Shown here: piece after piece, positions 1-51,920 of the stretch
Numbering within the stretch: the stretch's first letter is position 1
Layout: each line of letters starts with the position of its first letter
DNA from: Deferrisomatales bacterium
Lineage (GTDB): Bacteria; Desulfobacterota; Deferrisomatia; Deferrisomatales; JACRMM01
NCBI GenBank assembly: GCA_033551855.1
Contig: JAWSUI010000026.1
Coordinates: 1-51,920, forward strand
Reading direction: 5' to 3'
DNA: 51,920 bases
Notes under the pieces: model-generated
The model's database searches: none
The model's input: the letters and a program-made list of their open reading frames with translations, nothing else
What the model was told of the DNA's origin: nothing
Position numbers and translations under genes: made by a program

Positions 1-11
1 GGTTCGGGGTT

Positions 12-91
12 CAGCGTCCCAGCGTCCCAGCGTCCCAGCGTCCCGGCGTCCCGGCGTCCCAGCGTGCCAGCGTGCCAGCACTCCGGCGTCC
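12..91. repeat. 8-bp tandem repeat (C[AG]GCGT[CG]C) x10
   Basis: CAGCGTCC x4, CGGCGTCC x2, CAGCGTGC x2, CAGCACTC, CGGCGTCC read directly, 30 bp upstream of the aminotransferase start. Confidence 0.9.
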
Positions 92-121
92 TCATATCCT
101 GATGTTCCAGCGGAGCCCCCC

Positions 122-1294
122 ATGCGCATCTCGGACAAGGCCTCCCGGTTCACCGAATCGGTCATCCGCGAGATGACCCGCCGCGCCGCGGCCCACGGGG
201 CGGTGAACCTCGCCCAGGGGTTCCCCGACTTCCCCTGCCCCCAGGAGCTCAAGGACGCGGCCTGCCGGGCCTTGCAGGCCGACGTGAACCAGTACGCCAT
301 CACTTGGGGCGCCAAGGCCTTCCGAGACGCCCTGGCGGAGAAGACCCGGCACTTCCAGGGGACCGAGATCGACCCGGAAACCGAGATCACCGTCACCTGC
401 GGGTCCACCGAGGCCATGATCGCGACCCTTCTGGCCGTGGTGAACCCCGGGGACGAGGTCGTGGTCTTCGAGCCCTTCTACGAGAACTACGGCCCCGACG
501 CCGTCCTGTGCGGCGCCGCGCCCCGCTATGTCCCCCTGCGACCGGTGGCCGAGGGGGGCACGCTGGAATGGGGGTTCGACCCCGCTGAGCTCCGGGCCGC
601 CTTCGGGCCCCGCACCCGGGCCGTGATCCTGAACACCCCCAACAACCCGACGGGCAAGGTCTTTACCCGCTCCGAGCTCGAGGTCGTCGCCGGCCTGTGC
701 CGGGAGCTCGACGTCGTGGCGGTGACCGACGAGATCTACGAGCACATCACCTTCGACGGGTGCGAGCACGTGGCCCTGGCCACCCTGCCGGGGATGCGGG
801 AGCGCACCGTCACCATCAGCGGCATGAGCAAGACCTACTCGGTGACAGGCTGGCGGATCGGCTACGCCGTCGCACCCCCGGCCCTCACGGCGGCCATCCG
901 GAAGGTCCACGACTTCCTCACGGTGGGTGCCGCGGCGCCGCTCCAGGAGGCCGGCGTGACCGCCCTGGGCTTCCCGGAGGCCTACTACCGCGAACTCGCC
1001 GCCGTCTACCAGGGCAAGCGGGACCGGTTCCTCCCGGTGCTGGAACGGGTCGGCTTCCGGTGCTTTCGCCCCCGGGGCGCCTACTACGTGATGACCGACC
1101 TCTCGGCCCTCACCCGAAAGGGCGACACGGCCTTTGCCGAAGACCTGGTCCGGGACGCCCGGGTCGCCGTGGTGCCGGGGTCGAGCTTCTTCTCCGCGCC
1201 GGAGCTCGGCCGCGGGATCGTGCGGTTCTGCTTCTGCAAGAGGGACGAGACCCTCGACGAGGCGGCTCGCCGGCTCGAGAGGTGGGCGGGGTAG
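122..1294 (+). CDS. PLP-dependent aminotransferase class I/II (YbdL/DapC-like)
   Basis: NLAQGFPDF, NTPNNPTGKV, DEIYE, SKTYSVTGWRIGY (PLP lysine), VRFCFCK. Confidence 0.93.
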   Translation: MRISDKASRFTESVIREMTRRAAAHGAVNLAQGFPDFPCPQELKDAACRALQADVNQYAITWGAKAFRDALAEKTRHFQGTEIDPETEITVTCGSTEAMIATLLAVVNPGDEVVVFEPFYENYGPDAVLCGAAPRYVPLRPVAEGGTLEWGFDPAELRAAFGPRTRAVILNTPNNPTGKVFTRSELEVVAGLCRELDVVAVTDEIYEHITFDGCEHVALATLPGMRERTVTISGMSKTYSVTGWRIGYAVAPPALTAAIRKVHDFLTVGAAAPLQEAGVTALGFPEAYYRELAAVYQGKRDRFLPVLERVGFRCFRPRGAYYVMTDLSALTRKGDTAFAEDLVRDARVAVVPGSSFFSAPELGRGIVRFCFCKRDETLDEAARRLERWAG

Positions 1295-1335
1295 AAACCG
1301 GGGGACCGGGCGAGGACAGCGGGCCGGGGCCGCCT

Positions 1336-2166
1336 TTAACCGAGGAGGCGGCGCAACTCGGCGGACAGCACGGCGGAAGCCCGGTGCAGGTCCCGGTGGT
1401 AGTACCGGAGGAGGGGCTCGACCCGAGCGGCCCGCGAGACGTCGAGCTCCAGTGGATCCCCCCCATGGGTGCACAGGGTCCAGCTCCACTGCTCGGCGCC
1501 GTAGAGGGGCGCCGGCCCCACCAGGGGTGTGACCCGGGGGAAGACGGCCCGAAGCCGGCGCTGGATATCGAGGAAGAGCTCGAGGTCCAGGATCGGCGAC
1601 TCGCTCTGGGTCACGAAGACGCCCCGGCCCGCCAGGACCCGGGAACAGTGCCGGTAGAAGCCCTCCCCGAACAACCCTTCGGAGGGGCCAACCGGGTCAC
1701 TGCCGTCGACGATGACGACATCAAAGGAAGAGCTCGGGGCCTCCCGGACGTACGCCACCCCGTCGCCGAGCACCACCTCGAGGCGCGGGTCCCGCCAAGC
1801 CGCGCGCCCCAGGGGCAGGTGCTCCCGACACGCTTCCATCACCAGCCCGTCGATTTCGACCAGAACGCAGCTCCGCACTTCCGGGTGCCGCAGCACCTCC
1901 CGGGCCGTTCCACCGTCGCCCCCGCCGATCACGAGGACCCTCTCCGGGGAGGGTGCCGCGCACAGGGCAGGATGGGCGATCATCTCGTGGTAGAAGTGCT
2001 CGCCCCGCTCGCCGGTCTGGAAGACCCCGTCGAGGGCCAGGACCCTCCCATACTGGAGCGTCTCGTAAATGGCGATGGTCTGGTAGGCACTCCGGCCCTC
2101 GTACACGACGCGGCTTGCTCGAAGGCCGTAGCGAACCCGGTCGGCGAAGGTCTCCTCGCACCACAA
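1336..2166 (-). CDS. speE: spermidine synthase (polyamine aminopropyltransferase)
   Basis: S.YQ.I, LDG..Q, YHEMIAH, VLVIGGGDGG..RE, VEID, FDVVIVDGSDPVGP; TTG start uncertain. Confidence 0.93.
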   Translation of the reverse strand: MWCEETFADRVRYGLRASRVVYEGRSAYQTIAIYETLQYGRVLALDGVFQTGERGEHFYHEMIAHPALCAAPSPERVLVIGGGDGGTAREVLRHPEVRSCVLVEIDGLVMEACREHLPLGRAAWRDPRLEVVLGDGVAYVREAPSSSFDVVIVDGSDPVGPSEGLFGEGFYRHCSRVLAGRGVFVTQSESPILDLELFLDIQRRLRAVFPRVTPLVGPAPLYGAEQWSWTLCTHGGDPLELDVSRAARVEPLLRYYHRDLHRASAVLSAELRRLLG

Positions 2167-2181
2167 CGGCCGAGCCCCCCG

Positions 2182-2643
2182 TCAGTTGCCACGCGGGAGG
2201 GACGAAGGCGCGTCGAGCCCAACGGGAAGGCTCACGCTCCCCCGGCTGCTGTCGCCCCCCTCGGTTTCGTGGGCACGAACGGCGATGCCCCGTCCGGGGC
2301 CGGGGAGGCCGCGGTCGACGTGCAGCACCTCCGTGCGGCGGGCTCCAAGGTAGTCCCGCAGGAAATCGTGGGCCCGTTGGGGCTCGCAGTCGCCGCAGGT
2401 GTAGAAGTCCACCGCCGCATACCCGTGCTCGGGCCACGTGTGGATGGAGAGGTGCGACTCCTCCACGACCACAACGCCGGTCACTCCCTGGGGGGAAAAG
2501 GGGTGGAACACCGACGCGACGACCGTAGCGTCGGCTTGGACGGCGGCCTGCCGCATCGCGTCCTCGATGCCGTCGAGATCGTCGAGGGTGTCCCGGTCAC
2601 AGTCGCGATACTCCACCAGCAGGTGTCTGCCGAACGCCTTCAA
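2182..2643 (-). CDS. speD: S-adenosylmethionine decarboxylase proenzyme, class 1B, with about 40-aa C-terminal tail
   Basis: GRHLL, FHPFSPQGVTGVVVVEESHLSIHTWPEHGYAAVDFYTCG (ESH self-cleavage); TTG start 8 nt after GAGGAGG; adjacent to speE. Confidence 0.9.
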   Translation of the reverse strand: MKAFGRHLLVEYRDCDRDTLDDLDGIEDAMRQAAVQADATVVASVFHPFSPQGVTGVVVVEESHLSIHTWPEHGYAAVDFYTCGDCEPQRAHDFLRDYLGARRTEVLHVDRGLPGPGRGIAVRAHETEGGDSSRGSVSLPVGLDAPSSLPRGN

Positions 2644-2887
2644 TCCATGTGCCTCCTCTGGGGGCTCCGCACGAGCCCGGGGCTGAGCCCGCCGGGGATG
2701 GCCGAGTCTTCGGCCGGCAGTCCGCCGTGGGACGGGCTTCACCGCTGGCCGGGACCTCCGCCGCTGCGTTCCCGATTCAAACAGACACCGCGCCCTCTGG
2801 CAAGCTCTTTGGGTCGGGCCCGTGCCTCACCGGCTCTCCCCTCCGGCAAGGAGAGGCCGTTCCCGTGAGCACCGGTTCGGGAGTTCC

Positions 2888-3364
2888 TTACGGTTCCGCC
2901 TCGAGGTCCTTCTCCGCCTTCTCCCAGCTTCCCTTCAGAGCGTCGTATGCGTCGGAGAAGCCCTTCTTCGTCCGCTCCCACGCCTCCTGGGAGCTGTGCT
3001 GCAAGCCCCCGTACCACTCCGCCACGGTGTTTCGCTGCCTTCGGAGGGCTTCGAGGGTGGCGGCAGCCCTTTCCCGTGCCGTTTCGTCCATTTCCGCCCA
3101 CTTCGCCTTGGTCTGCTGCTCCAAACGGTCCAGGCGGGCATCCAGGGCATCCAGGGCGGGTTTCGCCTTCTTGACCGCCTCGTCCCGCTGCTCCGCCGAG
3201 TACGCCCCCAGGGCGCGGGCCGTCTCGGCCAATTGCCGCTTCACGTCCTCGAAGGTGGCCTTCTCGCCGCTCTCCTCGGCCCATCCGGCCCCAGCCCCCG
3301 CCCCGAGCACCAGAGCGACGCCGACGAGGACCCCCACGAACTTCTTCCAAGCGCTTCCCGCCAT
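2888..3364 (-). CDS. exported coiled-coil hypothetical protein (158 aa)
   Basis: MAGSAWKK + hydrophobic stretch + AWA signal-like N-terminus, GGAGG RBS, helical charged body; N-terminal part of ORF 2888..3940 overlaps pirin and is discarded. Confidence 0.75.
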   Translation of the reverse strand: MAGSAWKKFVGVLVGVALVLGAGAGAGWAEESGEKATFEDVKRQLAETARALGAYSAEQRDEAVKKAKPALDALDARLDRLEQQTKAKWAEMDETARERAAATLEALRRQRNTVAEWYGGLQHSSQEAWERTKKGFSDAYDALKGSWEKAEKDLEAEP

Positions 3365-3387
3365 GTCGAGCCTCCTCCCCGGCCCCT

Positions 3388-4299
3388 TCAAGGGACCCGG
3401 TGTCTGAGAAACGTCCCCTGCCGGTACTCCTCGAAAGCGACCCTTAGCTCCTCCTGAGTGTTCATGACGATGGGACCGTACCAGGCCACCGGTTCGCCGA
3501 GGGGTCTCCCGGAGGCGAAGAGGAACCGTACCGGCTCCCCCTCGGCGGAGACGGTGACCTGTTCGCCGTCGCCGAAGAGGACCAGCGTGCCGTCCGGCAG
3601 GAGGGGGTCGCGCTCCAGGTCGAAGTAGTTGCTCCCCTCGACGTCGTAGGAGTAGGGCTTCCCCTCCTCGCAGAACAGTCCGCGGCCCTCGATCACGTAG
3701 GCGAATGCCGTGTGCCCGGGTTCGGTGGGGTGGGACCAAGCCCCCCCAGGAGGGATCCGCACGTCCAGGTACTCGGGGTCGGTGACGATGTCCCGAACCG
3801 GCCCCCAGACGTCCCCGACCCTCCCACAGATCACCTTGGCGCTCACCCCCCCCGGAAGCGCGGCCGTGGGGATCTGGGCGCTGCGCACGTCCCGGTAGCG
3901 GGGCTCGGTCATCTTCTCCGCCGCGGGCAGGTTGGCCCACAGCTGGAAACCGAGCATGGCGCCCTCAGGATCCCCCTTGGGCATCTCCTGGTGGACGATG
4001 CCGCTCCCGGCCGTCATCCACTGGACGTCGCCGGCGCGAATCACCCCCCGGTTGCCCAGGCTGTCCCCGTGCTCGACGTCGCCCCCGAGCACGTAGGTGA
4101 TGGTCTCGATGCCCCGGTGGGGGTGCCAGGGGAAGCCCGGCAGGTAGTGCTCGGGCTCCCGGGACCGGAAGTCGTCCAACAGGAGGAAGGGGTCGAAGAG
4201 CGGCACCTGGCTGAACCCGAAGGCCCGCTTCAGGTGCACCCCGGCACCCTCGACCGTGGGCTTGCTGTGAAAGACCTTTCGGATTCTTCTCGTGACCAC
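3388..4299 (-). CDS. pirin family protein
   Basis: FDPFLLLDDF, GFPWHPHRGIETITY, QWMTAGSGIVHQE, GFQLWANLP, GPIVMNT; GTG start after GGAGGA. Confidence 0.93.
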   Translation of the reverse strand: MVTRRIRKVFHSKPTVEGAGVHLKRAFGFSQVPLFDPFLLLDDFRSREPEHYLPGFPWHPHRGIETITYVLGGDVEHGDSLGNRGVIRAGDVQWMTAGSGIVHQEMPKGDPEGAMLGFQLWANLPAAEKMTEPRYRDVRSAQIPTAALPGGVSAKVICGRVGDVWGPVRDIVTDPEYLDVRIPPGGAWSHPTEPGHTAFAYVIEGRGLFCEEGKPYSYDVEGSNYFDLERDPLLPDGTLVLFGDGEQVTVSAEGEPVRFLFASGRPLGEPVAWYGPIVMNTQEELRVAFEEYRQGTFLRHRVP

Positions 4300-4426
4300 G
4301 ACGTTCCTCCTCCCCGCGGGAGCCCCCCGGCCCGCCCAGTGTGCCCGTAACGGCGCACACGTCAAGCGGCGGGCAACCCGGGCAGCCGCCACGGGGCCTG
4401 TCTACCGCCAGTCCGGCAGGGAAAGC

Positions 4427-4455
4427 TTTACAAGACCAACCGGTCGGTATATTTT
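4427..4455 (+). promoter_or_regulatory. sigma70-like promoter with TetR-type palindromic operator; probably leaderless tetR mRNA
   Basis: TTTACA-N17-TATTTT enclosing near-perfect palindrome ACCAACCGGTCGGT (4435-4448); ATG 7 nt after the -10 and no RBS. Confidence 0.6.
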
Positions 4456-4462
4456 GCCCCCC

Positions 4463-5080
4463 ATGACGACCAAAGGAGAGAAGACCCGCCAGGAGATCGT
4501 GGGGGCAGCGCTCCAACTCTTCTCGCGCCGGGGCTACTCGAGCACGTCCGTTGCCGATGTGCTCGCAGCGACCGGGATCACCAAGGGGGGGCTCTACGGG
4601 CACTTTCGGAGCAAGGAAGACTTGTGGCATGCCGCGTATGCGCGCACGGTGCATGTCTGGCGCGCCCTCGTGTTCCGAGGGGTTCGGGAAATCGCGGATC
4701 CCCTGGAGCGGATCGCCCGGACCGTCGAGAACGACCTTCGGGACTACATCGGGGGGGAAGCCCTCGGGGGAAGGTGCTTCTTCTTCTCGATGCTGGTGGA
4801 GCTCGCAGGCCAACCAGGGCCCATGTGCGACCGGATCCTCAGCGGTTTCCGGGCCTTCTCCGGCCTCCTGCAGTCATGGCTCGAGGAGGCGGACCGGGGT
4901 GGGGTCCTGCGCCCGGGCATCGACCATCGGGAGGTCGCCGACTTCCTCGTCACCTCCATCAACGGGGCCGCCGCCCTGTATGCTGCGGGGCGCGACCCCC
5001 GGCTGCTGGAGGACACGATCCGCCAGGTGCGGCTCCACCTGGAGGCCCTTCGCCCTGCCCCGGGCCCGTCGCCGGGGTGA
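4463..5080 (+). CDS. TetR/AcrR family transcriptional regulator
   Basis: N-terminal HTH: GYSSTSVADVLAATGITKGGLYGHFRSKEDL. Confidence 0.93.
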   Translation: MTTKGEKTRQEIVGAALQLFSRRGYSSTSVADVLAATGITKGGLYGHFRSKEDLWHAAYARTVHVWRALVFRGVREIADPLERIARTVENDLRDYIGGEALGGRCFFFSMLVELAGQPGPMCDRILSGFRAFSGLLQSWLEEADRGGVLRPGIDHREVADFLVTSINGAAALYAAGRDPRLLEDTIRQVRLHLEALRPAPGPSPG

Positions 5081-5093
5081 GAGGAGACCCGCC

Positions 5094-5864
5094 GTGGAGA
5101 AGGAAACGATCCGCCGTTTCGCCCTGGACCTCGGGGTCGACGCCGTGGGGTTCGCGGCGGCAGAGGACTACCGAAGCCCCATCTCCCCCCCGCTGGAGAG
5201 CCTGTTCCCCGGGGTGCGGTCCCTCGTCGTCCTGGGGTACCGGGAGCTCTCGACCTGCGAGAGCCCCAGCCCGCAGCTCGCCATGACGGGACGTCTGGAG
5301 CTCATGGAATTCACCCGGTCCTGCGACTACCAGGTCGCCCGCTTCCTGGAGCGGTCGGGAGCCCGGGCCATGACCGTCCCGGTCTCCTATCCCCTGGTCA
5401 TGAGCGAGGAGACGAAGGGCAGCGTGGGGGAGGTCAGCCTGCGCCACGCGGCGGTGGCCGCGGGGCTGGGTCGATTTGGGCGCCACAATCTGGTCCTCCA
5501 CCCCGAGCTGGGCAGTCGGGTGATCTTCTCCGCCGTGCTCACCGACGCCGCCCTGCCTTCGGACCCGCCGGTGGAGGAGGACCTCTGCACCCAGTGCGGC
5601 CTGTGCGTGGAGGCGTGTCCCTCGGGGGCGTTCGCCGAGGGGGGCAAGACCGATGTGATGAAGTGCATCAAGACGTCCCAGCCCTACGGCATCGGGGGAG
5701 CCATCCGATTCTGGTCCCGCTACGCGGACGCCGCCGCCGAGGAACGCAAGGCCATGCTCAAGGACCCCCACTACTGGCGCCTCTACCAGGCGGGTTTCAT
5801 CGGCTTTCAGTACTTCTGCTTCCGCTGCCTGGCCGCGTGCCCGGAGGGGCGTGGGCGTGCCTGA
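5094..5864 (+). CDS. epoxyqueuosine-reductase/RdhA-fold-like 2x[4Fe-4S] protein
   Basis: LGVDAVGFA, SLRHAAVAAGLGRFGRHNLVLHPELGSRV, CTQCGLCVEACP, C-terminal CFRCLAACP; GTG start after GAGGAG. Confidence 0.8.
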   Translation: MEKETIRRFALDLGVDAVGFAAAEDYRSPISPPLESLFPGVRSLVVLGYRELSTCESPSPQLAMTGRLELMEFTRSCDYQVARFLERSGARAMTVPVSYPLVMSEETKGSVGEVSLRHAAVAAGLGRFGRHNLVLHPELGSRVIFSAVLTDAALPSDPPVEEDLCTQCGLCVEACPSGAFAEGGKTDVMKCIKTSQPYGIGGAIRFWSRYADAAAEERKAMLKDPHYWRLYQAGFIGFQYFCFRCLAACPEGRGRA

Positions 5865-6837
5865 GCCCAGCCGCGGGGCAGGACCCGCCGCCGGGACACC
5901 CGGAGGCGGCCCGGCTGGGACCGAGATCCTCGAGGGGCTGTTCTTCATCGAGCGCGGCTATCTGAGCGGAAACCACTTCGCCTGCCGCTCGCCCGCGCCG
6001 GTGCTCATCGACACGGCGTACGCCTCGGAAATCCCCAAGACCCTCGCCGGCCTGGACGCCCTCGGGGTCCCCTGGCGGGAGACCCGGCTGATCATCTCGA
6101 CCCACGCCCACTGCGACCACGTAGGGGCCAACCGCGCGATCCAGGGGGCCTCCGGGTGCGAGATCGCCCTCCACGCAGCGGGCAAGGCATTTCTGGACGC
6201 AGGGGACCGCAGGGGGCCCTGGTGGGACTACTACCACCAGGAGGCGGCGCCCTTTGCGTGCACCCGGGCCTTGGAGGACGGGGAGGAGATCCCCGTGGGC
6301 CCTCACCGCTTTCGGCTGCTCCACACGCCGGGCCACGCGGCCGACGGCATCGTGCTGTACGAGCCGCATGCGAAGGTGCTCCTCTCCTCCGACACCCTGT
6401 GGGAGCGGGACATCCCGGTGATCACGGAGGCCGTGGAGGGGGACGGGGCGCTGGACGCCCTCCTCGGGTCCCTGGAGCGGCTCGAGGCCCTGGAGGTCCG
6501 CCGGGTGTTCCCGGGTCACGGAAGGCCCTTCTCCGACATGCGCGGCGCCCTGGCCCGAGCCAGGGCGCGCCTCGCGGCCTACGGCGCGGATCGACGCCGG
6601 GTGGGGGAGGATCTGGTCAAGCGCATCCTCGTGTACACCCTGCTCATGCGAGGGGACTTCGCCGAGGAGGAGCTACTCCCTCATCTCCTCGGCACGGCGT
6701 GGTTCCCGGACACGGTGGTTCGGTACTTCGGGCCCGGCCGTGAACGAGAGACTTACCGGGAGACCGTGGGAGCGCTGCAGCGCCGCGGAGCGCTCCGACG
6801 GGAGGGGGGGAGGATCCTCACCACCGTGCGGCCCTGA
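5851..6837 (+). CDS. MBL-fold metallo-hydrolase
   Basis: LIDT, THAHCDHVG, HTPGH, SD, FPGHG metal motifs; overlaps upstream stop. Confidence 0.9.
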   Translation: MGVPEPSRGAGPAAGTPGGGPAGTEILEGLFFIERGYLSGNHFACRSPAPVLIDTAYASEIPKTLAGLDALGVPWRETRLIISTHAHCDHVGANRAIQGASGCEIALHAAGKAFLDAGDRRGPWWDYYHQEAAPFACTRALEDGEEIPVGPHRFRLLHTPGHAADGIVLYEPHAKVLLSSDTLWERDIPVITEAVEGDGALDALLGSLERLEALEVRRVFPGHGRPFSDMRGALARARARLAAYGADRRRVGEDLVKRILVYTLLMRGDFAEEELLPHLLGTAWFPDTVVRYFGPGRERETYRETVGALQRRGALRREGGRILTTVRP

Positions 6838-6856
6838 ATCCGGCGCACCTCCTGCC

Positions 6857-7104
6857 TCAGGGATCCCGGCTCCAGAGCAGCTCTGCGTCTCGCCACACTC
6901 GCGGGACCCAGTGGAACGGAAAACAGCCCCCGACGGGCCCTTGAGATCGCAGGAAGACCGGTTCCCGGTCTCGACAACCACATCCTGAAGCGGCACCCGG
7001 ACGATCTCCTCCCGCACCCGGTCCCGGTATCCGACCCGGAAACTCCCCTGGCGGAAGTCGGAGTCCCAACGGATGCGCCCGAGAAGGTCCCGGAGAGTCT
7101 GCAG
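6857..7104 (-). pseudogene. DUF504 (MJ1316-like) family gene with frameshift and CTG start
   Basis: One frame gives LRDLLGRIRWDSDFRQGSFRVGYRDRVREEIVRVP; the family-type C-terminus PFHWVPRVWRDAELLWSR* lies in another frame (shift near 6920); strong RBS AAGGAGGGGAGG before CTG. Confidence 0.7.
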
Positions 7105-7273
7105 CCTCCCCCTCCTTTCCGGCCTTCCGAGCCGTGGGCGTGGATTGGCCCTCTGGGGGGCCTCTCGCGTAGTATACGCCGCCGGCAAGGAGGAGCCCCC
7201 CGGCTGGGGAGCTCCTCCGGCTGCCGTCACCGGTTCCAAGGGGTGGGCCCCACGCCCACAGGGAGGTACGTCC

Positions 7274-8479
7274 GTGGTCGATCGGCGGCGGGCTTGGGCG
7301 ATCTTCGGGGTCATGTCCCTGATGTACTGCTTCTCCCAGTTCTACCGGGTGTCCACCGCCCTGATCGCCGTGGACCTCGCGGCCGAGTTCGGCTTGGGCC
7401 CGGACGAGCTCGCCCTCTTGGGGGGCATGTTCTTCTACGCCTTTGCCCTGGCCCAGTTCCCCCTGGGCCCCGCCCTCGACCGCTGGGGCGCCAGGACCAT
7501 CGTCGTCGGGGCTGCGTCGCTGTGCGCTCTGGGTTCGGCCCTGTTCGCGCTCACCGACTCCTGGGGCGGCCTCCTGGCCGGACGGGCGCTCATGGGACTC
7601 GGGATGGCCCCAGTCCTGATGGGTTCCCTCAAGCTCTTGGCGGAGTGGTTCCCGGCGGGCGCCTTCGGCACGGTGTCCGGCCTGATCCTGTCCCTCGGAA
7701 CGGTCGGCGCCCTCCTGGCGGCCACCCCCCTGGCCGGCCTCGTGGCCTGGCTGGGTTGGCGCGGCACCTTCCTCGCCTTCGCCGCCCTGACTCTCCTGGC
7801 CGCCGCCGCGATCCACAGGACGGTGAAGGAGCGCCCCGACGGCGCGGCGCCCGCCCCGATCCCCCGGGAGGGGAGGGGCGGTCTGCGCCACGTCCTCGGG
7901 CTGCCCAGCTTCTGGCTCACGGCGCCGCTGGCGCTCGTGGGCTACGCGTCGGTGGCCAGCCTGCAGGGGCTCTGGGCGGGACCGTACTTCATGGAGTCCC
8001 TCTCCTACACGCGGACGGAGGCGGGCAACATCCTGCTGGCGCTGGGGCTCGCCACGGCGGTGGGGAGCTCGGTGGGGGGCTGGCTCTCCGATCGGATCCG
8101 ATCGCGAAAGTGGGTCGTGACCGGCGGCAACGCCGTGTCCATCCTGTGCTTCATACCCCTCGTGGGGATCGGGACCCCGAGCTCCGCCGCCGGGTGGACG
8201 GCGGTCTTCGCCGTGCTGGGGTTCTTCTCCGCTTTCCGGGTGCTCTTGTACGCCCACGTGAAGGAGTCGGTCCCGCCCCACCTCGTTGGCACGGCGGTGA
8301 CCGCCATCAACTTCTTCATCATGGTGGGACCCGCCCTGGTCCAGCAGGTGATGGGGACGATCCTCGAGGGCTCCCCCGGCAACTACGAGGCCGCCTTCCT
8401 GTTCCCCCTGCTCACCTTGGCGGTCGGCTCGGGCCTCTACCTCTTGACCCGGGAGGCCCGGCCGGGGCGGACGACCTGA
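7274..8479 (+). CDS. MFS transporter
   Basis: About 12 hydrophobic segments, motif A GPALDRWGAR and GWLSDRIRSRK; GTG after GGGAGG. Confidence 0.92.
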   Translation: MVDRRRAWAIFGVMSLMYCFSQFYRVSTALIAVDLAAEFGLGPDELALLGGMFFYAFALAQFPLGPALDRWGARTIVVGAASLCALGSALFALTDSWGGLLAGRALMGLGMAPVLMGSLKLLAEWFPAGAFGTVSGLILSLGTVGALLAATPLAGLVAWLGWRGTFLAFAALTLLAAAAIHRTVKERPDGAAPAPIPREGRGGLRHVLGLPSFWLTAPLALVGYASVASLQGLWAGPYFMESLSYTRTEAGNILLALGLATAVGSSVGGWLSDRIRSRKWVVTGGNAVSILCFIPLVGIGTPSSAAGWTAVFAVLGFFSAFRVLLYAHVKESVPPHLVGTAVTAINFFIMVGPALVQQVMGTILEGSPGNYEAAFLFPLLTLAVGSGLYLLTREARPGRTT

Positions 8480-8605
8480 TGCCGTCCGCCGCACCACGGC
8501 CGGACGAGCCTCCTCCCCGTCTCCCCGGCACGCCGTCGGGACCGTTGTGCCCCCGGGCGCGTCTTGGCTCCCCGGAGGTACCGGGCGGAATTCTGGGACG
8601 GGGCG

Positions 8606-8633
8606 TTGACGAAGGGTAGAGCGCTGGTATCAT
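8606..8633 (+). promoter_or_regulatory. sigma70-like promoter
   Basis: TTGACG-N16-TATCAT with TG extension, 50 bp before response regulator ATG. Confidence 0.55.
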
Positions 8634-8682
8634 GGCCGCGATCGGCCTGGGAGGACTGCCGCACGGAGCGAGGAGGAGCCGG

Positions 8683-9060
8683 ATGTTCACGATTTTGGTG
8701 GTCGACGACGAGGAGAGCATCCGCACCCTGTACCAGGCCGAGCTCCAGGAGGAGGGCTACCGGGTCTTGTGCGCAGCCGACGGCGCCGCGGCCAAGAAGC
8801 TGCTCGCCGACCACCCGGTGGACCTGATGGTCCTCGACATCAAACTCCGCGGCGAGAGCGGGCTCCAGATCCTCCAGGAGGTCACGCGCCAGCACCAGCA
8901 ACTCCCCGTGGTCCTCTCCACCGCCTACGGCTCGTTCAAGGACGACTTCTCCTCCTGGCTCGCGGACGCCTACGTGGTGAAGTCCGGCAACCTCAAGGAG
9001 CTCAAGGCGGAGGTGGCCCGGGTGCTCGAGAGGCGCTACGGGGGAACCCGGCCCCACTGA
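8683..9060 (+). CDS. single-domain response regulator (REC)
   Basis: ILVVDDEE, LMVLDIKL (phospho-Asp), STAY, YVVKS; GAGGAGG RBS. Confidence 0.92.
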   Translation: MFTILVVDDEESIRTLYQAELQEEGYRVLCAADGAAAKKLLADHPVDLMVLDIKLRGESGLQILQEVTRQHQQLPVVLSTAYGSFKDDFSSWLADAYVVKSGNLKELKAEVARVLERRYGGTRPH

Positions 9061-9247
9061 CCCCCGCGCAAACAGCACCCGCCGGGGGCGTCCCCCGCGC
9101 TCCGGCCGGGTTTCGGCCGGAGCTCCCGGGGAGCCTCGGCCGCCGCGGCGTGGGCTCTTCGGCCATCTCCTTTCCGGGTGTCGGTTCTTTCCGGCCCCGT
9201 CCTTATGATCCGCCCCGTTGGGGGGCCCTGCTCAGGGAGGTCTCACG

Positions 9248-11737
9248 ATGAAGGCCGTTCTGATGGCCGGTGGGTTCGGCACCCGCATCCAGCCGCTGAC
9301 CCACTCCGTGCCCAAGCCCATGGTGCCGCTCCTCAACCGCCCCATGATGGAGCACATCGTGGGGAAGCTGCGGGAGACGGGAATCACCGAGATCGTCGTG
9401 CTCCTGTACTACATGCCCGACGTGATTCGGGACTACTTCGGGGACGGCTCCCGTTTCGGCGTCCGCCTCGACTACCTCCTGCCCGACGACGACTACGGCA
9501 CGGCCGGCGCCGTGAAGTGCGCGGAGGACCGCCTGGACTCGACCTTCCTGATCATGTCCGGGGACCTGGTCACGGACTTCGACCTGGTCCCGATCCTGGA
9601 ATTTCACCGGGCCAAGCGGACCCCCGTCACCATCACCTTGACTAGCGTGCCGAACCCCCTGCAGTTCGGCGTCGTCATCACCGACGCCGGGGGGCGCATC
9701 CTGCGCTTCTTGGAGAAACCCGGCTGGGGAGAGGTGTTCAGCGACACGGTCAACACCGGGATCTACGTGCTGGAACCCGAGATCCTGCGGCTCATCCCGC
9801 CGGGGCGGCCCTTCGACTTCTCGAAGGACCTCTTCCCGATCTTCCTCCGGGAGAACATCCCGATTTACGGCTACAACGCGCCGGGATACTGGCGGGACGT
9901 GGGCGACACCGATTCCTACCGTGAGGCGGTGCGGGAGATCCTCGAGGGGAAGGTCGGGCTCCGGTTCCCCGGGGAAGCCCACAGGGCGGGCGCGGGTACG
10001 GTGTGGGCCGAGGAGGGGGTCGTGTTGCCCCCGGACCTCGCGGCCCAGGGCACGGTCGTCGTGGGAAAGGGCGCAACCATCGGCAGCGGGGTCACCCTGC
10101 ACAACGCCGTGCTCGGGGACCAGTGCCGGGTCGGGGACGGCGCCGTATTGGAGAACGCCAACCTCTGGCGGCGTGCCAGCGTCGGGGCCCGCACCGTCCT
10201 CCGAAACGTGGTGCTGTGCGACGACGTCAAGCTCGGGGATGACGTGCGCGTCGAGAAGGGCGCCGTGGTGGCCGAGGGCACGGAGGTGGGGTCGGGCGCC
10301 TGCTTCGAGAAGGACATCCTCGTGTGGCCGAACAAGAAGATCGAAGCCGGCAGCGTGCTCTCCGCCAACCTGGTGTGGGGGGACAAGTGGAAGAAGTCGG
10401 TCTTCGAGGGCGGTGCGGTGCAGGGGCGTACCAACGTGGAGCTCTCTCCCGAGTTCGCGGCCAAGATGGGGGCGGCCATGGGCTCGATGCTGCCGCGGGG
10501 CAGCCACATTCTGGTGGGCCGGGACTACCTGCGAGCCAGCCGCATGCTCAAGCGCGCCTTTCTCGGGGGGATCCTGTCCACCGGCGTCAACGTCCACGAC
10601 ATCAAGATGGTGCCCGTGCCGGTGGAGCGGTACAAGCTCGCGAGCTTCGGAGAGGTCGCCGGGGTGTATTTCCAACAGAGCACCTCGGGGAGCCGGAACA
10701 CCGAGATCGTCTTCTACGACGAGAACGGCAACGTGTTGGACACGGGCCTCGAGAAGTCGATCGAACGTCTCTTCTTCAAGGAGAACTTCCGGCGGGTGGA
10801 TCACTCGGAGGTGGGGGGCATCCGAGAGATGGGAGCCGTGCCGGAGTTCTACCGGGAAGGGTATCTCCGGGCGCTCGACGCCGACACCGTGCGCTCGCGC
10901 AAGTTTCGCGTGGTTCTGGACCTCGGGAACGGGACCACGGGGGAGTACCTGCCGCCGCTCCTGAACACCCTGGGATGCCAGACGGTCGTGCTGAACGCCT
11001 ACCCGGACGAGCGCCGCCTCATGCGGCGGATGTTCGAGGCGGAGGAGGCCGTGCGGCAGGTCGGGGAGATCGTCCGGGCGCTCCGGGCCGACGTGGGGTT
11101 CTACGTGACCCCGGGGGGGCAGAACCTCGAGCTCATCGACGACCGGGGCGACGTGCGGCCGGCCCACGAGACACTCCTGTTCCTGCTCAAGCTTTTGGCG
11201 GCCACGAGCCCGACCGGTACCCGGGCCTTCCTGCCGGTGACCGCACCGCGGGTGCTGGAAAACACCGAGCCCGGCCTCCGGGTGACCCGGGGCAAGACCA
11301 CGAGCCTCAAGACCTCCCAGATGCACGAGTACGCATTCATCTCCGAAGCCCCGGGAAAGTTCGCCTTTCCGGGGTTCCTCCACGCCCCCGACGCCATGTT
11401 CACCGCTGCCAGGATACTGGAGCTCCTGTGCAAGTCCGGCCGGCGGGTGAGCGAGGTCTTCGACGACCTCCCTCCGGTCGCCTACCTCCAGCGGGAGCTC
11501 CCCTGCCCCGTGGAGAGCAAGGGGCTCGCGATGCGCCGGATCAGCGAGGACAGCGTGGACAAGGACGCGAGCTTCGTGGACGGGGTGCAGGTGCAGCTCA
11601 ACGGCTCCAGCGTGCTCCTCCTGCCGGACCCGTACCGCCCCGTGCTCCACCTGGTGGTGGAGGGGGAGGACCCGGCGGACGTGGAGCGGCTCGCCCAGGC
11701 CTACCAGGACAAGGTGCAGGCCTGGATCGGGGTCTAG
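9248..11737 (+). CDS. sugar-phosphate nucleotidyltransferase (ManC/GlgC-like) + hexapeptide repeats + phosphomannomutase-like domains
   Basis: MKAVLMAGGFGTRIQPLT..PKP, GTAG, FLEKP, YWRDVG, left-handed beta-helix repeats, PGM/PMM-like C-terminal half. Confidence 0.9.
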   Translation: MKAVLMAGGFGTRIQPLTHSVPKPMVPLLNRPMMEHIVGKLRETGITEIVVLLYYMPDVIRDYFGDGSRFGVRLDYLLPDDDYGTAGAVKCAEDRLDSTFLIMSGDLVTDFDLVPILEFHRAKRTPVTITLTSVPNPLQFGVVITDAGGRILRFLEKPGWGEVFSDTVNTGIYVLEPEILRLIPPGRPFDFSKDLFPIFLRENIPIYGYNAPGYWRDVGDTDSYREAVREILEGKVGLRFPGEAHRAGAGTVWAEEGVVLPPDLAAQGTVVVGKGATIGSGVTLHNAVLGDQCRVGDGAVLENANLWRRASVGARTVLRNVVLCDDVKLGDDVRVEKGAVVAEGTEVGSGACFEKDILVWPNKKIEAGSVLSANLVWGDKWKKSVFEGGAVQGRTNVELSPEFAAKMGAAMGSMLPRGSHILVGRDYLRASRMLKRAFLGGILSTGVNVHDIKMVPVPVERYKLASFGEVAGVYFQQSTSGSRNTEIVFYDENGNVLDTGLEKSIERLFFKENFRRVDHSEVGGIREMGAVPEFYREGYLRALDADTVRSRKFRVVLDLGNGTTGEYLPPLLNTLGCQTVVLNAYPDERRLMRRMFEAEEAVRQVGEIVRALRADVGFYVTPGGQNLELIDDRGDVRPAHETLLFLLKLLAATSPTGTRAFLPVTAPRVLENTEPGLRVTRGKTTSLKTSQMHEYAFISEAPGKFAFPGFLHAPDAMFTAARILELLCKSGRRVSEVFDDLPPVAYLQRELPCPVESKGLAMRRISEDSVDKDASFVDGVQVQLNGSSVLLLPDPYRPVLHLVVEGEDPADVERLAQAYQDKVQAWIGV

Positions 11738-11745
11738 GATCCCCC

Positions 11746-13839
11746 GTGGGGGCGAGGGTCGCCCTTCTCTGGCACATGCACCAGCCCTACTACCGCAACC
11801 CGGTGGGGGGCGAGTACCGCATGCCGTGGACCTTCCTGCACGCCGCGAAGGACTACTACGACATGCTGGCCCTGGCCGTCGAGGCCCGCGCCCGGGTGAC
11901 CTTCAACCTGGTGCCGAGCCTCCTCGACCAGCTCCAGGACTACGCGGACCCGGGGGTCCGCGACACCTTCCTGGACCCGTTGCGCCTGCACCCCGACGAG
12001 CTCTCCCGCGACGCCCGCGAGGACCTGACGCCGCGACTCTTCTTCGCCCACCTGGAGAACCAGATCCGCCCCCTGGCGCGCTACTTCGATCTCCACGGGA
12101 AGAGCGGCCGGGGGGGGCCCCTCTCCGCCGCCGAGCTCCTAGACCTGGAGGTCCTGTTCCTGCTCGCGTGGACGGGCGAGGCGGTCCGGGCCGAGGAGCC
12201 GCTGGTACAGCGCCTGCTCGGCCGGGGCAGGCAGTACTCCCAGGAGGACAAGGGGGAGCTGCTCGGCCTGCTCCACCGCGTCTGCGAGCGCACCGTGGAG
12301 GCCTATCGGGACGCCCAGGACCGGGGGGACGTGGAGATCTCCACCACCCCCTACTACCATCCCATCCTCCCGCTGCTCCTCGACGTCCAGAGCGCCCGGG
12401 CGGCCCTGCCCCACGCCACCCTCCCGGTCATCCAGCGGGGCTTCGGGGGGGACGCCCTGCGCCAAGTCCGCGACGCGCGGGAGCGCTATCGGGAGCTCTT
12501 CGGGCGTTTTCCCGCCGGGTTCTGGCCGTCGGAAGGCTCGGTGAGCGCGGACGCCTTGGCCCTGCTCGCCGACGAGGGAGTCGAGTGGGCCGCGAGCGAC
12601 GAGGACATCCTGGCCGCCAGCCTGGAGGTGTCGCTGACCGGGGACCGGCGCGCGGAGCTCTACCGGCCCCACGCCTTCCGCTCGCCGGCCGGCAGGGAGA
12701 TCGCCGTCTTCTTCCGGGACAAGATCCTGGCGGACCTCATCGGGTTCACCTACGCGGCGTGGGAGCCGAAGGCCGCCGCGGAGGACTTCGTCGGCCGCCT
12801 CGCCGGCATGGCCCAGGGTCCGGCGCGGGGAGGCACCATCAGCGTCATCCTCGACGGGGAGAACGCGTGGGAGTTCTACGCCGAGAACGGCGCACCCTTC
12901 CTCCGCCTCTTGTACCGCGCCATCGCCGCCCACCCGGAGCTCGACCTCGCCACCTTTTCGGAGTGCCGGGACGGTGGGCGGCCCCTCCCCCGAGTCCATC
13001 CCGGCTCCTGGATCTACGGGTCCTTCTCCACGTGGGTCGGGCACCCCGAGAAGAACCGCGCCTGGGAGCTCCTGGAGCGCACGCGGTGCCGGCTCGCCGA
13101 CGAGGAGGCGAGGCTGGACCCGGACGCGCGGGAGCTGGCGTGGCAGGAGATCCGCATCGCGGAGGGAAGCGACTGGTTCTGGTGGCTCGGGGACGACCAC
13201 TACACCCCCCTGGCGGGGGAGTTCGACGGCCTGTTCCGCCTGCACCTGATCAACGTCTACCGGCTGGCGGGGCTCGAACCCCCCTCGGAGCTGCACGCCC
13301 CCATCAAGGGCGGCGTCCGCCACGGCCTGCTCGAGGTGCCGGTGGGGCCGCTTCGCCCCCGGCTCGACGGCCGAAGGAGCTCGTACTTCGAGTGGCTCCC
13401 GGCGGGAATCTTCGACCTGGGCTACGACGCCGGCGCCATGCACCGGGCCGACCGCCGGCTGCGGCGGCTTCGCTTCGGGACCGGCGGCGGGGAGTTGCAC
13501 CTGTGCGTCGAGGGGGAGGGCAGTCTGCAGAGCCTCGTGAGCCGCGGCCTGCACGTGGAGGTAGAGGTACTGGGACAGGATCGGCTCCGGGTCCGTCTCC
13601 CCCTGGACGGGGGCGCGGCATCGGTCCTGGAGGGCGACGCGCCGGGGGCCGCGTTCGCTTGGGGGGAGGTGGGGGAGATTTCATTGCCCCTGGGGGCCGT
13701 CGGGTTCTCCCCCCCCGGCTCACTTTACGTCGGCCTCCGCCTCGTCCAGGGAGGGGAGGTTCTCGAGAGGGCCCCCCTGTACCACCTGGCTCAGCTGCCG
13801 ATCCCAGCGGACCACGACTTGGAGTCGTGGTCCGCGTGA
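11746..13839 (+). CDS. glycoside hydrolase family 57 (amylopullulanase-like)
   Basis: LWHMHQP, TTPYYHPILPLL, FWPSEG (nucleophile Glu), ILDGENAWEFY (acid/base Asp), AEGSDWFWW. Confidence 0.92.
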   Translation: MGARVALLWHMHQPYYRNPVGGEYRMPWTFLHAAKDYYDMLALAVEARARVTFNLVPSLLDQLQDYADPGVRDTFLDPLRLHPDELSRDAREDLTPRLFFAHLENQIRPLARYFDLHGKSGRGGPLSAAELLDLEVLFLLAWTGEAVRAEEPLVQRLLGRGRQYSQEDKGELLGLLHRVCERTVEAYRDAQDRGDVEISTTPYYHPILPLLLDVQSARAALPHATLPVIQRGFGGDALRQVRDARERYRELFGRFPAGFWPSEGSVSADALALLADEGVEWAASDEDILAASLEVSLTGDRRAELYRPHAFRSPAGREIAVFFRDKILADLIGFTYAAWEPKAAAEDFVGRLAGMAQGPARGGTISVILDGENAWEFYAENGAPFLRLLYRAIAAHPELDLATFSECRDGGRPLPRVHPGSWIYGSFSTWVGHPEKNRAWELLERTRCRLADEEARLDPDARELAWQEIRIAEGSDWFWWLGDDHYTPLAGEFDGLFRLHLINVYRLAGLEPPSELHAPIKGGVRHGLLEVPVGPLRPRLDGRRSSYFEWLPAGIFDLGYDAGAMHRADRRLRRLRFGTGGGELHLCVEGEGSLQSLVSRGLHVEVEVLGQDRLRVRLPLDGGAASVLEGDAPGAAFAWGEVGEISLPLGAVGFSPPGSLYVGLRLVQGGEVLERAPLYHLAQLPIPADHDLESWSA

Positions 13840-13870
13840 CCCCGACCGCCCGCCGCCGACCGGAGTTCCC

Positions 13871-14887
13871 ATGAGCGAGCTTCGCTTCGACCCCCTCAAG
13901 CGGCGTTGGGTCATCGTGGCCCAGGAGCGAGCGCTGAAACCCGCCGATCTGGTCCAGCCGAAGCCCGAACCATCCTCTCGAAACTGCCCCCTGTGCCCGG
14001 GGAACGAGCAGTACGCCGGCCAGGAGATCTTCCGCCTGCCGGGTGGTCCGGCGGACTCGTGGCGGGTGCGGGTGGTGCCGAACAAGTTCCCGGTGCTGCG
14101 GGTGGAGGGAGATCTGGAGCGCAGCGGCCGGGGTCTGTACGACGTGGTCTCGGGCGTCGGCGCCCACGAGGTCGTGGTCGAGAACCCGGACCACGAGCGG
14201 TCCATGGCCGACCTGGAGGTGGAGGAGCTCCGCGACGTCCTCGCCGCCTTCCGCTCCCGTCTCACGGATCTCCAGCGGGATCGGCGCCTGCGCTACCTGA
14301 TGCTCTTCAAGAACCACCGGGCCGAGGCCGGGGCCCGTCTCGACCACTCCCACTCCCAGATCATCGCCATCCCGGAGATCCCGGTCCAGATCGCCGCGGA
14401 GCTGCGCAGCGCCCGCGACCACTTCCGGCGAAAGGAGCGGTGCCTGCTCTGCGACATCCTCCGCCAGGAGCACGACGAGGGCGCGCGCCTCGTGCTCGAG
14501 ACCGGCCGCTTCACGGCCTTCGCGCCCTTTGCGTCCGCCTTCCCCTTCCAGGTGACCGTGGCGCCGCGTGCCCACGCCCACGACTTCTCCTCGCTGACCG
14601 ACGAGGATCTGCTCCAGCTCGCCGGGACCCTGCGGGAGGTGCTGGGCCGCCTGAAGGCGGTGCTGGAGGACCCTCCGTACAACCTGGCGCTGCACACATC
14701 CCCACCGGAGCACGCCCGCCCGGGCCGCCCCGGCCTCTGGGACAGCCTGAGCTTCGACTGGCACTGGCACCTGGAGATCGCCCCCCGACTGACCCGGATC
14801 GCGGGGTTCGAGTGGAGCACGGGCTTCCACATCAACCCGGTCACCCCCGAGGAGGCGGCCCGGTACCTTCGGGACCAACCGGCCTGA
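13871..14887 (+). CDS. galT: galactose-1-phosphate uridylyltransferase-like (GalT/HIT superfamily)
   Basis: MSELRFDP, CPLCPGNE, VVPNKFP, G.HEVVVE, FKNH...GA..DHSHSQ, HWHLEI.PRL. Confidence 0.85.
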   Translation: MSELRFDPLKRRWVIVAQERALKPADLVQPKPEPSSRNCPLCPGNEQYAGQEIFRLPGGPADSWRVRVVPNKFPVLRVEGDLERSGRGLYDVVSGVGAHEVVVENPDHERSMADLEVEELRDVLAAFRSRLTDLQRDRRLRYLMLFKNHRAEAGARLDHSHSQIIAIPEIPVQIAAELRSARDHFRRKERCLLCDILRQEHDEGARLVLETGRFTAFAPFASAFPFQVTVAPRAHAHDFSSLTDEDLLQLAGTLREVLGRLKAVLEDPPYNLALHTSPPEHARPGRPGLWDSLSFDWHWHLEIAPRLTRIAGFEWSTGFHINPVTPEEAARYLRDQPA

Positions 14888-14953
14888 GGGGCTCTTGCAC
14901 CCCGGCCGGGCATCCCGGCCGGCCGCCGCCGCGCACCGCGGCGAGGAGGCACC

Positions 14954-15457
14954 ATGGACCGTCCCATCGCGCACCGACTGTACGAGGCGTTCGTCGCGGA
15001 GGCGAAGGCCTACTTCCGCCTCCTCGAGTACGCCCGGCGGGCCGACGCCGAGGGGTTCCCCAGGGTGGGGCTCCTGTTTCGGGTGATCGCCGAGTCCGAG
15101 CGCATCCACGCCAGCCGCAACCTGCGGCTCGTCGGGGATCTCGTGGTGAAGGACACCCAGCAGAACCTCGAGGAGGCCTTCGAGCGGGAGCAGCTGGCGG
15201 CCCAGACCCGCTACCCGGAGCTCATCCGCGAAGCGGCGGCCGCAGGCAACCACGCGGCGGAGGTGGTGTTCAGCCAGAACCGCGACGTGGAGGAGCGGCA
15301 CGCCGCGCTGTACCGCCACGCGCTGCAGTTCCTCGCCGGGGGGCAGGAGCCCGCGTATCACGTGTGCCGCATCTGCGGGTACGTGGCCGAGGGCGCCCCC
15401 CCGGAGGCGTGCCCCGTCTGCGGGGCCAAGGAGCAGCCGTTCCGCCTCGTCGAGTAG
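14954..15457 (+). CDS. rbr: rubrerythrin
   Basis: ExxH diiron motifs (ESERIH, VEERH) plus C-terminal rubredoxin CRICGY...CPVCG. Confidence 0.9.
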   Translation: MDRPIAHRLYEAFVAEAKAYFRLLEYARRADAEGFPRVGLLFRVIAESERIHASRNLRLVGDLVVKDTQQNLEEAFEREQLAAQTRYPELIREAAAAGNHAAEVVFSQNRDVEERHAALYRHALQFLAGGQEPAYHVCRICGYVAEGAPPEACPVCGAKEQPFRLVE

Positions 15458-15543
15458 AACGGGCGGGACGCGGCGGCACCACCGGCGCCCCCGCCCGCCC
15501 CACCCCGGCCCCGAACCCCTCTCGCCGGAATAAAGGAGCACCC

Positions 15544-16014
15544 ATGAACCTTCACATCGTATCCGACGCCTTCCCCCACGGCGGGGAGATCCCCCGGCGG
15601 CACACCTGCGACGGCACGGACCTCTCTCCTCCCCTCTCCTGGTCCGGTGTCCCGGAAGGGACCCGGAGCCTCGCCCTTATCGTGGACGACCCGGACGCCC
15701 CCGACCCCGAGGCCCCGAAGACGACCTGGGTCCACTGGGTGCTCTACAACCTTTCTCCGACGTCCCCCGGCCTGCCGGAGGGGGTGGAGGAGCTCCCCCC
15801 AGGGACGGGAGAAGGGCTCAACGACTGGAAGCGGACGGGGTACGGCGGGCCCTGCCCGCCCATCGGCCGCCACCGGTACTTCCACAAGCTCTATGCCCTG
15901 GCAGAGGTGCTGCCGGACCTGGGAACGCCCACGAAGGCGGTGCTGGAGGCGGCGATGGAGGGGAAGATCCTGGCCAGGGCGGAGCTCGTGGGGACGTACC
16001 GCCGGTCGGGGTAG
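15544..16014 (+). CDS. YbhB/YbcL (PEBP, Raf kinase inhibitor-like) protein
   Basis: SPPLSW, DDPDAP, WVHWVLYN, GYGGPCPP, HRYFHKLYAL; AAGGAG RBS. Confidence 0.93.
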   Translation: MNLHIVSDAFPHGGEIPRRHTCDGTDLSPPLSWSGVPEGTRSLALIVDDPDAPDPEAPKTTWVHWVLYNLSPTSPGLPEGVEELPPGTGEGLNDWKRTGYGGPCPPIGRHRYFHKLYALAEVLPDLGTPTKAVLEAAMEGKILARAELVGTYRRSG

Positions 16015-16073
16015 GGGCGCCCGGCGATCGAGCCAGGCCGGCCGGGACCGTCTCGTGCCACGATCGGGCAGAC

Positions 16074-19000
16074 TCAGGCGCCCGGGTCCTCGGGCCCGGG
16101 GCGGACGGCAGCGGTGCCGCGCAGGTACTCCCCGACGGACCGGGCCTCGCGTTCGAGCTCCGCGAACAGGCCCGGCACCCGCTCCAGGCGACCGCCCCTC
16201 CCCGCAGCCTCGAGATCCCACGCCAGGGCGCACGCCGTTCTCGCGCGAAAGACGGCGAGGCTGCCCCGGAAGCCGTGAGCGGCTCGCTCGATTCCCGCGC
16301 CGTCTCGCCCCGCGACCGCGCTCCGAAGCCGCTCCAGCGAAGAGGGAAGCTCCTCGAGGAACCGCTCCACCAAACGGGGGAGGAGCGTCCCGTCCTTGCC
16401 GAACGACTGCCGCAGCCCGGAGAGGTCGATGGGGGCCTTACCGTCGGACCGGGGGGTTCGGTTCCGCATCAACTGCTGGATGACAACGGCGTAGAGTTCG
16501 TCGGCGCCCACCGGCTTGGCCAGGTAGTCGTCCATGCCCGCCTCGAAACATCTCCCCCGGTCCTCGCGCAGGGCGTGGGCCGTGAGGCCCACGATGGGGA
16601 GGCGAGGGCGGGTCCGCCCGCCCTCGTCCTCCTGCGCCCGGATTCGCCGGGTGGCTTCCAGGCCATCCATCTCCGGCATCTGCACGTCCATCAAGATGAG
16701 GTCGAAGTCGCGGGCATCGACGGCCTGGAGCGCGGCCCGGCCGTCCGCCACGATCGTGACCCTCCAACCCTTCCTGGCCAGCAGCGTCTGAACCAGGATC
16801 TGGTTTATGGGGTTGTCCTCGACCAGGAGGATCTCCGCAGGAGGTTCGACGGCGGGGGCTCGGGCCTCTTCCCTTTCCCCATCGCCGCGCCGGCCGCCGT
16901 CGACCAGTGCCTTTCGGACGGCGTCGTAGAGATCGGCCCGGGAGAGGGGCTTGATCAGATAGGCCGAGATGCCGAGATTTCGACAGCGCCTCAGGTCGTC
17001 GCCGACCGTGTCGGAGGTCAGCATGAGGACGGTGGGGACCTGGGGCAGGTCGCCGTCTCGCAGCTCCTCGGCCACCCGGAAGCCGTCCATCTCGGGCATG
17101 CGGCGGTCGAGGAGAAGGAGCCGGTAAGGACGACCCTCGTGTTGGGCACCCTGGAGGAGCTTGAGCCCCTCTTCGCCGCTCGAGGCCACGGAGACATCCA
17201 TCCCCAAGTGGGAGAGCATCTCGACGAGGAGGAGCCGGTTCTTCGGGTGGTCGTCCACTACAAGCGCTCGAATCCCCCGCACCTGCGGGAGCTCGGGATC
17301 CTCCGGCGCCGGACCGCTCTGCAGTCCGAACCTCGCGGTGAAGGTGAAGGTGCTGCCCGCCCCCTGCCGGCTCTCCACCTCGATGGCCCCGCCCATCTCC
17401 TCCACCACGTGCTGGGAAATCGCGAGCCCGAGCCCCGTGCCGCTGTGGCGCCGGGTCGAGGAGGAGTCGACCTGGCTGAAGCTCTGAAACAGGAGATCGC
17501 GCTTGTCCTCGGGGATCCCGATCCCGGTGTCCCGCACCCGGATCGCCAGGCGGCAGAAGTCTTCGGAGATCTCCGCCGCCCCCACCCGGACCTCGACTTC
17601 CCCCCGGTCGGTGAACTTGATCGCGTTCCCCACCAGGTTCACCAGCACCTGGCGAAGGCGCCCGGAGTCTCCCACCAGCGCCGTGGGGACGTCGGGAGGC
17701 AAACTCCACAGCAGTTCGATCCCCTTGCGATGAGCCTGCAGCGCCAGGGACTGGAGGGCCTTTTCCAGGGTCACCCGCAAGTCGAACGGCTCCTCCGCGA
17801 TCTCGAGCCTTCCTGCTTCCATCTTCGAGATGTCCAGGACATCGTTGATGACCCCCAGAAGCGACTCGGCTGAGCCCTTCACCAAGCCCAGGAACTTCCG
17901 CTGCTCCCCGCTGAGCTCCGTGCCGAGCAGGAGCTCCGAGAAGCCCACCACTGCGTTCATGGGAGTACGGATCTCGTGGCTCATGTGGGCGAGAAAGGAG
18001 CTCTTGGCCAGACTTGCCCCCTCGGCCTGCTCCTTGGCCTCCCGGGCCTCGGCCTCGGAGCGGGCCAGGTCCCGGAAGAGAAGCAGATAGGGGGTCTCGA
18101 GGGAGCTCTGCACGAGGGCCCGGAAGATCAGGGCCACGGAGACGAGCTTGAAGACGTGGCCCTGAAAGTTGAAGAAACCGTAGACGTCCACGTACAGGGT
18201 AAAGCTCATCTCCGACAGGATCGTGACCCCGATGGAGGCTAGGAGGAGCCGGAGGACCCTCGAGTCCAGGTGGGCGCGCCCTCGCCAGAGCAACCACCCG
18301 GCCCCGGCGAGCAGCGCCGAGACGGCATACTCGCTCCCCACCTTGAAGGCGGTGAGCCCCGATCCCTCCACGAAACAGTCCGGAAACCACCCCCAGGTGA
18401 TGGAGGCCAGCAGTGTGCCGGTCCCGGCGAGAGACCCCGTCAGCAGGACCCAGGGACGAGGATGGAAGTTTCGGCCCAACGAGAGGGCCGCCAGGGCGAT
18501 CGCCAGGCTCTCGGCGTACCGGGCCGCGATCCAGAGCTGAGTCGGGAGGTTCGCCCCCTGCCCCGGAAAGACCCCCATCCCCTTGAAGGCCAGGGTGTGG
18601 ACGGCATCCAGGACGGCTACCGAGAGATACCCGGTGGCAAGGATGAGGAGCATGTCCGAGCGGACGATCCGCCGCGAGCTCCACCCCACGGTGAACACCG
18701 TAGCCGCGACGGCGATGCTCAGGCCTTCGATGATAGCGTGGTAGAGCAGGTAGTTTTGGCGGCTGAGCTCGTGCAGGACAGCCAGCGAGACGGCCCCGGC
18801 CCCGACCGCACCGACGCGCAGCAGCGAACCGGCGAAGGGACGCACCAAAGGGGCGGCCGAGCAAGGGCGGGGAAGGAGGGCCAAGACTCTCCAACTCCAG
18901 TACCTGGTGCGCCAGGATGGGGACGGCGCCGAGGGGCGTTCGGCAAACCGCAGTCCCGCAGGACTGCCTGGCAGAGAAGGTACCTGACTCGCCCCCGATC

Positions 19001-19076
19001 CTTCAACCCATCTCGGAAACCACGAGCCACCGCCAGTCCGAAGAGCGGCTCCGGGGAGCCCCGAGGCGTCCCGCAC
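16074..19076 (-). CDS. hybrid sensor histidine kinase (MASE3-HisKA-HATPase-REC-REC-Hpt)
   Basis: HTLAFKGMGVF...TQLWIAARY (MASE3), SHEIRTPMN, NLVGNAIKFT, DTGIGI, GTGLGL, two REC domains, AHGFRGS; true start probably downstream of 19076. Confidence 0.9.
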   Translation of the reverse strand: MRDASGLPGAALRTGGGSWFPRWVEGSGASQVPSLPGSPAGLRFAERPSAPSPSWRTRYWSWRVLALLPRPCSAAPLVRPFAGSLLRVGAVGAGAVSLAVLHELSRQNYLLYHAIIEGLSIAVAATVFTVGWSSRRIVRSDMLLILATGYLSVAVLDAVHTLAFKGMGVFPGQGANLPTQLWIAARYAESLAIALAALSLGRNFHPRPWVLLTGSLAGTGTLLASITWGWFPDCFVEGSGLTAFKVGSEYAVSALLAGAGWLLWRGRAHLDSRVLRLLLASIGVTILSEMSFTLYVDVYGFFNFQGHVFKLVSVALIFRALVQSSLETPYLLLFRDLARSEAEAREAKEQAEGASLAKSSFLAHMSHEIRTPMNAVVGFSELLLGTELSGEQRKFLGLVKGSAESLLGVINDVLDISKMEAGRLEIAEEPFDLRVTLEKALQSLALQAHRKGIELLWSLPPDVPTALVGDSGRLRQVLVNLVGNAIKFTDRGEVEVRVGAAEISEDFCRLAIRVRDTGIGIPEDKRDLLFQSFSQVDSSSTRRHSGTGLGLAISQHVVEEMGGAIEVESRQGAGSTFTFTARFGLQSGPAPEDPELPQVRGIRALVVDDHPKNRLLLVEMLSHLGMDVSVASSGEEGLKLLQGAQHEGRPYRLLLLDRRMPEMDGFRVAEELRDGDLPQVPTVLMLTSDTVGDDLRRCRNLGISAYLIKPLSRADLYDAVRKALVDGGRRGDGEREEARAPAVEPPAEILLVEDNPINQILVQTLLARKGWRVTIVADGRAALQAVDARDFDLILMDVQMPEMDGLEATRRIRAQEDEGGRTRPRLPIVGLTAHALREDRGRCFEAGMDDYLAKPVGADELYAVVIQQLMRNRTPRSDGKAPIDLSGLRQSFGKDGTLLPRLVERFLEELPSSLERLRSAVAGRDGAGIERAAHGFRGSLAVFRARTACALAWDLEAAGRGGRLERVPGLFAELEREARSVGEYLRGTAAVRPGPEDPGA

Positions 19077-19094
19077 TCTCCCCGACAGCGGCCC

Positions 19095-19799
19095 CTACGC
19101 GTCCCCCACCTTTTTCGCCACCTCGCGCACGTTGTCGTCGTCCTTGATGCAGACCGGATAGGCCGCGGGAAGCTTGTCGGGGAGGGTGAGGCCGGCGGTT
19201 GCGAACTCGCTGGTGATGACACCGGTGGGGCAGACCTCGAGGCAGGGCATCTCGCGGCCCTTGGCGCACTCGGGGCAGAGCTTGGCGGCGAGCTCCGGGT
19301 AGACGACCACTTGGCGCTCGGTTCCCCGGCCGATGAAGCCCAGCACGTTCCTGCCCTCCACCTCCGCGCATTGACGCACGCACAGGCCGCACAGGATGCA
19401 GTAGGTGGTGTGCTTCTGGAAACGGTCGGGGTCGGCCCCGTACCTCTCCAGGAGGGCGGGGTCCACCCGGTCCCACCGGGCCGCCAGGAGCTCGAGGATC
19501 AGCTTTCGGTGGTGGGCGATCTTGTCGGTCTCGGTCTGGACCTCGAGGCCTTCCTCCACCGGGTAGAGGCACGAGACGACCGTGCGAGAGCGCCGGCCCG
19601 CCATGACCTCCACGAGGCACAGGCGGCAGGAGCCGAACCCGGAGAGCTCCTCCAGATAGCACAGGGTGGGGATCTCGATGCCGGCCTCGCGCGCCGCCTG
19701 GAGGACGGTCATCCCTTCCCGGGCGTCCACGGGCCTGCCGTCGATGGTGAGCTTCACGGGGGCGCCGAGGGCTTCGGCAGGCGCTGCGGGTGGGGACAT
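19095..19799 (-). CDS. short NuoG/HydA-N-terminus-like Fe-S subunit (no catalytic domain)
   Basis: IPTLC...GSCRLCLVE...SC [2Fe-2S], CILCGLCVRQC, CPEC...CLEVCPTG; only 234 aa. Confidence 0.85.
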   Translation of the reverse strand: MSPPAAPAEALGAPVKLTIDGRPVDAREGMTVLQAAREAGIEIPTLCYLEELSGFGSCRLCLVEVMAGRRSRTVVSCLYPVEEGLEVQTETDKIAHHRKLILELLAARWDRVDPALLERYGADPDRFQKHTTYCILCGLCVRQCAEVEGRNVLGFIGRGTERQVVVYPELAAKLCPECAKGREMPCLEVCPTGVITSEFATAGLTLPDKLPAAYPVCIKDDDNVREVAKKVGDA

Positions 19800-19848
19800 G
19801 GGGAGACCTCTTCGGACGGGATCACGTAGCTGGGTGAAGAGCATTTTA

Positions 19849-20026
19849 GACGGGATAACGGGATGGACGGGATGGCATAAGGAGAGGACCCATCCTGAGT
19901 ATCCTGTCATCCTGTCAAGATTTGTCTTCGGCTTCAAACAAGAAAAAACAACCTTTCGACAGGATAACAGGATGGGCAGGATGACCCGTCAAGAGAACCT
20001 TATCCAGAAAATCCCGTAATCCCGTC
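19849..20026. repeat. two GACRGGAT-family inverted-repeat units (family A)
   Basis: GACGGGATAACGGGATGGACGGGATG...CATCCTGAGTATCCTGTCATCCTGTC, then GACAGGATAACAGGATGGGCAGGATG...ATCCAGAAAATCCCGTAATCCCGTC. Confidence 0.88.
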
Positions 20027-21965
20027 AAATTTGTTCTTTCTCTACCCCCTTCTTCCCCTTCGCGGCCCGCACCGCGAGGTCCTCCGGCGGGGTGGGGACG
20101 GGAGTGCCGGAGAGCTTGGTGACCGCGCGGGTCTTGGGGGGGCAGACCTGGAAGCAGGTGTCGCACTTGGTGCACAGGGACTGGTCCACCACGTGGATCT
20201 GCTTCTTCTCGCCGGCGATCGCGCCCACCGGACAGTTCTTCTTGCACAGCCCGCAGGCGATGCACTTGTCCGGGTCGACCCAGTAGCTCGTCAGGGCCTT
20301 GCACACGAGCGCGGGGCAGCGCTTCTCCTCCACGTGGGCGATGTACTCGTCGCGGAAGTACCGGATGGAGGAGAGTACCGGGTTCGGGGCGCTCTGGCCC
20401 AGGGCGCACAGGGACGCGTCCTGCACAGTGGTGGAGAGATCCTCCAGGAGCTCCACGTCACCCTTTCGCCCCTCGCCCTTCACCATCCGGGTGAGGATCT
20501 GGAGCATCTGCCACACGCCCTCGCGGCAGGGCACGCACTTGCCGCAGGACTCGTCGGCCAGGAACTCGAGGAAGTACTTGGCCACGTCGGGCATGCAGGT
20601 GTTGTCGTCCATGACGATCATGCCGCCAGAGCCCATCATCGAGCCCACCTTGGTGAGCTCGTCGAAGTCCACCGGCAGGTCGAGCATGCTCTCGGGGATC
20701 ACGCCCCCTGAGGGGCCGCCGGTCTGCACGGCCTTGAACGTGCGACCCTCGCGGATGCCGCCGCCGATGTCGAAGACGATGCGGCGCAGGCTCATCCCCA
20801 TGGGCACTTCCACGAGGCCCGTGTTGTTCACCTTGCCCACGAGTGAGAAGACCTTGGTGCCCTTGCTCCCCTCGGTGCCGATGCCGGCGAACCACTCGGC
20901 GCCGCGGCTGATGATGGGAGGCACGTTGGCCCAGGTTTCCACGTTGTTCAGGTTCGAGGGCTTGTCGAAGAGGCCCTTGACCGAGGTGCGGATGTACTTG
21001 GGCCGGGGCTCGCCCACTTTGCCCTCGATGGAGCTCATCAGCGCGCTCGACTCGCCCGAGACGAAGGCCCCGGCGCCCCGGTAGATGAGGATCTCGAAGG
21101 AGAACCCGGTGCCCAGGATGTTCTCGCCCAGGAGCCCGGCCTCGTGGAGGTCGTCCAGAGCCCCGATCAGGTTTTCCACCGCCAGGGGGTACTCCTGGCG
21201 CACGTACACGTAGCCGGTGCGGGCGCCGATGGCGTAGCCGCCGATGATGAACCCCTCGAGCACCGAGTGGGGGTTGCCCTCCAGGATCGACCGGTCCATG
21301 TAGGCCCCGGGGTCGCCCTCGTCGGCGTTCACGAGCACGTAGCGCTCGTCGCCGGGGGCGTTGCGGGTGGTCTCCCACTTGACGCCGGCAGGGAACCCGG
21401 CCCCGCCCCGGCCCCGGAGGTTCGACTTCTTGACCTCGGCCACCACCTGCTCGGGGGTCATGGACCCCAGCGCCTTGGCCAGCGCCCCGTAGCCCCCCAC
21501 GGCCAGGTAGTCGTCCAGGTTCGTGGGGTCGATCTTCAGGTTGTCGTGGAAGAGCAGCCGGGTCTGGTGCTTGTAGAAGGGGATGTCGTTTTCGTGGACG
21601 ACCCGCTCGCCGGCGTCCGTCCGGTAGAGGAGCCGCTCCAAGACCTTGCCCCCGACGAGGGTCTCGGCCACGATCTCGGGGACGTCCTCGACCTTCACCT
21701 TGAGGTAGCAGGTCTCCTCGGGGACCATGACCACGATGGGCCCCCGCTCGCAGAACCCGTGGCACCCGGTGCGGCGCACGTCCACCGTTTCCGTCAGGCC
21801 CCTGGCCCCGATCTCGGCCTGGAAGGCCTGGGCCACCTTCTCGCTCTGGTAGGCCCGGCACCCGGTGCCGGAACAGATCGTGACGCAGGGCTTCTTGGGG
21901 TCTCGCTTCGCCAGCACTTCCTGGCGGTAGCGCTCCAGGTCTTCCAGGGAGGTCAGTCGGGCCAT
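20025..21965 (-). CDS. long HydB/NuoF-like NADH/FMN-binding subunit
   Basis: N-terminal thioredoxin-like [2Fe-2S] (CSGTGC, GCHGFC), LRGRGGAGFP, NADEGDPGAYMDR, GAGAFVSGE, ESCGKCVPCR, C-terminal 2x[4Fe-4S]. Confidence 0.92.
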   Translation of the reverse strand: MARLTSLEDLERYRQEVLAKRDPKKPCVTICSGTGCRAYQSEKVAQAFQAEIGARGLTETVDVRRTGCHGFCERGPIVVMVPEETCYLKVKVEDVPEIVAETLVGGKVLERLLYRTDAGERVVHENDIPFYKHQTRLLFHDNLKIDPTNLDDYLAVGGYGALAKALGSMTPEQVVAEVKKSNLRGRGGAGFPAGVKWETTRNAPGDERYVLVNADEGDPGAYMDRSILEGNPHSVLEGFIIGGYAIGARTGYVYVRQEYPLAVENLIGALDDLHEAGLLGENILGTGFSFEILIYRGAGAFVSGESSALMSSIEGKVGEPRPKYIRTSVKGLFDKPSNLNNVETWANVPPIISRGAEWFAGIGTEGSKGTKVFSLVGKVNNTGLVEVPMGMSLRRIVFDIGGGIREGRTFKAVQTGGPSGGVIPESMLDLPVDFDELTKVGSMMGSGGMIVMDDNTCMPDVAKYFLEFLADESCGKCVPCREGVWQMLQILTRMVKGEGRKGDVELLEDLSTTVQDASLCALGQSAPNPVLSSIRYFRDEYIAHVEEKRCPALVCKALTSYWVDPDKCIACGLCKKNCPVGAIAGEKKQIHVVDQSLCTKCDTCFQVCPPKTRAVTKLSGTPVPTPPEDLAVRAAKGKKGVEKEQI

Positions 21966-22015
21966 GGGTTCTCCACGGGGTGCCGTACGGTCTGGGTACA
22001 TGCCGGGGCGAGGAT

Positions 22016-22052
22016 CCCCTCACCCTTCCCTCTCCCCGAGGGGGACAGGGGA
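22016..22052. repeat. REP-like hairpin CCCCTCACCC...CCCTCTCCCC-GA-GGGGGACAGGG
   Basis: Imperfect GC-rich palindrome in the nuoE-like/nuoF-like junction. Confidence 0.65.
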
Positions 22053-22063
22053 TCGAAGAGGCG

Positions 22064-22525
22064 CTACTCGCAGGCCTCGCAGACCTTCTCCAACTCCTCG
22101 GTGGTGGGGTTCGAGAGGTACTCGCCGTCCACGGTCATCACCGGCCCCAGGGCACAGCAGCCGACGCAGTTGACCGTGTGCAGCGAGAACTTGTCGTCCT
22201 TCGAGGTCCCCCCGGCCTGGATCCCCACGACGTTCGAAACCCGGTCCAGGAGCTTCTGGGCGCCGCGCACGTGGCAGGCGGTGCCCACGCACACCGACAT
22301 CTGGTGGCGCCCCTGGGGAACCAGGCTGAAGTGCTTGTAGAAGGTGGCAACGTTGTAGATCTCGCGCAGGGTCACCCCCAGGCGGTCGGAGACACGTGCG
22401 AGGACGTTGCGGGGCAACCAGCGAAGCTCCTTCTGCACGTCCAAGAGGATCTGCACCAGCGCTTCCCGCTTGGCACCGTAGCGGTCGATGATCTGGTCGA
22501 CCGGCATCAGTTTGGGATCGAGCAA
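22064..22525 (-). CDS. HydC/NuoE-like [2Fe-2S] subunit
   Basis: VATFYKHF, CVGTACHVRG, VNCVGCCALGPVM; TTG start after GGAGG (ATG 22507 alternative). Confidence 0.92.
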   Translation of the reverse strand: MLDPKLMPVDQIIDRYGAKREALVQILLDVQKELRWLPRNVLARVSDRLGVTLREIYNVATFYKHFSLVPQGRHQMSVCVGTACHVRGAQKLLDRVSNVVGIQAGGTSKDDKFSLHTVNCVGCCALGPVMTVDGEYLSNPTTEELEKVCEACE

Positions 22526-22551
22526 GGGATACCTCCGGAGCAAGTCTTTTT

Positions 22552-22742
22552 GACGGGATAACAGGATCGACTGGATTTGAAAAAGCCCATCAATGAATCC
22601 CTACCATAATCCGGTTCGTCTCGTTATACCGTGCAAGACAGAAGTCTCTTTCTTGACATGACAGGATTGACAGGATGCTGAAGGAACCAAGACCGAACCA
22701 AATTGATTTGGACTCTAATCCTGTTCATCCTGTTATCCCGTC
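22552..22742. repeat. two GACRGGAT-family inverted-repeat units (family A)
   Basis: GACGGGATAACAGGATCGACTGGATT, degenerate partner arm, GACAGGATTGACAGGATG and AATCCTGTTCATCCTGTTATCCCGTC. Confidence 0.85.
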
Positions 22743-22764
22743 AAAACAGCCTTTCCTGTCCTTT

Positions 22765-23631
<867 letters not shown>

Positions 23632-23658
23632 GGGGCACCTTTCTCGTCACTTGGTTCT

Positions 23659-23698
23659 CACAGGACCTATAGGTCCTATAGGTCTCATAGGTCCTATG
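23659..23698. repeat. 9-bp tandem repeat ATAGG[AT]CCT (family B), includes sucC stop codon
   Basis: CACAGGACCTATAGGTCCTATAGGTCTCATAGGTCCTATG. Confidence 0.85.
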
Positions 23699-24863
23699 CC
23701 TTGGCCTTCGCCGCGGCCACCACCTTCTCGGCCGCCTCGCTCATGGTCTCGGCGGTGATGATGGGCAGGCCGCTCTCGGCCAGCATCTTGCGGCCCAGGT
23801 CCACGTTGGTGCCCTGGAGGCGCACTACCAGGGGGCGGTCGAGGTGCACGGTCTTGGCGGCGGCAATGATGCCCTCGGCGATGGTGTCGCAGCGCATGAT
23901 GCCGCCGAAGATGTTCACCAGCACCGCCTTGACGTTGGCATCGGAGAGGATCAGCCGGAACGCGTTGGTCACCTGCTCGGCGCTGGCGCCACCGCCCACG
24001 TCGAGGAAGTTGGCCGGCGCCGCCCCGTGGAGCTTAATGATGTCCATGGTGGCCATGGCCAGGCCCGCGCCGTTGACCATGCAGCCGATAGAGCCGTCGA
24101 GGCTGATGTAGCTGAGGTCGAACTTGGAGGCCTCGAGCTCCCGGGGGTCCTCCTCCGTCTCGTCCCGCAGGGCGGCCAGGTCCTTGTGGCGGAACAAGGC
24201 GTTGTTGTCGAAGTTCATCTTGGCGTCGAGCGCCAGCACGTCGCCCTGCTTCGTCACCACCAGGGGGTTGATCTCGAGCATGCTCGCGTCGGTCTCGAGG
24301 AAGGCGCGATAGAGGGCGGCCATGAACTTCTGGCCGTTCTTCAGGGCGTCGCCCTCGAGCCCAAGGCCGTAGGCGAGCTTGCGGGCATGGAAGGGCTGGA
24401 ACCCGGCGGCTGGGTCCACCGCCTGCTTGAGGATCTTCTCGGGGGTCTTGGCCGCCATCTCCTCGATCTCCATCCCGCCTTCGGTGGATGCCATGAGAGT
24501 GGCGAGGCCGGTGGCTCGGTCGATCACCATCCCCAGATAGAGCTCCCGGGCGATGTCGCGACCCTCCTCCACGTAGACCTTGAGCACCTCCTTGCCCTGG
24601 GGCCCGGTCTGGTGGGTCACGAGCGTCCGGCCCAGGATGCCGCTCGCGGCGGCCCTGGCCTCGGCCGGGCTCTTCACCACCTTGACGCCCCCGGCCTTGC
24701 CCCGGCCCCCCGCGTGGATCTGGGCCTTGACCACCACCACGGGCGTGCCCAGGTCCTTGGCAGCTGCCTCGGCCTCGTCCGCGGTGGAGCAGACGACGCC
24801 CCGGGGCACGGGCACCCCGTACTTCTGCAAGACCTGCTTGGCCTGGTATTCGTGGATGTTCAT
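23694..24863 (-). CDS. sucC: succinyl-CoA synthetase beta subunit
   Basis: [56 protein letters not shown]. Confidence 0.96.
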
Positions 24864-24886
24864 GGCTGCTCCCTCGATAGGGTCGT

Positions 24887-24917
24887 CATAGGTCGCATAG
24901 GTCCTACAGGACCTATG
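24887..24917. repeat. 9-bp tandem repeat family B
   Basis: CATAGGTCGCATAGGTCCTACAGGACCTATG. Confidence 0.8.
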
Positions 24918-24925
24918 GAGATCTC

Positions 24926-26602
24926 CTACCTCATGGTTCCCACGTAGCAGGCGGTGAGCTGGCGCTGGCGCACGTCGTCGGTGGTGTAGTCGGGCAGCAG
25001 CATGGGGGAGATGCGGGTGCGCTCGACGCCCGCGGCCTCGAGCTCGCGGATGTAGTCGCGCACGTGGTCGAGCTTCGGCTCCCCCGAGTCGCCCTCCAGG
25101 CTCTTCACGTAGGCGGCGGCGTTGATGCCCGCCCGCCGGCCGAAGACCAGGATGTCGAGGAGCGAGTTGCCCATGAGGCGGTTCTCGCCGTGCACTCCCC
25201 CGCTGGTCTCCCCGGCGGCGTAGAGCCCCGGCACGCCGGTCTCGGCGTCCTGGTCGATCTTGATCCCGCCGTTCTGGTAGTGCAGCGTCGGGTAGATGAG
25301 CATCGGCTCCTTGCGGATGTCGATGCCGTACCGGATGAATTGCATGTACTTGGCTGGGAGCTCCCGCTCCACGGCGCCGGGCCCCTCGAGCTCCTCGATC
25401 ATCGGGGAGTCGAGCCACACCCCAAGCCGGCCGACCGGCGTGCGGATCCCGAGCCCTCGCTCCGCGCACTCCCGGATGATCGCGGCGCTCTCCACATCCC
25501 GGGGCTCGCGCTCGAAGACGAACTGCTCGCCCTTGATGTTCAGGAGGTTCGCCCCGAGGCCCCGGACCTTCTCGGTGATGAGGAGGCCCACGTTCTGCTC
25601 GGGGTACGCCGCGCCCGTGGGGTGATACTGCGTGGAATGGAGGAAGTCCATGGGCACGCCGGCCCGGTAGGCCAGCACCAGGCCGTCGGCCGTGGCACCG
25701 TAGTGGTTCGTGCAGGCAAAACCCTGGATATGGAGCCTCCCGTTCCCGCCCGTGGCGAGCACCACTGCCTTGGAGCGAATCACGAAGTACTCCTCGGTCT
25801 CCAGGTTGTACATCAGGGCCCCGCAGGCGCGGCCCTTGGCGTCCTTGAGGATCTCCACCGCCGCCGAGAACTCCATGATCTCGATGGCGTCCCGGCGGTT
25901 TCGAGCCTCGTCGCGCACGACCCGCATGATCTCCGACCCGGTCATGTCGCCCGCCGAGTGCATCCGTTTGCGGCTGGTGCCGCCCCCGTGGCGCACCAGC
26001 ATCCGGCCGTCGGTCCGCTTGTCGAACATCATGCCGAGCTTCTCGAGCCAGGAGATGACCAGCGGGGCGTCCCGGGTGAGGGCGGCCAGGAGGTACGGCC
26101 GGTTGGTGAAGTGGCCGCCCCCCAGGGTGTCGATGAAGTGGAAGTAGGGGCTGTCCACCTCGTGGTCGGCGCCCTGGATGCCGCCCTCGGCCATGACCGT
26201 GTTGGCGTCGCCGTGGCGCAGCTTGGTCGCCAGGATGACCTGGGCCCCGTTCTCCGCCGCGAGAAGCGCCGCCGCGGTGCCGCCCCCGCCGCCTCCCACC
26301 ACCAGCACGTCCGTGGTGTACTTGGGCAGGAGCGAGAAGTCCACCTGCTCCGGGTGGATCCGGGGATAGGCCTCGAAGAGGTCCACGATCTCCTCGGGGT
26401 ACACGTCGCCCTTGTTGGGGCCGAGCTTCACGGCCCGCCGTCCCTCGTCCATGTAGTCGGGGTGGAACTTCTTGAGAACGTCCGCCCGCTCGTCCAAGGT
26501 CATGGGCGTGAAGTACTCTCCCCGGCGCGTCTTCTCGATGCGCTCGGCGCGGGTGGCCTCGACCCGCTTAATCAGCTCTTTCATCTCCGGCGTGTAGCCC
26601 AT
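24926..26602 (-). CDS. soluble fumarate reductase/succinate dehydrogenase-family flavoprotein (TfrA-like)
   Basis: [49 protein letters not shown]; about 95-aa N-terminal extension, short C-terminus. Confidence 0.88.
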
Positions 26603-26620
26603 TCTTTGCTCCTTGTTCTC

Positions 26621-26659
26621 GTCCGACCTGTCGGACCCGTCGGACCCGTCAGACCGGTC
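26621..26659. repeat. 9-bp tandem repeat GTC[CG]GACC[TC] (family C)
   Basis: GTCCGACCTGTCGGACCCGTCGGACCCGTCAGACCGGTC. Confidence 0.8.
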
Positions 26660-27442
26660 TTACAGATACGTCTTGTCCTTCGGCTCCCAGCCCGCCGAGT
26701 CGAGAGGCTCGGGCTCCCGGGCCACGTAGAGCTTGCGCAGCTCGTCCTCCGGTTTCTGGGCGAGCTCCTCCAGCATCTTGTCGTAGCGGCCGGCGAGAAT
26801 CTGCTCCACGCGGCTCTCCAGGTGCGCGGCCTCGGGGAGCACGTACCTGCCGTAGAGCCGGCGACAGAGCTGGGCCACGTGGTAGTGGGCGATCTGGGCC
26901 GGGCACCGGGCCGAGCACAGCCCGCACTGGATGCAGTCGAAGGAGACCTTTGCGGCCCGGGACGCGTCGCCCCGCATGGCCGCGTTGATGTACTCCATGA
27001 CGTCGATCTCCATCGGGCACGCCCGGGTGCAGGAGTTGCACCCCACGCACTTCATCACCTCGGGGTAGAGCATGCCCACCACGTCCCCGGAGCCCGAAAG
27101 GGCGTCCAGGTCGTACACCGCCTTGTTGGCCGGGAAGAAGGGGAGCTGCGCCAGCACCATGTTCTCCTCGATCACGGTCTGGCAGGCGAGCCCGAAGTGG
27201 AGCTGGTAATCCCCCTGCACGCGCCACACGGTAGGGCAGGCGCCGCAGATGCCGCCGCGGCACCCGCAGGCCCGGATGAACTGGTAACCGGCGTACTCGA
27301 TGGCCTTCTGGATGGTGAGCGTCTCGGGGAGCATGTACTTCTTCCCCATGACGTACACGGGGATCATCTTCGCCCCCTCGGGCAGGATCGTCCGGTCGCC
27401 GCTGGCGATCGTCTGGTGTCTCTTGGCAGCTTCCGCGGTCAT
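26660..27442 (-). CDS. fumarate reductase-type Fe-S subunit ([2Fe-2S] + 2x[4Fe-4S])
   Basis: CGCRGGICGAC...LACQT, CVGCNSCTRACP, CIQCGLCSARCP; GAGGAGG RBS. Confidence 0.85.
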   Translation of the reverse strand: MTAEAAKRHQTIASGDRTILPEGAKMIPVYVMGKKYMLPETLTIQKAIEYAGYQFIRACGCRGGICGACPTVWRVQGDYQLHFGLACQTVIEENMVLAQLPFFPANKAVYDLDALSGSGDVVGMLYPEVMKCVGCNSCTRACPMEIDVMEYINAAMRGDASRAAKVSFDCIQCGLCSARCPAQIAHYHVAQLCRRLYGRYVLPEAAHLESRVEQILAGRYDKMLEELAQKPEDELRKLYVAREPEPLDSAGWEPKDKTYL

Positions 27443-27458
27443 CGTTCCGACCTCCTCA

Positions 27459-27479
27459 GTAGGGTGGGCACCGCCCACC
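27459..27479. repeat. GTAG-type REP element
   Basis: GTAG followed by perfect hairpin GGTGGGC-ACC-GCCCACC. Confidence 0.75.
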
Positions 27480-27502
27480 GCTTTCTCTTCTTACTACGGC
27501 GA

Positions 27503-27596
27503 TCAGCTCTCAGCGTTCCGCCTCCAGCCAAACCTTCCCCTATCGATTCCGCTCCAGGCTGACGGCTGACCGCTGACCGCTGACAGCCGACGGCTA
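27503..27596. repeat. 7-bp tandem repeat GCTGACN (family D) with degenerate complementary arm
   Basis: GCTGACG GCTGACC GCTGACC GCTGACA GCCGACG GCTAG (27558-27596, overlaps upstream gene's stop); TCAGCTCTCAGC arm at 27503. Confidence 0.8.
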
Positions 27597-28727
27597 GTTG
27601 AACGCCCCCGACTCCTCCTCCAGCTCGTCCTCCCGGAAGACCGTGAGCGGGATGGGGTCTTCGAGGTCCCGGCCGGGCTCGTACTCGAGCATGCCCTGGA
27701 CGCCCTGGGCCACGCTGCGAAAGAGGGTCGCCACCGGCAGCCCCATGGGGCAGGCCGTGTCGCACAGGCCGCACCCGATGCAGGAGCTCGCCATGTGGTT
27801 GAGGCGCGTCAAGTGGAAGAGCGTCGTTTCGGCGGGCATCTTCTGCGCCCCCTTCCGCTCCGCCCACCGGGCGTAGAGCTCGCCCGGGTGATCGAAGGTG
27901 GGGGTCTTGAAGATGCACAGCTTGCAGTAGCAGATGGGGCAATTCTCCATGCAGTTGTAACAGCGGATGCAGGTCGCAAAGGCCTTCTTGAGGCCCTCGA
28001 GGCCCTTCGCGTCCGCCTGGAAGGAAGCAAACAGAGCGTCCCGGGCTTTCGTCCGCGCGGCCACGAGATCGGCCACCACCTTCCCCCGAGCTTCGACCCC
28101 GACTCCGTCGAAGGCCAGGAGTCCGGCCTTCTCTAGGGCCGCGGCGAGCTCGTCCTCCGCCTCCACGCCCATGGCCTCCCCCGCCACGGCCCCGAAAGCG
28201 TGCAGGCGCAGGTGGCCCCACTCCGCCGAGGGGTGCTCGCACACCGTGCACGCCGTGCGCAACGGCACGCCGTTGCCGGCGGGGGCGCCCGAGGCCATCG
28301 TGCCCAGGAGCTCGGCGCTCACGGCCGGGGCATCCTGGCCCGACTCGTGGAAGGCCTTGAGCTCGAAGGTGCCCGGGCAGTCCACGGTGACGAAGGTGAG
28401 GTTGCCCGGGGTGATCTGTTTGAGCTTGATCAGCTCCACCGCCGCCCTGGCCTCGCAGGGCCGGAGCAATACGGCCACACGGCGGCCGGGGTCGGTGAAG
28501 GTGAGCTGCTGCACCGCCCGCCCGCCCTGCACCGGCATCACCGGCGACCAGGGGTTGGCGCCCTCCACCCGGTCGGCCGACGCAAACAGGCTCAGCATGG
28601 TGGTCCCCGCCCCCGTCCGGGCCGGCACCAGGAGCTCGTCCACGACCTCCTTCTCGAGGAGGCCCTTCAGGAGCGCCTCCACCGCCTGGAGGGGGGCGCC
28701 GTTGGTGGGGAGAAGAGTCTTCTTCAT
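27594..28727 (-). CDS. FdhB/FrhB-like (F420 dehydrogenase beta-like) polyferredoxin subunit
   Basis: LRPCEARA.VEL.K, VDCPGT, CTVC, CIRCYNCMENCPICYCKLC, FHLTRLNHMASSCIGCGLCDTACP. Confidence 0.82.
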   Translation of the reverse strand: MKKTLLPTNGAPLQAVEALLKGLLEKEVVDELLVPARTGAGTTMLSLFASADRVEGANPWSPVMPVQGGRAVQQLTFTDPGRRVAVLLRPCEARAAVELIKLKQITPGNLTFVTVDCPGTFELKAFHESGQDAPAVSAELLGTMASGAPAGNGVPLRTACTVCEHPSAEWGHLRLHAFGAVAGEAMGVEAEDELAAALEKAGLLAFDGVGVEARGKVVADLVAARTKARDALFASFQADAKGLEGLKKAFATCIRCYNCMENCPICYCKLCIFKTPTFDHPGELYARWAERKGAQKMPAETTLFHLTRLNHMASSCIGCGLCDTACPMGLPVATLFRSVAQGVQGMLEYEPGRDLEDPIPLTVFREDELEEESGAFN

Positions 28728-28749
28728 GGGTTCCTCAAACCGTCTCTCA

Positions 28750-28811
28750 TAGGGCGGGGCTTGCCCCGCCGAAGGTCCAGGTATCGGTGCGGTGGGGCAA
28801 GCCCCGCCCTA
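28750..28811. repeat. REP doublet in inverted orientation (REPIN-like)
   Basis: TAGGGCGGGGCTTGCCCCGCCG ... CGGTGGGGCAAGCCCCGCCCTA. Confidence 0.82.
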
Positions 28812-28881
28812 CCCGCTACCCCTCCGAAGCGCGACGCATGATGTGGGGGTTTCCTTCCCGCCCCCCTGCACACATCCCCCT

Positions 28882-29328
28882 TCACACGTCCCAGTGTTGC
28901 TTGAACTCGCAGGGGCCGAGCTTCCGAATGGCCCCCGTCATCTCGGTGACGGTCTCGGCGAAGAGCCGCCCCTCGCTCGCGCTGATCCACCGCAGCCAAA
29001 TCCGCTCCTCGGGGATTCCGAGCTGGGAGAGGATGTTCCGCAGGATGGCCACCCGCCTGCGGGCCTTGAAGTTGCCCGACTGGTAGTGGCAGTCGCCCGG
29101 GTGGCACCCTCCGATGAGCACGCCGTCGGCCCCGTCCATCAGGGACTTCAGCGCGTACACCACGTCCATGGCCCCGGAGCACATGAGGTGGACCACGCGG
29201 ATGTTCGACGGGTACTGCTGGCGGGTGGTCCCCGCCAGATCCGCCCCCGTGTACGTGCACCAGTGGCAGAGAAAGGCCACGATGCGGGGTTCGAAGTCGG
29301 TGGAGGTAGCGACTGCCTGTGCCAACAT
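28882..29328 (-). CDS. mvhD: MvhD-type [2Fe-2S] subunit
   Basis: FLCHWCTYTGADLAG, MCSG, GADGVLIGGCHPGDCHYQSGN, WISASEG. Confidence 0.93.
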   Translation of the reverse strand: MLAQAVATSTDFEPRIVAFLCHWCTYTGADLAGTTRQQYPSNIRVVHLMCSGAMDVVYALKSLMDGADGVLIGGCHPGDCHYQSGNFKARRRVAILRNILSQLGIPEERIWLRWISASEGRLFAETVTEMTGAIRKLGPCEFKQHWDV

Positions 29329-29359
29329 GAATGCCTCAATGTTGTAGTTGAGTTCCACG

Positions 29360-29397
29360 TCCTATACGACCTATAGGACCTATAGGTCCTATAGGAC
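29360..29397. repeat. 9-bp tandem repeat family B
   Basis: TCCTATACGACCTATAGGACCTATAGGTCCTATAGGAC. Confidence 0.85.
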
Positions 29398-29404
29398 GAT
29401 CTTT

Positions 29405-32400
29405 CTACCCCAGCAGCTCGTCCAGCCCCATCAGCACCTGCTTCGGCGCCGAACCATACTGCTGTGCGGCCTTGTTGGGGCAAGCCATGGTGCAAGCCCC
29501 GCAAGCCTCGCACAAGAGGGGGTCCACGACCGCCACGTTCTTCTCCACGAGGTCGAGGCTCCGAGCCCCGTACGGGCAAATGTCCACGCACACACCGCAC
29601 CGGGAGCAGATCCTCTCCACCACGTAGGAGGCCCTCTCCAGGGACCGGCGGGCGCCCCGGGCGAGCAGCGCCGAGCACCGGGCCGCTGCGGCGCCGGCCT
29701 GGGTGAGGCTCTCCTCGATGTGCTTGGGGGCATGGCAGAGGCCTGCCATGTAGACGCCCTTCTTCGCGAAATCGGTGGTCGCAGCCTTGGGGTTCTTCTC
29801 CACGAAGAAGCCGTGGGCGTCCGTCTCCACCCCATAGAGCTCGGCGAGCCGCCGGTTGCCCTCGGCATCGGGGGCCATACCGGCGGAGAGGACGAGCCAG
29901 TCGGGGGTCTCCGTGACCTCCCCGCCCAGGCCTGGGTCGGTAAAGCGCACCGAGACCGTGTCGCCCTGAGCTTCGACCGCCGGCCGACGGGCCAGGTCGA
30001 AGGGCACAAAGGCGACCCCCTTGTCTCGGGCCTCCCGGTACTTGTGCTCGAAGGCGCCGTAGGTCCGCAGGTCCCGGTAGAGCACCGTGACCTCGACGTC
30101 AGGGTTGCCATCGAGGATCTTGAGGGCGTTCTTCACGGCGTGGGTGCAGCACACCCGGGAGCAGTAGGGCCGGCACCCCTCCGCCTCCTCGCGGGATTCC
30201 ACGCACTGGATCATCACGACCTTCCCGCCGGGGAGCGTCCCCTCGGCGAGCTTCTGCTCCAGTTCCTTCTGGGTCAACACCTTGGGGCTCCGGCCGTAGC
30301 CGTAGCTGTGGGGCTTCACCTCACCCGCGCCGGTGGCCAGGGCCACCGCGCCGTGGAGCACCTCCACCGGGCCCTCTTTGGTCTCCACCTGGGTCCGAAA
30401 CGCGCCCAGCCGCCCATGGGCCGACCCCACCTTGGCCCCGGTGTACACCCGGACGTTGGGATGGGCCTTGACCCGAGATTCCAGAGTCTTGAGAAGCTCG
30501 CCCGGCGCCCCCCCCTTCACGGTGAACCGCGCCGTGCGCAGATTCCCGCCCAAGGTCGGTTCTTTCTCCACCAAGTGCACGGCGTGCCCCATGTCGGCCA
30601 GGCGAAGCGCCGCCCCGAGGCCCGAGGCCCCGCCTCCCACGACGAGGGCGGTGCGCTCGACCGTCTCGCGCACCACCGGCGCAAAACCGCCGTACCAGGC
30701 TTCCTTCACCGCCTGAGCCAGGAGGGCGCGTGCCCCGGCCTCGCCGGCACCCATGCCCTGGGGGTTCTCCAGGCACGCCTCCCGGAGGTTCGCCACGGTG
30801 AGCACCCCGGGGTGGACGCCCATGTGGCGGAACATGTGGGCGTAGAGCTTCTCGACGATTCGGTAGGAGCAAGCGGCGAGCACCACCCGGTTGGGCTCCT
30901 TCTCGCCGAAGACCCGGCGCACCTCGTCCATTCCGGCCTTCGAGCACACGTGGGACGCGGTGTGGACGAAGGCCACGCCGGGCATCCCCCTCGCGGTCTC
31001 GGCCAGGGCCTCGAAGTCAGCCTTCTGCTCGTTGAAGCCCTCGCAGGTGCAGAGAAACACGCCGATCTTCGGCGCCTCGGCCCGGAAGTCCGCAGGGGTG
31101 GGCATGTCCGGCTCGTCGGCGTCCGCTGCCTGCGCGAGCCCGATTGCCGCGAGGCCCGCCGCGCAGGCGCCCTCCGCCGTGCTCTCCGGGATGTCCTTCG
31201 GCTCGCGGAAGGCACCACAGGCGTAAACGCCGGGCACATTGGTTTCGCAGGGAGAGAACTCGGGCCCGCCACAGAACCCGCCGTCGGCCAAATCCACCCC
31301 AAAGGCGCCTGCGAGCCTGCGAGTCTCGTCCGTCTCGCAAAAGCCCGAGGAGAGCACCACGAGGTCGTGCTTCGCCTCGACGGCCTTTCCGGCCTCGTCG
31401 GCGATCTGCAGGAGCAGCTCCCGGCTCCCCGGCACCTGACGGATCACCGACGGGATCGCCCGCACGAACCGGATGCCCAGAGCCTCCGCCCGGCGCAGGT
31501 AGGCCTCGTAATCCTTCCCGAAGGTGCGCAGGTCCATGTAGTAGACCGTCACCCCCAGGTCGGGGCAGCGCTCCCTCGCGAAGAACGCCTGTTTCAAGGC
31601 GAACATGCAGCAAACCGAGGAGCAGTGCCCCTGGCCGAGCTCCGCGTCCCGGCTGCCCACGCACTGGATGAAGGCGAGACTCCGAGGGGCGGTCCCGCTT
31701 GAGGGGCGCACGGGCCGGCCGCTCGTTGGGCTCCCCGCGGCCAGCATCCGCTCGAAGCGCACGGCCGAGAGGACGTCCGGATAGCGCCCAAACCCATACT
31801 CCTCCTTGCGGCTTGTCGGAAACACGTCGGCGCCCGGGGCGAGCACCACAGAGGCGGCCTCCACCTCGTGGGCCACCGGTTTCGCGTCCAGGTCGATGGC
31901 CCCCGGATCGCAGACCTCCACGCACTTGCCGCACCGCGTGCAGGAATCCGGGTCCACCACGTAGGCCTTGGCCACGGCCTTCGGGTAGTACTTGAAGACG
32001 GCCTTCCGCTTCTCCAGCCCGTCCCCGAACTCCCGGGTCACTTCCACCGGGCAGACCTCTTCGCAGGCGCCGCAGTCGGTGCACTTCTCCGGGTCCACGC
32101 AGGAGGCCTGCTGGGCCACCTTTACCCGGAAGGCGCCCGCCTCACCTTCCACGGATTCCACCGACGTGTACGGCAGGATCTCGACGTTCTCGTGAAGCTC
32201 GCACTGCACGAAGGGGCAGTAGGTGGGCGTGTCGCACGCCATGAAGCACACGCCGCAGGACTGGGTGGGAAACTGGTTGTCCAGCAGCGGGAAGAAGCCG
32301 CCGATGGCCGGCCGCTTGTCGAGGAGCACCACCCGGTGCCCCCGCTCCGCGAGCACCAGGGCGGACTGCATCCCCGCCAAGCCGCCGCCGACCACCAGGG

Positions 32401-32425
32401 CCGTGTTCTTGGAAGATTCGCTCAT
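29405..32425 (-). CDS. hdrA: large HdrA-family flavoprotein with two FAD domains (1006 aa)
   Basis: [10 protein letters not shown], inserted ferredoxin ([23 protein letters not shown]), QCVGSRD..CSSVCC; then [37 protein letters not shown]-terminal ferredoxin. Confidence 0.9.
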
Positions 32426-32444
32426 ATTCCGTCTCGATCTCACG

Positions 32445-32489
32445 TCCGACCTGCCGGACCTGTCCGACTCGTCCGACGGGTCCGACAGG
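32445..32489. repeat. 9-bp tandem repeat family C
   Basis: GTCCGACCTGCCGGACCTGTCCGACTCGTCCGACGGGTCCGACAG. Confidence 0.8.
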
Positions 32490-32496
32490 AACCCGT

Positions 32497-33333
32497 CTAT
32501 CGAAACAACCCCGAGGGGTCCACCATGTGCTTCTTCCACCACTTCTCCCGGCCCGGGAGCTGGAGGGCCTCCCCCAGGACCTCGGTGACGTAGAGGATCG
32601 GGAAGCCGAGCCCGCTCTGGCGCATGTCCAGGTTGATCTGGCACAGGCCGCAGGAGACGACGATGGCGTCGGCGCCGGCCGACCGGGCCTGGGTCACGAG
32701 CCGGGTGCACAGCGTCTGGGCCCGGTCCCCGTGGCCAAAGGCCAGGTCCGCCCCACAGCAGTCCACCTTGTAGGACCAGTCCAGCGCGGTGGCCCCCACG
32801 GCCTCGCAGGCGGCCTCGAGCACCGTGGGGTTCTCGAAGGAGCTGCGGCCCGTGACCCGTTGGGGCCTCACGAGCTGGCATCCGTAATAGGCCACCACCT
32901 TGAGGCCCGTGAGGCGCTTCTCCACCCGGCTGCGGAGTTGGTCGATCACCCCGGGCCGCTCCAGCCAGTCCACCAGGGACAGGACCTCCATCCTACCCTC
33001 CCAGGTGAACTCCAGGACCCGCCCCAGCCTCTCGGCTTCCTCGCCGCCGTCCTCGAAGGCCGTCTTCGCCTTCTTGACGTTGTTGTAGCAGCCCGCGCAG
33101 GGGATGATCAGGTCCTTGCCGGCGGCCTGGGCGATGGCGAGGTTCCTGGCAGGGAGCCCCAGCCCCACGAAGTGGTTCACGTTGTGGGCGGAGGCACCCC
33201 CGCAGCAGTTCCAGTCCTCGATCTCCTGCAGGCCGTAGCCCAGCGCCTCGAACACCCCCACCGTCGATGCGTTGAACTCCCAGCCCGTGGAGTGGGCCGT
33301 GCAGCCCGGGTAATAGCTGAAATCCATGTTCAT
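32497..33333 (-). CDS. hdrB: heterodisulfide reductase subunit B (copy 2)
   Basis: [35 protein letters not shown] (two CCG domains). Confidence 0.92.
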
Positions 33334-33383
33334 CCTCTGGGAAGCCGCCGGCCTTCGACCCCGCCGAGACCGCCCTCCAACCA

Positions 33384-33407
33384 GCAACGCGCAACGAGCA
33401 ACGCGCA
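33384..33407. repeat. 7-bp tandem repeat GCAACG[CA] (family D-type)
   Basis: GCAACGC GCAACGA GCAACGC GCA, 2 nt from the hdrC stop. Confidence 0.7.
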
Positions 33408-33409
33408 CC

Positions 33410-33952
33410 TCAAAGCTTCAGCCCCGACTCGTCGAAGATCTTCGCCACCTGGGCCTTCCCCTTCACCGAGGAGGGCATCAGCGGGATCTTTCCCTTGGCG
33501 AAGAGCTTCGCGCCTCCGAGGGCCTCTCCCATGAACCCCTTCTGGAGGAACATCTTGCTCCTCCACATGAACTCCGCGAGCATCGTGGCCTCGTGGACCC
33601 GGCCGAACCGCTTGGCGCTACCCACGAAGGCCCGGTGGAAGGCCATCACAGCGGGCTCGGGGAGCCGCCGCCCCTCCTCTACCGCCATGGATCGGAGGGC
33701 GTCCATGATGGGCGAGAGGTAGATGCCGTTCGGGCACCGCGTCCCGCAGGTCTCGCAAGTGACGCACATCCAGATGGCGCTGGAGCCCAGGAGCTCCTCC
33801 TTCATCCCCTTCTGGACCATGCGGACCACGCCGTGGTTGGGCCACTCGAACCAGGGGACCGTGGGGCAGCCCCCCGTGCACTTCTTGCACTGGTAGCAGC
33901 GGGAGAGGTTCTGCCCGCTGCTTTCTTGGATTTCTGCTGCAAACGGGTGCAT
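33410..33952 (-). CDS. hdrC: heterodisulfide reductase subunit C (copy 2)
   Basis: CYQCKKCTGGCP, IWMCVTCETCGTRCPNG. Confidence 0.9.
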   Translation of the reverse strand: MHPFAAEIQESSGQNLSRCYQCKKCTGGCPTVPWFEWPNHGVVRMVQKGMKEELLGSSAIWMCVTCETCGTRCPNGIYLSPIMDALRSMAVEEGRRLPEPAVMAFHRAFVGSAKRFGRVHEATMLAEFMWRSKMFLQKGFMGEALGGAKLFAKGKIPLMPSSVKGKAQVAKIFDESGLKL

Positions 33953-33976
33953 CTCGCTCCCTCGCTGCCTTTCCGT

Positions 33977-34008
33977 CATAGGTCCTGTAGATCCCGTGGG
34001 ACCTATAG
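33977..34008. repeat. 9-bp tandem repeat family B (degenerate)
   Basis: CATAGGTCCTGTAGATCCCGTGGGACCTATAG. Confidence 0.7.
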
Positions 34009-34020
34009 CCGGTCCTGCCC

Positions 34021-35769
34021 CTACCCGCAGGCCGCCTCGCCCTCGGGCTCGGTGAAGATCTCGATCTCGCCGATCACCTGGACCGGGCTGTCGTTCTTGA
34101 GCTGGCAGGCCTTGTTCGGGCACACGGCCACGCACGCGCCGCAGCCCTGGCACAGGGCCTCGTTGACCCGGCTGAACCGCACCCGTTCGTCGAGCTCGCG
34201 GGCGCCGTAGGGGCAGATGGGCACGCACAGGCCGCACGCGGAGCAGATGTCGGGGTCCACCCGTGCCACCAGCGGGTCCTGGGCGAGCTCCTCGTTGGCG
34301 AAGAGGCTCTGCACCTTGGACGCCGTGGCCAGGGCCTGGGCCACGGAGTCGGTGATGTCCTTGGGGTACTGCCCGGCACCGGCGAGGTACACGCCCCGGG
34401 TCGAGCTCTCCACCGGCCGCAGCTTGATGTGGCTCTCCTGGAAGAAGCCGTTCTGGTCCACGCTGGCGCGAAAGAGGCTCGCCACCTCCTCGTACCCGGG
34501 CGAGGGCTCCACCGCCATGGCCAGCACCACGAGGTCAGAGGTGAGCTCGAGCTTCTCTCCGGTGAGGGTGTCGGCGGTCCAAAGAGCCAACCGATCGCCC
34601 TCTCTCCAAACCTTCGAGACCCGGCCCCTGATGTAGACGAGCCCCCCTTCCTCGATGTTCCGCTGGCAGTACTCCTCCGTGTCCTTGCAGTCGGTACGGA
34701 TGTCCATGTAGGAGACGACCACCCGACCCCCGGGGCTTCGCTCCTGGAAGAGGCGCGCCTGTTTGTTGGTGTAGAGGCAGCAGACTCGCGAGCAGTAGGG
34801 CTTGTGGTTCTCCGGGTCGCGGCTCCCCGAGCACTGGATGAAGACCACGTCCCGGACCGCCTTCCCGTCCGAGGGCCGGCGCACCGGCTCCCCGGAGTCG
34901 AAGCTCCGGCGCAGCAGATCCTCGAAGGCCAGGGAGTCGATGACGTCGGCCACCGCACCGCCGCCATACTCCGCCATGGCCTCCACCGGGTAGAGGCGGT
35001 AGCCCGTCGCCACGACGATGGCGCCCACGGTCTCGTCCGCCGTTTCGCGGGCGGATGTCCCGTTTCCCTTCTCGATCTTCACCTCGAAGTTGCCCACGTA
35101 CCCCGCCACCTCGGTGACCCGGCTGCCGGCGTAGAGCCGGATGTTGGGGTGGTTCTCCACGGCCTCGACCCGGGGCGCCAGGATGTCCCGGGCGTCCTCG
35201 TGATAGGGGAAGGTCTTGGAGAGGCGCCGCACGTTGCCGCCGAGCTCGGCCTCCCGCTCCACCACGACCGTCTCGTACCCTGCGTCGGCGAGGTCGAGGG
35301 CCGCGGACAGGCCGGCGATGCCCGCACCGACCACCAGGGCCCGCTTGGTCAGGGGTACCCGGATGGCCTCCAGGGAGGCGTTCTTGCGAACCTTCTCCAT
35401 GGTGGCCCGGATGATGTTGAACGCCTTGCGGGTCGCGGCGCCCTTGTCGCGCTGGTGCACCCAGGAGCACTGCTCCCGCACGTTGGCGATCTCCACGAGG
35501 AAGGGGTTCAGCCCCACCGACGCGGCGGCCTTTCGGAAGGTGTTCTCGTGCATCCGCGGGGAGCAGGAGGCCACCACTAGCCGGTCGATCCCCTTCTCCT
35601 GGATGGCGGTCTTGATCCGGTCCTGCCCGGGGTCCGAGCACATGTACATGTAGTTCTCGGCGTGGACCACGTCGGGGATCCGGCGGAGATCCTCCACCAG
35701 CTCGTGCACGTCCACCGTGCCCGCGATGTTCGACCCGCACCAGCAGATGAAGACGCCGATTCGATTCAT
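34021..35769 (-). CDS. hdrA: HdrA-family flavoprotein A' (N-terminal Fe-S domain, FAD, C-terminal ferredoxin; no inserted ferredoxin)
   Basis: IGVFICWCG, MCS, SCSPRMHE, NVREQCSW, ALVVGAGIAG, QCSGSRD..CSRVCC, CSACGLCVPICP, CQGCGACVAVCP. Confidence 0.92.
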   Translation of the reverse strand: MNRIGVFICWCGSNIAGTVDVHELVEDLRRIPDVVHAENYMYMCSDPGQDRIKTAIQEKGIDRLVVASCSPRMHENTFRKAAASVGLNPFLVEIANVREQCSWVHQRDKGAATRKAFNIIRATMEKVRKNASLEAIRVPLTKRALVVGAGIAGLSAALDLADAGYETVVVEREAELGGNVRRLSKTFPYHEDARDILAPRVEAVENHPNIRLYAGSRVTEVAGYVGNFEVKIEKGNGTSARETADETVGAIVVATGYRLYPVEAMAEYGGGAVADVIDSLAFEDLLRRSFDSGEPVRRPSDGKAVRDVVFIQCSGSRDPENHKPYCSRVCCLYTNKQARLFQERSPGGRVVVSYMDIRTDCKDTEEYCQRNIEEGGLVYIRGRVSKVWREGDRLALWTADTLTGEKLELTSDLVVLAMAVEPSPGYEEVASLFRASVDQNGFFQESHIKLRPVESSTRGVYLAGAGQYPKDITDSVAQALATASKVQSLFANEELAQDPLVARVDPDICSACGLCVPICPYGARELDERVRFSRVNEALCQGCGACVAVCPNKACQLKNDSPVQVIGEIEIFTEPEGEAACG

Positions 35770-35779
35770 TCCAAACCCC

Positions 35780-35869
35780 GTGATCGGTGCTCGGTGATCG
35801 GTGATCGGAAGAAACGAATCACGACCGCCCTCACCCGCCGCCTCTCACTGTTCACTGTTCACTGCTTAC
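35780..35869. repeat. 7-bp tandem repeats in two opposed arms (family D-type)
   Basis: GTGATCG GTGCTCG GTGATCG GTGATCG ... TCACTGT TCACTGT TCACTGC TTAC. Confidence 0.8.
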
Positions 35870-35872
35870 CCG

Positions 35873-37198
35873 TCACGCCGCCTCGCGGCGCAGCCGCGAG
35901 AGGAACACCTGCACCTTGCTCGCAGCCGCCGAGGCGTGGGCCACGGTGTCGGCGATGTCCCGGGGGCCCTGGCAGGTGCCGGCGACGACGATCCCCTCCC
36001 GGCCGGTCTCCACCGACCCCACCTTGTAGTGGAGCTCCCGGAAGAAGCCGTTGTCGTCCACGGGGATGCCCAGCGTCCGCGCGAGCTCGACCTGCTCCGG
36101 GTTGGGCACGGCGGCCATGGCCAGCACCACCAGGTCGGTATGTACCTCCACGGGCTGTCCCGAGAGGGTGTCGGTCCCCCAGACGACGACCTTGTCGCCG
36201 TCTCGAAAAATCTTGGAGACCCGGCCCCGTACGTAGACCAGGCCCTCCTCCTCTGTGGACTGCTGGAGGAACTCCTCGTAGCCCTTCCCGGTGCAGCGAA
36301 GGTCCATGTAGAACAGGGTCGCCCGGCCGTGGTGCTCCTTGTGCTTGTAGAGGCGGGCGTGCTTCGCCGAGTACATGCAGCAGATACGGCTGCAGTAGGG
36401 CTTGTGGTTTTCGGGGTCACGGCTCCCCACGCACTGGACGAACACGATGTCCTCGGGGACCTTGCCGTCCGAAGGCCGGAGCACCCGGCCCGCCGTGGGG
36501 CCCGAGGCCGAGCAGAGGCGCTCCATGGCGAAGCCGTCGATCACGTCCGGGACCGTGCCGTACCCATACTCGCCCATGGCCGAGATGGGGTAGAGCTCGA
36601 AGCCCGTGGCCACCACCACGGCCGCCACGTCCTCCTCGACGGTGCTCTCCTCCTGGTCGTAGACGATCGCCCCCACCGGGCAGACTTTCGCGCACACGCC
36701 GCACTTGCCGTACAGGAGGTAGCGGCAGTGTTCCTGGTCGATGATGGGCTTGTTGGGGACCGCCTGGGGCGAGAGGGTGTAGATGGCCTTCTTGGCCCCC
36801 ACGCCCCGCTCGAAGGCATTGGTGGGCACCTTGGTGGGGCACTTCTCCTGGCAGGCGCCGCAGCCCGTGCACTTCGTCCAGTCCACGTAAGACTTCTTGC
36901 GCCGGATCCGGGCGCGGTACGCCCCGGGCTCCCCCTCCAACCCCACGACCTCGCTCCAGGTGTAGAGCTGGATGTTCGGGTGTTGGCCCGTCTCCACCGT
37001 CCGCGGTGTGAGGGTGCACTGGGCGCAGTCCAACGTCGGGAAGGTCTCGGAGAGCTGGAGCATCCGGCCACCCACGCTGGGCAGGCGCTCCACCATCACC
37101 ACCTGGTGCCCCGCGTCTCCCAGGTCCACCGCCGCGGTGATGCCGGCGATCCCGCCGCCGATGACCAGGACGCGCTGTTTGTCGTTCAGATCAACCAT
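35873..37198 (-). CDS. hdrA: short HdrA-family flavoprotein (FAD + inserted ferredoxin; QmoA-sized)
   Basis: VLVIGGGIAG, TFPTLDCAQC, CTGCGACQEKCP, CGVCAKVCP, QCVGSRD..CSRICCMY; lacks N-terminal and C-terminal Fe-S domains. Confidence 0.9.
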   Translation of the reverse strand: MVDLNDKQRVLVIGGGIAGITAAVDLGDAGHQVVMVERLPSVGGRMLQLSETFPTLDCAQCTLTPRTVETGQHPNIQLYTWSEVVGLEGEPGAYRARIRRKKSYVDWTKCTGCGACQEKCPTKVPTNAFERGVGAKKAIYTLSPQAVPNKPIIDQEHCRYLLYGKCGVCAKVCPVGAIVYDQEESTVEEDVAAVVVATGFELYPISAMGEYGYGTVPDVIDGFAMERLCSASGPTAGRVLRPSDGKVPEDIVFVQCVGSRDPENHKPYCSRICCMYSAKHARLYKHKEHHGRATLFYMDLRCTGKGYEEFLQQSTEEEGLVYVRGRVSKIFRDGDKVVVWGTDTLSGQPVEVHTDLVVLAMAAVPNPEQVELARTLGIPVDDNGFFRELHYKVGSVETGREGIVVAGTCQGPRDIADTVAHASAAASKVQVFLSRLRREAA

Positions 37199-37216
37199 GA
37201 ACCCACCCTTCACCCG

Positions 37217-38083
37217 TCACAGCCCGCGCGCCTGGAGCGCAGGCCGCGGGTCGGTGTGGTTGCGGCTCACGTCCATGGCCTCCGCCGCCTCCCCCAGGGC
37301 CAGGGCCAGGAGCTGGGTGAAGTAGAGGACCGGCAGCCCCCTGAAACCCTGCTCGGCCTTGGCCATCTCCCCCTGGCGCTCCTCGATGTTGAACTGGCAC
37401 AGCGGGCAGGCCGTCACCAGTAGCTCGGCCCCCCGCTTCCGGGCGGAGTCGATGATCTCCCGGGAGCAGCGGGTGGCCATGGCGTCGGAGTGGACCACCT
37501 GGAAGGCGCCGCAGCACTCGGCCTTCATGGGGTAGTCCACCGGCTCCGCCCCCAGGGCCCGCAGCAGATCCTCGAAGATCGAGGGGTTGTCCGGGTCGTC
37601 CATGGCCATCTCGGCCTTGGGCCGCAGGAGGAGGCACCCGTAGAACGGCGCCACCTTCAGGCCCGCCAGGGGCTTCTCCACCTTGGCAGCCAGGCTCTCG
37701 AACCCCACGTCGTCCCGGAGGACTTCCAGGTAGTGGACCACATCCAGGTCCCCGGCATAGGGCTCTTCGATGAAATCCGTCACCTTCGCCCGACGCTCCG
37801 GGTTGGTCTTCATGACGTGATTGGTGCGCTTGAGAACGTTGTGGCAGACCGCGCACAGGGTCACGAGTTTCTCGCCGCCCTTCCGGCCCCGGGCCAGTAC
37901 GCGAGTCGGCGAGGCGAGCGCCATGTCGTAGTCCTCCGCCAGGGGGAAGGTAGCCCCGCAGCACGTCCAGTAGGGCATCTCCTCGAGGGTGAAGCCGAGC
38001 TTCTCGCCCGCCGTCTTCCCGGCCTCGTCGAAGCTCTTGCCCTTCGTGTAGAGGGTGCAGCCTGGAAAATACTGATAATTCAT
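37217..38083 (-). CDS. hdrB: heterodisulfide reductase subunit B (copy 1)
   Basis: YFPGC, WTCCGA, LCAVC, FYGC, ECCGA, TACPLCQFN. Confidence 0.92.
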   Translation of the reverse strand: MNYQYFPGCTLYTKGKSFDEAGKTAGEKLGFTLEEMPYWTCCGATFPLAEDYDMALASPTRVLARGRKGGEKLVTLCAVCHNVLKRTNHVMKTNPERRAKVTDFIEEPYAGDLDVVHYLEVLRDDVGFESLAAKVEKPLAGLKVAPFYGCLLLRPKAEMAMDDPDNPSIFEDLLRALGAEPVDYPMKAECCGAFQVVHSDAMATRCSREIIDSARKRGAELLVTACPLCQFNIEERQGEMAKAEQGFRGLPVLYFTQLLALALGEAAEAMDVSRNHTDPRPALQARGL

Positions 38084-38113
38084 GTGGACTCGCCTCTCTG
38101 GAGAAGCCTTATC

Positions 38114-38193
38114 GACGGGATAACGGGATCAACCGGATGTTGACGCTTCTACACCCAAAACCACGACAATCCCGTTCATCCCGTTATCCCGTC
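38114..38193. repeat. GACRGGAT-family inverted repeat (family A)
   Basis: GACGGGATAACGGGATCAACCGGATG ... AATCCCGTTCATCCCGTTATCCCGTC. Confidence 0.88.
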
Positions 38194-38204
38194 CAATACG
38201 TCTT

Positions 38205-38618
38205 TCAACTCAGGGACAAGAACTTCCGATACCCGCTGATGAAGGCGATCTGGGGGGCCTTCTCCAGATACTCCTTCGGGAACTTCCGGATCTCGATCTC
38301 GTTCTTGCCCTTGCGGAGTTGGAGCATCCGGATCGCTTCCATGATCCGCGCCAAGTCCACCCCCTTCGGGCACACGCTCATGCACTGGAGGCACGAGGCG
38401 CAGATCCAGGGCGTGTTGGCCTCGAAGACCCTCTCGTCGAGCCCCAGCTGCAGGTAACGGATCACCTGGCTCGGGAGCATGTCCATCTCGGGCGTGGCCG
38501 GGCAGGCAGCGGAACACTTGCCGCACTGGTAGCACCGGTACACGCTCTGGCAGGAGATCTCCTCGACCTTCTTGATCCGGTCGTTCCGTACCTTGTCGCC
38601 GTCAAGCTTCACGCGCAT
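38205..38618 (-). CDS. hdrC: heterodisulfide reductase subunit C (copy 1, short)
   Basis: CYQCGKCSAACP, WICASCLQCMSVCPKG. Confidence 0.9.
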   Translation of the reverse strand: MRVKLDGDKVRNDRIKKVEEISCQSVYRCYQCGKCSAACPATPEMDMLPSQVIRYLQLGLDERVFEANTPWICASCLQCMSVCPKGVDLARIMEAIRMLQLRKGKNEIEIRKFPKEYLEKAPQIAFISGYRKFLSLS

Positions 38619-38651
38619 GTCGATTCCTCATTCGGGCCAAAAAACCTATTT

Positions 38652-38735
38652 GACGGGATTACAGGATGTACGGGATAGGAAGACCAAGTCCGCGAGCGCC
38701 CATCATCTCTATCCCGTTCATCCCGTGATCCCGTC
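38652..38735. repeat. GACRGGAT-family inverted repeat (family A)
   Basis: GACGGGATTACAGGATGTACGGGATAG ... ATCCCGTTCATCCCGTGATCCCGTC. Confidence 0.88.
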
Positions 38736-38758
38736 CAAGACTCCGTCGACTCACACCC

Positions 38759-39310
38759 TCACCCGACCTTGGCGTACTGCTTCCGCCCTTCGGCGTACAG
38801 GTCACCGCCGCGACAGTCGATGATGACCGTCGCGGGGAAGTCGACCACCTCCAGCCGGCGGATTGCCTCGGGCCCCAGGTCCTCGTAGGCCACGATCTCC
38901 GAGGTAACGATCCGCTTCGCAATGAGCGCCGCGGCGCCGCCCGTCGCGCCGAAGTACACCGCCTTGTGCCGCTTCATGGCCTCGACGACCTCGGCGGCGC
39001 GCTTGCCCTTGCCGATCATGCCCTTGAGCCCCAGGCCGATCAGTACCGGGCTGTAGGGGTCCATGCGATAGGAAGTGGTAGGGCCGGCGGAGCCGATGGG
39101 GCGCCCGGGGGGGGCCGGAGTCGGCCCGACGAAATAGATCACCTGGCCCCGGACATCGAAGGGCAGCGGCTTGCCGTCCCGCACGAGCTCGACGAGGCGG
39201 GCGTGGGCCGCGTCGCGCGCCGTGTACACGGCTCCGGAAAGGAGCACCGGGTCGCCGGCGGAAAGCGCCTCCACGTCGGCATCGGTGAGGGGCGTGGTGA
39301 GGCGGGTCAC
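38759..39310 (-). CDS. class I fumarate hydratase, beta subunit (Fe-S hydro-lyase family)
   Basis: YTARDAAH, GPTP, GPTTSYRMD, MIGKG, GGAAAL, DLGPEAI; GTG start overlaps alpha stop. Confidence 0.9.
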   Translation of the reverse strand: MTRLTTPLTDADVEALSAGDPVLLSGAVYTARDAAHARLVELVRDGKPLPFDVRGQVIYFVGPTPAPPGRPIGSAGPTTSYRMDPYSPVLIGLGLKGMIGKGKRAAEVVEAMKRHKAVYFGATGGAAALIAKRIVTSEIVAYEDLGPEAIRRLEVVDFPATVIIDCRGGDLYAEGRKQYAKVG

Positions 39311-40149
39311 AGCTCCACCTCCTTGTGCCGCGCCGAGTGGCACTGGATGTTCACGGCCACCGGGAGGCTCGCGATGTGGCAGGGGTGGGCCTCCACGTGC
39401 ACGTCCAGGCTGGTGGTGGTGCCGCCCAAGCCGGCGGGGCCGATCCCCATCCGGTTCACGGCCTGGAGGAGCTCCTCTTCGAGCGCGGCGTAGTAAGGGT
39501 CCGGGTTTCGCTGCCCCAGGGGGCGCAGCAGCGCGAGCTTCGACAGGTAGGCCGCCACCTCGAAGGTTCCCCCGATGCCCACCCCCACGACAGTGGGCGG
39601 GCAGGGGTTCGGGCCTGCCTGGCTCACCCGGTCGAGCACGAACCTCTTGACGCCCTCCACGCCGTCGGCGGGCCGGAGCATGGCGATACCGCTCATGTTC
39701 TCGCTGCCGCCTCCCTTGGGGGCGAACGTGACCTTCACCTGCTGCCCGGGGACGACCTTCACGTGCACCACCGCCGGGGTGTTGTCCCCGGTGTTCTTCC
39801 GACGCAGGGGGTCTGCAACGATGGACTTGCGCAGATACCCCTCCTGATAGCCCTGTCGCACCCCCTCGTTCACCGCCTCGTAGAGATCGCCCCCGACCAG
39901 GTGCACGTCCTGCCCCAGTTCCACGAAGACGACCGCGAAGCCCGTGTCCTGACACAGGGGGAGCTTCTCCTCCCGTGCGATGCGGGCGTTCTCACAGAGC
40001 TGGTCCAGAATGTCGCGGCCGGTAGGGCTTTCCTCCACCGCGCGAAAGCTGGCGAAGGCGTCGAGCACGTCCCGGCCGAGCTCGGTGTTGGCCTCGACGG
40101 CCATGCGGCGCAGGGCCTGGGAGATCTCTCGAACGTGGAGCTCGCGCAT
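39307..40149 (-). CDS. class I fumarate hydratase, alpha subunit
   Basis: PLCQDTG, NTGDNTPA, PKGGGSEN, NPCPP, GPAGLGG, HIASLPVAVNIQCHSAR; fumarase rather than tartrate dehydratase is inferred from context. Confidence 0.9.
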   Translation of the reverse strand: MRELHVREISQALRRMAVEANTELGRDVLDAFASFRAVEESPTGRDILDQLCENARIAREEKLPLCQDTGFAVVFVELGQDVHLVGGDLYEAVNEGVRQGYQEGYLRKSIVADPLRRKNTGDNTPAVVHVKVVPGQQVKVTFAPKGGGSENMSGIAMLRPADGVEGVKRFVLDRVSQAGPNPCPPTVVGVGIGGTFEVAAYLSKLALLRPLGQRNPDPYYAALEEELLQAVNRMGIGPAGLGGTTTSLDVHVEAHPCHIASLPVAVNIQCHSARHKEVEL

Positions 40150-40190
40150 GGCCCCCCTCGGAGGGTTCGGTCGGGAAGGATCACAGGCCG

Positions 40191-40247
40191 ATGGTAGCCG
40201 GCCGCCGGAATATTTAGCAACAGTAAAAAACTAAAGTTTAACTAAAA
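40191..40247 (-). promoter_or_regulatory. putative operon promoter with AT-rich regulator sites
   Basis: Minus strand TTGCTA-N18-TACCAT; TTTAGCAACAGTAAA (40213-40227) and TAAAGTTTAACTAAA (40232-40246) in an otherwise GC-rich background. Confidence 0.5.
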
Positions 40248-40445
40248 CGCTGTGCCTCGGCTGCCGCCAAACCTGTGTTTGTTTTTGGTCGCGCCGGGCT
40301 CCCCCCGGCATGACCCCACTCCCCACTCCTTCGATCCGTGCGGCCCCCGGGGCCGGGCCCGGCGGCCGCCGGCCCATAAGCTGCTCCAGTATAATCGCGG
40401 TATCTCCGGAGAGAAACCTTATAATTTATTATTCGTCCCATAAGA

Positions 40446-41327
40446 TTATTTGAAGCCACATTCCCTGCGCAGGGCGTCTAGCAGTAGCTCCGTGAGCGGC
40501 CGGCGTGGGTGGCGGCTCCGCTCGTACAGCCCCACCCTGCGCCGGAGCTGCGGGCTGCCCAAGGGGATGAGGGTGAGCCGGCGGCGGACCCGCTCGACCC
40601 GCGCCGCGCGCAGCGGAACCGCCGCCACCCCGAGGCCCTGCTCCACCAGGCTCAACACCGCCTCCAGGGAGTCGAGCTCCGTGACGTCCCGGGGGTGGAT
40701 GCCGCGAGCCATGAGATGGCCCTCGACCAGAGCTCCGGTCCACGCCGTCTTGTCGAAGCGAACGTAGGGTAGCTGCTCGAAGAGCGCCCGATCGTCGCCG
40801 CCGCCCGTGCCGGGGGGACCGACCACGTAGAAGGGTTCGTCGTCGTAGGGCCGCCACTCGCAGTGGGGCGGCACGGCATAGGGGGGCTCGCTGATGAGGG
40901 CGGCGTCGAGCTCCCCTCCCTCCACCCGAGGGGCCAGGTGGTCGGAGATCCCCGACCGGATGCGCACTTGGAACTCCTCGTGCTCCCTCCGGAGGCGGGC
41001 CAGCACCCCGGGCACCGGTCCCGTGAGCGCGGTCGGGATGACGCCGAGCTCCAGCACCCCGCGGACCCCGCCGTGGGGATCGAGCTCCCCCCGGAGACCG
41101 TCGTACAGCGCCAGGATCTCCTCGGCTCTCTCGAGGATGAGGCGCCCCGAGGGGTTGAGCCTCGTGCCCCGGCCCGTCCGGTCGAAGAGCTCCGTCCCGA
41201 GCCCCTCCTCCAGCCCCTTCATCTGGTGGCTCACCGCCGCCTGGGTGAGCCCCAGGTGTTCCGCAGCGGCGGAGAAGCTCCCGGCGCGGGCGATGACCGT
41301 CAGGGTGCGCAGGGCGCGCAGCGACAT
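40446..41327 (-). CDS. LysR family transcriptional regulator
   Basis: GSFSAAAEHLGLTQAAVSHQMKGLEEGLGTELFDR, substrate-binding domain (GELDAALI, VEQGLGVAAVP). Confidence 0.94.
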   Translation of the reverse strand: MSLRALRTLTVIARAGSFSAAAEHLGLTQAAVSHQMKGLEEGLGTELFDRTGRGTRLNPSGRLILERAEEILALYDGLRGELDPHGGVRGVLELGVIPTALTGPVPGVLARLRREHEEFQVRIRSGISDHLAPRVEGGELDAALISEPPYAVPPHCEWRPYDDEPFYVVGPPGTGGGDDRALFEQLPYVRFDKTAWTGALVEGHLMARGIHPRDVTELDSLEAVLSLVEQGLGVAAVPLRAARVERVRRRLTLIPLGSPQLRRRVGLYERSRHPRRPLTELLLDALRRECGFK

Positions 41328-41626
41328 GCGGAACAGGACCTCTTCGGAGCTTGGCCCCGGCTTGCCCTCTCTGGGCGGCACGACTCAAGGAAGTGACGGA
41401 CGGGAAACGCTCGGGGTGCCCCTTGGCAGGACCCGGCGAGCCAGGCTAGCGCGTCTCCCCCCGAAAGACAACCGACGGCAAAACTCGGAACCCACCCGCG
41501 GGTCCGTTTCTGGCCCCGGCCACCGAGCGTCTTCGAGAAAGGGCGCCCCGCGGGGCGTTTAGAGAGAATGACTATTCTCAAGTGGCCCGCCGGTCCGCCT
41601 CCTCGCGAAAGGCGACGTCTGATCTT

Positions 41627-41668
41627 TTGACAGGGATCAAGGTTGCGGCATCTTTTCCGGGAGACAAT
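41627..41668 (+). promoter_or_regulatory. FNR/CRP-family box with class II promoter geometry
   Basis: TTGAC-AGGG-ATCAA (41627-41640); GACAAT -10 at 41663-41668 places the box near -41.5. Confidence 0.5.
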
Positions 41669-41794
41669 GTGACGAGTCATTCACTACGAGGGCGGGATGA
41701 GGCGCGAGCGGCCGGCCCTCCGGCCACAGCGTCCCCGCCGGTTACCCGGCGTCCACCGCACGGCTCAGTGCTGGATGAGCCCGGAGACCGTCCC

Positions 41795-42961
41795 ATGAGA
41801 AGAATCGCGGCTCTCGCACTGCTGTTGGCCTTCGCGGCCGGCGGAGCATTCCTGATCGTCCAGAAGCGCGCTCGCCTGGCCGCGGCACCCGCGGAGGCGA
41901 GCAGGCCCGTCCCCGTGCAGACCGCAATGGCGTCCCTGGGTTCCCTGACCTCCAGCCGCACGTACCTGGGCCGGGTGGAGGCCTGGCAGACGGCCCGGAT
42001 CGCGGCCCAGATCTCGGCCCGGGTCCGTGAGATCGCGGTGCGGGAGGGAGACACGGCGAAGAGCGGCCGGGTGGTCGTCCGCCTGGACGACGCGGACCTT
42101 CGCCACGCCCTGGCCGCAGTGGACGCCGAGCTCCGACAAGCGGCCGACCTGGCGGCCTCCCAGGAAGCGACCTGGTCGTCCCTCCGGGGCACGGAGGCTT
42201 ACTGGCGCCGGGAGGCCGAGAGGGACCGCCGCCTGGCCGCCGAGGGGGCCGTGGCGCGGGCGGCGGCCGACGCCGCCGCGGACCGTTGGAACGAGGCGGC
42301 CGGGCGGCTGGAAGCAGCGGAGAAGGCGCTCTCCGCCGCCCGTCACCAGTGGGACGCCCTCCGGGAGCGGCGCCGGGAGGTCGAGGCGCGGGCGCAGTAC
42401 GCCCTCCTCTCGAGCCCCTTTACGGGGGTGGTCTCCCGCCGGTGGGCCGACCCCGGCGACCTGGCCGTCCCCGGCAAGCCCCTCCTCGAGATCGAAGACC
42501 GGTCTCGGCTGCGGGTCCTGTTTGCGGTACCCCAGGAGGAGGCGGCGCGCCTCGCTCCCGGGGTCGAGGTCATCGTGCGGCGCGATCGAGGGGAGCTCGG
42601 TCTCCTCGTCTCCCGCGTCCACCCCACCCTCAACCCCGACCGGACGCTCACCGCCGAGGCCGAGGCGCCCGGGGACGCCGGGCTCGAGCCCGGCGCCTAC
42701 CACGCCGTCGAGGTGGTCTGGGAACGGCGAGAGGGGCTCGTCCTGATCCCGGCTGCGGCGGTCCTGGTCGGCCCCTCCGGGGAAGCGGCCGCCTTCGCCG
42801 TGGTCGAAGGGCGCACCGAGCTCCGCCCCGTGCGCGTGGTCGCGTCGGGCGGCGGCAAGGTCGCGGTGGAGGGGATCGACCCCGGCCTCGAGGTGGTGAC
42901 GAGCACCTACCTGGGCTGGAACCGCCTGGCCGCCGGGGAACGGGTGGAGGTGACCCGATGA
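41795..42961 (+). CDS. RND efflux periplasmic adaptor (membrane fusion protein)
   Basis: N-terminal anchor, VREGDTAKSGRVVVRLD lipoyl half, coiled coil, SPFTGVVSRR..DPGD. Confidence 0.9.
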   Translation: MRRIAALALLLAFAAGGAFLIVQKRARLAAAPAEASRPVPVQTAMASLGSLTSSRTYLGRVEAWQTARIAAQISARVREIAVREGDTAKSGRVVVRLDDADLRHALAAVDAELRQAADLAASQEATWSSLRGTEAYWRREAERDRRLAAEGAVARAAADAAADRWNEAAGRLEAAEKALSAARHQWDALRERRREVEARAQYALLSSPFTGVVSRRWADPGDLAVPGKPLLEIEDRSRLRVLFAVPQEEAARLAPGVEVIVRRDRGELGLLVSRVHPTLNPDRTLTAEAEAPGDAGLEPGAYHAVEVVWERREGLVLIPAAAVLVGPSGEAAAFAVVEGRTELRPVRVVASGGGKVAVEGIDPGLEVVTSTYLGWNRLAAGERVEVTR

Positions 42962-45900
42962 GCCTCACCCGGCACGCCCTGGAGAGGCCCCACGCCGTCC
43001 TGGTCCTGGCCCTGCTCGCAGCCGTTCTCGGGGTCTTCGGTCTGCTCCGCACCCCCACGGACCTGTTCCCCGACACGGCCCCGCCCCAGGTCGCGGTGGT
43101 CACCGTGTACCCCGGCGCGTCGGCCTCGGACGTGGACGGCGAGGTGACCCAGCTCTTGGAGCGCGAGCTCGCATCGGTGGCGGGTCTGGTCCGGGTGCGG
43201 TCCGTCTCCCGGGACGAGGTCTCCTCGGTCACCGCCGAGTTCCGGTATGAAAAGCCCGTGGGCGAGGCGGTGGTGGACGTGCAGACCGCGGTGGCCCGGG
43301 TCCGGGGCTCCCTGCCCGCGCAGACCGAGGAGCCGCGGCTGTACCGCATCACCGACGCCACCCGGCCCCTCCTGACCCTGGCCGTCTCGCCGGCGGCCGA
43401 GAGCCTCAAGTCCCTCGCGGGCGTGCGCCTCTTGGCGGAGAACCAGCTCCGGGACGCCCTGCTGGCCGTGCCCGGGGTCGCCGACGTGCAGGTGTTCGGG
43501 GGCCGCCGGCCCGAGGTCTCCGTCCGCGTGGACCGGGAGGCCCTGGCCGCCCGGGGGATCACCCTGGGGGAGGTGGTCGCCCGCCTGGCCCAGCAGAACG
43601 TCTCCGCCCCCGTGGGCACCGTGTACGGCTCGGCGAGCGAGTACCTGGTGCGGGTCCAGGGGCAGTTCCGGGACCCGGCCGAGATCGAGGCGCTGCCCCT
43701 GCGGTCCTCCTCCACCAGCCAGATCCGCCTCGGGGACGTGGCCCGGGTCGCCCTCGCCGACGCCGACCCCCGGAGCGCCTACCACGGGAACGGCCGGCCG
43801 GCGGTGGCCCTGAACGTGCTCCGGGCGGAGGGGGGCCACACCGTCGCCGCCATCCGGGCCGTCAAGGAGGCCCTGCCCGGCATCGAGGCGCACTACCCCG
43901 ACCTCGTCTTCGAGCTCGCGGACGACCAGGAGCCCCTCATCGCGCTGAACACGCGCGGCATGCGCTCCTCCCTGTGGCAGGCGGTGGCACTGACCGTGGC
44001 GGTGATCTTCCTCTTCCTCGGCAACGCCCGGGCGGCGTCGGTGGCGAGCGTCTCGATCCCCCTCTCGTTCCTGGCTGCCCTCGCCGTCCTGTGGTTCAGC
44101 CCCTACACGCTCAACATGGTCACCATGTCGGGGCTCATCGTGGCCGTCGGCATGGTGGTGGACGCGTCCGTGGTGGTCCTCGAGAACGTGTACCGTCACC
44201 GCGCCGCCGGTTCCGGCGCCCGGGAGGCCTCCGAGGCGGGCACCCGCGAGGTCGCCCTGGCCATCACGGCCGGGATGCTCACCACCGTGGTCGTTCTCGT
44301 GCCGGTGCTCTTCACCCACGGGTACACGGCCCGCATCATGCGCCCCCTGAACGTGATGATCATCGTCACCCTGGTGGCCTCCCTCGTGGCCTCCCTCACC
44401 GTGGTGCCGGCCCTTGCCGCGCGGCTGCTGGGCGAGAGCCGCGGGACGGGGCGCCTGGAGAGGCTCACCGCCCCCGTGGGGCGTGCCCTGGACCGGGTCA
44501 CCGACGGCTACGTCGTCCTGGTCGACTGGGGGCTCCGGCACCGCGGGGTCTTCCTCCTGGGGTGCCTCCTCTTCCTGCTGCTGACCATGGGGGTGGTGCG
44601 GCCCCTCCTGGGTGGGGAGCAGATGCCCCCCATGGACACCGGGATCGCCATCGTGGAGTTCGACGCGCCCTCCTCCAGCCGGCCGGACGAGGTCGAGGCG
44701 GCCCTGTCCCGGGTGGAGGCGGTGATCCTCGAGACCCCGGGGGTGCGGCGCGTCTCGTCCACGATGGGCTCGGAGCCCGACGCCATAAGCTTCGGAAGCG
44801 GGGCGACGGTCCAGTCCGCCCGGATCACCGTGCACCTCACCCCGCGCACCGAGCGGCGGGAGACGATCTGGGAGATCCAGGCCCAATGGCGCGAGCGGCT
44901 GCGGGGCACCGTCGGCGTGCAGACCTTTCGGGTGGCAGAGTACGGCGCGACCCCGGTCTCCACCACCCGGGCGCCCCTGGACGTGATCCTCTCGGGTCCG
45001 GACCCGCGGGTGCTGGACCGGCTGGCCGACGAGGTCCTGGCCCGGCTCCGCCCGCAGCGCGGGCTCCTGGACCTGCGGCGCTCCTGGCACACGGACAAGG
45101 CGGAGCAGGTGGTCGTCGTCTCCCCCGAGCTCGCCCGGCTTCACGGCACCTCACCCGCCGAGGTGGCGGTGGAACTGCAGGCGGCGGTTCGGGGCATCCC
45201 GGCCACGCGGCTGCGGCTCGCCGAGTTCCTGGACATCCCCGTGCGGGTCCGCTACCGGGCCGAACAGATGGCGGACCCGGCCCACCTGGAGGGGGTCTAC
45301 GTGCCCACGGAGCTGGGCCCGGTGACGGTGGCCGGCCTCGCCCGCATCGAGGGGGGCAGCGCACCACCCTTCCTGACCCGGGAGGACCTGCAGCCCACCG
45401 TGAACGTGACGGCAGGAAACACGGTGCTCACCATCGCCGAGGTAGCAGAGGCCGCGGAGGCCCGCCTGGCAGACCTCCCCCTGCCCAGGGGCTACGCCAT
45501 CCAGGTGGCCGGCACCGCCCGGGACATGGCCGAGAGCCAGGGAGAGCTCGGGCGCGCCCTCACACTCGGTCTCGCCCTCCTGTTCCTGCTTCTCGTGGCG
45601 CTCTTTCGGTCGTTCCTGCACCCCCTGGCGATCCTCGGCGCCGTGCCCCTGGCCGTCGCCGGGGCCCTGTGGGGGCTCCTGCTCTTCGACAAGCCCATGT
45701 GCATGCCGGCCCTCATGGGCATCATCCTCCTCGGCGGCACGGTGGTGAACAACGCCATCCTGCTGCTCGATTTCATCGTCGAGGCCCGGCGGGCCGGCAC
45801 GTCCCGCGACGAGGCCGTCCTCCAGTCGGTGCGGCTCCGGGTTCGGCCGATCCTGATGACCGCCCTCTCCACCGTGGTGGGGTTCACCCCGCTGATCTTC

Positions 45901-47412
45901 GAGATGGCCGTGGGCCTGGAGAGGATGAGCCCCCTCGGGGTGGCCGCGGCCACCGGGCTCCTCTTCGGCACCGTGATCACCACCGTGGCCGTGCCCGTGC
46001 TCTACTCGGCCCTGGACTCCCTGTCCTCGACCCTCTCCCGGGGCTCGGCCCGGGCTCGGCGGGCCGCCCTCGCGGCCCTGTGCGGTGCGGTCGTCCTGTC
46101 TCCCGCCCCGTCCCAGGCCATCGTGGGGCTCTCCTCCCCGCTCACTTTGGAAGCTGCCGTGGCTTTCGCCCTGGCCCACAGTCCCGAGCTCGAGGCGGCC
46201 CGGGCCGAGGCAGAGCTCCTCGAGGGGGTCGCGCGTGGGGCCGAGGCTCACCGCCGGGTCGCCGCGGAGCTCTCCGCCGGGGGAGGCTGGTACGAAGAGC
46301 CCCACGGGATGATCCCCGGGGCCTTCGGGAAGGTCCAGCGCGCGGACCGGTGGCTCTTCCAGACCGAGGCGCAGGCCCGGTACCTCCTGTGGGACTTCGG
46401 ACGCTCCGAGGAGCGGCTCCGCTCGGCCCTGGCGCGGGCCGACGCGGCCGGCCTCACCGAAACCCGGCAACGCCAGCACGTCACCTTCCAGGTCTCCCGC
46501 CTGTTCCTCGCCTCCCTGGCGGTGGACGACCTCCTGGAGCCCGCGAAGGCATCCCGGAGGAGCCTGGAGGCCCTCGCGGCCACCACCGAACGGCTCGCGG
46601 ACGAGGGGGTCGTGCCGGCCGTGGACCGGCTCAAGGTCCGGGTGAAGCTGGCCCAGGTGGAGAGCCGGATCGCCGCCCTCGAGGGCGACCGCCGCTCCCT
46701 CCGGGCCGCCCTGGGGGCGACCCTCGGGGCGGAGGGTGAGCTGCCGCCCCTCGTCTGGGCGGAGCCCAAAGCGGAGGGTCGTCGGCCGGAGGAGCCGCGC
46801 GACGGCACGGCGCTGCGCCCTGACGTCGCCGCCCGCCGAACCGAAACCGCGGCAGCGGCCGGCGAGGTCGAGGCGGCCCGCCGGGACCGCCTCCCCCGCC
46901 TCGAGGCCCGGGCCTCCTATTCTCTCTACGCCGCGCCCGACCCGCGCCCCGCCTTTCCGGGGGGCGAGGACCGGCGCTGGGAGGACGACGCGTTCGTGGG
47001 CCTGCAACTCACCGTCCCCCTCCTGGACGGCGGCCTGCGGGACGCGAACCTCCGGCAGGCCCGGGCGCGGGCCGAGGCGGCGCGGGCCGCCTTGCGCCGG
47101 GCACGGCTCGAAGCGGCGCGGGAGGTCAGCCAGGCCGAGGCGGACCTGGATCGCGCCCGTGCGGAGATCGCCGCCAACCAGGCCGCGGCCGACGAGGCCG
47201 GCGAGGCGGCGCGGATCGAGCGGCTCAAGTACGGGGAGGGAAGGGGCACGGTGAACGACGTGCTCGAGGCGGAGGCGGCGCTGCTCGACGCCGAGGGGCG
47301 GCTCCGGGCCGCCCGCCGGGAGGCCGAGGTGGCCCGTCTGGCCCTGGACCTGGCCCTGGGCCGGGGGCCGGTCGCCGGGAATCAGGAGTCTTCCCCCCGG
47401 GGGGGCCGGTAG
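42958..47412 (+). CDS. RND efflux permease fused in frame to a TolC-family outer membrane factor (1484 aa)
   Basis: DLFPD..PP, VPGVADVQVFGG, SIPLS, GMVVDASVVVLEN, NNAILL, RVRPILMT; then LTLEAAVAFALAHSPEL, LLWDFGR, RPDV, VPLLDGG, YGEGRGTVNDVLEAE; ATGA overlap with MFP stop. Confidence 0.9.
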   Translation: MSLTRHALERPHAVLVLALLAAVLGVFGLLRTPTDLFPDTAPPQVAVVTVYPGASASDVDGEVTQLLERELASVAGLVRVRSVSRDEVSSVTAEFRYEKPVGEAVVDVQTAVARVRGSLPAQTEEPRLYRITDATRPLLTLAVSPAAESLKSLAGVRLLAENQLRDALLAVPGVADVQVFGGRRPEVSVRVDREALAARGITLGEVVARLAQQNVSAPVGTVYGSASEYLVRVQGQFRDPAEIEALPLRSSSTSQIRLGDVARVALADADPRSAYHGNGRPAVALNVLRAEGGHTVAAIRAVKEALPGIEAHYPDLVFELADDQEPLIALNTRGMRSSLWQAVALTVAVIFLFLGNARAASVASVSIPLSFLAALAVLWFSPYTLNMVTMSGLIVAVGMVVDASVVVLENVYRHRAAGSGAREASEAGTREVALAITAGMLTTVVVLVPVLFTHGYTARIMRPLNVMIIVTLVASLVASLTVVPALAARLLGESRGTGRLERLTAPVGRALDRVTDGYVVLVDWGLRHRGVFLLGCLLFLLLTMGVVRPLLGGEQMPPMDTGIAIVEFDAPSSSRPDEVEAALSRVEAVILETPGVRRVSSTMGSEPDAISFGSGATVQSARITVHLTPRTERRETIWEIQAQWRERLRGTVGVQTFRVAEYGATPVSTTRAPLDVILSGPDPRVLDRLADEVLARLRPQRGLLDLRRSWHTDKAEQVVVVSPELARLHGTSPAEVAVELQAAVRGIPATRLRLAEFLDIPVRVRYRAEQMADPAHLEGVYVPTELGPVTVAGLARIEGGSAPPFLTREDLQPTVNVTAGNTVLTIAEVAEAAEARLADLPLPRGYAIQVAGTARDMAESQGELGRALTLGLALLFLLLVALFRSFLHPLAILGAVPLAVAGALWGLLLFDKPMCMPALMGIILLGGTVVNNAILLLDFIVEARRAGTSRDEAVLQSVRLRVRPILMTALSTVVGFTPLIFEMAVGLERMSPLGVAAATGLLFGTVITTVAVPVLYSALDSLSSTLSRGSARARRAALAALCGAVVLSPAPSQAIVGLSSPLTLEAAVAFALAHSPELEAARAEAELLEGVARGAEAHRRVAAELSAGGGWYEEPHGMIPGAFGKVQRADRWLFQTEAQARYLLWDFGRSEERLRSALARADAAGLTETRQRQHVTFQVSRLFLASLAVDDLLEPAKASRRSLEALAATTERLADEGVVPAVDRLKVRVKLAQVESRIAALEGDRRSLRAALGATLGAEGELPPLVWAEPKAEGRRPEEPRDGTALRPDVAARRTETAAAAGEVEAARRDRLPRLEARASYSLYAAPDPRPAFPGGEDRRWEDDAFVGLQLTVPLLDGGLRDANLRQARARAEAARAALRRARLEAAREVSQAEADLDRARAEIAANQAAADEAGEAARIERLKYGEGRGTVNDVLEAEAALLDAEGRLRAARREAEVARLALDLALGRGPVAGNQESSPRGGR

Positions 47413-47429
47413 CCTCTCCCCCTCCCGCC

Positions 47430-47474
47430 TTGACGACCTGGCTAGGCCGTGCTACACGGGACTCGTGCTACACG
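47430..47474 (+). promoter_or_regulatory. TA-operon promoter with two palindromic operators
   Basis: TTGACG-N17-TACACG; CGTG-CTA-CACG at 47448-47458 and again at 47464-47474. Confidence 0.7.
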
Positions 47475-47491
47475 AGGTCGACGAGGCGACG

Positions 47492-47728
47492 ATGGCGAAC
47501 CTGACGATCACGGTCGATGAGGACGTCCTGCGAAAGGCCCGGCTCCGCGCCCTGGAGACGGGGACGTCCGTGAACGCCTTCCTGCGCAGCGCCCTGGAGT
47601 CCTTTGCGGGGGCGCGAGACGAGCAGCTCGAGGCGCTCTCAGACCTCCTGGCGTTGTCGCGCTCCTGCGCGTCCGGACGAGGCGGGCGTTCGTGGACGCG
47701 AGACGAGCTCCACGAGCGCGGGCCGTGA
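47492..47728 (+). CDS. VapB-type ribbon-helix-helix antitoxin
   Basis: MANLTITVDEDVLRKARLRA...GTSVN, C-terminal WTRDELHER; GTGA overlap with PIN gene. Confidence 0.85.
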   Translation: MANLTITVDEDVLRKARLRALETGTSVNAFLRSALESFAGARDEQLEALSDLLALSRSCASGRGGRSWTRDELHERGP

Positions 47729-48180
47729 GATCGTTCTTCGACACGAACATCCTCGTCTACCTCTTCGACGCCGGATCCCCGGAGAAGCAGGGCGCCGCCA
47801 GGGAGATCCTCGAGCGGGAGGTGCTGGAGGGGCGGGCCGTCCTGAGCACGCAGGTGCTCCAGGAGCTCTACGTCGCCGTGACGAGGAAGCTCGCCGCGCC
47901 CCTCCCGCCCGCCGACGCCGAGCGCGCGGTCAGGGACCTGGCTGCCCTCCCCACCGTCCAGGTCGACAAGGACTTGATCCTGCGGGGCATCCGCCGCTCC
48001 CGGGCGTCGGTGCTCTCGTTCTGGGATGCCCTGATCCTCGAAGCCGCCCTGGAGGCCAACGCCACAACGCTCTTCACGGAAGACCTCCAGCACGGGCAAG
48101 TCATCGGTGGGCTACGGATCGCCAACCCCTTCGTCCCGCCCGCGCCCCCTCCCCCATCCGGGAAGGAGCGATCCCGGTAG
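47725..48180 (+). CDS. vapC: PIN-domain toxin
   Basis: FFDTNILVY, STQVLQE, SFWDALILEAA, TEDLQHG. Confidence 0.9.
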   Translation: MRSFFDTNILVYLFDAGSPEKQGAAREILEREVLEGRAVLSTQVLQELYVAVTRKLAAPLPPADAERAVRDLAALPTVQVDKDLILRGIRRSRASVLSFWDALILEAALEANATTLFTEDLQHGQVIGGLRIANPFVPPAPPPPSGKERSR

Positions 48181-48316
48181 CCCTTGCCCCGTCTGGCACC
48201 GAGCCGGCAACGGAACGCGGGGGAGCTTCCGGCGGCCCCCCCTACTTCTGGGGGCATGGAGCCGGAACGGGGAGGCCCGGCGCACGAAGCCGAACGCCCG
48301 GCCGCAGGGGCCGGGC

Positions 48317-49252
48317 TCAGCCGCCTGCGAACTCCACGCCCTTCTGGATGTTCGCCCGAAGGGTCGGGATCATCTCGTCGAAGAGCTTCTTCTCGTAGGC
48401 GCTCAGGCGACCGTAGCCGACCACCTTGGTCGCGCCGCCCTTGCCCAGGCGCACGGGCAGGGCGAAGTACTCGGTGGGCTGGCCCTCCACCGGCACGTAG
48501 GCGCACTGCACCGACTCTTTGCCCTGGAGCCCGCAGACCAGCGCCATGGTGAACCGGCAGGCGGCCTCGGCCATGGAGAGGGTCGCCGACCCGGCCCCGG
48601 CCTTGGCCTCCACCACCTCGGTGCCCGCCTCCTGGATCCGCGGGGTGAGCTTGTCGAGCTCCTTCTGTGTGAACGAGACCCCCTTCACCTTCGAGAGGAG
48701 CGGCAGGATCGTATTCCCGCTGTGGCCGCCGATCACGGTCACCTGGGTCTTCACCGGGTCGAGCTTCTTGAGCTCGGCCACGAAGGTCTTGGCGCGGATC
48801 ACGTCCAGGGTCGTCACGCCGAAGAGCTTTTTCGGGTTGAAGACCCCGGCCTTCTTCAGGACCTCGGCGGCGATCGGGACCGTGGAGTTCACCGGGTTGG
48901 TGATGATCGCGAAGCAGGCCTTGGGGCAGGCCCTGGCCCCGGCCTCCATCAGGTTCTTCACGATGCCCGCGTTCACGTTGAAGAGATCGTCGCGGGTCAT
49001 GCCGGGCTTCCGGGGCACGCCGGCGGGGATGACCACCACGTCGCTGCCCTTGAGGGCCTTTTCGAGCTCGTCCTTCCCGTGGCCCGTGACCTGGACCGTC
49101 GTGGGGATGTGGCTCAGGTCCACCCCGACGCCCACGACCACCGGCACCACGTCGTACAGCGCCAGCTTGGACCCGGCGGGGAGCGCGTTCTTCAGGAGCA
49201 GGGACAGGGGCTGGCCGATGCCGCCGGCGGCGCCGAGCACGGTGACCTTCAT
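48317..49252 (-). CDS. mdh: NAD-dependent malate dehydrogenase, E. coli/mitochondrial (dimeric) type
   Basis: [77 protein letters not shown]. Confidence 0.96.
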
Positions 49253-49291
49253 GGCGGTTCCTCCCTTCGAAAGTGGACAGCGGACGGCGGA

Positions 49292-49361
49292 ATGCTAGGC
49301 GGCGGCCCCGCCGGCGTCAAGCGCCTTTTAGCGAAAATCAAGTCCTTTTAGCCGAGCTAAA
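49292..49361 (-). promoter_or_regulatory. mdh promoter with upstream LysR-type boxes
   Basis: Minus strand TTGACG-N17-TAGCAT; perfect palindrome TTTAGC-CGA-GCTAAA (49347-49361, T-N11-A) and weaker copy TTTAGCGAAAATCAA (49327-49341). Confidence 0.65.
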
Positions 49362-49408
49362 GTTGGCCGGCGCACCGGCGGTTCCGACCCCGTCCGGAGG
49401 GCGGCATC

Positions 49409-49437
49409 TTGACCCCCCCGGCCCCTCCCCGTAGAGT
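49409..49437 (+). promoter_or_regulatory. sigma70-like promoter of MNT-HEPN pair
   Basis: TTGACC-N17-TAGAGT. Confidence 0.55.
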
Positions 49438-49477
49438 GGCCTCGTGGCGGTGTGCCCAGTCCTGCCGGGAGGAATCG

Positions 49478-49777
49478 ATGAGAGGGGCGCCGGAGAGCCT
49501 GAAGCGGGAGGTGGTGCGGCTGGCCGCCACCGAGCCTCGGGTGGAGAAGGTCATCCTGTTCGGCTCCCGGGCGCGGGGCGACGCGGGCGAGAGGGCCGAC
49601 GTGGACCTGGCGGTCCTGGCCCCCCGCGCAAGCCAGCGTGCGTGGCTCGACCTCGCCTTCCGCCTGGAGGAGATCGACTCCCCGGTGCCCGTTCAGGTGG
49701 TCCGCCTCGAAGAGGTCTCGGCAGGCCTTCGGGAACGGGTGCTGGAGGAGGGGGAGGTGTGGTATGCACGGGAATAA
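49478..49777 (+). CDS. minimal nucleotidyltransferase (MNT) antitoxin
   Basis: ILFGSRARGDAGERADVDL (GSx10DxD); GGAGGA RBS. Confidence 0.9.
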   Translation: MRGAPESLKREVVRLAATEPRVEKVILFGSRARGDAGERADVDLAVLAPRASQRAWLDLAFRLEEIDSPVPVQVVRLEEVSAGLRERVLEEGEVWYARE

Positions 49778-50165
49778 AGCGGCCCAGGGCCTGCGCAACC
49801 TGGGCTCCGCGCTCGAGCGCCTTCGAGAGGCACTGGGGGAACCCGAACACTCCACCCTGGCCATCGACGGAACCATCCAGCGTTTCGAGTTCGTGATCGA
49901 GCTCTTCTGGAAGACCTTGAAGCGCTGCCTCGAACAGGAAGGTATCGAGACCCGAACCCCCAAAGAGACGCTGCAACGGGCCCATCAGGCCGCCTGGCTG
50001 GGGGACGAGACCGCGTGGCTCCAGATGCTCCGGGACCGCAACGAGACCTCCCACATCTACGACGAAGCGGCCGCCCGAAGGATCTACGGCCACATCCGCG
50101 AGTACTTCCCCGAGATGGAGAAAACCTTCGCCTTCCTCTCGGATCGGTTCCCCGTGGAATGGTGA
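49764..50165 (+). CDS. HEPN toxin / HI0074-family nucleotidyltransferase substrate-binding protein
   Basis: DGTIQRFEFVIELFWKTLK, RNETSHIY (Rx4HxY); overlaps MNT end. Confidence 0.9.
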   Translation: MHGNKAAQGLRNLGSALERLREALGEPEHSTLAIDGTIQRFEFVIELFWKTLKRCLEQEGIETRTPKETLQRAHQAAWLGDETAWLQMLRDRNETSHIYDEAAARRIYGHIREYFPEMEKTFAFLSDRFPVEW

Positions 50166-50184
50166 AGAGGCGCCCGAGCCGGGG

Positions 50185-50224
50185 GTCAATGACCATTGAC
50201 TAAGTTTAGTCAATGGCCATTGCA
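50185..50224. promoter_or_regulatory. nested palindrome/direct repeat upstream of ATPase
   Basis: GTCAATGACCATTGAC-TAAGTTTA-GTCAATGGCCATTGCA; central CCATTGACTAA-GT-TTAGTCAATGG is a perfect inverted repeat. Confidence 0.7.
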
Positions 50225-50255
50225 TAAACTTCACGTCCTGGTATCCTCCCACCTC

Positions 50256-51662
50256 ATGGACCCCCGTTTCCTCCCCCACAACTCCCATCTGGACGGCTTG
50301 GCCGCCTTCGAAGAGCGCGACCCGCAACTTCGCATCCTGCGCGGCCTCCCCCTCGTGCACCGGCCCGCACTCCTCTCGCAACTACCCCGAAGTGTGCCTG
50401 GGATCTACACGGTGGGGGGCGGGCGCCAGATCGGCAAGTCCACGCTTCTCAAACTGTGGGTGCGCGAGCTCCTGCGGGAGGGCGTGGCCCCGCCGCGAAT
50501 CGCCTACTTCACCGGTGAGCTCATCGACGACCACCACGCGCTCGTCCGGCTCGTGTCGGAGCACCTGGCGGACCAGCCCAGGCCCGAGCCCACATTCTTG
50601 GCCGTGGACGAGGTCACCTACATCCGCGAGTGGGACCGCGGGGTGAAGTACCTGGCCGACGCCGGGCTCCTGGAGGACACGGTCCTGGTAATCACCGGCT
50701 CGGACCTGACCTTCCTGCGGGAGGCGCGCATGCGTCTGCCGGGCCGCCGGGGCCCGGCCCACGTGGCCAACTTTCACCTCTTCCCGTTGAGCTTTCGCGA
50801 GATGCTGAAGCTCAAGGGCAGCCTCGACGACCCGGACGAAGTGTTCGACCCGAAGCGCGCGCCGCGCCCCGAGACCCTGAGGATTCTGTTCGAGGAGCTC
50901 GAGCAGTACCTGATGCACGGCGGCTACCTCACCGCCGTAAACGACCTCGCCCAGGAAGGCACGATCCGGCCGTCTACCTTCGCCACGTATCAAGAGTGGA
51001 TCCGCGGCGACGTGCTCAAGCGAGGCAAACACGAGAGCTACCTGCGGGAGGTGCTGGGCGCCATCGTGAACCGCTACGGCAGCCAGGTGTCGTGGAACGC
51101 CCTCGCCCGGGAGCTCTCGATCGACCACCCCCAGACGGTGGCCGACTACGTGGCGCTCCTGGCCTCGATGGACGCGGTATTCGTCCAGCCGGCCCTCCGG
51201 GAGGAGGCCCTGGCCCCGGCTCCCAAGAAACCGAAGAAGGTTCTGTTCGCCGACCCGTTCATCTTTCACGCGGTGCGTTCCTGGCTGAAGCCCGTGGCGA
51301 ATCCCTTCGCCGAACAGGTCCGGGTCGCCGTGGGGGACCCGGAGTGGGCGGGCCGGCTGGCCGAGGCGTGCGTGACAGCCCACTTCCAGCGGTACTTTCC
51401 CACCTACTATCTGAAGGCCGAGGGGGAGGTGGATGTGGCCGTGGTCCACGGGGGCCGGTTCTGGCCCATTGAGGTCAAGTGGACCGGCCAAGTGCGGCCC
51501 AAGGACCTGAAGCAGGTCCGCAAGTACCAGAACGGGGTCGTCTGGGGGCGGGTCCGAAGGAGCGGAAGCCTCGAAGGTGTGCCTGTCGAACCTCTGCCCT
51601 TGGCCCTGGCGCGGATCACCGAACGAGGGCCCGCCCCCCTCTGCCTCGCCGAAGCCCGATAG
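50256..51662 (+). CDS. AAA_14 ATPase with DUF4143/nuclease-like C-terminus
   Basis: Walker A GGRQIGKST, Walker B LAVDEV, ITGS, GGY, KKVLFAD, EVD..IEVK; start could be upstream. Confidence 0.85.
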   Translation: MDPRFLPHNSHLDGLAAFEERDPQLRILRGLPLVHRPALLSQLPRSVPGIYTVGGGRQIGKSTLLKLWVRELLREGVAPPRIAYFTGELIDDHHALVRLVSEHLADQPRPEPTFLAVDEVTYIREWDRGVKYLADAGLLEDTVLVITGSDLTFLREARMRLPGRRGPAHVANFHLFPLSFREMLKLKGSLDDPDEVFDPKRAPRPETLRILFEELEQYLMHGGYLTAVNDLAQEGTIRPSTFATYQEWIRGDVLKRGKHESYLREVLGAIVNRYGSQVSWNALARELSIDHPQTVADYVALLASMDAVFVQPALREEALAPAPKKPKKVLFADPFIFHAVRSWLKPVANPFAEQVRVAVGDPEWAGRLAEACVTAHFQRYFPTYYLKAEGEVDVAVVHGGRFWPIEVKWTGQVRPKDLKQVRKYQNGVVWGRVRRSGSLEGVPVEPLPLALARITERGPAPLCLAEAR

Positions 51663-51920
51663 GGTGCGCCGCGAAGCACGGCTACGAAACACCGTCGACC
51701 CTCGGATCTCTTGATCCCACAGCCACAGTCGCCGGCTCGGCGCCATCGAGGAGGAGGCTGACCCCTCGACCTTGCTACCCGTTTGGGCGGCCGACCCCGC
51801 TCCTGCGCGGCCCTCCCTTCAGGGGAGCCGACCCACCTGACGATTTCCCGGCCGAGGCTCACTTCTTGTCAGCATTGTCCGGTTAGGTTATTGCAGCAGT
51901 CGGGTATCGGCCGGGTTCGT

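Follow-up and report, generated by a model that had tools for sequence, protein, structure and literature searches.

A predicted soluble, Hdr-linked fumarate reductase operon with an optional NADH module in a Deferrisomatales bacterium

Why would a bacterium keep the genes for fumarase, an anchorless fumarate reductase and succinyl-CoA synthetase in one run with two sets of Hdr genes and a NADH module? The question is raised by a Deferrisomatales contig (JAWSUI010000026.1), of which a stretch of 51,920 nucleotides, the window, was analyzed. A preliminary description had reported 18 co-directional genes in a given order, and this holds: all 18 ORFs are on the minus strand, they span 40149 to 19095 and none has an internal stop. 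The gene names are backed by Pfam/NCBIfam profiles, except that the FdhB-like protein has no NCBIfam match at 1e-15 and is named from its sequence and fold match to FdhB/ElpB (TM 0.65). Fumarase alpha, SucC and SucD pass the curated NCBIfam cut-offs. The features are as follows.

40446..41381, minus strand: LysR-type regulator (PF03466 and PF00126), immediately upstream of the operon
39307..40149, minus strand: class I fumarase alpha (NF004885 above cut-off)
38759..39310, minus strand: class I fumarase beta (PF05683; NF005310 and TIGR00723 above cut-off), with a 4-bp overlap with alpha
38205..38618, minus strand: HdrC1, short 2x[4Fe-4S] subunit
37217..38083, minus strand: HdrB1, two intact CCG motifs
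35873..37198, minus strand: HdrA1, which has the FAD domain, a CxxC and an inserted ferredoxin domain and retains the equivalents of Glu356 and Lys409
34021..35769, minus strand: HdrA2, with a cluster domain at the N terminus, a FAD domain and a ferredoxin at the C terminus; lacks the CxxC and the inserted ferredoxin
33410..33952, minus strand: HdrC2, named from profiles
32497..33327, minus strand: HdrB2, two intact CCG motifs; 31% identity to HdrB1
29405..32425, minus strand: HdrA3, fused tandem HdrA of 1006 aa with the BamE layout
28882..29328, minus strand: MvhD (PF02662), short form of 148 aa without BamF extension or Sec
27594..28727, minus strand: FdhB/ElpB-fold Fe-S protein, by sequence and fold match
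26660..27442, minus strand: reductase Fe-S subunit, with [2Fe-2S] and two CxxCxxCxxxC motifs; no CCG domain
24926..26602, minus strand: fumarate-reductase flavoprotein, with ~95-aa N-terminal extension and Asn134 at the covalent-FAD His position
23694..24863, minus strand: SucC (TIGR01016 above cut-off)
22765..23631, minus strand: SucD (TIGR01019 above cut-off)
22548..22746, no strand: inverted-repeat element occupying most of the sucD-nuoE gap
22064..22507, minus strand: NuoE/HydC/BamG-like [2Fe-2S] subunit (PF01257)
20025..21965, minus strand: long NuoF/HydB/BamH-like FMN-NAD subunit with Bfu features; its top PDB matches are bifurcating HydB-type subunits
19095..19799, minus strand: NuoG/BamI-like subunit without a catalytic domain, with a clade-specific C-terminal tail

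Family profiles rule out a tartrate dehydratase identity for the fumarase genes, and tblastn with SucC, run in the search for ATP citrate lyase, found only one other homologue. The gaps had been called short, which is true in part: the 17 range from -4 to 257 bp, and seven exceed 100 bp. Most of the long gaps contain short repeat elements that occur genome-wide. The repeat family of the element in the sucD-nuoE gap is also present in the fumB-hdrC1, hdrC1-hdrB1 and nuoF-nuoG gaps, and it has 50 matches in the genome versus 0 in one shuffle. A promoter scan of the locus returned 0 sigma-70-like sites. Terminator-like sites were no more common than in shuffles (5 versus 5.3; 3 versus 5.4), and the three on the coding strand all fall inside genes. 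Presumably the 18 genes are co-transcribed and the LysR-type regulator is likely to control them; judged from N-terminal sequence, a LysR-like ORF also lies upstream of fumA in genomes G008, G012 and G017.

The putative flavoprotein retains all of the fumarate-reductase catalytic motifs. The His, Thr/Glu, Arg, His and Arg motifs of the dicarboxylate site, numbered as in E. coli FrdA, are all present, and the QYHPT, TEKxRG, PTxHY and NRL motifs are kept in 33 of 33 homologues. The top NCBIfam family is TfrA (332/718 bits, below the cut-off). L-aspartate oxidase (NadB), whose hallmarks we take to be the Glu within a REGGHS motif and the lack of an Fe-S partner, is ruled out, as the flavoprotein has RHGGGTS and the genome's own NadB on contig C107 has REGGHS. 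All 33 homologues have Asn at the covalent-FAD His position, where the reference proteins aligned with them show His. According to PMC2680327, a non-covalent FAD accompanies loss of succinate oxidation; the Asn would favor fumarate reduction over succinate oxidation. Neither the covalent-FAD His nor the transmembrane anchor of the succinate-oxidising complex II (types A-D) is present. As described earlier, profiles detect no membrane anchor, hydrogenase or formate dehydrogenase catalytic subunit within the 18-gene run. The run also has no predicted transmembrane segment, with a peak 19-residue hydropathy of 1.59 versus 1.98 for the genome's own SdhC-like protein. A search of the genome for a membrane Sdh, which had been recommended, found separate His-type SdhA genes, one SdhAB being next to a cytochrome-b-like gene (weak family match).

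HdrA1 is predicted to be electron-bifurcating. It matches the HdrA core at E 5e-130, and the equivalents of Glu356 and Lys409 were located by alignment to PDB 5ODC_A. The N half of HdrA3 has the same bifurcation motifs, including the CxxC and the inserted ferredoxin domain; its C half would have His where BamE has Gln768, a position mapped by motif spacing. The complete signature (Glu356/Lys409, CxxC, inserted ferredoxin and an MvhD partner) is found in HdrA1 and the N half of HdrA3 and not in HdrA2 or the C half of HdrA3. At the level of sequence, HdrA1 and HdrA2 are a split BamE-type tandem and HdrA3 is the fused version; the BamE features used for comparison come from bioRxiv 10.64898/2026.04.10.717634. 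The preliminary description counted a thiol/disulfide among the coupled redox partners. This proposal has lost ground, as no thiol carrier was identified, and DsrC, the disulfide partner in the Flx-Hdr of sulfate reducers, is rejected as electron carrier because 0 of 21 class genomes have it over the cut-off (the control matched in 1 of 14).

The proteins that might feed the Hdr units include MvhD, which was judged to be a short form against the genome's own BamF. The FdhB-like protein probably lacks FAD and serves as the adaptor to an input module; a Gly-Gly FAD-loop motif, which we assume to be that of FdhB, is not conserved in its alignment (A4). NuoEFG is the sister of BamGHI, and NuoF, the sister of BamH with the same cofactor motifs, is 61% identical to the genome's own BamH yet in a separate clade; the NuoF and HdrB trees are quick, midpoint-rooted searches without a clade test, and we derive from them neither a donor nor a sequence of events. 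The features of the Bfu family were all found, namely the N-terminal [2Fe-2S] domain, the FMN/NAD core, the His/Cys linker site and the C-terminal 2x[4Fe-4S], together with BfuC and BfuA. GAYMDR, GAGAFV and GGPSG are presumably signatures of bifurcating subunits. By profiles, FlxA (an FNR-type NADH dehydrogenase) and FlxB are absent from the run, and the PF10418 matches sit on other contigs. An H2-driven role is not favored, since no NiFe hydrogenase was found in the genome. There is no support for the NuoG tail being a docking peptide specific to the fumarate reductase, because one of 21 tail loci adjoins fumA and one adjoins hdrA. A complete Bam cluster is also encoded in this genome, on contig C16.

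Conservation across the class extends to the 15-gene core, and NuoEFG is optional. The fumA-to-sucD order recurs in G005, G008 and G017 (in the last with an insertion) and the fumA-to-sucC order in G012, so the gene order is not due to chance. NuoEFG follows sucD in 10 of the 21 class genomes, is unlinked in four (G001, G002, G004 and G007) and cannot be placed in G006, where the contig ends. The NuoEFG clade was not found in six of the 21 core-bearing class genomes (G003, G005, G008, G009, G010 and G011), among which G008 is one contig and G005 is 100% complete, nor in five of five distant multi-HdrA genomes. These absences count against the original view of NuoEFG as a fixed part of one supercomplex. 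Of 34 genome loci drawn from several phyla, 22 have Hdr genes close to those for the Fe-S subunit and flavoprotein, and many of the remaining loci are short. Where NuoEFG is not adjacent, the inputs read from ORF starts are FlxBA-like genes (L013, L015) and a NiFe hydrogenase (L020), which would fit a swappable input. Single-HdrA versions of the core also occur (L013, L020), and L145 and L148 have Bfu genes alongside hdrA, short mvhD and fdhB-like genes.

We give a probability of about one half to the reading that the operon encodes a soluble NADH:fumarate/ferredoxin oxidoreductase that bifurcates at HdrA and whose electron-input module can be exchanged; NuoEFG is likely to be an optional entry point for NADH electrons. 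With fumarase and SucCD alongside, the enzyme falls in the malate-to-succinyl-CoA branch. The complex would reduce fumarate to succinate, and the spare energy would reduce ferredoxin by HdrA-type bifurcation. Electrons from NADH would pass through the NuoF FMN, the NuoG clusters and the FdhB-like adaptor/MvhD to the bifurcating FAD of HdrA1 and/or HdrA3. The high-potential electron would then travel from HdrC to HdrB, the Fe-S subunit, the flavoprotein and fumarate, with HdrB handing electrons on either directly or through a small thiol, and the low-potential electron would exit via the inserted ferredoxin domain to ferredoxin. The net reaction would be 2 NADH + fumarate + 2 Fd(ox) -> 2 NAD+ + succinate + 2 Fd(red), with a computed dG of -49 kJ at standard conditions and -18 kJ at NAD -280 mV and Fd -500 mV; NADH-driven fumarate reduction releases about 58 kJ/mol (PMC13147460, Table 1). 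We observe the genes, their motifs, their conserved order and the patchy occurrence of NuoEFG, and infer complex assembly, electron path and reaction direction. Motifs, synteny and thermodynamics support the earlier suggestion of a soluble Hdr-coupled fumarate reductase able to yield reduced ferredoxin. Some observations count against this reading. MvhD is without the BamF extension, which is the part that binds BamI in BCRII, and NuoF resembles the bifurcating Bfu subunit, so that its ferredoxin domain would have nothing to do if it were a plain NADH input. The genomes in which the NuoEFG clade was not found are left with no explained electron donor.

An alternative, unlikely to our minds, is that NuoEFG is a mere neighbor, a free-standing Bfu module for other partners, and that genes elsewhere provide the donor of the Hdr-fumarate reductase core, such as ferredoxin or a subunit of formate dehydrogenase that docks on the FdhB-like protein. 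The six genomes without NuoEFG and the four in which it is unlinked would agree with this, as would its position as the last block, beyond a 257-bp gap. NuoEFG is also more divergent than the flavoprotein and SucD in G015, G017 and G020 (66-74% versus 82-94%), and most tail-type metagenome loci have no visible Hdr or Frd neighbor (1 of 21 adjoins a fumarate-branch gene, many contigs being short). Fdh-alpha is above the cut-off in 4 of 5 genomes tested; however, in this genome it belongs to a complex-I-like operon. The linkage to sucD in 8 of 8 family genomes and in two other families also argues against mere proximity, as does a tail-type nuoG immediately before fumA on an unrelated 45%-GC contig (L091), an independent junction. 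Moreover, NuoEFG has no catalytic subunit of its own and so needs a partner.

Serial wiring is a less probable alternative. NuoEFG would confurcate NADH and Fd(red) before HdrA bifurcates, as in BCRII, or the two HdrA units would follow one another, and the reduction of one fumarate would then pay for 4 ferredoxin electrons (3 NADH + fumarate + 4 Fd). The two complete bifurcation sites with distinct HdrBC partners, the BamH-like cofactor motifs of NuoF and the Bfu-to-HdrA series proposed from the BCRII structure all point this way, and the 3:1:4 reaction would be near equilibrium (dG between -30 and +25 kJ). However, the run encodes no low-potential acceptor beyond ferredoxin, and it would be futile to confurcate a ferredoxin only to reduce it again; the core also occurs without Bfu, and in single-HdrA form. 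It is a long shot that one Bfu unit and two HdrA units of different kinds are wired serially onto a fumarate reductase, which would make this the second enzyme after benzoyl-CoA reductase II to chain unrelated bifurcation modules. If so, each fumarate would pay for as many as four ferredoxin electrons, and a fumarate step that is usually irreversible would turn into an energy converter that works near equilibrium, needs no membrane and accepts plug-in electron inputs.

We consider it very unlikely that the enzyme is a type-E complex II, with HdrB1 and HdrC1 as SdhE/F-like monotopic anchors fed by (methyl)menaquinol and the HdrA part a separate enzyme. HdrB1 scores about equally with the HdrB (166 bits) and MFR SdhE (162 bits) profiles, but both scores are far below the cut-offs. 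In the quick tree, with a long-branch warning, HdrB1 groups with HdrB of other fumarate-reductase-linked clusters (13-row clade, SH-aLRT 95), including Syntrophobacteraceae loci that show no HdrA within the stretch examined, a layout resembling FrdABEF, which is filed as type E (PMC3570798). Futalosine menaquinone genes are also present. Nevertheless, hdrC1B1 immediately precedes hdrA1 and is separated from the flavoprotein gene by about 10 kb, many loci have HdrA and MvhD linked, and no Tat motif was found. Least probable of all is the reverse direction also raised earlier, succinate oxidation with NAD+ driven by reduced ferredoxin without quinones: with 4 Fd(red) for each succinate it could proceed (-25 kJ, physiological potentials), and FrdABEF was also detected in S. 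fumaroxidans oxidizing propionate with sulfate (PMC5947623), but it is uphill at 2 Fd (+18 kJ), the covalent-FAD His is missing from all 33 homologues and the genome has the His-type SdhA genes noted above.

How does the bifurcating fumarate reductase that we favor compare with known systems? TfrAB of Methanothermobacter is likewise soluble, and TfrA is the closest family of the flavoprotein, although the score is low. TfrB has a fused CCG domain, whereas the Fe-S subunit here has no CCG motif, the flavoprotein has its N-terminal extension, and the CoM/CoB donors of TfrAB are methanogen cofactors. Type-E complex II (Wolinella MFR SdhABE, PMC2680327; Syntrophobacter FrdABEF, PMC3570798 and PMC5947623) also has a CCG subunit and no transmembrane anchor, and the Wolinella enzyme shares the non-covalent FAD expected here and the second [4Fe-4S] motif. 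The operon differs in its HdrA, MvhD and FdhB-like genes, the lack of a Tat motif and MFR scores far below the cut-off. The methanogen Fdh/Elp-MvhD-HdrABC complexes (PDB 7BKB, 8RVU, 5ODC) share the HdrA core and the MvhD and FdhB-fold pair, but here there is no FdhA/ElpA or Mvh catalytic subunit, the FdhB FAD-loop motif is not conserved and HdrA is split or tandem.

Bfu and HdrA wiring has been shown for benzoyl-CoA reductase II, BCRII Bam[(BC)2DEFGHI]2 (bioRxiv 10.64898/2026.04.10.717634; PMC9304861). The operon resembles it in the tandem HdrA with one bifurcating-type half, the adaptor of MvhD type and a Bfu module in which the third subunit carries nothing but relay clusters. However, the tungsten BamBC module, BamD and the extended Sec-containing BamF are absent from the window and present on C16; separate HdrC and HdrB with intact CCG motifs replace BamD, MvhD is short and without Sec, there is an extra FdhB-like subunit, and the likely high-potential acceptor is fumarate and not ETF.

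The central idea proved not to be new, as an Hdr-fumarate reductase has already been predicted in print (Rubin-Blum 2019, Koendjbiharie 2020). Flx-Hdr-linked fumarate reductases are predicted for tubeworm symbionts and Thioflavicoccus, where they belong to an rTCA cluster (PMC6315080, PMC11636981), and Pseudoclostridium thermosuccinogenes adds a further case with its 'succinate operon' (PMC7282089). Endoriftia TfrAB, P. thermosuccinogenes Frd and FrdABEF were compared with this operon by gene content. The Flx-Hdr-linked predictions share the anchorless two-subunit fumarate reductase with HdrABC, a NADH module and TCA genes, and the same proposed reaction. Here there are two tandem HdrA units, two HdrBC pairs and a full-length FdhB-like protein, a Bfu module replaces FlxAB, and SucCD is inside the run, with no OGOR genes. 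The double Hdr unit and the optional NADH module would thus be a more elaborate version of gene sets already predicted. In the literature we found no paper on this combination (double Hdr, NuoEFG and fumarate reductase) or on a 'bifurcating fumarate reductase', and no biochemical test of an Hdr-linked one.

The banking of energy from fumarate reduction as reduced ferredoxin by a soluble enzyme has been proposed since 2019, and we found no demonstration of it. For purification of the enzyme, this locus offers no gain over existing cultured models. The family is large (2876 Fe-S subunit homologues at E<=1e-30), and the same core with and without Bfu in one bacterial class provides a natural comparison for how HdrA is fed and for what HdrB reduces where DsrC is absent.

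All 18 cassette genes proved to be intact and in the order given by the preliminary description, on the minus strand from 40149 to 19095. The gaps, described as short, are so only in part; the spacers range from -4 to 257 bp, and seven are longer than 100 bp. The majority of those seven contain short repeat elements that recur throughout the genome (4.24 Mb, 70% G+C, completeness rating 100%). The repeats belong to three families, one present as inverted pairs and two with a 9-bp periodicity, which have 50, 34 and 26 genome matches versus 0, 2 and 6 in one shuffle. A LysR gene is located 296 bp upstream of the cassette, and in three other genomes of the class (G008, G012 and G017) fumA follows a comparable ORF. 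The repeats and the surrounding genes in the window (contig C26) are:

19835-20039, short intergenic repeat
22548-22746, short intergenic repeat
38105-38206, short intergenic repeat
38643-38748, short intergenic repeat
23650-23697, short intergenic repeat
26610-26660, short intergenic repeat
29360-29400, short intergenic repeat
32440-32490, short intergenic repeat
5851-6837 (+), metallo-beta-lactamase-fold protein, score far under the B3 cut-off
9218-11737 (+), nucleotidyltransferase-phosphomutase fusion
16074-19076 (-), MASE3 hybrid histidine kinase, immediately downstream of nuoG
41582-47412 (+), RND efflux set
48317-49252 (-), malate dehydrogenase of the E. coli/eukaryote type (TIGR01772 above cut-off), 8 kb upstream of fumA

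This malate dehydrogenase is the sole match when the genome is searched with the LDH-like MDH family. An LDH-like mdh, recognized from its N-terminal sequence, immediately precedes the cluster in G005 and G016, and a gene replacement is possible.

The cassette would encode a more complex version of an enzyme already predicted, assembled from known modules. Rubin-Blum et al. put forward a model in which Flx-Hdr passes bifurcated electrons to both fumarate reductase and oxoglutarate:ferredoxin oxidoreductase (PMC6315080), Mitchell et al. found the genes of that cluster, tfrAB excepted, to be expressed in an operon-like manner (PMC11636981), and the 'succinate operon' of P. thermosuccinogenes represents the same Hdr-fumarate reductase proposal (PMC7282089); a 2026 survey still terms the Hdr-linked enzyme a suggestion (PMC13147460). 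The FrdABEF of S. fumaroxidans is without an anchor, has not been purified and reaches higher abundance during growth on fumarate (PMC5947623, PMC3570798). A search that reached few subscription papers found none on a fumarate reductase linked to a double HdrA or to a HydABC-like (Bfu) module. The double Hdr plus HydABC-like layout had been called unusual; the cluster itself is real and conserved, but NuoEFG is partly optional and class II benzoyl-CoA reductase (BCRII) provides a structural precedent.

We predict, with a probability of about 0.5, that the cassette enzyme would work by simple bifurcation, the simplest reaction being 2 NADH + fumarate + 2 oxidized ferredoxin. With a fumarate potential of +33 mV, its computed dG is -49 kJ at standard and -18 kJ at physiological potentials, i.e., downhill in both, and that of a 3:1:4 reaction is -30 to +25 kJ, near equilibrium. 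The NAD and ferredoxin potentials are from PMC9304861.

The core (the cassette without nuoEFG) is fixed within the class and the input module is variable, because the core genes recur across the class, nuoEFG is patchy and, elsewhere, Flx-like or hydrogenase genes accompany the reductase pair. A flavoprotein match was obtained in 18 of the 21 class genomes (G013 is frameshift-ridden, in G015 a contig end cuts the gene, and in G014 it was not found), the FdhB-like protein is present in 19, and all 21 have an HdrA3 match of at least 53% identity. The nuoEFG version with a clade-specific C-terminal extension (tail type) follows sucD in 10 of the 21, namely the own genome and G012-G020, with G013 counted through locus L026 and G017 counted although an insertion displaces nuoG. 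It is unlinked in four and was not found in six, of which G008 is a single contig and G005 is rated 100% complete; G006 is undecidable. The tail type was likewise not found in any of the five distant multi-HdrA genomes searched. Of 447 metagenome loci, the best 80 include 21 with the tail, one of them directly before fumA (L091, 45% G+C) and one before hdrA. The unlinked and missing copies would suit NuoEFG being a mere neighbour, which we consider unlikely given its place behind sucD in ten genomes.

Restriction-modification-like inserts break the operon of G017 at the fdhB-like/Fe-S gene (L039:14058-15597) and nuoF/nuoG (L040:4176-9022), and an insert likewise separates nuoF from nuoG in G020. 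In five metagenome loci (L077, L080, L081, L084 and L086) tail-type nuoEFG lies behind response-regulator genes, with no catalytic partner seen. In two Heimdallarchaeota loci (L020, L021) the same reductase pair is found together with genes for oxoacid oxidoreductase, HdrA, MvhD, a hydrogenase-like protein and HdrCB.

Judged from its sequence, NuoEFG is a Bfu module by the criteria of Schut et al.; the available text of that paper does not mention a fumarate-linked type (0 occurrences of 'fumarate'; PMC9304861). The best matches of NuoF are bifurcating HydB-type subunits, and it shares 61% identity with a paralogue in the complete bamBCDEFGHI-like (BCRII-like) cluster of the own genome (C16:16208-27303), where the BamF-like and BamE-like genes each have a TGA codon in frame, which likely encodes Sec. 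A quick tree of 31 sequences places the 14 cassette-type NuoFs in one clade (SH-aLRT 99), distinct from the 13 proteins that make up the main Bam-type group. NuoG and the BCRII subunit BamI both have relay clusters only, but NuoG adds a C-terminal tail.

Aligned with methanogen HdrA, HdrA1 retains Glu356 and Lys409. HdrA1+HdrA2 form a split copy and HdrA3 a fused copy of the tandem HdrA layout of BamE (bioRxiv 10.64898/2026.04.10.717634), because the CxxC and inserted ferredoxin domain occur in HdrA1 and the HdrA3 N half and are missing from HdrA2 and the HdrA3 C half; two bifurcation sites are thus predicted. Serial wiring could make use of two sites; we consider it unlikely, somewhat more so than NuoEFG being a mere neighbour. 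HdrB1 and HdrB2 have two CCG motifs each but share no more than 31% identity. A quick tree puts HdrB1 together with the HdrB proteins of other fumarate-reductase loci, including Syntrophobacteraceae loci without HdrA within the available stretch, though in six loci the HdrB that neighbours the Fe-S gene is from the B2 side. The predicted fold of the FdhB-like protein resembles FdhB/ElpB (pLDDT 79, TM 0.65). With 14 cysteines among the invariant residues and a Gly-Gly FAD-loop motif that is not conserved, it is likely an adaptor. DsrC was not found above cut-off in any of the 21 class genomes.

The flavoprotein and Fe-S subunit would, we infer from their motifs, be a soluble, reductive enzyme. 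The dicarboxylate-site motifs are kept in all 33 homologues examined, and the FAD-binding His of solved SdhA proteins is Asn; enzymes without this His reduce fumarate and do not oxidize succinate (PMC2680327). The Fe-S subunit, matched by 2876 of 3372 candidates at E<=1e-30, has motifs for one [2Fe-2S] and two [4Fe-4S]-type clusters, and no CCG domain was found in it. A type-E quinol enzyme would fit the menaquinone genes of the own genome and is improbable. No transmembrane segment or Tat motif was found in any of the 18 products. Succinate oxidation receives the least credence in view of the Asn. As to a membrane Sdh, raised in the preliminary description, two SdhA genes of the His type are present in the genome. 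The first adjoins a hydrophobic cytochrome-b-like gene (family match weak); the second SdhAB pair (C15:65206-67845) has no adjoining anchor gene recognized. A separate NadB is also present.

The own genome encodes two citrate synthases, 11 POR_N-family matches and acetyl-CoA synthase; a NiFe hydrogenase was not found in it. The cassette may have an autotrophic reverse TCA role, but it could equally well belong to an electron sink or to a biosynthetic C4 branch. A complex-I-like operon (C5:55378-68879) has a TGA-containing formate dehydrogenase alpha subunit in the NuoG place. Further Hdr clusters, named from ORF starts (C1:39794-55508, C1:176249-185910 and C43:999-9159), comprise two tandem HdrA-MvhD blocks near MetF-like genes, one Flx-Hdr-like cluster and a split HdrA pair adjoining acyl-CoA dehydrogenase/ETF-like genes.
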